Assembly (NCBI RefSeq): GCF_037042905.1
Contig: NC_087250.1
Span: 8,310,001 to 8,374,000, forward strand
Direction of reading: 5' to 3'
Length of the DNA: 64,000 nt
DNA from: Lytechinus pictus
Lineage: Eukaryota
Shown: piece by piece, positions 1-64,000 of the stretch
Position numbering within the stretch: the stretch's first letter is position 1
How the letters are laid out: each line of letters opens with the position of its first letter
Position numbers and translations under genes: made by a program
The notes under the pieces: generated by a model
The model's input: only the letters and a program-made list of their open reading frames with translations
What the model was told of the DNA's origin: nothing
Database searches by the model: none

Positions 1-544
1 TCGACTATCCTTTTTTAAAGACCGCAACAATTATAAATTTTATTATAAAATATATATAGAATAAATTATTGCATAATATTATGTATATTTCTACAATTAA
101 AAAATATTTTGTGATATAAATTTAATATTTGACGTAAAAATCGCTATTGAACAAAATATTTATTAAAAAATAAAAAATCAAACAAAATAAAAAAGCCTTG
201 GACACAGTGCAAAAAACCTAACAATTTGGCTGCGTTGTTAACAACTATCGTAAGGGGCGCTTTATTTATAAATAAAAAAAAATGTACAGCTGTCTACCGC
301 GACGTGGTTTGTCGCAAGATTTGGGACAAATCCGTGGGAATTCTGGAGAAAATACATCAAAAGAACTGGTGAGTACCGTTTAAACATTATCAAATTACTA
401 AATAGATTATACATACCTTGTAGATTTAGTTTTTAAGGTGATATTAGTGCTTAGTTCTAAGCTAGGGAGGCCCAAACGCGCGTGAGCGGAGTCCCACTTT
501 ATTAACACGGGTAAGTATTGCGGTGTCGCCTAGACTAGAGTGGG

Positions 545-748
545 GTGTCCGGACACTTTATATTTTTGAAGCCTTCTTTTTTGTCTTTGGATTACACTAA
601 AAATATGAATTCAATAGTTGTAATCATCTTCCATTTTGTTCTCCATAATATTTCCTTATATTTTGTACGAAAAATTGATGAAACTTCGCTTGTAAATTTT
701 TCCAAATGACTTTCTAAAATTGATCGTCCGGACACACAACTGGGTATA
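545..748. repeat. Short dispersed repeat / MITE with GTGTCCGGACAC ends, copy 1
   Basis: Similar sequence at 37600-37824; both ends carry the palindromic GTCCGGAC motif. Confidence 0.6.
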
Positions 749-1713
749 GTACTAATACTACTACTAGTACTAGGCCTACTGCTGTGAGTGGGCTACTGGC
801 TACGTTTTGGCTGCTGTTTTTACCGATTAGTATATCGATATCAAGGTATTCTAGCTAGGAAGCCTTTCGTGAAACAGGTTTAGTAAGATTGGAACTAACT
901 CCGTGGTTGGTGGATAAAGATAAAGATATGACTAACTTGTCCAGGTGTTGAGAAACGGGCCCCTGGGGCCTGGGCGCCGGCTCACGAAGCGGGCCGGCGC
1001 TCCCGGGGTTATCGACCATCATGACCATATAATTATAATAATAATATCGCACTGTCTGAAATTAACTCACCAAAAATGATCTCCGATGAATTAATACATT
1101 GGAAAAATTGCAAAGATCTGCGTTTTTTACTAATGAGTTTCTTGTTGAATTGGAAACAAATGGAAATTGGCACGCCGTATCGGAATACACCAGTCGGCAG
1201 ACTGTACTTTATGAGAAGAAGAGTCGACCGCCAGCATGCAAGTTCAGATTTTCCCCTTTTTTTTGGTTTGTATTGTTAAGCGTACAGTATAAGGGAAGTA
1301 TGGAAAGCTATTTGTGCGCGAAAACTTATGGCAAATCACGAGCGGTCACTGATCAGTATCAAAATGTTGCAACAACCAATTTGCAATAACAATTTAAAGC
1401 AACTGAGATCATTAATTTTGATTGGCTGATAGTAAACTTGTTAAAGTATGCATTTATTATCATAACAAGTCTAAATGAAAAAGGGATCATGATCAATGCA
1501 AAGATTCATTTTTTTTAATTTTTTTTTTGATTTTTTTTTTTTTGGGGGGGGGGGGCGGGGGATTGATCACGGCTGCTATCCTTATAGAGTCACTTTTTTT
1601 TTTCTTAATCTTAGTTAGATTTGATTAGAAATTACTACTGATTCTATTTTGTGAGAAAATAAGGCCGAACGACATCATGGAATAAAGGAGCTAGATGGAA
1701 CCAGTTACAGTAA

Positions 1714-1905
1714 TGTAGACCTGTAGTGTGAACATATATAGATGCATGTGTTCTTCATTATTTCTTGATCATCCTCGATCTCTTCTCTTGTTAGTCGTCA
1801 ATATTCCATCTTTTCTTCCATCACCTTCTTTACATTCCCTTCAACATGCCAGATTCACTCTTCCATCCCTTTTTTTGTTCATGCTTTATTATGTTCACTC
1901 ATACT
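1714..1905 (+). repeat. 5' LTR, left fragment of the non-autonomous LTR element
   Basis: Starts TGTAGACCTGTAG and aligns by eye with 45227-45396. Confidence 0.85.
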
Positions 1906-1942
1906 CAGGGTGACCAGATTTCACAAAATGAAATACGGGATC

Positions 1943-3260
1943 TAGAGGGCGGCAAAATCATGAGCGGTGCTAGATTAAAAAGTGCTAAAATGTCCAACCA
2001 CTGAACTAAGTTAGAAATACAAAGAGAAAACATATTGCATCTTGCCTTCTACGGCGCATTCTCGAACAATTGACCTAGCAAAATGGTGGCGGTCACTTAT
2101 CGAGTTCGCTGGCGATGTTTTGCTTGGGTGTACACGACTTCCACGTATTTCTAGTTCAGTGATTGAAGCGGGTAGTGCTGTTGTCGATAGGCCTCATATC
2201 GACATTGATGTCGACATACGAAGGATTTTCAAAATTCTGACATGTCGACATGCACGCACCCACATCGACATGTAAATATAAAATAAAAAGGGGTCTAGCC
2301 TAAAGTCACAAGTGTAAAGCTTAGCTGAGAAGTTAGAAGCATTTATCCACAGTAATTGGCGTGATTAAAAGGTTTATTCAGCTTAGCAGCGCATTAAACG
2401 AAAAAAGAATACCTGCGAGCTGTGCAGCAGCAGAAATACGTCAGTGCAGGGCCGGCCTGCCCGATCGAGCCGGCCGCCCTCGATCCCGACTCGCTCTAGA
2501 TCTATATCTAGCGCTATAGCGAGCTGAGCGTAGCGTAGTAGCATTCACCGTACCCATCCATCGCGTGCTTGATAAAACGTTGCTCCTAAATGCATTACTT
2601 TTCACATAAACGTGAGCAGCAGCGAACACGTGTTTTTGTCAAAGTTGTGACCGCCGCAATTCAGCGCTTACTTCATATCACGAAGTCACAGAAAACTTCC
2701 CTTCATTTGTTTGGAGATCGTTGCACGGATCGCCCCGTAAGTGATACTGAAATTATCGGTCGATTTTCATTATTTTTTATTGTCAATTTGAGGAGCTTGC
2801 GTTTGCAGCACATGTGTACCAGCGTATAATACGCAATGATCACTGTTGTAATTGGTGATTCTCAAATTGACTCCGAGTGTTATTGCGCAATGTTTTCGAG
2901 ACCGGATCGTGGTACAAAAAATGTGGATTAAATCGGTTATTTTGGAAGTGAATTCACTCCAGCTTGGTAAAAAATATGTTTTCCCGAACTGAGCCTGTAT
3001 TATATAGATCTAGTGTGGGGATATCACTCGTGTCAAGGTGAATACATTTAATTGAGAGTGTTGTTCCACGATCGAATGCTTTTTTTATGTTAGGGAGCCT
3101 AGGCTAGATTACGGTCCCCTTTTCATGTCGACATTGTCGATGTCGGGATTAATTTTTAAGCGACATGTCGACATTGATTTTTGTTTCCGACAACAGCACT
3201 AGAAGCGGGACATTTTAGCACTTTTTAATCTAGCACCGCTCATGATTTTGCCGCCCTCTA
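1943..3260. mobile_element. Non-autonomous DNA transposon with ~53-bp TIRs
   Basis: TAGAGGGCGGCAAAATCATGAGCGGTGCTAG... at 1943 and its reverse complement ending at 3260. The terminal TA may be a TSD. Superfamily uncertain. Confidence 0.75.
2173..3201 (+). mobile_element. hAT-type MITE, copy 1
   Basis: TIR TAGTGCTGTTGTCG; 8-bp TSD GAAGCGGG (2165-2172, 3202-3209); second copy inverted at 26273-27318. Confidence 0.92.
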
Positions 3261-3554
3261 TACGCATAACGTAACTAGGTTGCATTTACAAAGATGGCGA
3301 TGTCAACAAGTGTAAGTAAACTCTCTTCTACTTTTATTAATTCATATAATTCTGGCATCATTTTGTAACCATAACTATCCATTTTTTGCCAAACGTTGCC
3401 AACCAATATTTTTACCCATGTACAGAAGTGTTAAAACTAGAATCTAAACATAACTAGCAGTTTGGCGCATTTTTATAGTTGCATTTTTCTTTGGTGTGTG
3501 GGAGCCTATAAGTACAAATGCCAGGCGTAAGGGGAGTGACCATACGTACAGTAT

Positions 3555-4323
3555 TGTGACGGCCTCTAATCCAACTTTCAGCTGACACGGTTTTCTTGTC
3601 AGGATGCCACCGTGCCTGACCGTCAGTTGCGTTCGTTTGGTCAAAGTATATGACCGTTGCTGATGGTTTATGGAAAAGACTGATTAACAACCATCACCAA
3701 CCGTCGTCTCTGGTTTCTCCAGTCAGATCATCCGTCGATTGCAATCGATCACCTCTCTCGTCTCATTTCAGTCAATCGGACATCCGTCGACCATTCAATC
3801 ACCAGCATTCGTTCCGTACACCAATCATTTGATCCTTTATAACACTCAAAAGAACGTAGTCCAGAGTGCAGGTTCAATGCTTGATCTTTACCTTTAATTT
3901 CTCAAAGATATATCATTGTACAGAACAAAATGAGATACAAGAGATGAAGGGCAGCATTTGCACTACGGTAAAGGGCCGTAACACAGAGCTTCCTTAATGG
4001 AAGTTGGCTCCTCGTATTTATGCATTTTTTAACACTTCGATAAAACAGTTACTAAAGATGACTTCAACAACTACAATAACCTAATTAACTTTGCTAATCA
4101 ACCAGCTTTCTCGAATAAAACAACTGGATAATGCTTAGACAACTTTGCTAATAATAAATTAATCAAAAGGTTTCATGACAACTCCAACATGTTTATAAAA
4201 TGTGCGATTTTGGCTAATTTTCGTTAAATCATAGAACGTATACACATACGATTTCCATATAGTCTACGTTTACAGACCCTATAACATCTCTATGACATTA
4301 AATCGGAAACATAGTTCGTTACA
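3555..4323 (-). repeat. Gypsy 3' LTR
   Basis: Direct repeat of 10625-11393 (offset 7070); no differences seen by eye. Confidence 0.97.
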
Positions 4324-4325
4324 CG

Positions 4326-4340
4326 ACTCCCTCCTCTCTC
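4326..4340 (-). promoter_or_regulatory. Polypurine tract of the Gypsy element
   Basis: Minus strand GAGAGAGGAGGGAG just upstream of the 3' LTR. Confidence 0.85.
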
Positions 4341-4662
4341 GAGCTTGGTCCCCAAGCTAATTAATAACAAACTGTCAACTACTAAACAGAAGGTAACGAA
4401 AAACTCCAAAACAACATAATTTCAACTTTAAGTTTCGAAACACAATAAAGACTTTGTCATATAATTTCTTGTAACAGGTAATTCAGTACAACTTTTTTTT
4501 ATACAATGCAAAGCAACACTGAAATTATGCATTGATTAAAGTCCACAAAAGTCAATATTTTTGACGTCCGGTATCCGTAAAAAGCTTGAAGATTGCAATT
4601 GAGTTCATTATCATGTATCCTTCAGAACTGGTAACTTAGTCCTGGTTAAAGTTGTAGGAAAC

Positions 4663-7600
4663 TCATGTCACAAAATAATCCCGCAGGTATGTAGCAGGTC
4701 GTCTGTCACGGGAGGGATACCGTCTGGCTGAAGTTTCTTTTTCAGGTGTGGTTTCTCCTGTAGCAGTGGGTAATTGTTCATTAGTTGTACCCCCTGCTGT
4801 TGCTCCATCTGTTGCGTCTGCTGGACTGTTGTCTGGTGGCTCTCCAGGTACATCGTCATTGGGTGGAATGTCTCCTGAGGAGCTTTCCAAAGTGTGGTCG
4901 TCCGCCGAAGCTTCATGTGGTTCACCTGCAAGGGTATCATCTGCGGCATGGCTTCTGTCTGGTGGATCTCCAGGCACATCAACATCTGGCATAACGTCTT
5001 CTGGGGAACTTTCAGTATCATGGTCAGTTGTTAACGTGTCATCTTCTGGTCTATCAGATGCGTCTTCACCTGCTGGCGTCTGGTCTGGTGGGTCTCCAGG
5101 CACATCAACATCTGGTAGGATGTCTGCTGGGGAGTCGGTTGTGTCATGCCTGTTGGCACTACTTGGCGAACTTTGTCCTGATTCTTCATCCGCTGAATTC
5201 TCCGGGACCAAGTCTTCTCCAGCGGGTCTGAATTCCCAAGTGGGAAGCCTTACGCCTTGATAGGGCTTCAGCCTGTCAATGTGTACGACCAGTGGTTTAG
5301 ACCTCCGTGACTGTTGAATCCTAACTGTGACATCTGACAGGCGAGTAACAACTAGGTAAGGGCCAAGCCATCGTGGTTGCAGTTTCGGGCAGCGGCCCTT
5401 TTCTCTGGTTTTCTTTCGTAGCCATACAAATTGTCCCACAGCATAAAGAGCTGTATGCACCTTCCTGTCGTAGAACGACTTCTGCCGACGACTCGCTGTC
5501 TTCAAGGATTCTCTTGCTACCTTGTGAGCTCTTTCTAGACGATTCCGGAGCCTGGCACTGTAGTCTGTCTGGTCATCATATTCGGCGGTCTCAGGAGGAG
5601 GGAGATCCCAGTCCATAGGCATGGTTGTTTCTCGCCCTAACATTAACATGTTGGGTGTTTCACCGGTTGATCCCTGGGGGCAACTTCTATAAGCACATGT
5701 AGCGAAGGGGATGAATTGATCCCAATTCCTTTCTCCATCCATGTCCAGGAATGCAGCGATTGTATCCACCAGGGTACGGTTGTACCTTTCGACTAGCCCA
5801 TCGGACTTGGGATTATAGGCAGTGGTTCTGGTTTTGGTGACTCCCAGGATCTTGCAGACTTCTGTGAAGACTTCAGACACGAAGTTGCGCCCCTGGTCTG
5901 AATGGATATACCTAGGAACCCCAAACCGACATGTAAACTCTGTGACAAGTTTCTCTGCCACCGTCTCAGCTTTCTCATCGGGGATTGGGTATGCCTCCAT
6001 CCATTTTGTGAAGTAATCCCCAACGACAAGAACATACTTGTTGCCATTGTCGGTCTTGGGTAGAGGGCCAAGGATGTCTAAAGCAATCCTCTCCATGGGT
6101 GAACCACTTATTCTTTGCTGCAAGGGGGCTCGTCTTGTTTGGCCATGTACTTTCCGTCTAGCACAGATGTCACATTCTCTTAGAGCAGAACGGAAATCCT
6201 CTTTCATTCCGACCCAGTAATACTTTAGTCTAGCCCTTCCCATTGACTTTTCCACGCCAAAATGACCTCCAGTTAAGGTTGCATGAGTCTCCTGGATGAT
6301 GTCCTTGATCATGACTTTTGGGACGACCAACTGCCGGCGAATTGTTGCTCCATCCTCAGATTCCCAGCGTCGGTAGAGTACCCCATCGATGACAACAAGT
6401 GCTTCCCAGTGTTCAAGGAGTCTTCTAGCTTTAACTGACCATGATGCACTTTCTTCCTCCAAAGGTTTGGTTGCTGAGGTCTTTGCATTCAGCACAGGGC
6501 TGATATTCTCGTCTTCTCGTTGTAAGTCACCAATGTTTGTTGCTGGCTCGGGTGCAACCTCCCATGTAGCCATAATCTGTCCAACACAACCTTCATCCTC
6601 CCGGCAGCACTGCAAACAAGGTTTCCGGGAAAGACCATCAGCATTCGCATGACTCCGTCCCTGCCTATGTTGGATGTCAAAGTCGTACTCAGCTATAATC
6701 TCCATCCATCTAGCAAACTGGCCTCTTGGATCTTTAAAGTGAACCAGCCATTGCAGAGATCCATGGTCTGTTCTGATGGTGACATGTCGGCCATATAAGT
6801 ATTGGCGGAACTGCCTCAGGAATACCACCACTGCCAAAAGCTCCTTCCTGGTGACACAGTAGTTCAGCTCTGTCTTGTGTAGAGTGCGACTAGCATAGGC
6901 AATCACCTTCTCGACACCTCCTTGCACTTGAGAAAGGACAGCCCCTATGCCCATGTCACTAGCATCGGTGTCCAAGATGTAGCGCCCTTCTGCAGATGGA
7001 TAAGCAAGGATAGGTGGAGTAATCAGTCTCCGTTTCAGCTCTTCAAACGCTTCCTGACACTCTTTTGTCCACTCAAATTCTCGGTTCTTCTCCGTCAATT
7101 GATGTAATGGTTTTGCCACCATTGCAAATCCCTTCACAAAGCGTCGATAGTAGGACATTAGTCCAATAAAGCTTCGGACTTCTTTAACGGACCGTGGAAT
7201 TGGCCAATTTCTGATGGCTTCTGTCTTTTCTGGGTCTGTTGTGACTCCATCTGCTGATACCACATGCCCCAGATAGACGACACTGGTCCGGAACAGATGA
7301 CACTTTGACGGTTTTAGCTTCAATCCAGATTCCCTCAAACGTTGGAAGACAATTCTTAGTCTAGCTAGTTCCTCCTCAACCGTCTCCCCATACACGATGA
7401 TGTCATCTAAGTAAACAAGCAACATCTTCCATGTCAACCCGGACAGTACTCTATCCATCAGCCGTTCAAAGGTGGCGGGCGCATTGCACAGTCCAAAGGG
7501 CATGACACGCCATCCATACAACCCACCATTGGCCATGAATGCTGACTTCAACTTGGCTTGTTCATCCAACTGGACTTGCCAATAACCACTGGCAAGATCT

Positions 7601-10344
7601 AGAGTTGAAAACCACTTGGCACCACTTAAGGAATCCAGGGTGTCGTCAATCCTGGGTAGGGGGTATGCGTCCTTCACTGTCACCTCGTTCAGTTGACGGT
7701 AATCTATACAGAACCGCTTGGTGCCATCCTTCTTGGTAACCAGAACAACATTAGACGACCATGGACCTGACACCGGTTCGACCAGCCCTTTAGTCAGTAA
7801 GTCACCAAGTTGCCTGTCGATCTCTTCCCTCTGGCCTGCTGGATGTCGTCTTGCTGGCTGTTTTACCGGTCTTGCATCCCCTGTGTTGATCGAATGCTGT
7901 ACCAGGCTGGTCTTCCCCAGGTCATTTGCACTTTGTGCAAAGATGTCTGCAAAATCCTGTAGCAATGCCACCACTTTTTCACGCTGGTGCTCAGGGAGTT
8001 GCTCTGTACTTCGTTGATACAGATTTTCTAGATGTTTTGGTACAGAGTTCGACATCTGGTCAGATTGGGGACAGCGGGCTTCCTCCATATCTTCTACTTC
8101 TTGAATCGAACTCAAACTTGCCACCATCATGCCCTTCTTGACAGTGGTTTGCCTTCTAGTTGAGTTGAAGATCCTTATTGGCAAAGTTTCTGCATCTGCT
8201 GGAACCACAGCCCTGGCTACTAGGAGGCCCTTCTTGCTCAATTCTGTCGAACTGGTAGGGGCTTCCAACAATCCGACCCCGCTAATGGTCATGGAGTTAC
8301 ATCCAGCCACTTCTCCTTTGAGAACAACCTCATGCCCGGCAGGGACGATACTGGTTTCGGAGGCCACGACTCTGCAGCAAAAGTGTCTGCCCTCCTGGTC
8401 TTTACATGGGATGGATTGCCAGGGTGTTCGAAGTTCCATCTTATGGCAATCTAGTTCAGCATGCATCTGAATTAACAGGTCAAGACCGATGATACCCTCA
8501 TTCTTCAATGTAGCCACGGTCAGTTCGACCATGAAGACCAATCCTCCAATGTGCAGTTCCATCGCGGCTTTTCCCCTTGTGTCTAAAGGTGATCCATCAG
8601 CCTGCTGCACCGTGTTATTCATTTCCTCCAAGACTGGCTGCTTTTCCTTGTCGATCATGTTGAAAACATTGTCGGCAATAAAAGATTGCGACGATCCAGT
8701 ATCAATCAGGAATGTTACTGACTGCCCATTGACTTCAGACTCAATGAAAATGCCTTGCCGCTTGACGTTTCCTGACGTACCAACTCGAACTTGTCCAGCT
8801 CCTGGTTGGCCATCCGGTCTAGATGTTTGCTGTCTGTTCCCTCCTGAATCTTTTCCATCTGGACTGGAATGACTGGATTGCCCCCTCTCAATATCTAGTA
8901 GATTATTTGGGCAGTCCTTCTTGAAATGTCCGGTTCCATGACAAAGGTGACAGCGTTTGGTGTCTTTCTCTTCATAAGGACAATTTCGGGCGAAATGTCC
9001 CTGCTGTCCGCAGTTATAGCAGATTCCGTCATACTGTCGTCTCTTTTGGAGTTGCGGTCCGGTGTTGCCTCCCTGTGACGCACTGCTTACATATTTGGTT
9101 AGCAAATCCAACCTAGCTGTAAGATCAGCTAGCATCTTTTCCATCTTTCTAACGACTTCTGCTGTATTGGGGCTAGCAGGGCTCTGCGGCTGCTCATTGT
9201 TGGTCAGTGCCCGACTATGACTGTGCCGGGGAGAATGTCTGAATTCGCTTCGCTCTGTCTCCATCTTAAGGAATGCCTCTGTGTTCAGAGCTGCCTGTAT
9301 GGCCTCATCCAAGGTACGTGGTTGAGCTCGAAACAGACCTTCTCGAATTGCCGGGTTCACCACTGCATCCATGAAATGACTTCGGGCTAGTTTATCTTGA
9401 CCATCTGGGTCAAACTCTTGATAGGCCATCCCTGCCAGGTCTCGGATGCTTTGCCCAAGTTCTTGGAGTGTCTCTTGTGGCTTCCTACGTCGTGCTCTTA
9501 GCTCTGCTAGAAATACATCAGCCTTCCCTGAAGGACCAAAACGTTGTTTAAGTCTGTTGACCAACTCCTGATATGGCAGCTCCATCTCACCATGCTTCGC
9601 CAAAAGTTTCAGTGCCGGACCCCTCAAACTAGCTGCCAGGAAATGTGATGCCTGCCTGTCCGTCCAGTTGTTGATGACAGCACATGCCTCGAAATGCTCC
9701 AAGTAATCAAGGATTGGAGCCTTCCCGTCGAAGCGATCTGGTAACATGCAAGGCTTTGCATTAATGTCCTCTGTTTGTCCTTTGAAAGATGGTCGATTAT
9801 TAAATCGATCATGGTGGTCGCTCATTCGGCCAGGGAATTGATAGTTTGAGGCAGTTTCATCCCTAACTGGAAACTGTTGGTACATCTGAGGACTATATGA
9901 CCCAGGAAAGGAAGGCCGAGGGCTCTGCCGAATTCCCTCTACTGTGTGGTCAGACGTCGTAGGCAAGTTATCAAATGTTTGGTGGGAATTTCCTACAGGC
10001 GGCATGCGTGGATAACCGATAGGAGTTGTTGAGTCAGCCGCAATCTCATGTGCGGTACTCCCTCTGATCAGCCTTCTCGGTTGAAGAGATGGTTCTGTTT
10101 CTCGCACTCCGTCATTCATAGCCGATGTCCTAACGCCAGTGGGAGGCATGCTAGCAATCCCTGTATCACCAGAATGTTGGAAGAGCGGAGTGCTCTGCTG
10201 TGAGTGACGACGTGGCAGTGGAGACCCAGATGTTCGGTGCAAATCAGTGAGTTGTTCGTTGATTTCTGTAATATGGTCTTCCACTTGTTGGATCAGCTCC
10301 GCAGGTGTTAAATGATAAGCAGGATTCCCCTGTACTGCTTCCAT
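4663..10344 (-). CDS. gag-pol: Gag-Pol polyprotein, 1893 aa (Gag with two CCHC knuckles, aspartic protease, RT, RNase H, integrase with GPY/F motif)
   Basis: Motifs CYNCGQQGHFARNC and CHLCHGTGHFKKDC; LIDTGS; LVYLDDII; LDTDASDMGIGAVL; HHCC zinc motif; DILGP/DQGRNF/VERYN; WLGPY. Uninterrupted ORF. Confidence 0.97.
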   Translation of the reverse strand: MEAVQGNPAYHLTPAELIQQVEDHITEINEQLTDLHRTSGSPLPRRHSQQSTPLFQHSGDTGIASMPPTGVRTSAMNDGVRETEPSLQPRRLIRGSTAHEIAADSTTPIGYPRMPPVGNSHQTFDNLPTTSDHTVEGIRQSPRPSFPGSYSPQMYQQFPVRDETASNYQFPGRMSDHHDRFNNRPSFKGQTEDINAKPCMLPDRFDGKAPILDYLEHFEACAVINNWTDRQASHFLAASLRGPALKLLAKHGEMELPYQELVNRLKQRFGPSGKADVFLAELRARRRKPQETLQELGQSIRDLAGMAYQEFDPDGQDKLARSHFMDAVVNPAIREGLFRAQPRTLDEAIQAALNTEAFLKMETERSEFRHSPRHSHSRALTNNEQPQSPASPNTAEVVRKMEKMLADLTARLDLLTKYVSSASQGGNTGPQLQKRRQYDGICYNCGQQGHFARNCPYEEKDTKRCHLCHGTGHFKKDCPNNLLDIERGQSSHSSPDGKDSGGNRQQTSRPDGQPGAGQVRVGTSGNVKRQGIFIESEVNGQSVTFLIDTGSSQSFIADNVFNMIDKEKQPVLEEMNNTVQQADGSPLDTRGKAAMELHIGGLVFMVELTVATLKNEGIIGLDLLIQMHAELDCHKMELRTPWQSIPCKDQEGRHFCCRVVASETSIVPAGHEVVLKGEVAGCNSMTISGVGLLEAPTSSTELSKKGLLVARAVVPADAETLPIRIFNSTRRQTTVKKGMMVASLSSIQEVEDMEEARCPQSDQMSNSVPKHLENLYQRSTEQLPEHQREKVVALLQDFADIFAQSANDLGKTSLVQHSINTGDARPVKQPARRHPAGQREEIDRQLGDLLTKGLVEPVSGPWSSNVVLVTKKDGTKRFCIDYRQLNEVTVKDAYPLPRIDDTLDSLSGAKWFSTLDLASGYWQVQLDEQAKLKSAFMANGGLYGWRVMPFGLCNAPATFERLMDRVLSGLTWKMLLVYLDDIIVYGETVEEELARLRIVFQRLRESGLKLKPSKCHLFRTSVVYLGHVVSADGVTTDPEKTEAIRNWPIPRSVKEVRSFIGLMSYYRRFVKGFAMVAKPLHQLTEKNREFEWTKECQEAFEELKRRLITPPILAYPSAEGRYILDTDASDMGIGAVLSQVQGGVEKVIAYASRTLHKTELNYCVTRKELLAVVVFLRQFRQYLYGRHVTIRTDHGSLQWLVHFKDPRGQFARWMEIIAEYDFDIQHRQGRSHANADGLSRKPCLQCCREDEGCVGQIMATWEVAPEPATNIGDLQREDENISPVLNAKTSATKPLEEESASWSVKARRLLEHWEALVVIDGVLYRRWESEDGATIRRQLVVPKVMIKDIIQETHATLTGGHFGVEKSMGRARLKYYWVGMKEDFRSALRECDICARRKVHGQTRRAPLQQRISGSPMERIALDILGPLPKTDNGNKYVLVVGDYFTKWMEAYPIPDEKAETVAEKLVTEFTCRFGVPRYIHSDQGRNFVSEVFTEVCKILGVTKTRTTAYNPKSDGLVERYNRTLVDTIAAFLDMDGERNWDQFIPFATCAYRSCPQGSTGETPNMLMLGRETTMPMDWDLPPPETAEYDDQTDYSARLRNRLERAHKVARESLKTASRRQKSFYDRKVHTALYAVGQFVWLRKKTREKGRCPKLQPRWLGPYLVVTRLSDVTVRIQQSRRSKPLVVHIDRLKPYQGVRLPTWEFRPAGEDLVPENSADEESGQSSPSSANRHDTTDSPADILPDVDVPGDPPDQTPAGEDASDRPEDDTLTTDHDTESSPEDVMPDVDVPGDPPDRSHAADDTLAGEPHEASADDHTLESSSGDIPPNDDVPGEPPDNSPADATDGATAGGTTNEQLPTATGETTPEKETSARRYPSRDRRPATYLRDYFVT

Positions 10345-10419
10345 GTTCGACAGCTTAATTCAGAAAATGGTGATTGTCAACTTTTGTAAACCGATTGATC
10401 TTTCTCCAATTTTTGCTCC

Positions 10420-10595
10420 AACCAAGTCCTTCGCCAACCAGTTCTGCACCAACCAGTCCTTCTCCAACCAGTTCTGCACCAATCAGTCCTTCTCCAACCA
10501 GTTCTGCACCAACCAGTCCTTCTCCAACCAGTTCTGCACCAACCAGTTCTGACCAACCAGTCCTTCTCCAACCAGTTCTGCACCAACCAGTCAAA
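10420..10595. repeat. 30-bp minisatellite in the Gypsy 5' leader
   Basis: ACCAGTCCTTCTCCAACCAGTTCTGCACCA units made of two related 15-mers, about 5 copies. Confidence 0.9.
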
Positions 10596-10604
10596 CCAGC
10601 AGCA

Positions 10605-10622
10605 ATCCCACTTCTGACACCA
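10605..10622 (-). promoter_or_regulatory. Primer-binding site complementary to tRNA-Leu (CAA/CAG type)
   Basis: TGGTGTCAGAAGTGGGAT, 2 nt from the 5' LTR, matches the recalled tRNA-Leu 3' end ATCCCACTTCTGACACCA. Confidence 0.85.
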
Positions 10623-10624
10623 CG

Positions 10625-11393
10625 TGTGACGGCCTCTAATCCAACTTTCAGCTGACACGGTTTTCTTGTCAGGATGCCACCGTGCCTGACCGTCAGTTGC
10701 GTTCGTTTGGTCAAAGTATATGACCGTTGCTGATGGTTTATGGAAAAGACTGATTAACAACCATCACCAACCGTCGTCTCTGGTTTCTCCAGTCAGATCA
10801 TCCGTCGATTGCAATCGATCACCTCTCTCGTCTCATTTCAGTCAATCGGACATCCGTCGACCATTCAATCACCAGCATTCGTTCCGTACACCAATCATTT
10901 GATCCTTTATAACACTCAAAAGAACGTAGTCCAGAGTGCAGGTTCAATGCTTGATCTTTACCTTTAATTTCTCAAAGATATATCATTGTACAGAACAAAA
11001 TGAGATACAAGAGATGAAGGGCAGCATTTGCACTACGGTAAAGGGCCGTAACACAGAGCTTCCTTAATGGAAGTTGGCTCCTCGTATTTATGCATTTTTT
11101 AACACTTCGATAAAACAGTTACTAAAGATGACTTCAACAACTACAATAACCTAATTAACTTTGCTAATCAACCAGCTTTCTCGAATAAAACAACTGGATA
11201 ATGCTTAGACAACTTTGCTAATAATAAATTAATCAAAAGGTTTCATGACAACTCCAACATGTTTATAAAATGTGCGATTTTGGCTAATTTTCGTTAAATC
11301 ATAGAACGTATACACATACGATTTCCATATAGTCTACGTTTACAGACCCTATAACATCTCTATGACATTAAATCGGAAACATAGTTCGTTACA
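10625..11393 (-). repeat. Gypsy 5' LTR
   Basis: Direct repeat of 3555-4323. Confidence 0.97.
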
Positions 11394-12161
11394 GTATATT
11401 ACTTTCACTCCCCAAACGCCTCCAGGCTTCAACACCGTCGTAAGTCTAACTTCTTGACTAAATCAAAGATAGTAAGCTACTTGTCCGCTAACCATTTCAA
11501 GAAAGGCAAGATCGGGGGCGCTAATGCAGTTTCGCACCCGCCGATTACAGTGCTAGCATACCTCATCACTAATAGGCTAGCAATACTTTGTCCCAAATCA
11601 TGTCTTGTCATGACTAGCCTGGAGGTGTCTGGGAGTAAAATTATTTCTACTACATGTATATGTAGGCTTACTCCCCATGATGCCTGGCAAGGCATTGGGC
11701 CACACGAAGGAGAGTTTTTTGAGAAAACAATGTTGCTCCAAAATATTTGATTTATTTAACTTGCTTATCACTCAATATTGTAAATGGAAAAGAAGTTCAT
11801 TTCCCCCATTAGGCACTTATAAAGTTTTTTACACGAAAAATAATACAAATATTAAGAAAAATCATGTGAGAAGATGAGCAGATACTCACCGATGATCTTG
11901 TCGCCATATTTCCTTCTTTGTTCGTAGCCTAGTTAAAAGACGTGTATAAGAGAGGGCGACGATATCATGAGCAGTGCCAATTAAAAAAAAAAAAATTCAG
12001 CCGATGATAATCGTGAATTATAAAATACTTGCATTAGCCAATAAATATTTATGTGCTAAGCCTACGTATAGTAGAAATAATTTTACTCCCCAGATGCCTC
12101 CAGGCTAGTCATGACAAGTCTCTCAGTCACATTTCGTCGTCAATATACCCACTGCTTTTCC

Positions 12162-12621
12162 GGCGCTAATGCAGTTTCGCATCTGCCGATTACCAGCATA
12201 CCTCATCACCAATACTTGTTCCCAGATGTCATGACAAGTCTCTTGGTTCACATTTCGATATCAATATACCCACTGCTTTCCCAAATATTGTAAGGGGTAA
12301 CGGCTGTATTTTGACTGCGATCTCGAAGACATCGAATCCTCAGTCAAACACCGCTTTGCTCACATTATTTGGTTGCTAAATTCAGTCCATATTCACATTA
12401 CAGTGATGGCAAATCCAAGCGATCTGCGAAGCGATGTCTACGGATTAGATCAACGAGGTCAAGATCGAAGCCGAAATACAGCCGTTCCCGATCAGGATAT
12501 TTTGAAAAGGAGTAGGTATATTGACATCGAAATATGACTGCGAGACTTGTCATGACATTTGGAACAGATATTGGTGATGAGGTATGCTGGTAATCGGCCG
12601 GTGCGAAACTGCATTAGCGCC
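12162..12621. mobile_element. Palindromic MITE with GGCGCTAATGCAG termini
   Basis: Long inverted arms; another left-end copy at 11517. No TSD found, so superfamily is unassigned. Confidence 0.65.
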
Positions 12622-15608
12622 AGATTTTGGACAACAACCTAACTAAATAGTAAATATTTATGACACCTCCAAACCTTCAACCTGTCAACTTCTTTCTTAA
12701 TGATAGACGGTAGTGGCATCACATGGAAAGCCAAGAGAGCACCGATGGGTGTATTACGTGCCGCTGTGTACAATGTCAACAGTTGCATGGCAATCCCTAC
12801 CTGGAGCAAAGTTTGTGCAGGCTCCACTCCACTTAACTACGGCTACACAACACTACGCTCCACCTACTCGAACTTCGAGACCATGAACTCGATCTGATAT
12901 TCTGAGTGACAGATGTGGGATTTTATGGGGGTGGGGAATATAAAATTCATGCAACATCTTGATTTTTAAAAAGAATTAAAACTAATATTCTTACTTTACA
13001 CAAAGTTTCATTTAGTTCCATGCTTTTATCAGTCTCAAAATTGGTGATTTAGAGCCAACATGAAGTTCCTCACACATATTTATAATTCGCTGCCGATTTC
13101 AAAACATTGCATGCGGATGCAATATGCGCGATATACCGGGTCTGGTCTGACCTGACCGACCTCACGCGCATGCGATGTATTGAATATTGATACGTGTGAG
13201 AAACTTCATGTTGGCTCTAAATCATCAATTTTGAGACGGATAGAGGCATGGGGAAGAAGTGAAACTTTGTGTGCAGGAAGAATATTAGTTTTAATTTTTT
13301 TAAAGAGCGTGATGTTGCATGAATTTTATATCCCCCCCATAAAATACCACTTTTTGTCACTCGGAATATCAGATCCAGTTCACGGTCTCAAAGTTTGGGT
13401 AGGTGGAGCGTAGTGTAGCAATAGTGAAGTGGAGTGGAGCCTGCACGAACTTCACTCGAGGTATAGTCCAGTAGATATGTGAAAAAGATGCTCGAATCTG
13501 GCAGAAAGTGTGAAATTTGGCATACTGGCGTATTTTTGGGCGCTGATTTCAAAAATTGCCGGCCCCAAGCGATTTGACCATCGGATCGGCCGCCATTTTG
13601 AAATCCAAGATGGCCGCCATGAAAAATCATTAAATGTCATTTTCTTGAGTTTTTCATGTCATGTGACACTGAAATTTGGCATATATGGGTATTTTGAGGC
13701 TCTGATTTCAAATATTGCCGGTCCCCAGCAATTTGACCATTTGGCCGGCGGCAAAATGGCCGCCATCTTGAAATCCAAGATGGCCGCCATGATATATTAT
13801 TGCAATCATTTTCTCGAGTTTTATATGAACTGCGGTCTTGAAATTTGGCATATAGGCCTAATTTGGGGTGCTGATTTCAAAAATTGCCGGCCCCAAGCGA
13901 TTTGACCATCAGGTCGGACGCCATTTTGAAATCCAAAATGGCCACCATGAAAAATCATTAAATGTTATTTTCTTGAGTTTTTCATGTCACTTGACACTGA
14001 AATTTGGCATAAAGGGGTATTTTGAGGCACTTATTTCAAATATTGCCGGCCCCCAGCAATTTGACCATTTGGCCGGCGGCAAAATGGCCGCCATCTTGAA
14101 ATCCAAGATGGCCGCCATGATATATTATTGCAATCATTTTCTCGAGTTTTATATGAACTGCGGTATTGAAATTTGGCATATAGGCTTAATTTGGGGTGCT
14201 GATTTCAAATATTGCTGGCCCCAAGTGATATGACCATCGGGTCGGCCGCCATTTTGAAATCCAAGATGGCCGCCATAAGAAATCATTAATGTCATTTTCT
14301 TGAGTTTTACATGACGTGTGACACTGAAATTTGGTATATAGGGGTATTTTTAGGCACTGATTTCAAATATTGCCTGCCTCCAGTAATTTGACAATTTGGA
14401 CGGCGGAAAAATGGCCGCCATTTTGAATTCCAAGATGGCCGCCATGAAAAGTCATTAAATGTCATTTCCTTGGGTTTTACATGATATGTGACTCTGAAAT
14501 TTGGCATATAGGGGTATTTTGAGGCACTGATGTCAAATTTTGCCGGCCCCCAGCAATTTGACCTCCAGGTCAGCAGCAAAACGGCCGCCATCTTAAAATC
14601 CAAGATGGCCGCCATGAAAGATAATTTGCTCAAGGCTTACGTATGGCCTGCAGCACCTTAAATTTAGAGAAAACTTGATCTTTGCATCCTTGATCAATGA
14701 AAAGAACATAATAAATAGATGCTATTTTGAATTCCAATATGGTTACCAAGTTTAAATGATGTACAACATTATAATGGTGAGTAAAACCCATTGTATAGGC
14801 ACTGAAAACAAATCCAACACAACCACATCTTTGTCCGTTGCAACAATAATTTGGCACCCTTAATTGCTGATATAGATGTTACGTAAGTATGAAGCACCAT
14901 ACATAAACAAACCAGCTAGCTTCTTCTGCAGTTACACATTTGAAGTGGCTTTGGTTGAATAATAACCAACCGGAACAATCATTTTCTGTTGACAGGCTGT
15001 AAATTATTTCTTCATATGATCTGCAGTATTGCACTTTGATATATCGACGGAGTGTGGGGTGCTTATTTCAAATATTGCTGGCCCTCGATCTGATCCCGAG
15101 TCATAAGCAAATGTCAGCCATCTTGAAATCCAAGATGGCTGCCATGAAAAAGATCATTGAAAAAAAAATCACTTTATCTAGTATCACATAACGTATTATT
15201 TTAAAGTATGGCATCTAGGGATATTGAAAATGCCCCCAGTAATCTGTCCAATAGATATGCTGCAAAATGGCCACCATCTTGAAATCTAAAGAGGATCGAC
15301 TGTAATGAAAACTAATCAAAATCATTTTCTTGGTTTTAAATAATTTGAGGCACTGCATTTTAGACATACAGGCAGGTTTTTGGCCTGCTGGTTTTAGAAT
15401 ATTGCTCCAATAATTGCAATATTTTATTACAAATCAACATGAAGGAAACTGCTCCAGACGTACTGATGGTTATAGTAGTATGATGATGATGGTGATGAAA
15501 TTAATATTAATGACGGATGATAATACACATTTTATTGTTCAAAATGAAATTCAGTAACACTCGGCAGCAACTTAGCAGCGCCACATCGGACGTTGCTGTA
15601 TCCCTTAA

Positions 15609-16069
15609 AAAGGGGAGTTCACCCTGGAGAAAAGTTTGTTGTAAAAACAAAAGAAAATATGATATAAAAAAGATATTGGTGGATCCATCAAAGATATTGA
15701 AATTCTAAGTTTTTGATTTGTGACGTCATATAGGCTACTGTACGAGCAGCATATTGTGTGATATAAAATGCATGGTTCATCATGGGTATTTTTTTTTTCT
15801 TTCTGGAGTGGGTGTGAAATCATTTGTTTGTTGATATACTGAGGGTTCAATAAAAAACATTTTCATTTTATTTGAGGAGGCTACATTTCATTGATTTTGT
15901 AGTATAAGAAACATGGGGGAACTGCTTGCATCTGACGTCACAAATACACCAAATGAAATTCCAATAGTTTTTAAAATATCTGATGAAATTTCCTCAAACC
16001 TTCAATATTTTTTTGATTATATATTCTGTTATTGTTTCAATAAACTTTTTGTCAGGTTGAACTTTCCTT
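15609..16069. mobile_element. Kolobok-like MITE
   Basis: TTAA flanks; termini AGGGGAGTTCACCCTG / CAGGTTGAACTTTCCT. Ends approximate. Confidence 0.65.
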
Positions 16070-16470
16070 TTAATTCGTTGACCGACAAACAGGTTAGAAG
16101 CAACTCCCCTCTTTTAACATCTTTTGGTCTGATGCTGTCGGAGCTTGAACTCCCGATTGTGAGGCGAACATGCTCCCATTGTCAGATTGTCGAACACACG
16201 ATGGATATCCAAAAAATGTCAAATTTCAAAATAATAACTACGTTATAATTATGATACTTGATTTATTTTAATGATTTTTTTCTATGGCAGCCATCTTGGA
16301 TTTCAAGATGGCTGCCATAAATTGGATGAACATGACTGAATTCGAGAGAAGTCTATGGAGATCACAGGGCACTCCCAGTTGTGGGCGATGCCATCAAACT
16401 TAACACACGTGTAGAAAGCAACTCGGACGCCAAAAGAAAGCTTATTTTCTTCTCTTTTGACTGATGATAC

Positions 16471-17109
16471 CAGAGGCGTCAATCCTGGGGGGCAGGGGGG
16501 GGGGGCGATCGCCCAACCAATGAAGATATTGGGGGGGCAAACATATCGTTTTGCCCCCCAATAATTCCGCATGTGCAAAAAATAAAATAAGATTTTAATT
16601 TTACACAGAAATCAGCAAGCGAGATTAAAATACACAACTCGTTCTTTATTTAAAATCATGCTCAAAATGTCCGCTTTTCAGATTGGAATATAAAAATTTT
16701 CAGCTCGCGCTTCGCGCTTGCATCATTTCTGTAGAAGAAACCCATACTTTTCATGATTAATAGGTGAATAGAATGTCCCGTTTTCAGTTCTAAACCTCAA
16801 AATAACTCGCGCTTCCATTTGCAATAATCTTTTGTTGGATAGATCTTGTTCTTTATTAAAAACGTCTATTAAACTCAATTTTTTTCTGATCGAAATATCT
16901 AGATTTTCAGCTCGCGCTTCGCGCTCGCATTCATTTGTTGGCGAGGTATGTGTCTCTATCTTATGAGTCTATATTATATATTTATATATATAGGCATATA
17001 TGTGTGTGTGTGTGTGAGTTTGTTTGTTTTGTGTGATCGAGTGCCTTTGGAAAGTTGATTTTATGATTTTACCCCCCCCCCCAATCTGAAAAATGGATCG
17101 ACGCCCCTG
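16471..17109. mobile_element. hAT-type MITE
   Basis: TIRs CAGAGGCGTCAATCC / GGATCGACGCCCCTG; 8-bp TSD GATGATAC. Confidence 0.88.
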
Positions 17110-20100
17110 GATGATACATATATTTTGATTATTGAAAACACTTGGTTATTTACCATCTAATCAAAAGACACATTTTATTTCACCCAAGACCACAATAATA
17201 TATGCACGTGCATAAGCCCGTTTTATACAGTATTCAATGGGGCTTCCACAATGTGCCCGTACCGCACGTTCCAGGTACGAATTTTGTGTTTCATTTTTAG
17301 CCATCGAACTTATGACGATATACATTGTTTAGCTCAAAATTTTACATTTTCTTGTCGTAAAATTATGAATTCCTCGATATATAATTTGCAAGAGAAGTTC
17401 AGTTGTTGAAATATCATATCGTATGCGATATAGCTCCAATCGTTTTGCCTGTAAAACGGGAAATCTATGCAGTTTCAGACTCGTAGCAAGAAGGATTGGC
17501 GATAGTACCATGACAAATCTGTGTGGTGGAATAGTGTATTCCATGAAGGGTGAAATCAAGCTCATACAACAACGGTCACCCTTCGCACCCATTGTTCACC
17601 CGACATGTATATCTACCATGCACCCCTATTGATCTCAATCGACGTGTCTTTATGTATTGGTTATACGCTTAAGTGCACTCGAAAGTTTGCAGTGAAAGGG
17701 AGAAGAAATTTGGGGTCTTATTTTTCGATATACATGGTGGCCATCTTGGATTTCAAAATGGCGGCCGACCTGATGGTCCAATCACTTGGGGCCAGCAATA
17801 TTTTGAATCAGCACCCCGAATTAAGCCTATATGCCAAATTTCAATACCACAGTCCAGATAAAACTCGAAAAATTATTGCAATAATATATCATGGCGGCCA
17901 TCTTGGATTTCAAGATGGTGGCCATTTTGCCTCTGACCAAATGGTCAAATTGCTGGGGGCCGGCAATATTTGAAATCAGCGCCTCAAAATACCCAAACTG
18001 TGCCAAATTTTAGTGTCACATGTCATGTAAAACTCAAGAAAATTACATTAATGATTTCTTATGGCGGCCATTTTGGATTCGAAAATGGCGGCCGACCCGA
18101 TGGTCAAATCACTTGGGACCGGCAATATTTGAAATCAGCGCCCCGAATTAAGCCTTTATGCCAAATTTCAAGACCGCAGTTCATATAAAACTTGAGAAAA
18201 TGATTGCAATAATATATCATGGCGGCCATCTTGGATTTCTAGATGGCGGCCATTTTGCCGCCGGACAAATGGTCAAATTGCTGGGGGCCGGCAATATTTG
18301 AAATCAGTGCCTCAAAATGCCCATATATGCCAAATTTCAGTGTCACATGCCATGTAAAACTCAAGAAAATGACATTTAATGATTTTTCATGGCGGCCATC
18401 TTGGATTTCAAAATGGCGGCCGATCCGATGGTCAAATCACTTGGGGCCGGCAATTTTTGAAATCAGCACCCCAAATTAGGCCTACATGCCAAATTTCAAG
18501 ACCGCAGTTCATATAAAACTCGAGAAAATGATTGCAATAATATATCATGGCGGCCATCTTGGATTTCAAGATGGCGGCCATTTTGCCGCCGGCCAAATGG
18601 TCAAATTGCTGGGGACCGGCAATATTTGAAATCAGTGCCTCAAAATACCCATATATGCCTAATTTCAGTGTCACATGCCATGTAAAACTCAAGAAAATGA
18701 CATTTAATGATTTATCATGGCGGCCATCTTGGATTTCAAAATGGCGGCCAACCGGATGGTCAAATCGCTTGGGGCCGGCAATTTTTGAAATCAGCGCCCA
18801 AAAATACCCCTGTATGCCAAATTTCACACTTTCTGCCAGATCCGAGCATCTTGGCCATTTTTTGTCACATAACCGCTCCACTAGTAGGCAATCCCACAAA
18901 TTTAAAAGAGGTTTCTATAAAATCAAGTCCGGCCTTCTATGAACATGACAAACTTACGAAAAGATGTGAAGTCAATTCACCCTAAATATCATCAATATCC
19001 CTCAAATAGCTTCATTTAACTCTTACTATGTCATGCCCAATACCCCTCTAGTGCCAGGGATATTCGAGGGAATCCTAAATTGACCGAAACGTAAGCAGAG
19101 ACCGATTTTAAAACGGTCATATCTCTTTACCCGTACGTTGTATAATGAAACCTTCTACATATGAAATGATGCATGGTTCATGAACTTTATGATCATGTTA
19201 TGACCTTTCATATTTGCAATCGGAAAAATTGAGAAAAGATGAAATATTTTACATCGTTTTTTTTCAATAAGTAAAACATAGAAAATTATGATTTCATGAA
19301 CATTTCAAAGAGTAAATAACCTCGGTAATTATAGAGATACCAACAAATTAAGAGGATAAAATGAAAGTTCAATGTTTACCCTTTCAAATGACGTATCTAT
19401 TGATGAAATTGAACAAACAGAAATATGAAAAATAATGCTCTTTTTAATGAAATACTATTTTGCTATTCAAGTTATTTCCTCTGAAATGTGAGAGGGTTTA
19501 TACACACGAAATTGAAACCGACCTTTCCAAAAAAAGGGCATTGTCGTCGATCAAGTGACCAATCACAGCACAGCTGCGATCCCCACGCAAACACACACAA
19601 TAATATATTGGAGCCATGTATCTTCACAGTGCAGCCAACCGTACCCTTACATTCGTGTAGTCTTCAAAACAAGACCCTGTAATTTTTCAGAATGCGCGGT
19701 ATTCCGAAACTACCGCTATTGGGGAAACAAAATTATTAGCGCAGTGTAAATTTTATGTCATTTCAATTCTTGTCAATATTGTCGTAATGCAAAACATGTT
19801 TTAGAAAAATCGTAACCTGGATACGAGTTGTGGTGTGCGATGCACTCAACTATATACTGTTTTGGATAATGTAGGCGATTTCTATCCAGTGTCGGCAACA
19901 AACATTTGCGACCCACTCAACTATCGTTCTAAAGCATGAATCAGTGAAAAGTTTGGCCATATTTTGTCAGGGTCGATTCGTCGTACATACTATACGGGCT
20001 TTCGACTGTAACAAAGTTATTGCCAGTCAGAAGGAAACAAAATATAGAAAACTAAAGATGATATATTGAAATATAGATAAAGAGGGATCGGACAGATTCA

Positions 20101-21639
20101 ATACTAACAGGTTTGGGGTGTAAAATCCCACAAAATAATATGGGCGTTTTTGGCAAAGTATTAAAATATTATGAACGTTGATATTTGTGAACACTCATTT
20201 TTAAACTGTCAAAAAATGTTAATGTTGAGCCGTTTTGAAGTAAGAGACCCCCCCCCCCCCCCGCGGCTTCCAGGGTAACCAAAATTAAGATAAACATAAT
20301 GAATAATTACGCAATTAGAATTTTGTGATTACAGTCATTATAATACTGGTATTCTGACAATTTAAAGACTGTAATCTGGGCCAACTATGCATCTCGTACA
20401 TGCCAAGGAATGGACAATACATGCCGGATATTCTTTTTCGTGTGGATAATATAATGCAATATGAATATGAAAATATAATGGAAATTTTAGACAAAAAAAG
20501 GGCCCCATTGCATATTATGTCTTTGAATAATTGATTATTTTCAAACTATAGGCTTCATTCATTCCGCAAGCGAGCAAAGTAGCCACCTGTCTGATAGCGA
20601 CTGCATTTTTATTGTTCATTCCACCAAGTCATGAACAATAGATCCCCAGACTCTCTTTCATGAGGAATGTCTAATCCGCACCCCCTCCTGACCTATTATC
20701 GAGGAGAGCAATTTAGCACAGGATGTTCATAGAAATCGTGCCACGCGCGCGTCTTTTGATTTGACAATTGAATACTTTCAAAGGTTCCGATACGCACAAT
20801 AGCTTTTCTCTCCGTTGAGATCAAGATTAAGATTCCTCTGTCTCTTTCCCCAACACTGTTTCGACTTTAAGACATTTAGCATCGACAATATGCGTCAAAT
20901 TTCCTGTAATCTAAATGATGATGATGATGATGATGATAGTGATGATGGTAAAGATGGCATGGATAATGTCGAGAATGAAATCACGGGGAAACAGCACACC
21001 TCCACCACCACGACCACCAGCACAAACACTGGCATTGTTACTTCCACTTATCAAAAGCATAAAGAAAAACAAATAGTTTAAAATAATTTAATTAACTTGT
21101 AGCTGAAGCCTATTTTGCAAATTTAGAAATAAAGGATAAAGATAAGATTTAAGATTGAAGAAATGTATAGGCTATATAATCCTTGACAAATCAAAAATAC
21201 AGGAAATTGAAAGATAAAAGAGGGAACATAAATAACGAAGCAATGGGGTGTGAAGGTAAAAATTACTAACAATTTGTAGAAATTTAGATCTTTATAAATT
21301 GTTGAACCTTACGATTGTTTATTCAAATAATATGTTTGTAATTGATCATCTATCAGAAAAGTAAGATATTGCTTTCGACAATATCAGAAATTATATTTTC
21401 TACACCTCTTTATTTGTGATATTTATAATTACCCCGTCATTAAAATATCAATCTAGTAAGGATTATTTTTACTTCCCCTTCCCTGAAATAATAAATTAAA
21501 TGGACATTATTTGCTGTTCAAATGATATATAAGTGACACCACTAAATTTCTTTATACCGTGCATTGTCAATATTCATGCAGTAGGACTTATGCACAATCA
21601 ACATACTCGATATGTTAGTACAATTTACATTTCCAATTA

Positions 21640-22730
21640 TTAAATTTGCTTGATATATATTTTTTTTTCCATTTAGTAGTAATCCAGTTTATGCTTCCAG
21701 ATTTGCCATATGAGCTCAGCGTGTAGGGGAATATACCCATTATCTTTTTGCTGGCAAAAAGGGAGAAACAAAAGAAAGCGGAACATCGGAAGAAATTATG
21801 CATTGATTGATATAAATTATTTCTCGCTAATAAAACAAATGAGGAAGAATAAAAAAAGCATTACGGAAAATGCATGACATTCACAGAATTCACATAATTG
21901 ACATTCACAGAATTATGAAAAGTGAAAAGATCATGAAAAGTGCGTTTACTCGCTTGATTCGCTCACTCCCATTTTCTCTTGTTTTTCTTCCTTACACACA
22001 TCATACTTTTTATTTCGCCCTTGCCACATTGACATCATATATTTTGTTGAATATCAAAATAATATTTAGGTTTCTTTCCGTAACTGATGCAAATTTGATG
22101 CTTATTTTTTCCACCAAAATTGGTACGTAATTTGGTGTTGTTATCAAATTTTCTTGATCCATTTTTTTTTTCATTTAGTAGTATATGATATCAGATTTGA
22201 CATATGAGCTCAGCGTGTAGGGGAATTTACCCATCATCGTTTTGCTGGCAAAAAGGGAGAAACAAAAGAAAGCGGAACATCGGAAGAAATTATGCATTGA
22301 TTGATATAAATTATTTCTCGCTAATAAAACAAATGAGGAAGAATAAAAAAAGCATTACGGAAAATGCATGACATTCACAGAATTATGTAAATAAAAGATC
22401 ATGAAAAGTGCGTTTACTCGCTTGATTCGCTCACTCCCATTTTCTCTTTTTTTCTTCGTTACACACATCATACTTTTTATTTCGCCCTTGCCACATTGAC
22501 ATCATATATTTTGTTGATGATCAAAATAATATTTAGGTTTCTTCCGTAACCGATGCAAATTTGATGCTTATTTTTTCCACCAAACTTGGTACATTATTTG
22601 GTGTTGTTATCAAATTTGCTTGTCTGATTCATTTTTTTCATTTAGTAGTATAATGATATCACATTTGACATAAGAGCTCAGCGTGTAGGGGAATTTACCC
22701 ATCATCTTTTTGCTGGCATAAAGGGAGTAT
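21640..22730. repeat. Tandem repeat with ~470-490-bp unit, ~2.2 copies
   Basis: GAGCTCAGCGTGTAGGGGAAT recurs near 21712, 22206 and 22675 with shared downstream sequence. Confidence 0.85.
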
Positions 22731-23579
22731 AAAGTGAATATGGTTATAATGAGCCATTTATGAATTCCATAATTCCAACGTATATGTGCCGAAGGGAGGT
22801 CCTATTCTCAAAAATTAAGTATGTCACAATTAAATCTATCAAAACGGTCATCATGACTTGGGGAAAAGCGAAGATTTTACAAAATAACACGACTTTTTCC
22901 TCGTAAATTTCTTAACTATTCTGTTGATTTGAGAAACAATACCTTTGTTTCTAGAAAGAAAAAAATGTCTGCTCTTTCATATTTACATTTACTAAAAATC
23001 CTGAAAATACTTTAGTTTGGCGCAATTAGCAATTGATTCGGAAAACACCGCCACAGATCCAAATACCAGCAATGTACCAAAACGGCTCCGCCGCAGGGAG
23101 AGGTATCGGGATTCGCGGGCCCGCACGCAAAGGGTTAATTATCACTCTCTTTTTTCTTCGTCCTATTTTATTCGAGGAGAAAATTGAACAATTAATATTT
23201 TTGTGAGAAGTTTGAATATGATATTAATAAGCGTAACAATATCAATAATTCTTTTTTATAATGGTATGGGCTATAAAAACACAAACGAATATGAACCATT
23301 ATTTACCTGATCTTAAGTTTATGAAGAGAGAGTTTGGCTGCAGGAGAAATGCAATTGATATGATTACAATCATTTTATGACATAATATATAATTATAATA
23401 TTTATGACTGTTTTCACAAAATATTACTAAACTTTGAAATTCAATAACTTTGTTATTTGTTATCCGATTTTGATGAAAATTTCGGTATTTTGCTCAGTGA
23501 ATTCTGCTTTGTATATAAAACTATAAATACTTTCAGCCGGGACCATCCCTTTTATACTAAAAAGAAGGTGAAAGAGAAG

Positions 23580-23660
23580 AATAATGATAATAATAATTAT
23601 AATAACAATAACAATAACAATAATGATAATAATAATTATAATAATAATAATAATAATAAT
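23580..23660. repeat. Imperfect (AAT)n microsatellite
   Basis: Seen directly in the sequence. Confidence 0.9.
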
Positions 23661-24099
23661 GGTTATTTATACACAAAAAGTATCACAGCGCTTACAATCA
23701 GAAATAAAATATAAATATAAATGTTACGTAACAAACATGTAGAATTATACACATTAAATTGCATCAATCATTGGTGTTCTCAACTAATACTAATAATGAT
23801 AATATTAATAACAATAATAAATGAATAAATAAATAATGAGTGTGATGATTGCAGTGCGCAGACGAGAGTTGGAAATGACAGGCTTCTTTACTAATATATT
23901 TATAACGAGAACAATTTTGTGACAATGCTAAAAACAATGTATAAGACCTTTCCCCCGCCCCCCCCCAAAAAAAATCCCCAAACCGTGCACATTTGCAGGC
24001 AGAAAAAAGCCTTGACACAAGAATACTACCATACAGGCCTGCAAAAGACCTGATCGATAGCTCATGAATATTCATGTAACAATAGCGAATGGGCGAGTA

Positions 24100-25591
24100 C
24101 CCAGGACCAAAATCCAGTTAAAACCAATTAGGGCAAAACCAATTGAAACCAGTTGGCCAACTGGTTTCAATAGGGAAATTGGAACAACTGGTTCCAATTG
24201 AAAACCAGTTGCCAATTGGTTCCAGTTAAAACCAATTGGGCAACTGGAACCAGTTGGCAATTGGTGTCAATTGGTTCCAGTTGTTCCAATTTCCCTATTA
24301 AAACCAATTGAATCCAATTGGAGGCAACTGGTTTCAATTGGTTCCAGTTGAAACCAATTGGAGGCAACTGGTTTCAACTGGAACCAGTTGAAACCAATTG
24401 GTTTCCAACTGGATCCAATTGGAACTAATTGGAATGAATAATTAGTTACAAATTAATTAGCATTTGCACTAACTATTGCTCATATGCCAACACAGAAGCA
24501 GTATTATATGTCTATTAATACCAATGTAAAGGGCATTGATAAAATACAGACTTTCATATGTATTTATTGTATGGAAGATCTTCAAATATATGTATTTTTA
24601 TTTGATGTAATTTGGTAACAGTTAGTGGTGTACTAATTATCCTTTAATCTGTTTTAATCATAATCTATAACATTTATGAACATGGTTTTCACTGCTAAGT
24701 ATTCTAAATACTTATCTTTAAAAAGTGTGGCACTTGAAATTGAAAAGAATTAAATAGATACATTGTTAATGATGATGAATCTCATAAAACATTAATCTGT
24801 GCACACTGGCAGATAATATGCAAATTAACTGGTTTCAATTGGATCCAGTTGGGTAACTGGAAAATTTCCAATTGGAAACCAATTGGAAATCATTTCCAGT
24901 TACCCAACTGGTTCCAGTTTTATTTCCAGTTACCCAACTGGTTCCAATTAGAATTCATTTCCAGTTACCCATCTTCCCAGTTAGAAGTCATCTCCAGTTA
25001 CCCAATTGGTACCAGTTAGGATTTCCAGTTACCCAACTGGTTCCAGTTAGAAATCATTTCCAGTTGGAAGTAATTTCCAGTTACCCAACTGGTTCCAGTT
25101 AGGATTTCCAGTTGCCCAACTGGTTCCAATTGGGATTTCCAGTTACTCAACTGGTTCCAGTTAGAAATAATTTCCAATTGGAAGTCATTTCCAGTTACCC
25201 AACTGGTTCCAGTTAGGATTTCCAGTTACCCAACTGGTTCCAGTTAGAAATCATTTCCAGTTGGAAGTCATTTCCAGTTACCCAACTGGTTCCAGTTAGG
25301 ATTTCCAGTTGCCCAACTGGTTCCAGTTAGGATTTCCAGTTGCCCAACTGGTTCCAGTTGGGATTTCCAGTTACTCAACTGGTTCCAGTTAGAAATCATT
25401 TCCAATTGGAAGTCATTTCCAGTTACCCAACTGGTTCCAGTTAGGATTTCCAGTTGCCCAACTGGTTTCAATTGGTTTCAACTGGAAATTGTAAATTCCA
25501 GTTAAAACCAATTGAAACCAGTTAAAACCAATTGAAACCAATTAAAACCAGTTGGAAATCCAACTGGTTTCAATTGGATTTTGGTCCTGGG
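24100..25591. mobile_element. CMC/EnSpm-like non-autonomous element with CCAGTT/AACTGG subterminal arrays
   Basis: 17-bp TIR CCCAGGACCAAAATCCA, 2-bp TSD TA, dense short subterminal repeats at both ends. Confidence 0.8.
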
Positions 25592-26272
25592 TAGTGTTGG
25601 GTGAGGAACATCGTACCGCTCGGTCATTGGTCAATTCCGAGCTGAATGTCTTCGCACATTCGCCTTTGCTCTGCCCATAGAAGTACGTGTATTGCTACAC
25701 ACAACCGTTATATCACACGTGTCAATAGGGGAAATCTTGATTCAGATCGCAGCAATATCCGAAATCAACTCTTGAAAATAATGATGCAAAAATACAATTT
25801 TACTCAAAAAATGTCTATGTAAACCACTATTTTTTATATGATAAAATGAATTGTGAATTCCTGGCCAGTATAACAACATAAAAAACAGAGAATATGGTGT
25901 TGATTTTCTGGCTGTAAAATTGGTTTAAAAAAATAAAGTTATCTGGGCACGCATACGTGCCAATGGCATTAGAGGGCTAAGGGCACGCATAGCTGCCAAC
26001 GGCATTTAAAGAGTTAAGCACTAATTTCTCTTCCGGTTGATAAAATATGGATCCGTCTTTAATTTCCAAAATTGTTCGTCTAATTAGCTAAAGGACGCAT
26101 GTTTTATCTACATATTAAAGACACTACATAGAAAAGACTAATATACATGTAAATCGATGCAAAGCATTACGCGATGTCGGCAAAGTGTCCAATCTTCTTA
26201 TTGTAAAGACTTTAGCGACAATAACAGACTGTGAGTAAGGTTAAAATGCTCCTCTACTTTTAATGTTTTCAT

Positions 26273-27318
26273 TAGTGCTGTTGTCGGGAACAAAAATCTA
26301 TGTCGACATGTCGCTTAAAAATTAATCCCGAAATCGACAATGTCGACATGAAAAAGGGACCGTAATTTAGCCTGCATGGGCTCCCTAACATAAAAAAAGC
26401 ATTCGATCGTGGAACAACACTCTCAATCAAATATATTCACCTTGACACGAGTGATATCCCCACACTAGATCTATAATACAGGCTCAGTTCGGGAAAACAT
26501 ATTTTTTACCAAGCTGGAGTGAATTCACTTCCAAAATCACCGATTTAATCCACATTTTTTTCTGGAGAATCAAGTTTTTGTACCACGATCCGGTCTCGAA
26601 AGCATTGCGCAATAACACTCGTAGCCAATTTGAGAATCACCAATTACAACAGTGATCATTGCGTAGTATACGCTGGTACCATGTGCTGCAAACGCAAGCT
26701 CCTCAATTTGACAATGAGAAATAATGAAAATCGACCGATAATTTCAGTATCACTTCCGAGGCGATCCGTGCAACGATCTCCAAACGAATGAAGGGAAGTT
26801 TTCTGTGACTTCGTGATATGAAGTAAGCGCTCAATTGCTGCGGTCACAACTTTGACAAAAACACGTGTTCGCTGCTGTTCACGTTTATGTGAAAAGTAAT
26901 GCATTGAGGAGCAACGTATTATCAAGCACGGTGAATAGCGCGCGATGGGTACATATTTCCGTGGATGGGTACGGTGAATGCTACTCTCGCTACGCTCGCT
27001 ATAGCGGGATATCGAGGGCGGCTCGATCGGGCAGGCCGGCCCTGCACTGACGTATTTCTACTGCCGCACAGCTTGCAGGTATTCTTTTTTCATTTAATGC
27101 GCTGCTAAGCTGAATAAACCTTTTAATCGCGCCAATTACTGTGGATAAATGCTTCTAACTTTTCAGCTAATCTTTACACTCGTGACTGTAGGCTAGACCC
27201 CTTTTTATTTTATGTTTACATGTCGATGTGGGTGCGTGCATGTCGACATGTCGGAATTTTGAAAATCCTTTGTATGTCGACATCAATGTCGATATGAGGC
27301 CTATCGACAACAGCACTA
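26273..27318 (-). mobile_element. hAT-type MITE, copy 2 (inverted relative to 2173-3201)
   Basis: Same TIR as copy 1; own 8-bp TSD GTTTTCAT (26265-26272, 27319-27326). Confidence 0.92.
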
Positions 27319-28044
27319 GTTTTCATTGATTTTATGTTGAATATTATTAAAGAATATGACTCTTTGCACCTGAATTGTAACACTGAAATATGGAAATGAA
27401 GAAGTTTTATCATCATGTATTTTTATTAATCTGCAAATAAAATTTTACTATGTCACTCAAATTCATTTCATTTCATTAAAGATTCAAAGAGGGATCTCTG
27501 GATGATCGAGCAACAAGTCCAGCATTATGTGGGAAAGATACTACAGGTGTACACAGAAAAGGCCATGATCATGTACAAGACACGGTTGGAGTTCATAAAA
27601 GGTGATTATGTAGGCATTCACTTCACTAGATATTATAATTGCAAAATTAAGCAGATTGTATTCATGCAGTGGCATACAGTGTAATCCTTGTTAGAAGATG
27701 TAGATTTATTCTTCATTTTTTTATTAAAGAGTTTCAATATGTGCTTATGACAATTTGTTTGCATTATAAATTGTTTGTCACTCTTCGGCTTAGTTTGCTT
27801 TATAAGCAAGAATATGCTAAGAGAGATAGCCGCAAGGACCTCATGATCCGATAGGTATGTACTTGTGAAAAGAGATCTAGATGGTGGCAAAACACCTTAT
27901 TTCTTGTATTTTTATGTTGTTCATGTTATCGTAATGGTACGTGTGTTTTTTTTTCTACAGATTAAGCTGCCTCGTGCTATACAGACGTGGATAAAAACAA
28001 GCTGTCCAATGAATGGTGACTACTCAAGAGGAGCCAGAAAGTCA

Positions 28045-28502
28045 ACTAAGGCCAGGGTATTTTGGGAGTTGATATGGCCGGGGAAGGGGGGGAGGGGTTT
28101 CCAGGGCCCCCCCCCCCCTCCCTTGAGATCTCGACCGCACAATCGCGTCTTACATGGGCACATGGGTTGTCTAGGGCATAATTTACAAAATTAGATTGTA
28201 AATTATTTCACGCAAATTGTTATTAAGTGATAATACTAATTTATGCGTAATTAGAATACAAAATCATACTTTTTCCTCTATTGCATTGACTTTGTACACA
28301 AAATCACGTTTTTGAGCAATTTTTGGTATGACATGTACTTACATAATGTCACGTTATTACAGAACCACGTACCGGGTGACACAAGATTGGTCTCAAAAGA
28401 TGCACAAGACTAGAAAGAGGCATGTTTTAAAAAAATTGTGCGACAGCATGGTCGCAAAATTTTTGGAAGGGGGGGGTCAAATTGGTCCAATTTAACTGAG
28501 GG
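28045..28502. mobile_element. piggyBac-like MITE, degraded copy
   Basis: Ends in GGG+TTAA and shares blocks with 36767-37539, 57422-58045 and 59164-59604. Confidence 0.55.
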
Positions 28503-28767
28503 TTAATAACTGGGAGGCTGTTAGCTGCCTTTTTACTTTCAAGTCTTGCACATCTTTTGAGACCAAATTTGTGATGCCTGGGTACGCTGTTCCGAAATTT
28601 TGCAACATTTTTATGTATTAATCCAACACAAATACTGTTTCTTGCTAAAAATTCACAATTAGTATATCAGTAATATACATTTATCAAGATTAAAGTCAAA
28701 TTATTTAATTACATTTATAATCATAAAAACTTTGATAAAGTATAAAAAAAAACCAAAGAGTTGTATG

Positions 28768-29730
28768 TAGGCCTGGGACTTTCGGGTTTTTTCTCTTCGG
28801 GTACCCGTGGTAATTTTCGGGCGGGTACCCGAAAATCATGTCACTTGAAATATGACTGGTGGAAAAACCCCATAGGTGACGTCATCAAGCCAATGCGATG
28901 CAAGCCAATTTATGAATGAAAATATAGTAAGCATGCGCATTGCAAGCCTCCCGTGCCCCACGCAGTATTCAATCGAAACAATTAAGTTTCAATACTCTGT
29001 CACCTCGTACCAAAATCGACCTAGAATTCCACTTTCCTATATTTCATATGAATTATAAAAGGTTTTCTCACCGATACTGCACAGGTAAGCAAATTTTTAT
29101 TACTTCTTGCTTTTCCGTCAAAATCTTACGAAGTAGCGTCGATATTACATCGTGTTCGTGAGTTTGTATCGCTACGTGAACAAAGTCAATTGATTTCAGG
29201 GTTTCGGAGCGTCAAATGCGCCAGCCAATCACGATCGTGTTCCCATTTTCGGTTTATGATGAACTAAAAATGGTAACAAGAACGTGATTGGCTGGCGCTT
29301 CGTAGGTTGATTTTGGTATGAGGTGACGGAGTATTGCAGACTTGTTTTGACGGAATACTGAGTGGGGCTGAGGCTTGCAATGCGCATGCTTACTATATTT
29401 TCATTCATAAATTGGTTTGCGTCGCAGTTGCTGGATGACGTCACTGCGCTGCAAAAGAAACATGGCGATGATTGAACGATCTCGGTCACATCATCATCAC
29501 TTGAAAACTTGTATATTTATGGATATTTAGAGGGTAATTGGTGAAATTCAAAATGAGGCTTGTGTACTTTTGTGATGAGTTACAATCATGTCTTACACTA
29601 CGCAATACAAATCAAATACATGTACATTATACTGGTGAGCAATTTTCGGGTATCGGGTATTGATTTTTCTACCCGGGTACCCAAGGCTTCCGGGCGGGAC
29701 CCGGGTACTCGGGTTTTAGTCCCAGCCCTA
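28768..29730. mobile_element. hAT (Ac-like) MITE with an internal inverted repeat at 28876-29444
   Basis: TIR TAGG(C/G)CTGGGACT; 8-bp TSD GTTGTATG; CGGGTA subterminal repeats. Confidence 0.88.
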
Positions 29731-30186
29731 GTTGTATGAAAATTTTCAAAAATAATGAAAGGTAAAAGAAAACAAGATTACAATGTCCATTGCAAGGGGG
29801 CTAGTCTATTCAGGATAATTGGGATTTTATTTAGTTTTTAATTGACATAACATTATGACAAGATCCCTCCATTTAGTGTATAAACAGCACATGGCCATGA
29901 TTGAAATTCATATAACATTAAAGTAAGCAAACCAGGCAGCTACATGTACATGTAGGACTCACTGCTTGTCAATTCTATTGTCTGCCAGGGTCAAGTGACA
30001 TACAGTGCACATGTATAACGTGTGTGAAAGTACATAAGAAAATCAGCTTTTTATTTTTGTACTGTAACATTGGGTGAACTGGTGATCACTTTGGATATGA
30101 TGCTCTTCATATTGGTTTATTTTATGTATATGAATTTTTGGATAATCATTAAGAATTAAAGCTATTTACTTAATATATGGAAGCAT

Positions 30187-30622
30187 AAGCCCATCAAAAA
30201 ACAGAATTATGTCATGTACAGCTAATTCATTTTGCGTGATATTACAATTGTAATTGTTTACTTGAGCAAGTAATTTGAATTGCTGCATGACCTAAACAAT
30301 AACATGTTCCAATTCGAATAGTAACATGACCTAAAGAAGAGTTACTCCACGTCGATTGAGAGTGCTTATGTTAAATAATTGATGTTGCTACTTCAAATAA
30401 TTGAGGTCAATCAAATTGGTCAATTTTGAGCTATATGTCATAATTAATTAGGTCATATACTAATTGAAATTACTAAATGGCTCGAGTAGGTATGAATTCA
30501 CGTTGCCACATGACCTTAATTATTTTATGTAGCAACATCATGTATTGAACGTCATTTAGTTATCAATTATGACATGTAGCAAATCAAATTACATGCCGCA
30601 ATTTCGTGTTTATGATGGGCTC
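30187..30622. mobile_element. Palindromic MITE (Harbinger/ISL2EU-like)
   Basis: AGCCCATCA...TGATGGGCT termini with long imperfect inverted arms, flanked by AT. Confidence 0.55.
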
Positions 30623-31124
30623 ATGCTTACATTCATATATAACCCTTCAATACGTAGTTGGAGCAATTCTTAGACAAGAAGACTGTGTAAAACAATGATA
30701 TGCCTATTCAATGTCAAAAAGGTTAATGTCTCAATAGATTTGATCTACGTTTTGGCAAAGTAATCTTATGTTCATATTTTTTCTAACCTATGGTGAACAT
30801 TCTAAATCATGTGAAATTCATTCAAAAATATCTTTCAGTATTTATGGACTTAAGTGAATTCTAAGCAAAATGAAGTGATTATGATTACGTTCATGTACTT
30901 TAAGTTTATACTGGTGATCAACACATCATAATTTCATCCCTTACTGTATGTGCACCATGCACATGCATTATCTGTACATGCAGAAGTGGTTATCCATTGT
31001 TTCATAACATGGTTGAGTAAAGGATGTTCTGCTTTTAGTATTAAGCCAATCGGGTGTTGACAAGAAGGGGAAAATGCAATTGCTCAGCTATTACAGGTTT
31101 TTTTGCAACCATAATACTGGTTAA

Positions 31125-31295
31125 GCCTTGGTTACATTCGCCGGCTCGTGGCCTTACGTCGAGTCAAAATTAGCAGTTTTAATCATCCTTGTACCAGCTA
31201 CTACCAGCTACACGTGGGTGGTTTGTACAGGAATACCTAAAACTGCTGATTTTGTCTCGCCGTAAGGCAACCGGTCAAGGAATGTGACCAAGGTA
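31125..31295. mobile_element. Small palindromic MITE
   Basis: CCTTGGTTACATTC...GAATGTGACCAAGG arms flanked by TTAA/TAA. Confidence 0.55.
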
Positions 31296-33049
31296 TTAAT
31301 AATAATCGCTTAATGTTGTGTTAGAGGGAAGGATTCTGGGTCGAATCTAGCTTTCTTTATGTGATCTCAAAATGGCAGCAATGTATGAATAGTGAAAGTA
31401 GTTCATGTGGCATCTCAATGTTGGTGGATATAAATCTTTGTACATGTATTATCCTAAAGATGAAATGTTACTGCATTATTCTAGCAGTCATTTATGATAT
31501 CAAAGATGTTCTATACTGTGCATAGTACAACTCATACATAATAAAGGTATGTGAATATGCTTTTAACGTCTTTGCAAATTTGTGGGTTTTTTCACCCCTC
31601 TTTTCATTAGTCAAGATGTGAAAGTTGTTGTGCTGGATCACAGGAAATTCTTACAAACTACTACGCCTAACAAACCAGTGCAGGACGGTGTCGTGAGAAA
31701 ATCGCACAGACTACTACAGGACAATACCATAGGATTGTCACAGGAAATCAACAAGAATATCCCTTCAGGATTACCACAGTAAAGTATCACAAGAAGGCTG
31801 CAGGATGAGACCGATAATGCCACAGAAGATATCAAAGAACAGTATCACAGGAATACCACAGGACAGTACTGCAGGAATTGTCCTGCGGTAAGGTCTCTTG
31901 GTATTCCTGCAGTACTGTCCTGTCCCTGATAGCAGAAACTGGTAAAAATGACGTCATAATTACGTCAGTTTAACGACGAGTGTCACGTCATTTTGACGTC
32001 GTATCATGACGTCTTATTGACGGGATCTTGCACCCGCGAATAACGTCATTATGACGTCGTATATTGACGTCATTATGACGTCTCCAAGAGTGACTACGAC
32101 GTCTTAATGACGTCTTAGCAACGTTTTTACAACGTTTTCCTGACCAGTATCAAGGGTCAGAATGACGTCGTGTATTGACGTGATTATGACGTCTTCGAGA
32201 GTCAACAACGACGTCTTAATGACATCCGTGTAACGTGTTCCTGACCGGTTTTAGACGTCATATTGATGTAATTATGACGTCTTTAAAAGTCATCTACGAC
32301 GTCTTAATGACAACTTTGCGACGTATTCCTGACCAGTTTTAGACGTCATATTGATGTAATTATGACGTGTTTATAAGTCAACTACGACGTCTGAATGACG
32401 ACTTTGCAACATATTGCTGACTAGTAATAGACGTCATATTGACGTCGCATATTGAAATGAATATGACGTCTTTTGGAGTCAACTATGATATCTTAACGTA
32501 TTCTGACGTGATAATGACCTAAACATTAAATTCTACATGCAATGTACATACACACATCACTTCAAAGACCTTGTCATTGAGGATTATCTATATTTGGTGA
32601 ATACTGAGGTGGTCTGACAATGTCCAGCATTCCCAGTAACAATATAATGATCCTCCATGCCAGGGCCTTGCATAACTTGTCTCGGTCTCAAGAACATGAC
32701 CCCCCCCAAAAAAAAAAAAGAATATATACAAAAATGGAAAACGAAATCAAATACATGTACGCATTTCAATTACGAAATCGTGGCAAATATTCTATTAATA
32801 AATAAAAGTTGCATAACATATTACCAGCAAAAAAAAAAGGAATACAAAATGTTGAAAACTCTAAATAGATTGAAAAAAAAAAACACTTTTCTATGAAAAT
32901 GCAGTATTAGGGTCAAAGGAATGAAATTACAATGTTTGTTATACCAATACATACAATTGTACATGTATAAATACACATTAATACATAACAGAGGCATAAT
33001 GATCTCCAAGAATAAAGCTTTTTCGTTGAAATTGTAATTAAATATACCT

Positions 33050-34350
33050 TCAACTTTAGACAACTATGTAATGTAGGTAAAAATATACTGTATGTAAAAA
33101 AAAATACCCGAGTTGGAATAGTTTCAGGATTTATGGAAGCTCGCATTTGGGTGAAAGAATCATACATGTACATTAATTCTTATGAAATGTTTGGGTTGTA
33201 TTACACTATCACTTAGGGCCAGGGGTAAAAGACAGTAGTTGCAGCAAACAATTATTTCTTCGGAAAGTCTCTTAAATTAAGGTTAATTGTCAAAATATTG
33301 TACATAATCTAGATCTGGGCCCTGTCTTACAAAGAGTTACGATTGATCCGATCAATCATAACTCTATGGAAATCCATCAGTGTCATAATTTTTTCTACGA
33401 AAAATTCGCACAATGTCCTTTGTATGCAAAGAGAAGCGCAGCGAATTTTTGAGAAAACAATGAATGCATGAACATACATCATAGCTAGAAAATATTTTGA
33501 ACAAACATGCTTAATAGATGTTAACGTTGCTGACCGTCCATAGTTGCGATTGATCGGATCAATCATAACTCTTTGTAAGACGGGGCCCTGGTAAATTAAT
33601 GTAAACTTGTATCTTTGTAAAATCATGAATTTTGATCTTAAAATCAATAATTCTGATGATCACTAACACAGAAAAGCATATGTGGGACAGGACAGTGTAT
33701 TATGATTGATTTGAAAAATATCCGACATTTGATAGAATTACATGCTTATTTTGCTCATTTTTCAGCAATTACACATTTTCTTCCCGAGCTTTTTGGCACA
33801 CATCTTTTATATATACATACACTTTGCTGGTAATTCTGTTGGATTCTGTTCGAACTCATTTGAAGATAGTTACTACTAGAGGTGCGCTATTAACTTAAGG
33901 CAACTATGCAATGTAGGACAAAATATACTGTATGTAAAAAAAAAAAATACCTGAGTTGCAAAGTTTTCAGGATTTATGGAAGCTTGCATTTGGGTGAAAG
34001 AATCATGCATCAATAAGTCTGATGAAAATAGTTTGTGGAACTGTTGTATTACACTATCACTTAGAAGGAAAAGACAGTAGTTGCAGCAAACAATTATTTC
34101 TTGAGAAAATCTATAAAATCAAAGTTCATTGTCAATATATTGTACATAATCTACATCTGGTACATTAATGTAAACTTGTATCTTTGTAAAATCATGAATT
34201 TTTTAACTTAAAATCGATAATTCTGATGATCGCTGTAAACACAGAAAAGCATATGTGGGACAGTGTATTATAATCGATTCGAAAAATATCTGACATTTGA
34301 TAGAATTACATGCTTATTTTGCTCATTTCTCAGCAATTACACATTTTCTT
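33050..34350. repeat. Two adjacent diverged copies of one repeat
   Basis: 33050-33890 matches 33890-34350 once the 270-bp MITE is removed. A partial third copy lies near 37920-38160. Confidence 0.75.
33318..33587. mobile_element. Harbinger/PIF-type MITE
   Basis: GGCCCTGTCTTACAAAGAG termini; CTG TSD; empty site in the paralogous copy near 34157. Confidence 0.88.
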
Positions 34351-34694
34351 CCCTACATGTAGCTACGTAGGCTTTTTATGTGAGCTGAGAGATTTCATAC
34401 CAGATTTCCTTTGCTTGATAAAGTTCTTTAATATGATAGTCTGTGTATCAGCATAGCATGTGTTCAGTGTTTTGAACCCACTGGAAATTGTGCATCATAT
34501 CTTTATGTATGGAAGTCATTTTGCGTCTACGGTCTCCATGGTTTTGTCAGGATCTATGTGTTGACTAGACCAGTCCCATATTGATATTTTCGTGCTGTGT
34601 CACTTTGGAAGGCCGTCTCTAATTGGTTGACTGGTGAGTTGGCAGATGCACAGCCCATCCCACTTTTCAATTATATCATTACGTAATCTCTAAC

Positions 34695-35311
34695 ATGTCT
34701 AAGATATCCACCAGATCAAGAGGCCGTTTGCACTCGGCTAACGCATGTACACAATCCTCTGCTTCATCATTAACTGGATCTAAACAAAGCCCAGCATACC
34801 TAGATCATATTGATACAGTCGTTCAAAGAGCGGTGGCCGTGGCAATGGAACGCGAGAGACAAAAACTCAATGATGACATGGATAAGCGCGAAAATAAATT
34901 GCGTGAAATTCTTGATGAAAAGCTCACTAGTCTACACGTTCTTGAAATATCTATCGATACTAAATTGAAGCAACTCCGTGATTTTGAAAAATCGGTTTCT
35001 GATAACATGACTAACACCATAATGCTTTGTCAAATAGGCTTGACCACATCGAGCAGTACTCCTGTCGCAATAATATCCGTATCCGTATGAGATTGTTTGA
35101 AATGTAGCAAAGCAGATTGGTATCGATCTTACTCCATGTGACATTGATCGATCCCATCACCTTTGCCGACCAACTAGCAGTCATGATGTTCAACCCAAAG
35201 GATCATACCCCGGCGTGGCCCTGTAATGCCAACTTAGCAGCTCCACCAATCAATGTGAAATTCACTTCATACAGGCCGAAACAAACGATGATGAAAAATA
35301 GAGGAAAATGA
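34695..35311 (+). pseudogene. Degraded LINE ORF1 (CR1/L2-like)
   Basis: Coiled-coil segment followed by frameshifted QYS.RNNIRI, DIDRSH and PINVKFTSYR motifs typical of these ORF1 proteins. Confidence 0.65.
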
Positions 35312-36477
35312 AAATGCTCAGGAACAGATGACTGGGTGCAGGCAGGCAAGGCAGTTCAGGTGGGATGAAAATTTATTGGCAGGACACCTTCCGTTTCAAA
35401 TTACAGCATCTGCAAAAATAACAGAAGAGGAGAAACATAAAAACTTTTTCTACATAAACTATTTATTAATCTTCATTAAAAATTAGATGGTTTCAATATT
35501 AATTTCCAATTTATTTTAAATGATTAAAAAACGATGTGGGGTTTGTTACATATTTTATACTTCAAATATTAACATGTTAAGTCAAGTCGGGGGGGGGGCA
35601 TGATGCCTTCAAGACCTTTAACCATCTCTGTATAAGGAAGGGAATTTTAGAATCAATTTATTTGACACATAAAACATATTATTTTTTTATAATTACAATT
35701 TTAATTCATGCCTTTTTTATGTGTTTTAAATGGTTATGGGGTAACCAGGACTGTCAGGACCGAGAATTCGAACTTCGAGGCTGAAATACAGCCATTCCCT
35801 ATGCCTGATTTGGCTTAAATTCAGGTCAAGGATCAATTAAATATATATTTTGAGAAAAAAAATCTGACAAATTTAGAGGTGGAATTAGTTTTCTGGCATC
35901 GCGAGATCGACCAATGCAAAATTTTATTAGTGCCAATTTACCATCTAAACTTGTCATTGAAATTAGAACGTCCAAACCGATCTAGTACCAGTACTAGCAC
36001 AATGAATCAATCAGCTATGCATGTGCACCAATTCTGTATTTCTTGCATACGTACGTCACTCGAGTTATGGTTCATGTCATTGCGTTATATAGCGTGGGAA
36101 TTGTAAGAAAGTGATCCTTCAAAATTTTTACCTTCCAACAATTAACATTTTTTAAGCCTTTGTATGCATTTAGAGTACAAAAGCTTACAAATTGGACAAA
36201 TTAAATGTTTGCCCCAAAATTATTGTGGGAAGGGTGGATTTTCTAGTGAAATCCATCCTAGTGTACAAAGTTCTACAGGCAACAGAGATTTGTCTAGGCT
36301 CCGTGAATGAAAATACAATGAAAAAATATCACAGAGTCCTCGAAGTACAGTCAGGACCATTAACAGATTATAAGGTGCCCCGAGTTTGTGCACACCCAAA
36401 TCTGCGTGATTCTGATAATAGAGGTTCCCAATGATCCCCCCCCCAAAAAAAGGCTTTACATCTGAAATAGCCTTCTA

Positions 36478-36670
36478 ACTTACCTACTGCCCGATGCCTC
36501 CTATCATGTAGGGCAGCAACGAAGGATCTCCACTCCTGGCATCCAGCGATTCTGGGCCTTCTTCTGGAAACTCCCCCAGGCCAGGTCATATTCACTGACT
36601 TCATCTCCTCCTCAACTCCTCATGTGTGACACCGAGACAGGTGGTTTTGTGTCTCCCTCTCTTTCTCCTG
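36478..36670 (-). mobile_element. 3' end of an RTE-type LINE
   Basis: Minus strand encodes RRKRGRHKTT, VEEEMK..NMTW and QEWRSFVAALH, resembling the RTE ORF C-terminus. Confidence 0.7.
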
Positions 36671-36766
36671 AAATGTCAAACAGATCTATTCATTAAAAAT
36701 CTTACTCAAAATGGTGCTTTTGGTAGAAAAATAATGAATATAGGGCATTTCATGTGACGCCCTTAA

Positions 36767-37539
36767 CCCTTATTAAACTGGGGGGGGGGGTCAATTTGAC
36801 CCCCCCTCAACAAATTTCATCACTACGCTGTCGTGCAAAAAAATTTGATCGCGCCGCTCACTGACTTTTTACTTTCAAGTCTCGCGCAAATTTTGAGACC
36901 AAATTTGTGACGCCCGGGTACGCGGTTACGACATTACGCAACATTATGTAAGTGCATGTCAGACCCAAAATTGCTCATAAACATGATTTCATGTACAAAT
37001 CCAATGCAAATTGTGTATTTAGCCAAAATTCATAAATTTATCATTATTTCTACTTTTACTGATTAAACTTAATTAATTTTGCCTTGTTTATGATTAGAAT
37101 TAAGTCTAGAACGATTTCCATCGAAAATACAATAAAAAACAAAATGTAAAAAAACAAAGAAATACATGATTAAAAAAATAATAAAATACATAAGAAATCG
37201 GTCTTGGTACCAGATTTTTTTTCATTCACAATTGTTAGGAATGCTATAAAGAATATTTTCACCCAAAAAATAGCATTCTAGGAGCTTTATTTAGTGAATC
37301 AGAGCAAAAAGTATGATTTCATGAATAAATTAGCATAATTAATTCATATAGAATAAAAAAATATGAATTCAGTGAAATTTACCAATGCAACTACGTAGAT
37401 TACGTCATTCTCTACCATCATGCAAATTTTCGTTGTGATCGTGCAATCCACGGCCGAGATCTTATAAGGGGGGGGGGGGCAATAATACCCCCCCCCCCCC
37501 GGGAATGACAAGAATCTAAATACCCTGGTAGATTTAGGA
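36767..37539. mobile_element. piggyBac-like MITE
   Basis: TTAA on both sides, CCCT start, and related copies elsewhere in the window. Confidence 0.7.
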
Positions 37540-37599
37540 TTAAAAAAATTGTCAGTACGGTATATCATCGAGGATCTACATAGTAGGATGGGGGATCGG

Positions 37600-37824
37600 G
37601 TGTCCGGACACTTTATATTTTTGAAGCCTTCTTTTTTGTCTTTGGATTACACTAAAAATATGATTTATGAATTCAATAGTTATATTTTATAATCATCTTC
37701 GATTTTGTTCTCTCTAATATTTCCTAACATTTTGAACTAAAAATTGATTGATGAAACTTCGCTTGTAAATTTTTCCAAATTACTTTCTAAAATTGATCGT
37801 CCGGACACACAACAACTGGGTATA
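37600..37824. repeat. GTGTCCGGACAC repeat, copy 2
   Basis: Matches 545-748. Confidence 0.6.
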
Positions 37825-39443
37825 CCGGTACATGTAGATCTGGTACAGTTACATAAACTGAACTTTGTGAAATCTTGAAATCTACGCTGAAAAATGTTCA
37901 AACTGAAGATCACCAACACAGATAAGAGCACGTGGGACAGTTATTATTGCTCTGATTAATGTCGGCCCGACGCTTGCCTTGGCTCGAGTTGACCCGAATC
38001 CTGTGCTTTTTTTGCTTATTTCGCAGCAATTACACAATTTCTTCCAGAATCCTTTGGCACATACGGTATATTATTTATAAATATAGACAGACACTTTGGT
38101 GGTCATTTCATTGGATTCTGTACGAACTCATTTTGATATCGTTACCACAACTGGCATTAAAGTGTGCACTGTCTGTGTCTGTGCAGACTTGGGCCCTGAG
38201 CCCACCAGCGCAGCCTGTCCTATTCAGCATGCCGGCGCTCGGGGCAGCCACCCCGGCCGGGTAGTGTCAGTGCACGAAATCTAAAGCCAAACAAAGGCAA
38301 GCCGCGCTCCGAAAATAAAATCTTAGAAGATGGTTATCTAACTTACTGTTTGGTCTCCTGCGAATGCCTTCGAAGTCGTTATCCAAATCTGAACCGTGTT
38401 CTTAAAGTAGTAGAACTATTATTAACGGCCATCTTCGTCGCACTTAATTCTCGATCCAAAATTAGGCTGCAACATTTACGGCGAAAAACGGGCGCAATCC
38501 TTTTTCAAATTAAATGGTTGCGACTGCGCCAGTTGCATGCAGTGCAGCGCGCATGCGCAGGCTCGACGCCCGGCGGCGAATTATGATTTTTTTATAGGGG
38601 GTGAGCCCGGGGGGCGTGCATGGGGGGGGGGGGGGTGAGCTAACTAGATAGGAGGTTTGCATGACACCGGGGCATGACACCACTTGCGAAAAAAAAGTTT
38701 TAAAATAGATACAAACTTCTTTGACATATAAAGCTTCCTCTTGTTTGGTTTGGTTGGCAACCAGTTAAGAAATGATTATTTTTGCCACTGCTTTTGAAAC
38801 TTTTTTTCTTTGAAGAATTATATACTTTACCTAAAATAAAAAAAATTCTGTACTATTTTTTTTTAGTTTTACTTTTCCTTTTATAAGTAGAAATAGCCTT
38901 GCTAACATGGCAAGGTTGAAAAAATGGCAAAATAGTATGTGGCTTTGAAATTAAACTTGTAAATTTCCTCGTCGTTGATTGGTAAAATTTGATGTCATAA
39001 TCACGTCGTAATGTGGTCATATGAAAACGCAAATTTCTTTGTCGTTGTTTGGTAAATAAATGATGTCATAATCACGTCATAATGTGGTCATATAAAAATG
39101 CAAATTCATTTGTTGCAGATTGGTCGATAAATGACGTCGTAATCACGTAATAATCTGGTCATATAAGAAAGCAAATTTACTTGTCGTAAATTGGTCAGTA
39201 AATGACGTCGTAATCACGTCATAATCTGGTCATATAAGCGAGCAAATTTACTTGTCGTAAATTGGTCAGTAAATGACGTCAAAATCACGTCATAATCTGG
39301 TCAAATAAAAATGCAAATGAAAGTTGCCATTCTAAGTCGTCAAAATGACGTCGTAAGAACGTCATAAATACGACGACATGACGAGTATTACCACTTTACG
39401 ATCAGTTAATGACGTCATTACGACCGTGTCTGCTATCAGGGGT

Positions 39444-40292
39444 AGTACTGTTCTGTAGTACTTTCCTGTGATACTGGTCTGCGGAATTCCTAAAGTACTG
39501 TCCTGTCATACTGTCCTGTGATACTATTTATCACCACAGGATAGTATCACAGGACAGTACTACAGGAATACCAGACCAGTATCACAGGACAGTACTACAG
39601 GAATACCAGACCAGTATCACAGGACAGTACTACAGGAATACCAGACCAGTATCACAGGACAGTACTACAGGACACAGTACCAGAAGCCTGCGGTATTCCT
39701 GCAGTACTGTCCTGTAGTACTGTTCTGTAGTACTTTCCTGTGATACTGGTCTGCGGAATTCCTAAAGTACTGTCCTGTCATACTGTCCTGTGATACTATT
39801 TATCACCACAGGATAGTATCACAGGACAGTACTACAGGAATACCAGACCAGTATCACAGGACAGTACTACAGGACACAGTACCAGAAGCCTGTGGTACTC
39901 CTGTAGTACTGTCCTGCGATACTGTCCTGTAGTACTTCCCTGTGATACTGGTCTGCGGAATTCCTGTAGTACTGTCCTGTCATACTGTCCTATCATACTA
40001 TCATGTGATACTATCCTGTGATATTCCTGTGATACTGTCCTGTAGTACTAGTAGTGGTGTGGTAGTGGTTGTAGCTGTTGTAGCGGTTGTGGTGATCGTG
40101 TCCTGTCATACTTCCTGCCATACTTATGCGGTTATTACCACAGGAAGTATCACAGGACACGGACCTGTTGTACTCCTGTTGTACATTTCTGTAGTACCGT
40201 CCCAAATTACGTGCACGTAATTCCTGCAGTACTTTCCTGCGATACTTCCTGCAGTACATATCACAGAGTACTACAGGAATTTTTTGTAAGGG
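39444..40292. repeat. CAGGA/TCCTG subterminal array and right terminus of a CMC/EnSpm-like element (continues at 31676-31923)
   Basis: TATCACAGGACAGTACTACAGGAA units in both orientations ending ...TTTTTGTAAGGG. No matching left TIR found. Confidence 0.65.
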
Positions 40293-40817
40293 GACAATCG
40301 ACAATTAAATTAGGCTACAGTACACCTGTGAAAAATTATAAAGAATTGGAAGGGAGGGTGAACGAAAGAATGAAGGAGAGAAAGAAAATACGAAAGAAAA
40401 GAGATGAATCGATCGAGAAGAAAGAAAAAAAAATTAAGGGGAAAATGAAGTGAAATAAAAAAAAGTTAGAATAAAAGAGAGAAAAAAGTTTCCGTCATTC
40501 TTTGAATTGAATACAGAAAGAAAGAAAAAGAAAGGAATGGAAGAAGAATAAATGTGTGAAAGACAAAATAAAGGAGAGAAAGAAAAAGAGAAAGTAAGAA
40601 AAAGGAGGAGGAAAGAGAGAAAGAATGAAGGAAAGAAAAATGTTTCCTTCATTCTTTGAAAGAAAGAAACAAACAAATATTCTGAAAAACAAAACAATAT
40701 TCTGAAATACGGGACAAATAGGCGTCCCGGGAAGGGTTTGTCGGGACGCCGGGACAAAGAAGCAAAATACGGGACAATCCTGGGAAATACGGGACGTCTG
40801 GTCACCCTGCTCATACT

Positions 40818-41075
40818 TGACTATCTTGTTCTTATTCTCTGATTGTTTCTCTCCCTCTGACTATTCATTTGCCATGTATATTCATATATTTCTTTTATTT
40901 GCTATCTTTGATATTTGAATATTCATTATTTACCTTTGTTATATTTAAATCATGCATGTTAATATTTTATGCCAAATAAACCCCTGAGGTTTAACGTTAT
41001 TCAGCCCAGGGCAGTTCATCACAGGCAATCATTGAGTGAGGTTGTCTCTTTAGAACCACGCCCTTTACCGCTCTG
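40818..41075 (+). repeat. 5' LTR, middle fragment
   Basis: Aligns with 45397-45663. Confidence 0.85.
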
Positions 41076-44000
41076 GGCCCGTATTCCATAAACGAGATAA
41101 GCTTTTTGCTTAAGTCTTAGCAATTTGTCTTAGCATTTTGCTTGTCTAAGAAATCTTCCCTAACGATATTCTATAAACTTTAAGACATTTGTCTCAAGTT
41201 AGACGATATGGCTAAGCCAAAGTCTCAAAGTCAAATTCTATGACCTTCTAAACTGCTGCAGGGGTGACTGCAACAAAATAGCAAAAATGTCATTGAAGTT
41301 GTTTTTTCTTAACAAGTTTGATTTTATTGAAACTAATTACAACTATTGTAGTAAAAGAAGAGCATTCATCACCCATATATGGTAAGAATTCTTTATTCAG
41401 ATTATTCTATATTTTGTTAATTACCAAAACATTTCAATCCCAAACCGAGTGACTTGCACAGTTTTTTATGTATCAGTCCCATTCATTACTTTTCATGTAT
41501 TGTTTGTCAAAATCTAAATGGAATAGGGTAGATTCCTCTCGACATCTTTATTCTACTTCAGTTGAAGTAGACCTAGGGTCTAAGCCAAGGGAAAACATTT
41601 GTAACTTTTGAGACTAGTCTTGGGTCTAACATTAGGCCTAGATCTAGCCTAGAGCTAGGCCCAAGATCTACAACTAATATCTATCTGTTTGGAGGAGAAT
41701 TGAACATTGTTTTTACTTTTTACTTTCCTGAACTAAGGCTGAAGCAAAACGTAACTTTGTTAGTCTAGTGCCGTAGTGGAGCAACTGAGACTGAAGCTAC
41801 ATAGGCCTAGATCTAACGGTAGACCTATATTAGTATTGGTCTAGGCCTAGAACATGCAGGACTTAGCCTGGCTTAGCCTTAAGACAGGGATAGATCTATC
41901 TAGATCTACATGTAGGTCTAGAATAGATCTGACTTAGACCAAAAGGTTCAGTCTCAGACTGTATTTTGGTTGTTCCGCTATTTTAGCATTACGAGTACGA
42001 CACTAAACAGTCTAACGTTACGTTGGCCTAGTCTCACCAATGTGATATGACAGTAAATGTCAGAAACTTTTAAATAAATCCCCAGAAATGACGGTTATTC
42101 CTGTCAACAGTGCTAGATATATCGCTATGCATTGCTTGCCAACTATGCCTAAAGTTAGATCTAGTCCTAGTAGTAGTCTAGACATCTATCTAGATCTACT
42201 CCTGCTTTAGAGTTTAGGTCCATCTGTTTGTTTGGAGTTTTTATTTTATACATTTTGAGGACTTGTTTTGATCTAGGTTTCCAGGACTAAAAAACAGGCC
42301 TAAACCTAGACCAACACTGGCAACAGCTCAGTCTAGACTAGGGCCTAGATTTATATAAGAATTTAGATCTAGGGCCTAGGCGGCCTAGCCTGTGCTTTCT
42401 TCTATTCATTCTACATTTTATTTCTAGCCTATCCGGTAGCCCTAACGTTAGGACTGGCTGATCTAGTCTACTGTTTGATCTAGAAATCTCTAACCTAGGC
42501 CTAGATCTAGACTAAATGACTTACTCACTTAGACTTAAAGTTAGACCCTATCTAGATCTAGAACTATACCAATCTAGGTGTACATAGGGTCATAGTAATA
42601 GGTCTAGATCTAGAGACTTGTAGACTCTATCTCAATGCATGTAGATTCTAGATCTAAAAATAGTAAATGTAGGCTAGATCTAGTCTAGTTCTACTCATCT
42701 AACGTTAGGCCTGAGAAAGGAAGTAGGCTAAGGATCTAGCATTGGATTATTTCTAGGACTAAAGAATCTTGATCTAGGCTTAGATCTAAACTAGGTGCTG
42801 TAGTTCGAAATCTTGAGGTCTAGCCCCCCCCCCCAAAAAAAAAACTAGAACTAAGTCTAAGCCCTCAGCTACATGTAGTTCTCTATGTAGCCAAACAAAA
42901 GTTAGCATTGACCATTGTCTTAATCTTTTTTGGCGTATACATGTAGTTATCATACAAACACATATTTTGATGAATGAGAAAATGTGTCTTGCAGATTATT
43001 TTAGCTCAAAACCTACATTTCATGGACATATAGGCCAATGTCATAAAATGAAGAAGTAGTTCAATACACATGCTGTTTACACATTTATTGATCTGATATG
43101 CTGTTACCATGGCAACAAATTTTCAAATATATGTCTTGCAGATCTACACCTCAAAATCAATGTGTGAGCCAACTTTTATAAGAATTGGTAAAACTAATAA
43201 AGGGATTCAAACCACAAGATTTTCACCTAATTTCTTTATATAATATGTTGTTACCATAGCAACACGAATTCTGATACAGGCAAAAGTATATCTTAGACAT
43301 CTTCAACTCGACTATTGTGTGCGCCAACATTTTAGGAGAATTGACCAGTTGAAAACTGATAAAGTAATTCAAATTACAAGATTTTCATCTATTTTTAGTT
43401 ATTTTATTTGTTGCCATGGCAACGCAATTTTTTATAAAGGCATAAAATATACTTTGCACATCTTCACATCAAGACTAACGTTTGTGCCACATTTCATGAG
43501 AATTGATTAAAAACTGAAGAAGTCGTTGGAACTGCAAGATTTTTACATAATTTTTGCCCTAATATACCGTTACCATGGCTACACAATTTCCGACACATGC
43601 GAAAATGTGTCTTGCACATCTTTACCTCAAGACTTATGTCTGTGGCAAACATCATGAGAAGTGGTTGAAATATTGTAAACTTGTTAAAACCACAAATTTT
43701 TCACCTAATTTTCGTTATTTAATATGTTGTTACCATGGCAACGCAATTTTTGTATATAGGCATAAAATATGTTTTGCACATCTTCACATCAAGACTAATG
43801 TTTGTGCCACATTTCATGAGAATTGGTTAAAAACTGAGGAAGTAGTTGGAATAGCAAGATTTATACATAATTTTTGCCATAATATACTGTTACCATGGCA
43901 ACACAATTTCCGACACATGCAAAATTGTGTCTTGCACATCTTTTCCTCAAATCCAATGTGTGAGCCAACTTTCATGAGAATTGGTAGAAAACCGATGAAG

Positions 44001-44509
44001 TAATTTAAATTTTAAATTTTGGCCATAATATACTGTTACCATGGCAACACAATTTCTGAAAAAGCAAAAAAAAAATTCTTACACCTCCTTACCTTAAGAC
44101 CAATGTGTGTTCCAAATTTCATGAAAATCGGTTAAAAACTTAGGAAGTAGCTCGAAATGCAATATAGGTATAAATTCTTTTAAAAAATTTGCCATGATTT
44201 GTTGGATTTAAACGTTGTCTTAAAGCAATTAAGACAACTCACAACTGTCTTAAAGTTAGGGCAAAATTCTTAGCCATGTAGAATTTATGAAATACAGACT
44301 CTGCATATTTAAGAAAAGTTACTTAGCCATTCATCCTAAATCTGTCTTAGTTGCGCAAAAATTCTTAGCCAAATTCTTAGACAAAATTCTTAGCCAATTC
44401 TTTATGGAATATGCGTTTTGGCTAAGAATTTTGTCTTAGACAGAAAACTAAGACAAAATGCTTAGATTTTTGACTTAAGCGTGCTTATCTCGTTTATGGA
44501 ATACGGGCC
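41076..44509. mobile_element. Harbinger/PIF-type non-autonomous element, 3.4 kb
   Basis: Perfect 27-bp TIR GGCCCGTATTCCATAAACGAGATAAGC; CTG TSD (41073-41075, 44510-44512); CTTAG subterminal repeats. Confidence 0.88.
43030..44170. repeat. ~160-bp tandem array, each unit with GTTRCCATGGCAAC
   Basis: Motif or a 1-mismatch variant near 43083, 43250, 43410, 43569, 43728, 43889 and 44035. Confidence 0.85.
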
Positions 44510-44526
44510 CTGGCCAATCTACAAAT

Positions 44527-44583
44527 TGGTGGCAGCGGTGGGATTCGAACCCATGCACGCTATCGAAATGACTGGTGCCTAAA
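44527..44583 (+). promoter_or_regulatory. Extended primer-binding site: antisense 3' part of tRNA-Leu(UAG) including CCA
   Basis: TGGTGGCAGCGGTGGGATTCGAACCCA...ATCGAAATGACTGGTGCCTAAA begins 3 nt after the LTR end TCTACA. Comparison is with a tRNA sequence recalled from memory. Confidence 0.8.
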
Positions 44584-45226
44584 AAGATAAACTTCGATAC
44601 ATTTTGAATGACGTACTAGATTTGTCAGTTGAATTGTGAAAAGTTCAATTTAGGTGATATTTAATTAGAAAAAAAGTATTGAGATAAAAATGTCACTTTT
44701 AGAGAAATTTGAAGAAGTTTGCTTTCCCTACAAAAAAATACTTTGCTTGGGTAATAATTTGACAATGCTAGATAATTATTGTATTTAAAAAAAATGTATA
44801 TTTAGTCTTTTTATTAAAAAAAAGTTTTCAAAGTTTTGGTCAAATTGATTATGACTTAGACAAATTGATAAAATTTGTTTTTCTCTGATCATAGAATTTG
44901 AAAGATACTCTTTTATGATGAAACAGTTATTTTAACATGTTGATTAATTGATGGTCATGTCTTTGATCAAGGTATATAAAAATTTCATTGCAGAACTGAT
45001 TTGTATATAAAGAAAAATACATATATATATATTTTTAAACTTCAAACCGTTATATTTCGAAGTCATCATGATTGATATGAAATGTCAACTTGATATGTAC
45101 TTTATTAATTCAGATATCATTGAAAACAAACATTTTTATATTGTCAAATATTTTTTTCTCCCTCATACATGAAGATTACTGCAATTTTAAAATGAGGACA
45201 TTTTATTTGTAAGAGGAGATATTGTT

Positions 45227-45663
45227 TGTAGAGCTGTAGCGTGAACAGGGTTTTATAGATGTACTGTTCTTCATTATTCTTGATCATCCTCTCTTCTCTT
45301 GTTAGTCGTCAAAATTCCATCACCTTCTTTACATTCCTTTCAACATGCCAGATTCACTCTATCATCCCTTTCTTTTGTTCATGCTCACTCATACTTGACT
45401 CTTGCTAAGTTCTTATTCTCTGATTGGTTCTCTCCCTCTGACTTAGGTTCATTAATATTCATTAACAGCTATTCATTTGCCATGTATATTCATATATATC
45501 TTTTATTTGCTATCTTTGATATTTGAATATTCATTATTTACCTTTGTTATATATAAATCATGCATGTTAATATTTACTGCCAAATAAACCCCTGAGGTTT
45601 AAAGTTATTCAGCACAGGGCAGTTCATCACAGGCAATCATTGAGTGAGGTTGTCCCTTGTCTC
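45227..45663 (+). repeat. 3' LTR of the non-autonomous element (uninterrupted, end truncated)
   Basis: Collinear with 1714-1905 joined to 40818-41048 across a single CTCATACT. Confidence 0.88.
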
Positions 45664-48600
45664 TGTAAGTTTTTCGAACCACACTGTAGAGTGTACGATG
45701 CAAATTTTTTATAAAGTGGTTATAGTGTGAAATTTACATATCGTTTCTGGGTCACAAAGTTTCGGTGACGTCAGAAGAGTAGGTTTTTGTTGCCAATCGG
45801 TAGAGGGCGTTGTACTTTGTCCCCCATGTTTTTACTTAGTTTTTTTACTTGCTAATTTGTTGTCATCGTTATTTTGCTTTTGACCAAGCCCAATGTTGTA
45901 AGTATTCTAAAATAGATGTTTATATGATAAAGAATAGTTGACTGATAGTTTGTATTGAGAAATGATTTTAAATGATGAATATTTTGGTGAAAATTTTGTT
46001 ACAAAAGTTGTATGAATTATCGCTCATGTTCAGTGAAAGTTTTTCGGTTTGTCTATGTACATATGTATAAGTACAATAATGTGTGTAGTGCGCGAAACTT
46101 GACCGCAGCACTCACGTGTGTTGATTTAGGTTAGTAAACGTTTGTTTACATAAGATATGAAAAGTAAATGGTACATAATTGCATGAAGTTTGTTAGTGAT
46201 GATAATTCATGCCTTTATGATAATAGTGGTAATTTATGTCATAATAGTCATGCACAAGTGGTATGACTGAAAGTACGTCAAAGGTTACAAGATAACCTAG
46301 GGATGCATTGCTAGGGGCATATTTTCTGTTGCCTTAGGCATGGCTGAATGTGTTTTTAATATAGAATTTTGGATATGAGAAACAAATGTGATAATTTATT
46401 CATACCTTGATGTTTCAGTTGAGGTTACAGTTACAAAATTGTTTGTTATTGTAGTTATTTCATTCGGATGCAGCCTAATGATGAATACCGGTAATTGAAA
46501 GCTTTATGATAACAACATAAGAAACAAATAAGGACAGTTGTTAGATTATCTGGTCAGTTGATGTCTTAGACTCGTGTACAATTAAAGGCTTTGTGAATGT
46601 ATAGGTATTGGATTATTAACGCTACATTCGACAATTGTACAAGTTTTTCATGACATTCAATTTATGATTGTTTATTGTTTCATTAAACTGCAGGTCGAAA
46701 CATGCATTCAATAGTTCAACAATTGGTATCGCAACTCGGTTTGATTTTGTGACTTGCTAACGAGGGACTTACAAATTAATGAGACTTAAACGTCACATTA
46801 AGTTCGACACAACAAGGTTTATGAGTGGAATCTGTTCAACTCGCAGAATCAAGATGAGTGTTAAACCTGAGGACACTGTTAACCAACAAGTCTCTGTTGA
46901 ACTTGAGGAGGATTCTGTTAGACCTGAAGACTCAGCCAGTCAGTGTAATGGATCTGCAGTCAGCTCCATGTCAGGTTCTCGACTATGGGCAAAGGCTATG
47001 GCCAAAAGAGCAGCCTTGAAGGCGGAAGCTGAACGTCTTAAGCAGCAGCAGGAGTTGGAACTCGAGCAGTTAAGGTTGCAGCAGAAAAGGAGAGAATTGG
47101 ACTTGCAGACTAAAATTGAAATTGCTCAAGCTGAAGAGCAGATCTTCAGTCTCTTTGATGAGGAAAGGTCTTCTAAAGTGAGTCGTCATCCATCGCATGC
47201 TAGTAAGCAGGAAAAGAAAGGTTCCTTACAGGACAGTCTCCAGTTGGAACAGAAAACTCAAGATGAAACTCTTCTATATCCTCTAGATGACAAGCAGACA
47301 TCCTTTCAGGGATCTTATGGAGTGTTGCCTGCCCCAAATCAGCAGTTGTTGGAAGCAATCAGTCTGCAAAATGTAGAACTCATGAAATTTGATGGAAGTC
47401 TGGTAGGAAGGACGTCCCTGGATGACAGCTCCAAGCTTCTGAAGTTATTCAGTTGTTGCCAAGGTGAAACAAGATCCATTATTCAGTCGTGTATGGTCAT
47501 GGACTCTGCAGTAGCCTACAAGAAAGCCAGAAGCATCCTGGAAGAACGATATGGCAACAAGTTCAAGAGAGGAGATGCTTGGACAAAGAAAGTCATTAAT
47601 GGGCCAACATTGCAGCCAAGTGACAAGAAAGGACTGCAGAAGTTCGCAGATGAGCTGCAGGTTTGCTGCGAGACTCTACAGGCGGTGGACATGGTTGCAG
47701 AGATAAGTTCGCAACAACACCTTGTAAAGATTGTAGAGAGACTGCCTTACTATCTGAGAGCCAGGTGGCTCAAGGTCGTCAAAGATGTCCGTCACCAAGG
47801 TAGATCTCCCAAGTTGAAAGATGTGGTACGCTTTGTGACTGACGCAGCCTGTGAAATCAATGATCCAGTCTATGGAGAGCTGTTTGGAGACAAGAAGAAG
47901 CAGCCTCAAGGATCAAAACAGTCACTTGGGAAAAGATCATCTCAAGCAGCTGGGGTCAACTTTGCTGGATCAGAGAAGAAGAAGGAAGTGGACTGTGCTC
48001 TTTGTGACAAGGGACATGGCATCTTTTCTTGTAACCTGTTTAAGGACATGAAACCTGAAGAACGTCTGCAAATGGCGAAGGATAAGCATTTATGCTTTAA
48101 TTGTCTCAAGCCAGGACACAGTTCAAGTAAATGTTTCCTAAATAGAACCTGCTCTGTGAAAGGATGTAATAGGAAACATAGTAGGTTTCTGCATCTTAAG
48201 AGGAAGGACGATTCACAGAAGACAGATGTTCTGAAGGATACAAGACAGCAGTCATCCAGTTCCAGTGAGACTGATGGGACCACAGCATCATCATCTCAGA
48301 ATGGGTTCGTCGAGACTGCTAACAGCACCTTTGGTAATGCCACGGGGGCCGGTAAAAGATGTGTCCTGCTCATTGTGCCTGTTCGAGTCCAAGCAGCATC
48401 TGGTGGTAAAGCATTGAGAACATTTGCTTTGTTGGATACAGGATCCACGAACTCCTTCTGTACCAAGAGCCTGGCGGAGAAGTTGAATGCCAAAGGTCAG
48501 ACACAGAGGCTATCGTTGACCACCATCGACAATGAACAGACATTGGAAACCAAGGTAGTGGATCTGGTGGTTGACACTGGCCCAATGTCTGAAGCAGTTA

Positions 48601-48950
48601 GGATAGAAAATGTATTCACTAAGGAGAGGATAAACATCAGGAGTGATCACATGGCATCAGTAGGAGAGATTTCTGGTTGGCCTCATCAACAAGATATTAA
48701 TTTGACAATTGCAAGAGGGCAAGAGATCGGTCTGTTGATTGGTCAAGATGCACCTGAGGCCCTCATTCCTCTGGAGGTGAGAAAGGCAGAGACTGGACCA
48801 TAGACTGGACCATATGCTGTACGTACAATTCTTGGATGGTCCTTACATGGTCCGATATCTGGAGAGGCTAATCAGGGACATGTCAAGGCTTCAAGCAGCT
48901 TTATTGATGGTGATTGTCATCTGGAGATGCAGCTTGAAAGATTTTGGATA
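45664..48950 (+). mobile_element. BEL/Pao LTR retrotransposon, 3'-truncated
   Basis: Candidate LTR 45664-46773 (TGTAAG...CTTACA) followed by gag-protease. Homology ends after LERFW; no RT, integrase or second LTR seen. Confidence 0.85.
46779..48950 (+). pseudogene. BEL/Pao Gag-protease, truncated
   Basis: Three BEL-type Cys/His knuckles (CALCDKGHGIFSC, CFNCLKPGHSSSKC, CSVKGCNRKHSRFLH) and ALLDTGSTNSF. GPYAVRTILGW continues after the stop at 48801-48803. Confidence 0.88.
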
Positions 48951-49499
48951 ACAATAAGGAAGAATTCAAAATGTAGACTTAGTTTTTGTAACAGCAAAGA
49001 AAAAAAGTTGTTAATTGTAACTTGGCATATATGTTTTGTTAAAGTTGTGTTATGAGATTGTGTTATATTTTACAATTGTAACAGAAAGTTTGATTGCATA
49101 CAAGTGTAAGGAACACTTTGCAGAGATTGTTTTTAATCAGAATACCGAGGATTGAGGAATTCGAAGCCAAATAATTAAACCTTCCTTCAGTGAAATGTTG
49201 CAAATTGAAGTATGGAAGTGAAATAGTGGTAGAAATTAAAATGCTGTAATTGCATGGTACACAGAAAGTGTTATTTTTCAAAAATTACCCATGTACATTA
49301 ATGTAAGGGGGAGGAATGTTATATATAAAGGTTGGAATGTAAAGAATAACATAAATGTGTAATAAGGTCTGCATGTACAGACTAGCAACATGTATGAATC
49401 TGTATTATGTATACATATGCATATAAAGGGGAGATTGCACAATACACACAGAGAGACTGTACAATGAAGAAGCAAAAAAGAGTCAACAGACATTTTGAG

Positions 49500-51171
49500 T
49501 TAAGCAAAACTTGAGACTTTAATGTGTCATTATTCAGCTGGATGAACCCAAAACATAACAAATATGGTGGCAGTAACAATGCCGACTAGCATTAAGACAA
49601 AGTGGGCCCACAACTTGGTTAACGTTAGGCCTATGATGAACTAAGGCGGGCCTAGGACTAGTCTGAATCGATGTAGGTGTCATGCTATAACTATCGGTAG
49701 CCTGGATATGTTCAGGACTCGACGTATACCGATAGCAAGGTACAGGCATCACACTTGTGGTCATCATTCATGTCATAATAGGCAGATCTATCATACATCT
49801 CTTTACTAGACCTACTACCGATATCATCGTCTCATGATCATCAAGGCTCGATGATTGTTAAGCTTATGGCTAGTTAAGTGCACGTGTAAAACTCTAATCT
49901 GATTCTGAGGATATGACTGGCAATGTAGATCTAGGCATGACTTTCATCTGGAATCATCCAACTTATAGCTAACTTGATCACAATGAAAACTGTCATAATC
50001 TTCTGGTTCATTCTCATCAACATAATCATCTTCTGGTTCATTCTCAACCTCATAATCATTCTTCTCATCATACCCATCTTGTTCTTGTTCATTCTCATCA
50101 TGATTATCATCTTCTGGATCATTCTCCACTTCATAATCATAGTCCGGTTCATTCTCATCAAATTACGACCACTGTGTCTGTGACTGACATCGACAAATTC
50201 AACATTCTCATCATCATCCACACAATGATTCCTTGATCTACCGACTGTGTCTGTGTAATTTCTCGATTTACTAAGTGTGTAATCACTTGAATTACTGATT
50301 GTATTGCTATAAATGTCATAACTCTCAGATAGGAAAGTACAAGAACTAACTTGATTGGGGCGGCCTCGCTCTCGGGCCTGGGGGCTAGGTCTTGACCTCG
50401 GTGGGGAACAGCCATTCGAAGGACTGTATGTGGGACTACGGCACTGAGGAAGTAAAAAATTGTTATCACGACACATTTTTGCCGACCAACTGGTTGCTCG
50501 GACAGCATGAATCCCATCAGTGTGCGGAGCAGGCCAGGTTCAAATCCCAGCTGTCACCAAGATATTAAGAAATAAAGGAGATGGGGAAACCAATTACAGT
50601 AATAACAATTTTATTATCATACCAACTTTAGGGCAAGCCTCATTATCTGTGCGCGGCCATCGTAAGGGCCGATAAGACATCATCCCTCGCAGAGGGCGAC
50701 ATTTCACAAGACACCTCAAATTCAATAACATATTGGGGCACACAGGAGTATTACAGACCCCCATTTACTCACGTGTTATATCATAGCTCATCAAAAAAAT
50801 CATTAAAAATCAATCCCTCGATAGATTTTGCTTTAATCCACTGACGTAAGTCACAATTAACAGTACATTAAGACTTGATATGTTAATCAGGTACTTGCCC
50901 AGCTCAATCAAAAGTTAAATGGCCTGAAATAAGACTAACCACAATATCAGCCAGTTCATTGCCAGAAAAACAAAAACTGCATTGTGGGTAATAATAATTA
51001 AAATGAAATACAAAAATGCAGTCTAGCCTCCCCAAACGCATTAATTATGAAAGAGTATGAACACAGCATTATCTCTATCGTTTTTCTTTTGATATACAAA
51101 CATTTGATCTATTTTCAAGAAATTATTTTAATCAATAAAGTCATGTGATCTTTACTTACGCCTGTCCGACA
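49500..51171 (-). mobile_element. Possible degraded LTR-element 5' end with tRNA-like PBS at 50537-50559
   Basis: Minus strand TGGTGACAGCTGGGATTTGAACC, followed by a frameshifted ORF with acidic ENEPEDD repeats. Boundaries uncertain. Confidence 0.4.
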
Positions 51172-52129
51172 TGCTTTGCGCGCGGATGAATTACTCTCAT
51201 GTGCCCATTGGCGCGATATTTTTTTCGTACTTCATAATTAGGTTTTTCATTCAACTTTTTATTCAATCATGTTAAGATGCAGCAATATTTCCACATGTTC
51301 AGGGATAAATCAAACATAATCTAACATTATAATTAGGGGGAGGGGGGAAATGTAAATTTGAATAAAATAAAATACCAAACATAGTATTTCGATAAGCCCA
51401 ATGCTTTTCAAATCTGCATATTGTAAACAGTACCCTTATTTGCATGCTTACAACCTCACTTACATATATATATCACTCCGCTGTTGTGAACATAAGCAAA
51501 TCATGAAATGCAATACTTATGCACCCAAAGGTTCACCATAATTTTTTTTAAATAGGCAAATCATGAAATGCAATAATTCTGTAACCATAAGTTCACCATA
51601 ATTCTGTGAAAATAAGCAAAAATGTAATACTTCTGTACCACACAACTTTATTGTAATCCTAAAGTAAGCAAACCATTCAGATTTAATGCTTGCATTGCAC
51701 ACATGCCCTCCATATTACCCTTGAGTGAAAATAAGTAAGAATCAATAAAATGCAAAAACTTTGTCATTTTTATCCAATTATGATATTTTTCCATTACTTT
51801 TCACTATTTATCATCTTTTCAAGAAAAAATTAGAACAATATAAGTCAATGTCTTTCAAAAAGCACTATTAAATAGAAATGTTTTCAGGTTGCCCTTGAAG
51901 GTGGTCGCTGAAGTCTGGGTTTTTAAACTCTGTGGAAGAGAATTCCCCATGTTAGGCCCTGCATGATTGGTTAGCAACTGAAATTTGTAAGAAATTAGAT
52001 GATGAGGATCGTGTATTTCTTTAGGGATAGTGATTATGCATCAAAGACTTATTGTAACTGTTTGAGACTAAAGATCACAAATAAAGTGCTTCTGGTCTGT
52101 AAGTTTTCTTAAATAATTCTATAACTAAA

Positions 52130-54955
<2,826 letters not shown>

Positions 54956-57309
54956 CTAACACACAAAGCCGGTATGTAATTGTTTGTGTCTTCTCAATGC
55001 ATTTCTATCACTTAATGCCTTACCACACTGATCACATTCATAGGGCTTCTCACCAGTATGGACTCGTTTATGGTTTGTGAGGATATTTTCTTGCCGAAAT
55101 GCCTTACCACAAAAATCACATAAATAGGGCTTTTCACCTGTATGGATTCGTTTATGGCTTGTGAGACGAGATTTTCTGCTAAATGCCTTTCCACATTGAT
55201 CACATACATGTACATAGGGCTTCTCACCTGTATGGATTTGTTTATGTGCTTTGAGATTAGACTCGTGTCGAAATGCCTTACCACAAAAATCACATACATA
55301 GGGTTTCTCACCTGTATGAATTCGTTTATGAATTCTGAGATGACTTCTTTGGCTAAATGCCTTACCACATTGATCACATACATAGTGTTTTTCGCCTGTA
55401 TGGATTTGTTGATGTGTTTTGAGATTACATACATTACTAAATGCCTTTCCACATTGATCACATACATGTACATAGGGCTTCTCACCTGTATGGATTTGTT
55501 TATGTGCTTTGAGATTAGACTCGTGTCGAAATGCCTTACCACAAAAATCACATACATAGGGTTTCTCACCTGTATGAATTCGTTTATGAATTCTGAGATG
55601 AATTCTTTGGCTAAATGCCTTACCACATTGATCACATACATAGGGTTTTTCGCCTGTATGGATTTGTTGATGTGTTTTGAGATTAGATAAATGACTAAAT
55701 GTCTTGCCACACTGATCACAAACACAGGGTTTCTCACCTGTATGGGTTCGTATATGGCTTGTGAGACGAGTTTTTCTGATAAATGCCTTTCCACATTGAT
55801 CACATACATAGGGCCTCTCACCTGTATGGATTTCTTTATGTGTTTTGAGACTAGATTCATGTCGAAATGCCTTACCACACTGATCACAAACATAGGGCTT
55901 CTCACCTGTATGGATCTGTTTGTGTCTTCTCAACGCACTTCTATCACTTAATGCCTTACCACATAGATCACACACAAAGGGCTTCTCACCTGTATGAGTT
56001 CGTTGATGGCTTTTGAGGCCGTTTTCTTGCCTAAATGCCTTACCACATTGATCACATACATACGGTTTCTCACCTGTGTGAATTCGTTTATGGATCCTGA
56101 GATTGGATTTTTCAAAAAACGCCTTACCACATTGATCACATACATAGGGCTTTTCACCTGTATGGATTTGTTTATGTGTTTTGAGAGTAGATACACGACT
56201 AAATGTCTTACAGGTTTTCTTACACACAAAGCCCCTACGGAATTGTTTGTGTCTTCTCAATGCACTTCTATCACTTAATGTCTTGCCACATTGATCACAC
56301 TCATAGGGCTTCTCACCTGTATGGGTTCGTTTATGGTTTGTGAGGATATTTTCTTGCCGAAATGCCTTACAACAAAAATCACACACATAGGGTTTCTCAC
56401 CTGTATGGATTTGTTTATGGTTTGTGAGAGGAGTTTTTCTATTAAATGCCTTTCCACATTGATCACATACATAGGGCTTCTCACCTGAATGGATTTGTGT
56501 ATGTGTTTTGAGACTAGACTCGTTTTGAAATGCCTTACCACATTGATCACAAACACAGGGCTTCTCAACTGTATGGATCTGTTTGTGTTTTCTCAACGCA
56601 CTTCTATTGCTTATTGCCTTACCATACTGATCACACACAAAGGGCTTCTCGTCTGTATGAGTTCGTTTATGTCTTGTGACATGGGATTTTACATTAAATG
56701 CCTTACCACATACATCACATACATAGGGCTTCTCACCTGTATGGATTCGTTTGTGTCTTTTCAATGAACTTCTATCACTTAGTGCCTTACCACACTGATC
56801 ACACTCATAAGGCTTCTCACCAGTATGGACTCGTTTATGGCGTTTGAGGACATTTTCTTGCCTAAATGCCTTATCACAAAGATTACAAACATAGGGCTTC
56901 TCACCTGTATGGATACGTTTGTGTCTTGTGAGATGGAATTTTATATTAAATGCCTTACCACATACATCACATACATATGGCTTTTCACCTATATGGATTC
57001 GTTTATGTGTTGTGAGACTATAAGATTGACAAAATGCCTTACCACACTGATCACAAACATAACGTCTCATTTCGAGTATATTTTCCTTGCTTCGTATTTT
57101 TAAAATTCTCTTTTCACCATGTGTAAAATCATTAGTTTTGCACATAGATTTTGGTATTTCTCCTTCAACAAATTGTAGAATGCTTTCCTTTGATGCATAC
57201 GATGGCAAGACAACACCATTAAGCCCATGTTTGTACTTGAGATGCCTTGCTAAGATGAGAGGAATAGCATAGACTGATCCACAGTACTCACATCTGTACA
57301 GTCCAGAAT
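54956..57309 (-). CDS. C2H2 (Kruppel-type) zinc-finger protein, terminal coding exon with about 25 fingers
   Basis: Tandem CxxC-x12-HxxxH fingers with TGEKPY linkers. Acceptor TCTTTTCTTGATAG ends at 57310, so the ORF-track Met at 57331 is probably intronic. Confidence 0.88.
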
Positions 57310-57339
57310 CTATCAAGAAAAGATGATACATACTCTTAA

Positions 57340-58359
57340 AGGGGAATGAAAACTTTGGAATAAGTCTACTAGGCTTTTGTCGAAACAGAAAAATTGAAGA
57401 AACAGATCAACAAAAGTTTAACCCTAACTAGGCCGGGCTTTTTTGGCTGTTCTGTGGCCGGGGGGAGGGTTGATTCAACCCCCCCCCCCCGAGATCTCGG
57501 CCGCCGATCGCGCGAGCGCCACAAAAATTTGCACACTGGTAGTGTGCGATGTAATCTACAAGGCTGTATGGTAAAATTTTCCAAAATAATGAGATTTAAT
57601 TTTATATGAATTAATTATGCTAATTTATGCATAAATCATACTTTTTGCTCTAATTCACTAAATAAAGCTCCTAGAATGCTAGTTTTTGGTAAAAATATTC
57701 TTTGTAGCATTCTTAACAATGGCAATTGAAAAAAACTTCGGTTTGGAAATCAATTTCTTATGTATTTTATTGTTTTATGAATTTCTTATGTATTTCTTTG
57801 TTTTTCAACCTTTTGTTTTTGTTTGTTTTTTTTCACCAGATTTATTGCACAACCTTTTTGAAGCATAATTATACTAAAATCAATTGCTTTCAGCTGTTTA
57901 GAGTAAAAATAATCATATCTTTATGAATAAGAGGAGAAAACTCAATTTGCATTGACTTTGTACACAAAATCACGTTTTGGAACAATTTTTGGTCTGACAT
58001 GCACTTACAAATGTTGCGTAATTTCGGAACCGCTTACCCGGGCGTCTCTACTAAAAATCTCTACTACATGCCCTCCGATAGAAAGAACTCATGATCTACT
58101 GATCTATGAGATAAAAGAGGCAATTTAAGTGAAATATATACTCAAGTAATGTGGAGAGTTGTTCACAAGTGACATCACACATGTTGTCGCATGTCAGAGT
58201 GAGGATCTCCATAGCATTAGTGATCGCAATATTTATTCAAATGCTCATAACCTTCTCATAATTTGTCTGATTTTTCTCAAACTTTCATTAACTGTTTCTT
58301 TGATTTTTCTGTTTTCACACAAGCTATCTTGTTCTACATTGTAAAGGTTTCATTCTCCT
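57340..58359. mobile_element. Kolobok-like MITE with a nested truncated piggyBac-like MITE (57422-~58045)
   Basis: TTAA-AGGGGAATGAAA ... TTTCATTCTCCT-TTAA; inner TTAA-CCCT start. Confidence 0.75.
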
Positions 58360-59163
58360 TTAACTATTCGAATAATTCTCTTAGGTTGACCTTTGCACGC
58401 ATTGTGGTGCCCGCTAGGCCTGGGAGTAAATATCGATTGATCGAATGGTTCGAATGGCTTGCTGCCAATCGCTAATCGATTAGCAAAATTTACACTAATT
58501 GAATGTTCGGCAGATCCCGATTAGACAATTGGGATAACTCGATTACTCAAGTAATAGTAACAAAATGACAAGATAAAAATGATAACAATTTTTTTTTAGT
58601 ACTTGATACAGCTTTAGAAAATGTTACCGATATAATTCATCAAAAATGAACAATGATTGTATCACATTCACCAACCTGAAAGAGGTCTGAACATTTTAAT
58701 CCCACCCGGCCTTCCATGCCCCTCGATCCCATTGACGAGTGGATACCATGCGCTACCAAAAAACATGTAAAAAGGATGTCTTTTTTCACGATAGGGCTCG
58801 TTACGTACGTAACGTGATAAGGGTGTCAAAAACACAAAAATAATGAAAAAAGGGTATCTAATTTCGCTCGGAATATTACGTGTTTAGGGTCGAATTTGCG
58901 GGGATGATAAAACAAAATTAAAATGTTTTATAAAGGATGTCCCTTTTGCCCCAACACTTTAATGTTTAGAGTCCGATTTGCACGAGGTGTAGAAGGTGGG
59001 GTCGTACTAAACCAAATGAGGTAAAGCCGAAGACCGAAGGACCCGTAACAATAAAACATTCCTGTACTTGTTTAGGGGTTCATTTCAGGGAATATTTGCC
59101 AAGAGTATCATTTTGTTTCCAATACTTGTTAAGGGTAGGGTTTCACATGCCAAAACTTGTTAA

Positions 59164-59604
59164 CCCTAAATAGACTGGGCTATTTCGACACCTAAGAAGA
59201 CTGGGGGGGGGGGGGGGGCTGATTCAGCCCCCCCTTATGATCTCGGCTGTCGATCTTTGTTTTTCGACTTTTTGTTTTTGATTGTTTTTTCAATGGAAAT
59301 CGTCAGGGACTTTATTTTTGCCATAAAAAAGATCAAATTAATTGATTTTAAGCAGTAAAAGCAAAAATAAAGATACATTTATGAATTTTGGCTAAAAACA
59401 CCATATGCATTGGATTTGTACACAAATTCACGTTTTTGAGTAATTTTGGGTCTGCATGCACTTACGAAATGTTGTGTAATTTCGAAACTGCGTACCCGGG
59501 GGTCACAATTTTGGTCTCAAAAGTTGCGCGATACCTGAAAGTAAAAAGTCAGCGAGTGACGCGGTCAAAAGATTTCGCGCGGCGGATTTATCGCGAAAAA
59601 TGTC
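59164..59604. mobile_element. piggyBac-like MITE fragment
   Basis: TTAA-CCCT start; reverse-complement similarity to 36767-37539. Confidence 0.6.
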
Positions 59605-59902
59605 TCATTAGGCCTTTATACCTGAAAGACGAGACAATTCAAAATCACCTCAAAATTTAGTGCGTAACTTTCACAAAGGTGATATTATTTTCATTTTTCA
59701 AAGGATACAAAAAACAATTAACCTTTGCACAAATTGCCCCCAAAACATTATCTGTCAATAGAGCAAATCACCATTTCAGTGTAACATTCTGTTGATTTTA
59801 TATTGCTAGGTTACATGTAGAAACATGGTAAATTCACAAACCCCTTGTCTCTGTCCCCTCAGAGCCCTCACTTTCCTCAATTTGGGGGCCACACACGCTT
59901 AC

Positions 59903-60278
59903 CCTTTTCAATTATGGATTGGAATTGGGTTGGAGTCTTGCTGCCTCCTGAAGCTTCTTCTGCCTTCTGATCACCTGATGATATTGGATCGGGTTGTGCC
60001 TGAGTAACTTCATCATAGTTCTTCCATCCCAGATCATTGATGTTCCCTTCCGCATTGTGATTAGCCTCACATATTTCTGCCTTCTGCTCACATGATGGAG
60101 AGATAGGATCACCTGACTTGGCTCTTTGGTCATCTAATAATATTGGATTGGTTTGTGTCTGGGTAATTTGATCATAGTTCTTCCATCCAAGATCATTGAT
60201 TTTCCCTTCCGCAATGTGATTAGCCTCACCTAGCAGATTGCCATCATCATCATACTCTGCCTCTAATTTTATAGTGAA
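59903..60278 (-). CDS. Upstream coding exon of the zinc-finger gene (376 nt)
   Basis: Acceptor TTTTTTCACATTTAG and donor GTAAGC. Open frame FTIKLEAEYDDDG...SIIEK ends in phase 1 and joins 57309 in frame (G+AT = Asp). Confidence 0.75.
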
Positions 60279-60449
60279 CTAAATGTGAAAAAAGGAATTA
60301 AGAAAAATAAAATTACTAAACATTCCAAAAATAAATTAAACCAAACATTTTGACATGTCAGAAAATGCAACAAAAACCAAAGACACCTGCTTGTTATGCT
60401 TAAGTTCTACTTAAGCACAAATCATCCGAAAGGTACACCGATTCTTTGC

Positions 60450-63400
60450 ACCAACACGCAGTCTCCCTGTATGCTTGTACGCAGCCCATCATATAATCAG
60501 CACCCTACTTCCTCATGTTGAGCCCATGACACCGAGACATATTGCCAAGCAAAGCGAGGGGCCAGTGGGAGGGACACAAGCAGGTGCCTTTGGTTATCTA
60601 GTAAGAAAATATGACACCTGCTTGCCATGCGACAACAACACATACTTAGCAGTGGGGGGGTGTCTAAGCAAGTAAGAGCGCAAAAAATAGAGAGACTACG
60701 ACATGAAGCTGAGGCAAGATCCAGCTCATCAGACTGAAATTCTTAAAATAAAATGACGTGAAGAGTTGGCAAAATGCCAACAGTGGCCCAAGAAAAACTT
60801 TTCAAGTGGAATACTGCGGAAGGGGTTCACAATGACTCAATACTCCTTGTATAGTGGGCCTTCGGCCTCGCATCAGAAGAGGCGCGTCTCTTCAAGATGT
60901 ATCCTCATAGGAAAATCTGAAGGGGAGTCAGAAACGACTCCACAAAACCAGGCGCGACTGATTGGTTGGAATCATGCAGATTCCACGCCTCTCCCACCTA
61001 ATGAGACCAGGTTTAATCCACAAACATGCGATGAGCTACGTCTAAGAACGGAGGCGCTTGAAAACAAAAAGGCTGTCTTGACAGATAAAATAAGCAAAGA
61101 TGCCTAAGCCAATGGCTCAAAGAAAGTCAAGATGTCAAGAACGGCCTCTAGGCTCCATGACAGGGCAAAACTAACTTGAGACGGAAGAGAAAAAGATCCC
61201 AAGAATCTCAAAGATTTGGATCGGAGACGTAAAGGGCTGCAATGGCTGAGCGATAGCCATTGATGTTCGAGAACAAACCATCTTTGTCGAAAAAAAACCT
61301 TGACAAGGAACCCAGCGATTGGACTAGGTCGAGAAATGTATTAGCCTATACTCGAGTTTTTCGGGCTAATGGCTAAAACTAAGCCATCCGTTCAGAGAAC
61401 TCTAAGGCCCCAGCATCCTCCCCGAGAGCGGCAAAGTATTTAACAAAGAACTGCTGGCTTCGGATACACAATTTCCGAGAGGGGTCGAGACGTCAGGTCC
61501 GCCCTCATGGAAAGGCGAGAGGTTCCCCCTCCAGACGGGAAAGGAGTTGGGGGAACCACAGTTTCCTGAGCCACATGGAGACCATGTCCGTCCTCCCTAA
61601 CATTGCGTAATAGAAGTGATAGTAACGCAAACGGAGGGAAGCGAAATATCTCAAATGCCTCCAATGAGGGAAAGGACATCAAGGAAGGTGGTCTGTTTTT
61701 TCACCCAAGAACAGATCAGCCACTTTCGGTTGAGAGCCATGGCAAACCGGTCTAATTCCAACGGCCCAAAAGGGAGAGACCTCTCGGCGGGCAGGCAAGC
61801 ATGACAAGGGAGCTCGACTAGTGCCATTCTGCTGGTTTCTGTAAGCCGCAGCAGACCTGTCTGCTGAGCGGATTAACACAGTCCAGCTAACCAATATTTG
61901 TTGGACAGTGTCAGGGAAAGTTGAGGGCAGCTTGCATCTCCAGCAGAATCATGTGTGTGCGGCTGATATCAGATCCCCGACACCATCTCTCCCGCATAGT
62001 GACTGCCCCAGCGAGGGAGGAAGTTGTCCGTCGACACCGAAGTGGGCGGGGGAGAAGTGTGAAGTGGCTTGCCAAACGACAGCGAGTCTACACCAGGCAT
62101 GTAATGGCAAAGAAGATGCCTCTGGAATAGCCTAAAGTGTAGGCGACAGTCTGATAACATGTTGGCTAAACCGGCCATGTATCCACAGAGGGAGCGAGCG
62201 GGGGATGTGATTGACCATACCCAGTCAGAAATGGGTTGGGTGAACTGGCTGAGAATGATTAACTCCATGCCCCAGCAAACGAGACGCGGGAGTTGAAGAC
62301 AACCCCTAACTCCTGAGCTACCCGAAGGAGTAGGGTGAGGTTACACCTCGGAGTCTGTGACGAGAAGCCAGTTGTTTAGATAAACGAACAGCTGCAGGGC
62401 TCTGCTTCGCCAATCCCAGACTGAGCGGGAGGGTCCGGTGTCGATACATCTTATCTGAAAGCCCCAGTAATTCCTGCAAATCAGGATGAATGGGGGCGTG
62501 AAAATAAACGTCCTGTAAGTCAAGGGAGACGGCAAGGTCTGACGCCTGTAGCAACAGAGGATAGGAGCCAATTTTTCTATTCGGAATGCTCCAAAGAAAT
62601 TGAAAAGTTTCAAGTTAACATCCTCAATTTGCCCAAGCATTAAGGGGTAAAAAATTGGGGATAAGACAAAGATGTGGATTGTCTGTTACTCTCTCGATCG
62701 CATCCTCTCCAGTAGTATGGCAATCTCAGTCACGATGTACTGTTGGAGGAGGATGGGGAAGACCACCTCACCGTGACATTGGAACGAGGCTTCTATATAA
62801 AAAAGAAGCTGTCCCGCGCGGCGGATAGGGTGAATGCGTCACCTGTTACTCCTGTGCGTAAAGGAAGTGGCAGAGACACCCACCAACTGGACCCCATGCT
62901 TGGGGCAGTCTGTCAAACAGACTGCTTGGGCTTGGCTAAAGCCCCGGCGGCTGACCGCCCACCTCTATCCTTGCCACCATGGGTAACTTCAGCCTGTGGT
63001 CTGGTTTATGATCGGCGGACCAATGGGGAGCTAGTCCAGGACTGAGACTCGGAGACACACCCTCGGGGCAGGCTTCCTTGTGGAAGGCACCGATGGGTGG
63101 GAGACCTTGAGTTCTATAAATGAGCTCGGCACCTGCTTGTAATCAATCCCTTCTTTGAAAAGTGAGGCCGCTCCTCCCCCGAAGAAGTCCTTGGGAATAA
63201 TCAACTTTAAAAAGTAGCTGTTCCCATCAGGCAAACCACGCCATGCCAGCCGCAGTGGCACATGTAGGCTGTATTCACTGACCTGTAAACCCGGCAGGGC
63301 TCCAGGAAGTGAGTAAGCTCAACCGCTGAGCAAGTATGGTGCCCATTTTGGAGATCCGACCTCTCTACAGCAGAGAACTCTGGGAAAAGTGGTGCCTAGT

Positions 63401-63620
63401 CTAGCCCTCACACGATAGAGTTGGGGAGAGTAGGAATTGTGGAAAAACAAGCCTTCTAATTTTATAAATAGAAAAGGAAGATTATGTCAAAGCCTGGCGG
63501 CATCCCCGCGAGAACGGCGCGTGTGTGGGCCTGGTACGCTGGCCTCTCGGATGCAGCCTTAAAATCCCTAATGAGCGAGGTGCCCGAGGCAGAAAAGAGG
63601 GATTCTTCCTCTCCATCTAC
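60450..63620 (-). mobile_element. Degraded DIRS-type (tyrosine recombinase) retrotransposon
   Basis: RT remnants SLDLQDVYFHAPIHP and VYLNNWLL (62340-62560). YR remnants WSLEAVLDIL..FEPL, KTAFL and KAHYTRSI (60780-61170). Many frameshifts; ends approximate. Confidence 0.75.
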
Positions 63621-63629
63621 GGGACCACT

Positions 63630-64000
63630 CGGGGGGGGGGGGGGGTGGTAGATGTGAGGAAGGTTCCCCTGGAGGAGCTCAGTGGCATCCTGTGCGGCAA
63701 GCGAGAGCTGTATAGCCAGGCGAGTCTGTAAATGGTTCTTCGGACATAACCTGCACAGCCCCGTAGATGACTCATGGCCAGATTCGGAAGTCTGTCAACA
63801 GACTGGGACGAAAACCTGTGTGTTGGTAGCACCTGCGTATTAGGGGGGGGGGGGTTTCTCGTGGAGATGAGATGAGTGGGCCGGGGGGGGGGGGTAGATG
63901 TGAGGAAGGTTCCCCTGGAGGAGCTCAGTGGCATCCTGTGCGGCAAGCGAGAGCTGTATAGCCAGGCGAGTCTGTAAATGGTTCTTCGGACATAACCTGC
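63630..64000. repeat. 246-bp tandem duplication with poly-G runs, running off the window end
   Basis: TAGATGTGAGGAAGGTTCCCC... at 63649 and 63895. Confidence 0.85.

Follow-up and report, generated by a model that had tools for sequence, protein, structure and literature searches.

A pair of hAT-type transposon ends lying 38,904 bp (38.9 kb) apart within the window, the whole 64,000-nucleotide stretch of DNA analysed, raises the question of whether the sequence between them arrived as one giant mobile unit or accumulated inside a small element after its insertion. The initial annotation had described 13-bp TIRs at this distance with an 8-bp duplication on each side, and both pairs were confirmed at the positions listed in Table 1, CAGGGTGACCAGA having only two perfect matches in the whole window, namely the outer element's own ends. 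Read inward, they are identical at 15 of 17 positions and start with CAGGG, and among 60 simulated windows of the same dinucleotide make-up not one contained a 13-bp inverted pair flanked by an 8-bp duplication. The motif AATACGGGA occurred exactly four times in the window, on each occasion on the plus strand (1932, 40706, 40766 and 40786), and 6 of the window's 13 CGGGAC/GTCCCG sites fell within 40710–40795, the last ~100 bp of the right arm being a cluster of (A)ATACGGGAC and CGGGAC motifs.

The consensus start of hAT TIRs is YARNG, and the consensus target sites are nTnnnnAn for Ac and nnnTAnnn for Buster; the one site compared with the latter pair, CTCATACT, carries T at position 2 and, where the consensuses have A at position 7 and TA at positions 4–5, C and AT. 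An 8-bp target-site duplication and short TIRs of 10–25 bp are features of the hAT superfamily (excerpted text of PMC3942097), and the outer ends with their duplication match a non-autonomous hAT element. No end sequence for Blackjack, the hAT group named in the initial annotation, was found in the literature searched.

Table 1. Features of the outer hAT-type element, its interior and its host repeat, in window coordinates.
Feature	Position	Strand	Details
Left target-site duplication	1898-1905		8 bp, CTCATACT
Left TIR	1906-1918	+	13 bp, CAGGGTGACCAGA
Outer element, left end	1906-1944	+	TIR CAGGGTGACCAGA and one AATACGGGA; interrupted by nested MITE after 39 bp
Tc1/mariner-like MITE	1945-3258		1,314 bp; outer 40 bp of TIRs perfect
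1-kb hAT-like non-autonomous element, copy 1	2173-3201	+	1,029 bp; TIR TAGTGCTGTTGTCG
Stretch right of MITE	3261-3554	+	294 bp
Ty3/Gypsy LTR retrotransposon	3555-11393	-	7,839 bp; duplication GTAT
Mosaic of short palindromic, MITE-like units	11398-13484
Inverted satellite block	13485-18852		5,368 bp; arms of 160/328-bp tandem units
Non-coding interior	18853-24098		5.2 kb; includes (AAT)n run
Nested TIR element	24099-25592		1,494 bp; duplication AGT; tandem repeats in interior
1-kb hAT-like element, copy 2	26273-27318	-	1,046 bp; inverted
Non-coding interior	27327-31709		4.4 kb; local inverted repeats
Nested TIR element (probable)	31713-40046		8,334 bp; duplication ACT
Outer element, right arm	40050-40796	+	CAGGAC-like repeats to ~40285, purine-rich stretch, terminal motif cluster
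Right TIR	40797-40809	-	13 bp; exact reverse complement of CAGGGTGACCAGA
Right target-site duplication	40810-40817		8 bp, CTCATACT
PIF-like DNA transposon	41076-44509		Second DNA transposon in host repeat unit
Uninterrupted paralogous host-repeat copy (empty site)	45227-45690	+	Single CTCATACT at 45388-45395

The flanks of the outer element (1716–1905 and 40818–41058) aligned with 45229–45690 at 383 of 403 positions (95.0%) with 12 gaps, and the earlier claim that a paralogous copy at 45227 reads through one CTCATACT was borne out. This ~430–460-bp repeat, called an LTR in the initial annotation, is here termed a direct repeat; its copies begin with TG, and inspection by eye revealed neither a flanking duplication nor a recognisable primer-binding site around them. 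Perfect outer TIRs, a perfect duplication and an uninterrupted paralogous site show that the outer insertion was a single event, and its attribution in the initial annotation to a hAT-type element is supported by the 8-bp duplication, the short CAG... inverted ends and the paralogous empty site. The sequence between the host repeats is mostly the PIF-like DNA element, and once this and the hAT copy are removed the repeats lie ~740 bp apart; a host repeat unit of ~1.6 kb has received both transposons, and the neighbourhood is prone to many insertions. The perfect outer TIRs and duplication, set against host repeats that are 5% divergent, would be in keeping with an outer insertion of rather recent date, but at ~2.5% change per copy 42 unchanged bases are not unusual (estimate ~0.35).

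The reading favoured here is that a small hAT copy probably grew in place by serial insertions, the locus being an ordinary mobile-element nest and not a giant cargo carrier. A small non-autonomous hAT-type transposon, probably between a few hundred bp and a few kb in length, would have entered one ~440-bp direct-repeat copy once, duplicating CTCATACT, and would thereafter have served as a landing pad for other mobile elements that entered both the hAT copy and each other. On this reading the inserts comprise the TA-flanked MITE, two 1-kb hAT-like copies, the Ty3/Gypsy element, the pair of TIR elements flanked by 3-bp duplications, and blocks that bear satellite sequence, the successive arrival of which would have driven the hAT ends 38.9 kb apart.

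Six elements at five interior insertion sites, each with its own ends and duplications, account for 20,047 of the 38,904 bp (51.5%), and a secondary origin is shown for 20 kb or more of the interior. The Tc1/mariner-like MITE, flanked by a TA duplication (1943–1944 and 3259–3260), is inserted 39 bp inside the outer element's left end and itself contains the first 1-kb hAT-like copy, the 8-bp duplication of which (GAAGCGGG) marks a third nesting level; the second copy has a separate 8-bp duplication (GTTTTCAT). The hierarchy is that of a 1,029-bp element in a 1,314-bp MITE in the hAT copy in the direct repeat, and the insertion order is direct repeat, hAT element, MITE and 1-kb hAT-like element. 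The Ty3/Gypsy element is young and intact, with LTRs of 769 bp that are 100% identical and a single open gag-pol frame of 1,898 aa that encodes a zinc knuckle, protease, RT, RNase H and integrase, and is the youngest insert because its LTRs are identical. The ends of the 1,494-bp TIR element (ACCCAGGACCAAAATCCA...) agree at 30 of 33 positions, and those bounding 31713–40046 (ACTACAGGACA...) at 29 of 33; the latter stretch is probably one nested TIR element, the arms of which are mirror images with CAGGAC-type short repeats outside and GACGTCA-type 88/71-bp tandem repeats inside, at a similarity between arms of only ~66%.

When the inverted satellite block is added, the share of the 38,904 bp accounted for rises to 65%, and when the 8.3-kb element is left out the firmly nested share is 30%. 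The arms of the satellite block show 95% complementarity over 850 nt, and no target-site duplication was found for the block. The adjoining mosaic contains a ~460-bp unit with 57-bp inverted ends (12165–12618), a 624-bp palindrome (12819–13442) and, near 11949–11990, a degenerate copy of the end of the Tc1-like MITE, and no clean duplications were found around its palindromic units. Approximately 13.5 kb (35%) of the interior is non-coding and lacks recognisable insertion boundaries; to this remainder belong 18853–24098 and 27327–31709, which correspond to the stretches, 19000–23500 and 27300–31600, called 'non-TE' in the initial annotation. The former holds a ~494-bp tandem duplication (21637–22727, 88.6% identical) and the latter inverted repeats without a duplication (28876–29023 and 29303–29444); the interior holds several tandem arrays, and retroposon signatures of the poly-A/duplication type were not found in it. 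The 294-bp stretch to the right of the MITE, which terminates in half a short hairpin split by the Gypsy insertion, may represent the outer hAT element's own left arm. We infer that the remaining ~13.5–19 kb likewise arrived after the outer insertion.

Subterminal sequence is required for Ac/Ds transposition, and since the MITE parts the left TIR from its subterminal sequence, a working transposon is unlikely today; the present 38.9-kb structure has presumably ceased to move. Outside the Gypsy element, none of 86 ORFs of at least 70 aa reached a curated Pfam cut-off, and none of the 150 ORFs of 45–69 aa that were scanned, from 212 listed, gave a match at E ≤ 0.001. Nothing similar to a hAT transposase (BED finger, RNase-H-like core, hAT C-terminal dimerisation domain) was present in the element's scanned ORFs, a result that agrees with the earlier statement that no transposase lies inside and is consistent with a non-autonomous copy; with no protein-family match outside the Gypsy element, gene cargo is not visible. 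The genome carries a C2H2 zinc-finger array gene and BEL/Pao- and Gypsy-type elements, which are animal-type features.

It is considered unlikely that a hAT transposase, acting on the distant ends, moved the whole block in one piece with one 8-bp duplication. The block so moved would have measured 38.9 kb, or ~31 kb if mobilised before the Gypsy insertion, and would have been a non-autonomous hAT laden with cargo or else a macrotransposon formed from the ends of two elements. Such a move accords with the bounding of the entire 38.9 kb by one perfect duplication and perfect TIRs, with the ~13.5 kb devoid of recognisable insertion boundaries, and with precedents in the excerpted sources, namely a maize Ac/Ds macrotransposon that mobilised up to 100 kb, mostly nested retrotransposons (PMC3260210), and the fungal hAT-like ToxhAT, 14 kb in length with cargo (PMC12506042). 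The nested duplications would be equally intact had the inserts predated a whole-block move, so that nesting is compatible with unit mobility. However, a window-wide TIR and motif search found no further pair of hAT ends in the interior, and no internal CGGGAC or end-motif cluster was found inside the 38.9 kb, both of which would be expected of the macrotransposon form; coding cargo is not visible either, and the native left end extends for only 39 bp before the first nested element. The only internal site resembling the TIR, at 20271, with 2 mismatches and without the end motif, was rejected as within chance expectation. No further copy of the outer element was found in the window, and the outer-end pattern recurred at 13 loci in viral, metagenome and prokaryote-genome collections with similarity confined to the pattern, an absence that says little and carries little weight since the collections scanned are almost entirely microbial. 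Between the two possibilities raised in the initial annotation, a giant cargo-carrying hAT and a MITE expanded in place, the latter is favoured by secondary insertions amounting to at least 51.5% and by the lack of inner ends, and the former received no positive support.

Improbable also, and to a greater degree, is the enlargement of a small hAT copy mainly without transposition, through double-strand-break filler DNA, local duplication or inversion, or satellite expansion. Large structures lacking duplications, such as the 5.4-kb inverted satellite block, the 624-bp palindrome and the hairpin units, would be explained in this way, as would the ~494-bp tandem duplication and the tandem arrays, and the intergenic non-transposon DNA held by maize Ds elements is interpreted as DNA capture in the excerpted text of PMC3260210; but at least 51.5% of the span is explained by ordinary duplication-bearing insertions, and old or Helitron-like insertions would also be expected to lack duplications. 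There is only a very slight chance that two part-repeat loci were misjoined during assembly and that the 38.9-kb end distance is unreal. The region is certainly repeat-dense, long inverted arms and identical LTRs of 769 bp being among its repeats, but the same 8-bp duplication stands at both junctions, the flanks match one continuous paralogous repeat, and random misjoins would break the two-sided matching ends and duplications of the nested elements; a weak further indication is that contigs under two other organism labels (five samples) contain 0.42–0.50 of the words sampled from 31001–41000.

If the locus is a nest, the issue is mainly one of annotation, given that end-and-duplication logic alone would call a 38.9-kb transposon of which at least half consists of later arrivals. 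The locus also provides a clean case of insertion dating by nesting order, and points, in the genome concerned, to one intact Gypsy element and to several DNA-transposon families of apparently recent date. Had the block moved as a unit, it would represent a naturally occurring giant non-autonomous hAT in an apparent animal genome, would raise the sizes recorded in nature for animal DNA mobilised by hAT elements, and would show that, beyond maize Ac/Ds, hAT transposases in the wild shift non-coding DNA laden with transposons in pieces of tens of kb.

The preferred reading, a small hAT copy expanded in place, has a counterpart in maize Ds1 and Ds2, described in the excerpted text of Du et al. 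(2011, BMC Genomics 12:588, PMC3260210) as small non-autonomous hAT elements with short TIRs and an 8-bp duplication, the ends of which have been separated by insertion of LTR retrotransposons and of further DNA transposons between them: Ds1 (~400 bp) thereby reaches 0.8–24 kb, and one Ds2 element (Ds2-13) is 12.7 kb through nested insertions. Unlike the elements in that excerpt, the 38.9-kb copy is larger, has at least five inner insertion sites, several superfamilies and three nesting levels, and lies in a genome with animal-type features. In the Ac/Ds macrotransposon cited in the same excerpt (PMC3260210), distant hAT ends likewise enclose tens of kb made up mostly of nested transposons, and the block can move, movement that would yield one 8-bp duplication; each end of the macrotransposon is a complete element, whereas the 38.9-kb copy is without inner ends or motif clusters. 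ToxhAT of fungal wheat pathogens (14 kb; excerpt of PMC12506042) is similarly a hAT-like element far above the usual length of 2.5–5 kb (PMC3942097), but it is gene-bearing and occurs as a unit in several species, whereas no coding cargo was detected in the 38.9-kb copy and one copy is known. Finally, the BuT2 hAT copies of Drosophila, as portrayed in the excerpted part of PMC3942097, have 12-bp TIRs, an 8-bp duplication and a foreign insert (~1.7 kb, likely a mariner element) that parallels the TA-flanked MITE; BuT2 shows one insert (<3 kb), and the 38.9-kb copy a multi-level nest.

The 38.9-kb insertion (the outer hAT copy) has the 13-bp terminal inverted repeat (TIR) CAGGGTGACCAGA as its left boundary (1906-1918) and the exact reverse complement as its right (40797-40809); nowhere else in the window is that sequence matched perfectly. 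Alignment of the ends inwards gave 15 equal positions out of 17, with divergence beyond. Each end is bordered by CTCATACT (1898-1905 and 40810-40817), and the outer flanks correspond to the two halves of one direct repeat of ~440 bp (the host repeat), of which the copy at 45227-45690 is unbroken and contains a single CTCATACT at 45388-45395. With the insertion removed, alignment of the host repeat copies gave 95.0% identity (383 of 403 aligned positions) and 12 gaps. These data confirmed the inverted ends, the duplication and the paralogous empty site as described in the initial annotation. In 60 simulated windows of the same dinucleotide make-up, no inverted pair of 13 bp flanked by an 8-bp duplication arose, a result which, taken with the ends, duplication and empty site, indicates that the host repeat halves were parted by one insertion event that made an 8-bp duplication. 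All of the DNA between them came with that insertion or later.

Neither a primer-binding site nor a flanking duplication was seen at the host repeats, which leaves the label of LTR retrotransposon unproven for the host; a small terminal-repeat element and a local duplication are other possible identities of the unit, whose value as a paralogous empty site is unaffected by its doubtful LTR nature. Most of the gap between the host repeat copies is occupied by the element at 41076-44509 (see the table), which contains ~6.5 internal tandem repeats of 158 bp and looks PIF/Harbinger-like; once it and the hAT copy are removed, the host repeat copies lie ~740 bp apart. A host unit of ~1.6 kb thus took two DNA-transposon hits, which marks the neighbourhood as insertion-rich. 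The outer hAT copy has as its subterminal motif the 8-mer AATACGGG, which lies within the TIR of the 41076-44509 element too, an identity that may be coincidental.

The ends of hAT elements follow the rule YARNG, with which the CAGGG that begins the outer ends is consistent. Six of the 13 CGGGAC/GTCCCG sites in the window fall in 40710-40795, forming a dense cluster at the right end, and AATACGGGA occurs at exactly four sites, all on one strand, three of them in the right end and the other 26 bp in from the left end. This motif is therefore common to both arms in direct rather than inverted orientation, and no extended inverted similarity between the arms was detected past the 13-bp TIR. No transposase was detected in the outer hAT copy: none of the 86 open reading frames (ORFs) of at least 70 aa outside the Gypsy element scored above a Pfam cut-off, and none of 150 ORFs of 45-69 aa (out of 212 listed, those in already-assigned repeats being left out) gave a match at E<=0.001. 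Published hAT hallmarks are an 8-bp duplication and short inverted ends of 10-25 bp, with a usual size of 2.5-5 kb (PMC3942097). The 8-bp duplication, the short inverted ends and the ORF scans support the prior description of a hAT-type insertion lacking transposase, and on sequence grounds the outer element is classed as non-autonomous because none was found inside. The Blackjack label of the initial annotation is at most putative, as the copy offers no transposase for a phylogeny and no Blackjack end sequence was found in the literature searched. A TIR-like site at 20271, considered as an inner hAT end, was rejected as a chance match.

Transposable elements delimited by their ends and duplications, in window coordinates
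Element	Coordinates	Strand	Ends and target-site duplication
Tc1/mariner-like MITE, 1,314 bp	1945-3258		Outer 40 bp of inverted ends perfect; TA
1,029-bp element inside the 1945-3258 MITE	2173-3201		TAGTGCTGTTGTCG ends; own 8-bp duplication GAAGCGGG
Ty3/Gypsy retrotransposon	3555-11393	minus	769-bp LTRs, 100% identical; GTAT
1,494-bp element	24099-25592		Ends equal at 30/33 positions; AGT
Second copy of the 2173-3201 family, inverted	26273-27318		Duplication differs, GTTTTCAT
Probable 8,334-bp element	31713-40046		Ends equal at 29/33 positions; ACT
Non-autonomous TIR element	41076-44509		27-bp perfect ends GGCCCGTATTCC... (GGCCCGTATTCCATAAACGAGATAAGC); CTG

The native left end of the outer hAT copy extends for only 39 bp before the first insert. 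Six nested elements at five insertion sites account for 20,047 of the 38,904 bp (51.5%), a share which rises to 65% when the block at 13485-18852 is included. The Gypsy element contains one uninterrupted 1,898-aa gag-pol frame encoding, in order, a zinc knuckle, protease, reverse transcriptase, RNase H and integrase; it is apparently intact and very young, and is clearly the youngest layer of the nest. The target was a short hairpin (3521-3554 / 11398-11428), which the insertion split at its loop. Within the 31713-40046 element the arms are mirror-image in repeat content, and similarity drops sharply at the termini. The TIRs of the 24099-25592 and 31713-40046 elements start alike (ACCCAGGAC... 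and ACTACAGGAC..., respectively), both elements carry subterminal or internal tandem repeats, and the two may belong to one superfamily. CAGGAC-type repeats extend just beyond both termini of the larger element (31638-31712 and 40050-40285), as would be seen if an older relative had been its insertion target.

Other parts of the interior, the DNA between the outer hAT ends, are without clear insertion boundaries. The block at 13485-18852 comprises a non-coding core of 3.1 kb between inverted arms, which consist of 160/328-bp tandem units rich in GGCCGCCATCTTGGATTTCAAAATGGCGGCC-like palindromes and are 95% complementary over 850 nt; the block is plainly repeat-derived, and could be a foldback element or two satellite-bearing elements head to head. 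No target-site duplication was found when looked for at this block or at a candidate MITE (28876-29444), and both were consequently left out of the proven insertions. Hairpin MITE-like units form a mosaic at 11398-13484, including a ~460-bp unit with 57-bp inverted ends (12165-12618), a near-perfect palindrome of 624 bp (12819-13442) and related half-units (11517-11658 and 12063-12118), which together seem to constitute one repeat family with no detected duplications.

Some 13.5 kb of the interior, mainly 18853-24098 and 27327-31709, was assigned to no insertion; Pfam ORF scans detected no coding potential in it, and it has no other copy within the window. The longest unassigned ORF (34638-35087) gave a top score of 0.77 in an atlas look-up, with no family. 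A search for retroposon signatures (poly-A plus duplication) yielded only 10-bp matches at chance level, and since scanning the window for Rfam families and tRNAs returned no match, no tRNA- or 5S-derived SINE heads were recognised. Repeats common to the interior and to outside DNA at 76-87% identity (543-748 with 37598-37824; 36844-37497 with 57460-58046 and 59254-59569), together with another short dispersed repeat at 28281-28417 that is also present outside the hAT copy, indicate that parts of the interior belong to multi-copy families. In the possible native left arm, 3290-3325 has an ATG in good start context with GTAAGT 18 bases on, resembling a first exon plus splice donor, either by chance or as what may be left of the first exon of an ancestral transposase gene.

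Elsewhere in the window, a long minus-strand array of 84-bp periodicity (52680-57406) encodes C2H2 zinc fingers, with an 816-aa ORF (54956-57406; 21 zf-C2H2 matches), more finger ORFs at 53333-54804 and a duplicated segment (52947-53246 and 54570-54869, 99% identical). A 680-aa open frame at 46761-48803 (+) with DUF1759 and aspartyl-protease matches resembles, by these domains, the gag-protease portion of a BEL/Pao-type retrotransposon and is followed by no reverse transcriptase or integrase in the same frame. At the right edge (60001-64000), G+C rises from ~0.37 to 0.46-0.53, and this may be a gene or CpG-rich region.

Candidate family copies matching the end pattern (five viral, two metagenome and six prokaryote-genome loci) were rejected as chance, all 13 lacking BLAST similarity to the window past the pattern, and stricter pattern scans returned no loci. 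The share of sampled words of 31001-41000 was 0.42-0.50 in contigs of runs X1 (organism A) and X11-X14 (organism C) and 0.08-0.13 in nine organism B runs, values which are not taken to bear on copy number, on polymorphism or on whether relatives carry the region.

The initial annotation offered two options, a giant cargo-carrying non-autonomous hAT and a small MITE enlarged in place, of which the nest favours the latter: a small hAT copy was probably enlarged in place by serial nested insertion. It would have entered the host repeat, after which other elements would have inserted serially, one within another. Both the hierarchical nest and the first insert, 39 bp from the left end, argue for this course; that insert also split the TIR from any subterminal sequence, and Ac/Ds transposition needs subterminal sequence. 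The main rival, that the whole block moved as one giant unit, is unlikely. The inner insertions would show the same intact duplications had they been gained before such a move, and large precedents exist in a maize macrotransposon with hAT ends that moved up to 100 kb (PMC3260210) and a 14-kb hAT-like cargo element in fungi (PMC12506042). Nevertheless, inner ends and cargo genes are absent, as is a second copy in the window and in the viral, metagenome and prokaryote-genome collections, and natural mobilisation of a 30-39 kb block in an animal genome appears distinctly unlikely. Enlargement through DNA capture, duplication or the expansion of satellites, with which the blocks lacking duplications are consistent, is improbable, and misassembly highly so.

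Enlargement in place is further favoured by the lack of coding cargo and inner ends, and by precedent. A Drosophila hAT copy carries an insert, likely a mariner element (PMC3942097). Direct precedent for nested LTR retrotransposons and DNA transposons inside a small hAT is provided by maize Ds1, an element of ~400 bp which grows in this way to 0.8-24 kb (PMC3260210).

Follow-up and report, generated by a model that had tools for sequence, protein, structure and literature searches.

In LTR retrotransposons, an 18-nt PBS is the rule, and the locus described here seems to be an exception to it. In the 64,000-nucleotide stretch of DNA analysed (G000:C6:8310001-8374000 of a eukaryotic genome, hereafter the window), the original prediction had placed a PBS of about 57 nt at 44527–44583, reaching to the anticodon of tRNA-Leu(UAG). 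Reverse transcription through the tRNA, or priming by a 3' fragment of it, had been proposed as its origin. The question is whether such a segment represents a PBS of unusual length with which this element is primed, or whether it is the trace of a single faulty round of reverse transcription.

The antisense tRNA-Leu segment

The host tRNA-Leu(UAG) reference was obtained by searching the assembly with the segment and then running ARAGORN on the tRNA-gene loci found. Positions 44527–44584 of the plus strand were the reverse complement of CCA plus nt 82 down to 32 of the host tRNA-Leu(UAG) gene. The tRNA-Leu part thus corresponded to the 3' 51 nt of the gene (positions 73 to 31). The segment had a length of 58 nt and covered 54 positions of the tRNA including CCA. 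It contained the 3' strand of the acceptor stem, the T arm, the variable arm, the 3' strand of the anticodon stem, the whole anticodon loop and one additional base. Compared with the host gene, there was one substitution and one 4-nt insertion, the latter at the border of the T stem and the variable arm. The alignment to the host gene confirmed the antisense relationship to tRNA-Leu(UAG) and the 4-nt insertion that had been predicted. The end coordinate had been set one base short, at 44583 instead of 44584, and the host match was better than expected, with fewer mismatches.

The match to tRNA-Leu did not occur by chance, because a search of the 812-Mb genome with a 70-nt query gave E values of 1e-13 to 1e-15 for the tRNA-Leu genes of the host. 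No tRNA and no RNA family was called within the window by ARAGORN or Rfam. This fits a copy that is partial and antisense, and the scan is uninformative for such a copy. Only the 3' part of the tRNA was present, and hence the copy had no A box.

Structure of the element

The segment lies within an LTR retrotransposon, the 5' LTR of which is split by two nested insertions. At the 5' side of the element, the target-site duplication GTAA (1710–1713) was followed by the first ~190 nt of the 5' LTR (1714–1905, plus strand), starting with TGTAGA. This piece was 87% identical to positions 2–185 of the LTR of a copy on contig C3. It was contiguous with a 5' flank common to the window and a paralogue on C6 (C6up), and the flank and the GTAA|TGTAGA junction were also found in that paralogue.

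The first nested insertion (1906–40809) has a size of 38.9 kb and hAT-like hallmarks. It was bounded by perfect 13-bp terminal inverted repeats (CAGGGTGACCAGA) and by an 8-bp duplication, CTCATACT, at 1898–1905 and 40810–40817; the LTR of C6up was uninterrupted at this point. The size is exceptional for an insertion with such hallmarks, and the insertion itself contains numerous tandem repeats and one or more intact retrotransposons. An apparently intact, young Ty3/gypsy element was located at 3555–11393 (minus strand), with 769-bp LTRs that were 100% identical and ATAC on its flanks. This element had one gag-pol ORF of 1898 aa (zinc knuckle, protease, RT, RNase H and integrase) and an 18-nt PBS to another tRNA.

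The 5' LTR continued at 40810–41075 (plus strand) with LTR positions ~178–489. The BLAST identity of this piece was 83% to the C3 LTR and 85% to the window's own 3' LTR. It was followed by the second nested insertion, a TIR element of 3.4 kb (41076–44509) with the ends GGCCCGTATTCC... and CTG on its flanks, recognised by an inverted match of 41075–41177 against 44401–44510. The TIR element sits 11 nt before the LTR end, and the uninterrupted form of the LTR was present in the C3 and C6 copies. Its right end (44300–44513) had at least 40 genomic copies at 98–99% identity, and all of them stopped at about 44513. This looks like a recently active MITE-like family. The ends of the element were sometimes found as adjacent inverted pairs in the genome.

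The last 11 nt of the 5' LTR (44513–44523, plus strand, ...CTACA) aligned with the LTR ends of the copies C3rc, C6up, C1, C17 and C3b. They were followed by the spacer AAT between LTR and PBS (44524–44526, plus strand), which was identical in all family copies examined. The original prediction had described the segment as lying after the LTR. This was correct for 44513–44523 with the AAT behind it, and it did not apply to the sequence up to 44509, which is the end of the nested TIR element. An uninterrupted LTR immediately upstream of the PBS was considered and rejected, as self-BLAST gave no second copy and the sequence was that of the TIR element.

Downstream of the segment, a remnant of the internal region (44585–45226, plus strand) comprised the last ~640 bp before the 3' LTR and was homologous to the region preceding the 3' LTR in six other copies. 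A polypurine tract (PPT), AAGAGGAGA, was located at 45211–45219, just 5' of the 3' LTR. The 3' LTR (45227–45682, plus strand) was 92% identical to positions 1–472 of the C3 LTR and ended at LTR position ~472, where unrelated sequence begins. The 3' target-site end of the window copy was lost to another insertion.

Taken together, the element had direct TG...CA LTRs (1714–1905, 40810–41075 and 44513–44523 compared with 45227–45682), a PBS matching host tRNA-Leu 3 nt after the 5' LTR and a PPT before the 3' LTR. The two LTRs were ~85% identical to each other, and the window copy is therefore old.

Downstream of the 3' LTR remnant, a 680-aa open frame at 46761–48803 (plus strand) encoded DUF1759 (BEL/Pao-type gag) and an aspartyl protease, and was a fragment of an unrelated LTR element. 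As the coding region of the element, it was considered but discarded, since it lies beyond the end of the 3' LTR and the family is of the Ty3/gypsy type. Further downstream, at 52863–57406 (minus strand), 84-nt repeats formed a long array that encodes C2H2 zinc fingers, with an 816-aa open frame and more than 20 fingers.

The family and its ordinary PBS

The pol domains of the window copy itself have been deleted. A full-length relative on C17 had the order RT – RNase H – integrase, with matches to RVT_1 (6.6e-40), RT_RNaseH_2 (2.7e-36), Integrase_H2C2 (3e-19) and rve (1.2e-12). The family was assigned to Ty3/gypsy because of this order of RT, RNase H, integrase zinc-binding domain and integrase core.

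The family is low-copy. A pattern search for 5' junctions of the full-length type, allowing for up to three mismatches, led to exactly three matches in the whole genome (on C1, C17 and C3) and to none with the reversed pattern as a control. All three junctions consisted of the LTR and AAT, then a 15-nt PBS to tRNA-Leu and then a leader unrelated to the tRNA. The PBS of the family is therefore ordinary.

The same canonical PBS was present in the window. The first 15 nt (44527–44541, plus strand) were the complement of the tRNA-Leu 3' end including CCA, and they were identical or nearly identical in the three full-length-type copies, which then diverge from the tRNA. The following part (44542–44584, plus strand) corresponded to positions 16–54 of the antisense of CCA-ended tRNA-Leu and was missing in the full-length copies. 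It ran through the T loop, the T stem, the variable arm, the 3' strand of the anticodon stem and the anticodon loop, and was colinear with the host antisense apart from the 4-nt insertion, which came later. A PBS of ~57 nt as a property of the family had to be given up: the extension was found in none of the three full-length-type copies and was confined to a deletion junction present in two of the eight copies of the downstream sequence.

A long PBS could be functional and under selection, either through better priming or as a target of tRNA fragments, and such a PBS would profit from the near-perfect or perfect complementarity of 43–58 nt, as this would pair strongly with the tRNA. We nevertheless regard it as scarcely credible. 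The extension was missing in every full-length-type copy and restricted to deletion junctions, and its endpoints and downstream partners varied between derivatives. Moreover, the derivative of the window type was not amplified, with two of eight copies going back to one integration.

Expression did not speak for a function either. The RNA-seq depth over 44527–44584 was zero in three runs of one study with the same species label (with roughly one quarter of each run covered), and no more than one read fell on 44585–44671 in the same runs. All RNA reads near the segment were on the TIR element and broke at 44513, and hence they come from other copies of that element. The proposed role of transcripts as targets of tRNA halves and tRFs thus found no support in these three runs.

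One more junction of the family differed in the length of its PBS. At G000:C3:4396680-4396900 (L072), only 8 nt of the PBS stood between the LTR end with its AAT and unrelated sequence. Transfer may have been premature here, which would be the opposite error, or nucleotides may have been deleted later.

Deletion junction and shared integration

From position 44583 on, the window was homologous to six other places in the genome, all of which had different, mutually conserved internal sequence upstream of this point. The parental sequence was therefore present in six of the eight copies. In the window, the tRNA copy passed without intervening sequence into the final ~640 bp that precede the 3' LTR; the corresponding stretch of the C3 copy was the last ~610 bp before its 3' LTR. 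Both LTRs were kept, and the deletion between the PBS and this point comprised ~5.6 kb of gag-pol, as measured by the C17 copy. The join lay within an A run common to the anticodon-loop copy and the parental site, which corresponds to an ambiguity and microhomology of 2–3 nt. The tRNA-derived end was accordingly ambiguous over positions 33–31.

The two copies spanning the junction were the window copy and C6up, which is located 81 kb upstream on the same contig. They had 872 nt of 5' flank and LTR in common at 89% identity, with the same GTAA|TGTAGA insertion point. In C6up, the GTAA was repeated after the 3' LTR, which demonstrates a real integration, and the same GTAA was present at the 5' side of the window copy. 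As flank and insertion site are shared, both copies go back to a single integration event and arose from it by a later segmental duplication. That a mobile derivative had transposed independently to the two places was considered and rejected because of the common flank and target site. The two copies also differed: the 4-nt insertion was private to the window copy, and C6up had a 5-nt deletion of its own and C instead of A opposite tRNA position 34.

The structure of the junction also bears on an origin unrelated to priming, in which a tRNA-derived SINE or tRNA retropseudogene landed beside the LTR by chance or a tRNA gene recombined there at the DNA level. In mammals, other reverse transcriptases have produced partial tRNA copies ending in CCA, and a tandem repeat derived from tRNA-Leu exists on contig C2. 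At this locus, we consider such an origin very improbable. The copy started exactly at the PBS start of the family and was antisense, as a PBS requires. It had no target duplication of its own and was fused to the LTR spacer on one side and to element-internal sequence on the other, and ~5.6 kb of internal sequence was replaced rather than added to. The host tRNA-Leu genes have no CCA, and the same arrangement was found behind several different LTR-like ends (see the following subsection). The original prediction had named, as one possible outcome, an independent SINE or pseudogene that is absent from other copies. The extension was indeed absent from the other copies; the segment was not such an independent element.

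Recurrence in the genome

Only one integration event of the window junction type was found, and the recurrence rests on other junctions. A second, independent derivative of the family on C3 carried a perfect tRNA copy of 43 nt, then 8 filler nt, and continued within the integrase core of the parental sequence. The filler nt repeated part of the tRNA copy. The LTRs of this derivative were 97.4% identical (TGTAGAG...CTACA), and the PPT was present. In addition, related LTRs were followed by tRNA copies of 46 nt and 34 nt. Within the family, two of five independent 5'-junction lineages were read-through products.

When the genome was searched for the complement of CCA together with 25 nt of antisense tRNA, allowing two mismatches at most, there were 61 matches, compared with none in the reversed control. 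The matches were made up of tRNA genes, which do not encode CCA, and ~29 CCA-bearing sites; two CCA-bearing sites, on C14 and C17, are outside the counts. In the 29 rows examined, the tRNA copies ended after 27–85 nt, and the downstream sequence was different in each. More than half of them (16 of 29) were located 0–3 nt behind an ...ACA end typical of LTR termini, and they belonged to several families. For two LTR-end types, most genomic junctions had an 18-nt PBS and a minority continued into the tRNA, with canonical 18-nt junctions being under-counted, since the design of the LTR-end pattern favours the extended form. The deletion architecture was established for family A, i.e. for the window and C6 copies and for C3; at ~25 other sites, it is suggested by the LTR-like ends.

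Among the endpoints, one group was located at antisense positions 45–49, next to position 37, and one copy was full-length. Two sites ended exactly before position 26, and one site passing position 26 was changed there, which suggests a mark at this position on the basis of a small number of sites. About 5 of the 25 independent sites ended inside the anticodon loop.

The last observation is relevant for a primer that was already cut. If the primer was a tRNA-Leu 3' half cleaved in the anticodon loop, the plus strand would have run off the 5' end of the fragment, followed by an internal transfer. The end of the window junction (positions 33–31) is in or beside the anticodon loop, as expected from such a fragment, and so are the ~5 of 25 endpoints inside the loop. 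The essential anomaly, which is the passage of A58, is left unexplained by a cut primer. Furthermore, endpoints of 27–85 nt that include stems, the variable arm and a full-length copy mean that full-length primers were used at least sometimes. We therefore regard the cut primer as improbable, though less so than the two origins rejected above, and prefer read-through of an intact tRNA.

Further tRNA-Leu copies of the genome had their own features. L085–L087 (G000:C2, ~19.99 and 20.81 Mb) were tandem repeats, each unit consisting of ~47 nt of CCA-ended tRNA-Leu antisense and ~30 nt of spacer; this appears to be a read-through scar amplified into a satellite. Four sites (L054, L056, L083 and L094) had CCA-ended tRNA-Leu copies of 49–64 nt directly behind ...TGGCG instead of ...ACA, with differing flanks and differing changes opposite G37. 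A complete 85-nt copy of tRNA-Leu(UAG) including CCA was located 2 nt behind ...ACA at G000:C11:1841717-1841801 (minus strand, L033). Either the primer was read up to its 5' end here, or the copy is a gene with CCA behind it by chance. At G000:C12:3034000-3067000 (L034–L060), there was a dense cluster of tRNA-Leu(AAG) alternating with tRNA-Leu(UAG), none of which encodes CCA.

Substitution hotspots and tRNA modification

Hotspot statistics were calculated for 25 independent sites, with the duplicates C6up, C13b, L085 and L087 left out. The p values are from a binomial model and were corrected for 52 positions. The substitution rate was 2.0% for non-CpG cells (17 of 867) and 13% for CpG cells (27 of 202). 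Opposite A58, 5 of 25 sites were changed, four of them from T to A (Bonferroni-corrected p = 6e-3). Opposite G37, there were changes to T, A or G in 5 of 11 sites (corrected p = 6e-5). Opposite position 34, A was replaced by C in three of nine sites (four of ten with C6up) and never by T (corrected p = 3e-2).

Reverse transcriptases misincorporate at m1A58 and m1G37, and inosine-34 of tRNA-Leu(AAG) is read as G. Hotspots at A58, G37 and 34 are presumably the pattern to be expected when a mature tRNA with m1A58, m1G37 and I34 is copied; the modifications of the host tRNA-Leu were taken from general eukaryotic knowledge. The AAG and UAG tRNA-Leu genes of the host differ only at position 34. Hence, C opposite position 34 would indicate that the primer was IAG, and it is in line with editing that T was never seen there. 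In the window lineage, the primer could have been UAG (A in the window) or IAG (C in the paralogue). The scars thus suggest that information was kept on the modification of the tRNA and on the isoacceptor used as primer (UAG or inosine-AAG).

The window copy had no change at A58 or G37, and it is the context that points to an RNA template there. CCA is not encoded in the host tRNA-Leu genes, yet it is part of the PBS anyway.

For the genome as a whole, the chances are about even that it holds a fossil record of primer read-through. Such a record would comprise dozens of independent LTR–tRNA-Leu junctions from several Ty3/gypsy families, with endpoints and base changes that mark m1A58, m1G37, inosine-34 and possibly m2,2G26 in the tRNA-Leu pool of the germline when each event took place. 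If this is true, integrated scars could be mined across genomes as a 'palaeo-epitranscriptome'. It would also mean that non-autonomous LTR elements with internal deletions arise regularly from primers that were hypomodified or bypassed.

Proposed course of events

We conclude, with a probability of roughly 85%, that the segment is the scar of an aberrant reverse-transcription cycle of a tRNA-Leu-primed Ty3/gypsy LTR retrotransposon. Reverse transcription through the tRNA, one of the two origins proposed at the outset, proved to be the best explanation: the insert begins 3 nt behind the LTR in the register of the PBS and is colinear with the primer far beyond position 58.

We infer the following order of events. 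In a normal cycle, the plus-strand strong-stop DNA would copy only the 3' end of the primer, in line with the genomic PBS of 15 nt in this family. In the aberrant cycle, the reverse transcriptase would not have been halted before A58, and the primer would have been copied via the T arm, the variable arm and the anticodon loop. As the cause of this read-through, we infer either a primer that was hypomodified at A58 or a bypass of m1A58. The new 3' end would then have landed on the minus-strand DNA ~640 nt upstream of the 3' LTR and not on the complement of the PBS. The landing may have used an A-run microhomology of 2–3 nt, and the microhomology at the junction faintly hints at such a step. The resolved heteroduplex would have given an element with an internal deletion and two intact LTRs. 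This product, lacking ~5.6 kb of gag-pol, would have integrated with a 4-bp target duplication. Later, the integrated copy would have been duplicated within a chromosome segment, and both copies would have decayed and gained nested transposons.

Implications

What the feature preserves is a known reverse-transcription error, fossilised in a Ty3/gypsy derivative that is dead, twice interrupted and duplicated; it does not represent a new way of priming. What looked like an exception to the 18-nt PBS rule is a natural example of a failed m1A58 stop, which led to a gutted, integration-competent element. An error that was documented lately in HIV-1 reservoirs thus shapes the retrotransposon populations of the germline as well. 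In annotation, more than 18 nt of tRNA complement behind an LTR should be taken as a flag for an internally deleted derivative and not for a new priming mode. The genome-wide scars with hotspots at modification sites are a more interesting lead than the window locus.

Comparison with known systems

Partial tRNA copies with CCA are known from mammalian 'tailless' tRNA retropseudogenes, which are free-standing insertions by the LINE machinery and often start in loops. As in these, a partial tRNA 3' fragment with CCA was fixed in DNA. Unlike these, the fragment described here was fused in register to LTR and PBS and to element-internal sequence.

In yeast Ty1 and Ty3, primer contacts can be extended or bipartite, and retroviruses likewise contact the tRNA outside the PBS; in these functional elements, the contacts are conserved boxes, each of them short and separate. 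The element RNA described here would likewise be complementary to the tRNA outside the 3' 18 nt, in its case over one continuous copy, which is absent from functional-type copies and tied to a deletion. The existence of tRNA contacts beyond the PBS is also stated in general terms in 10.1101/2025.05.12.650695.

In the literature searched, in which older subscription papers are incompletely covered, no report of primer read-through copies in genomic LTR retrotransposons was found; the work found concerns HIV-1 only. According to two sources, m1A58 is the stop in reconstituted HIV-1 plus-strand strong-stop synthesis, with later stops at 54/55 or 37 or a run to the tRNA 5' end (PMC8599865; review PMC13191261). 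A primer without m1A58 is predicted there to be copied further (PMC8599865, PMC13191261). Similarly, the endpoints described here were near 37, before 26 and at full length. A difference is that those products from in vitro and cell-culture work are said not to integrate (PMC8599865, PMC13191261), whereas the copies described here were integrated and inherited.

The closest parallel is found in defective HIV-1 proviruses, for which tRNA-Lys3 inserts of 7–54 nt at the deletion junction have been described and explained by 'deferred second-strand transfer' (Hardy et al. 2025, PMC12657518). Of 44 HIV-1 inserts, five were changed at position 58 (PMC12657518). The scars described here agree with these proviruses in several points: LTR and PBS were intact, the tRNA copy went past position 58 in register and with variable length (27–85 nt here), the insert was the 5' edge of a large internal deletion and a subset was changed at position 58 (5 of 25 here). 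Compared with the proviruses as described (PMC12657518), the differences are in the host, which is a non-mammalian eukaryote, in the germline Ty3/gypsy elements, in the tRNA-Leu primer and in the signals at positions 37 and 34. Moreover, the products described here are fixed in the genome and old, with LTRs 85% alike in the window copy, and one of them has been duplicated.
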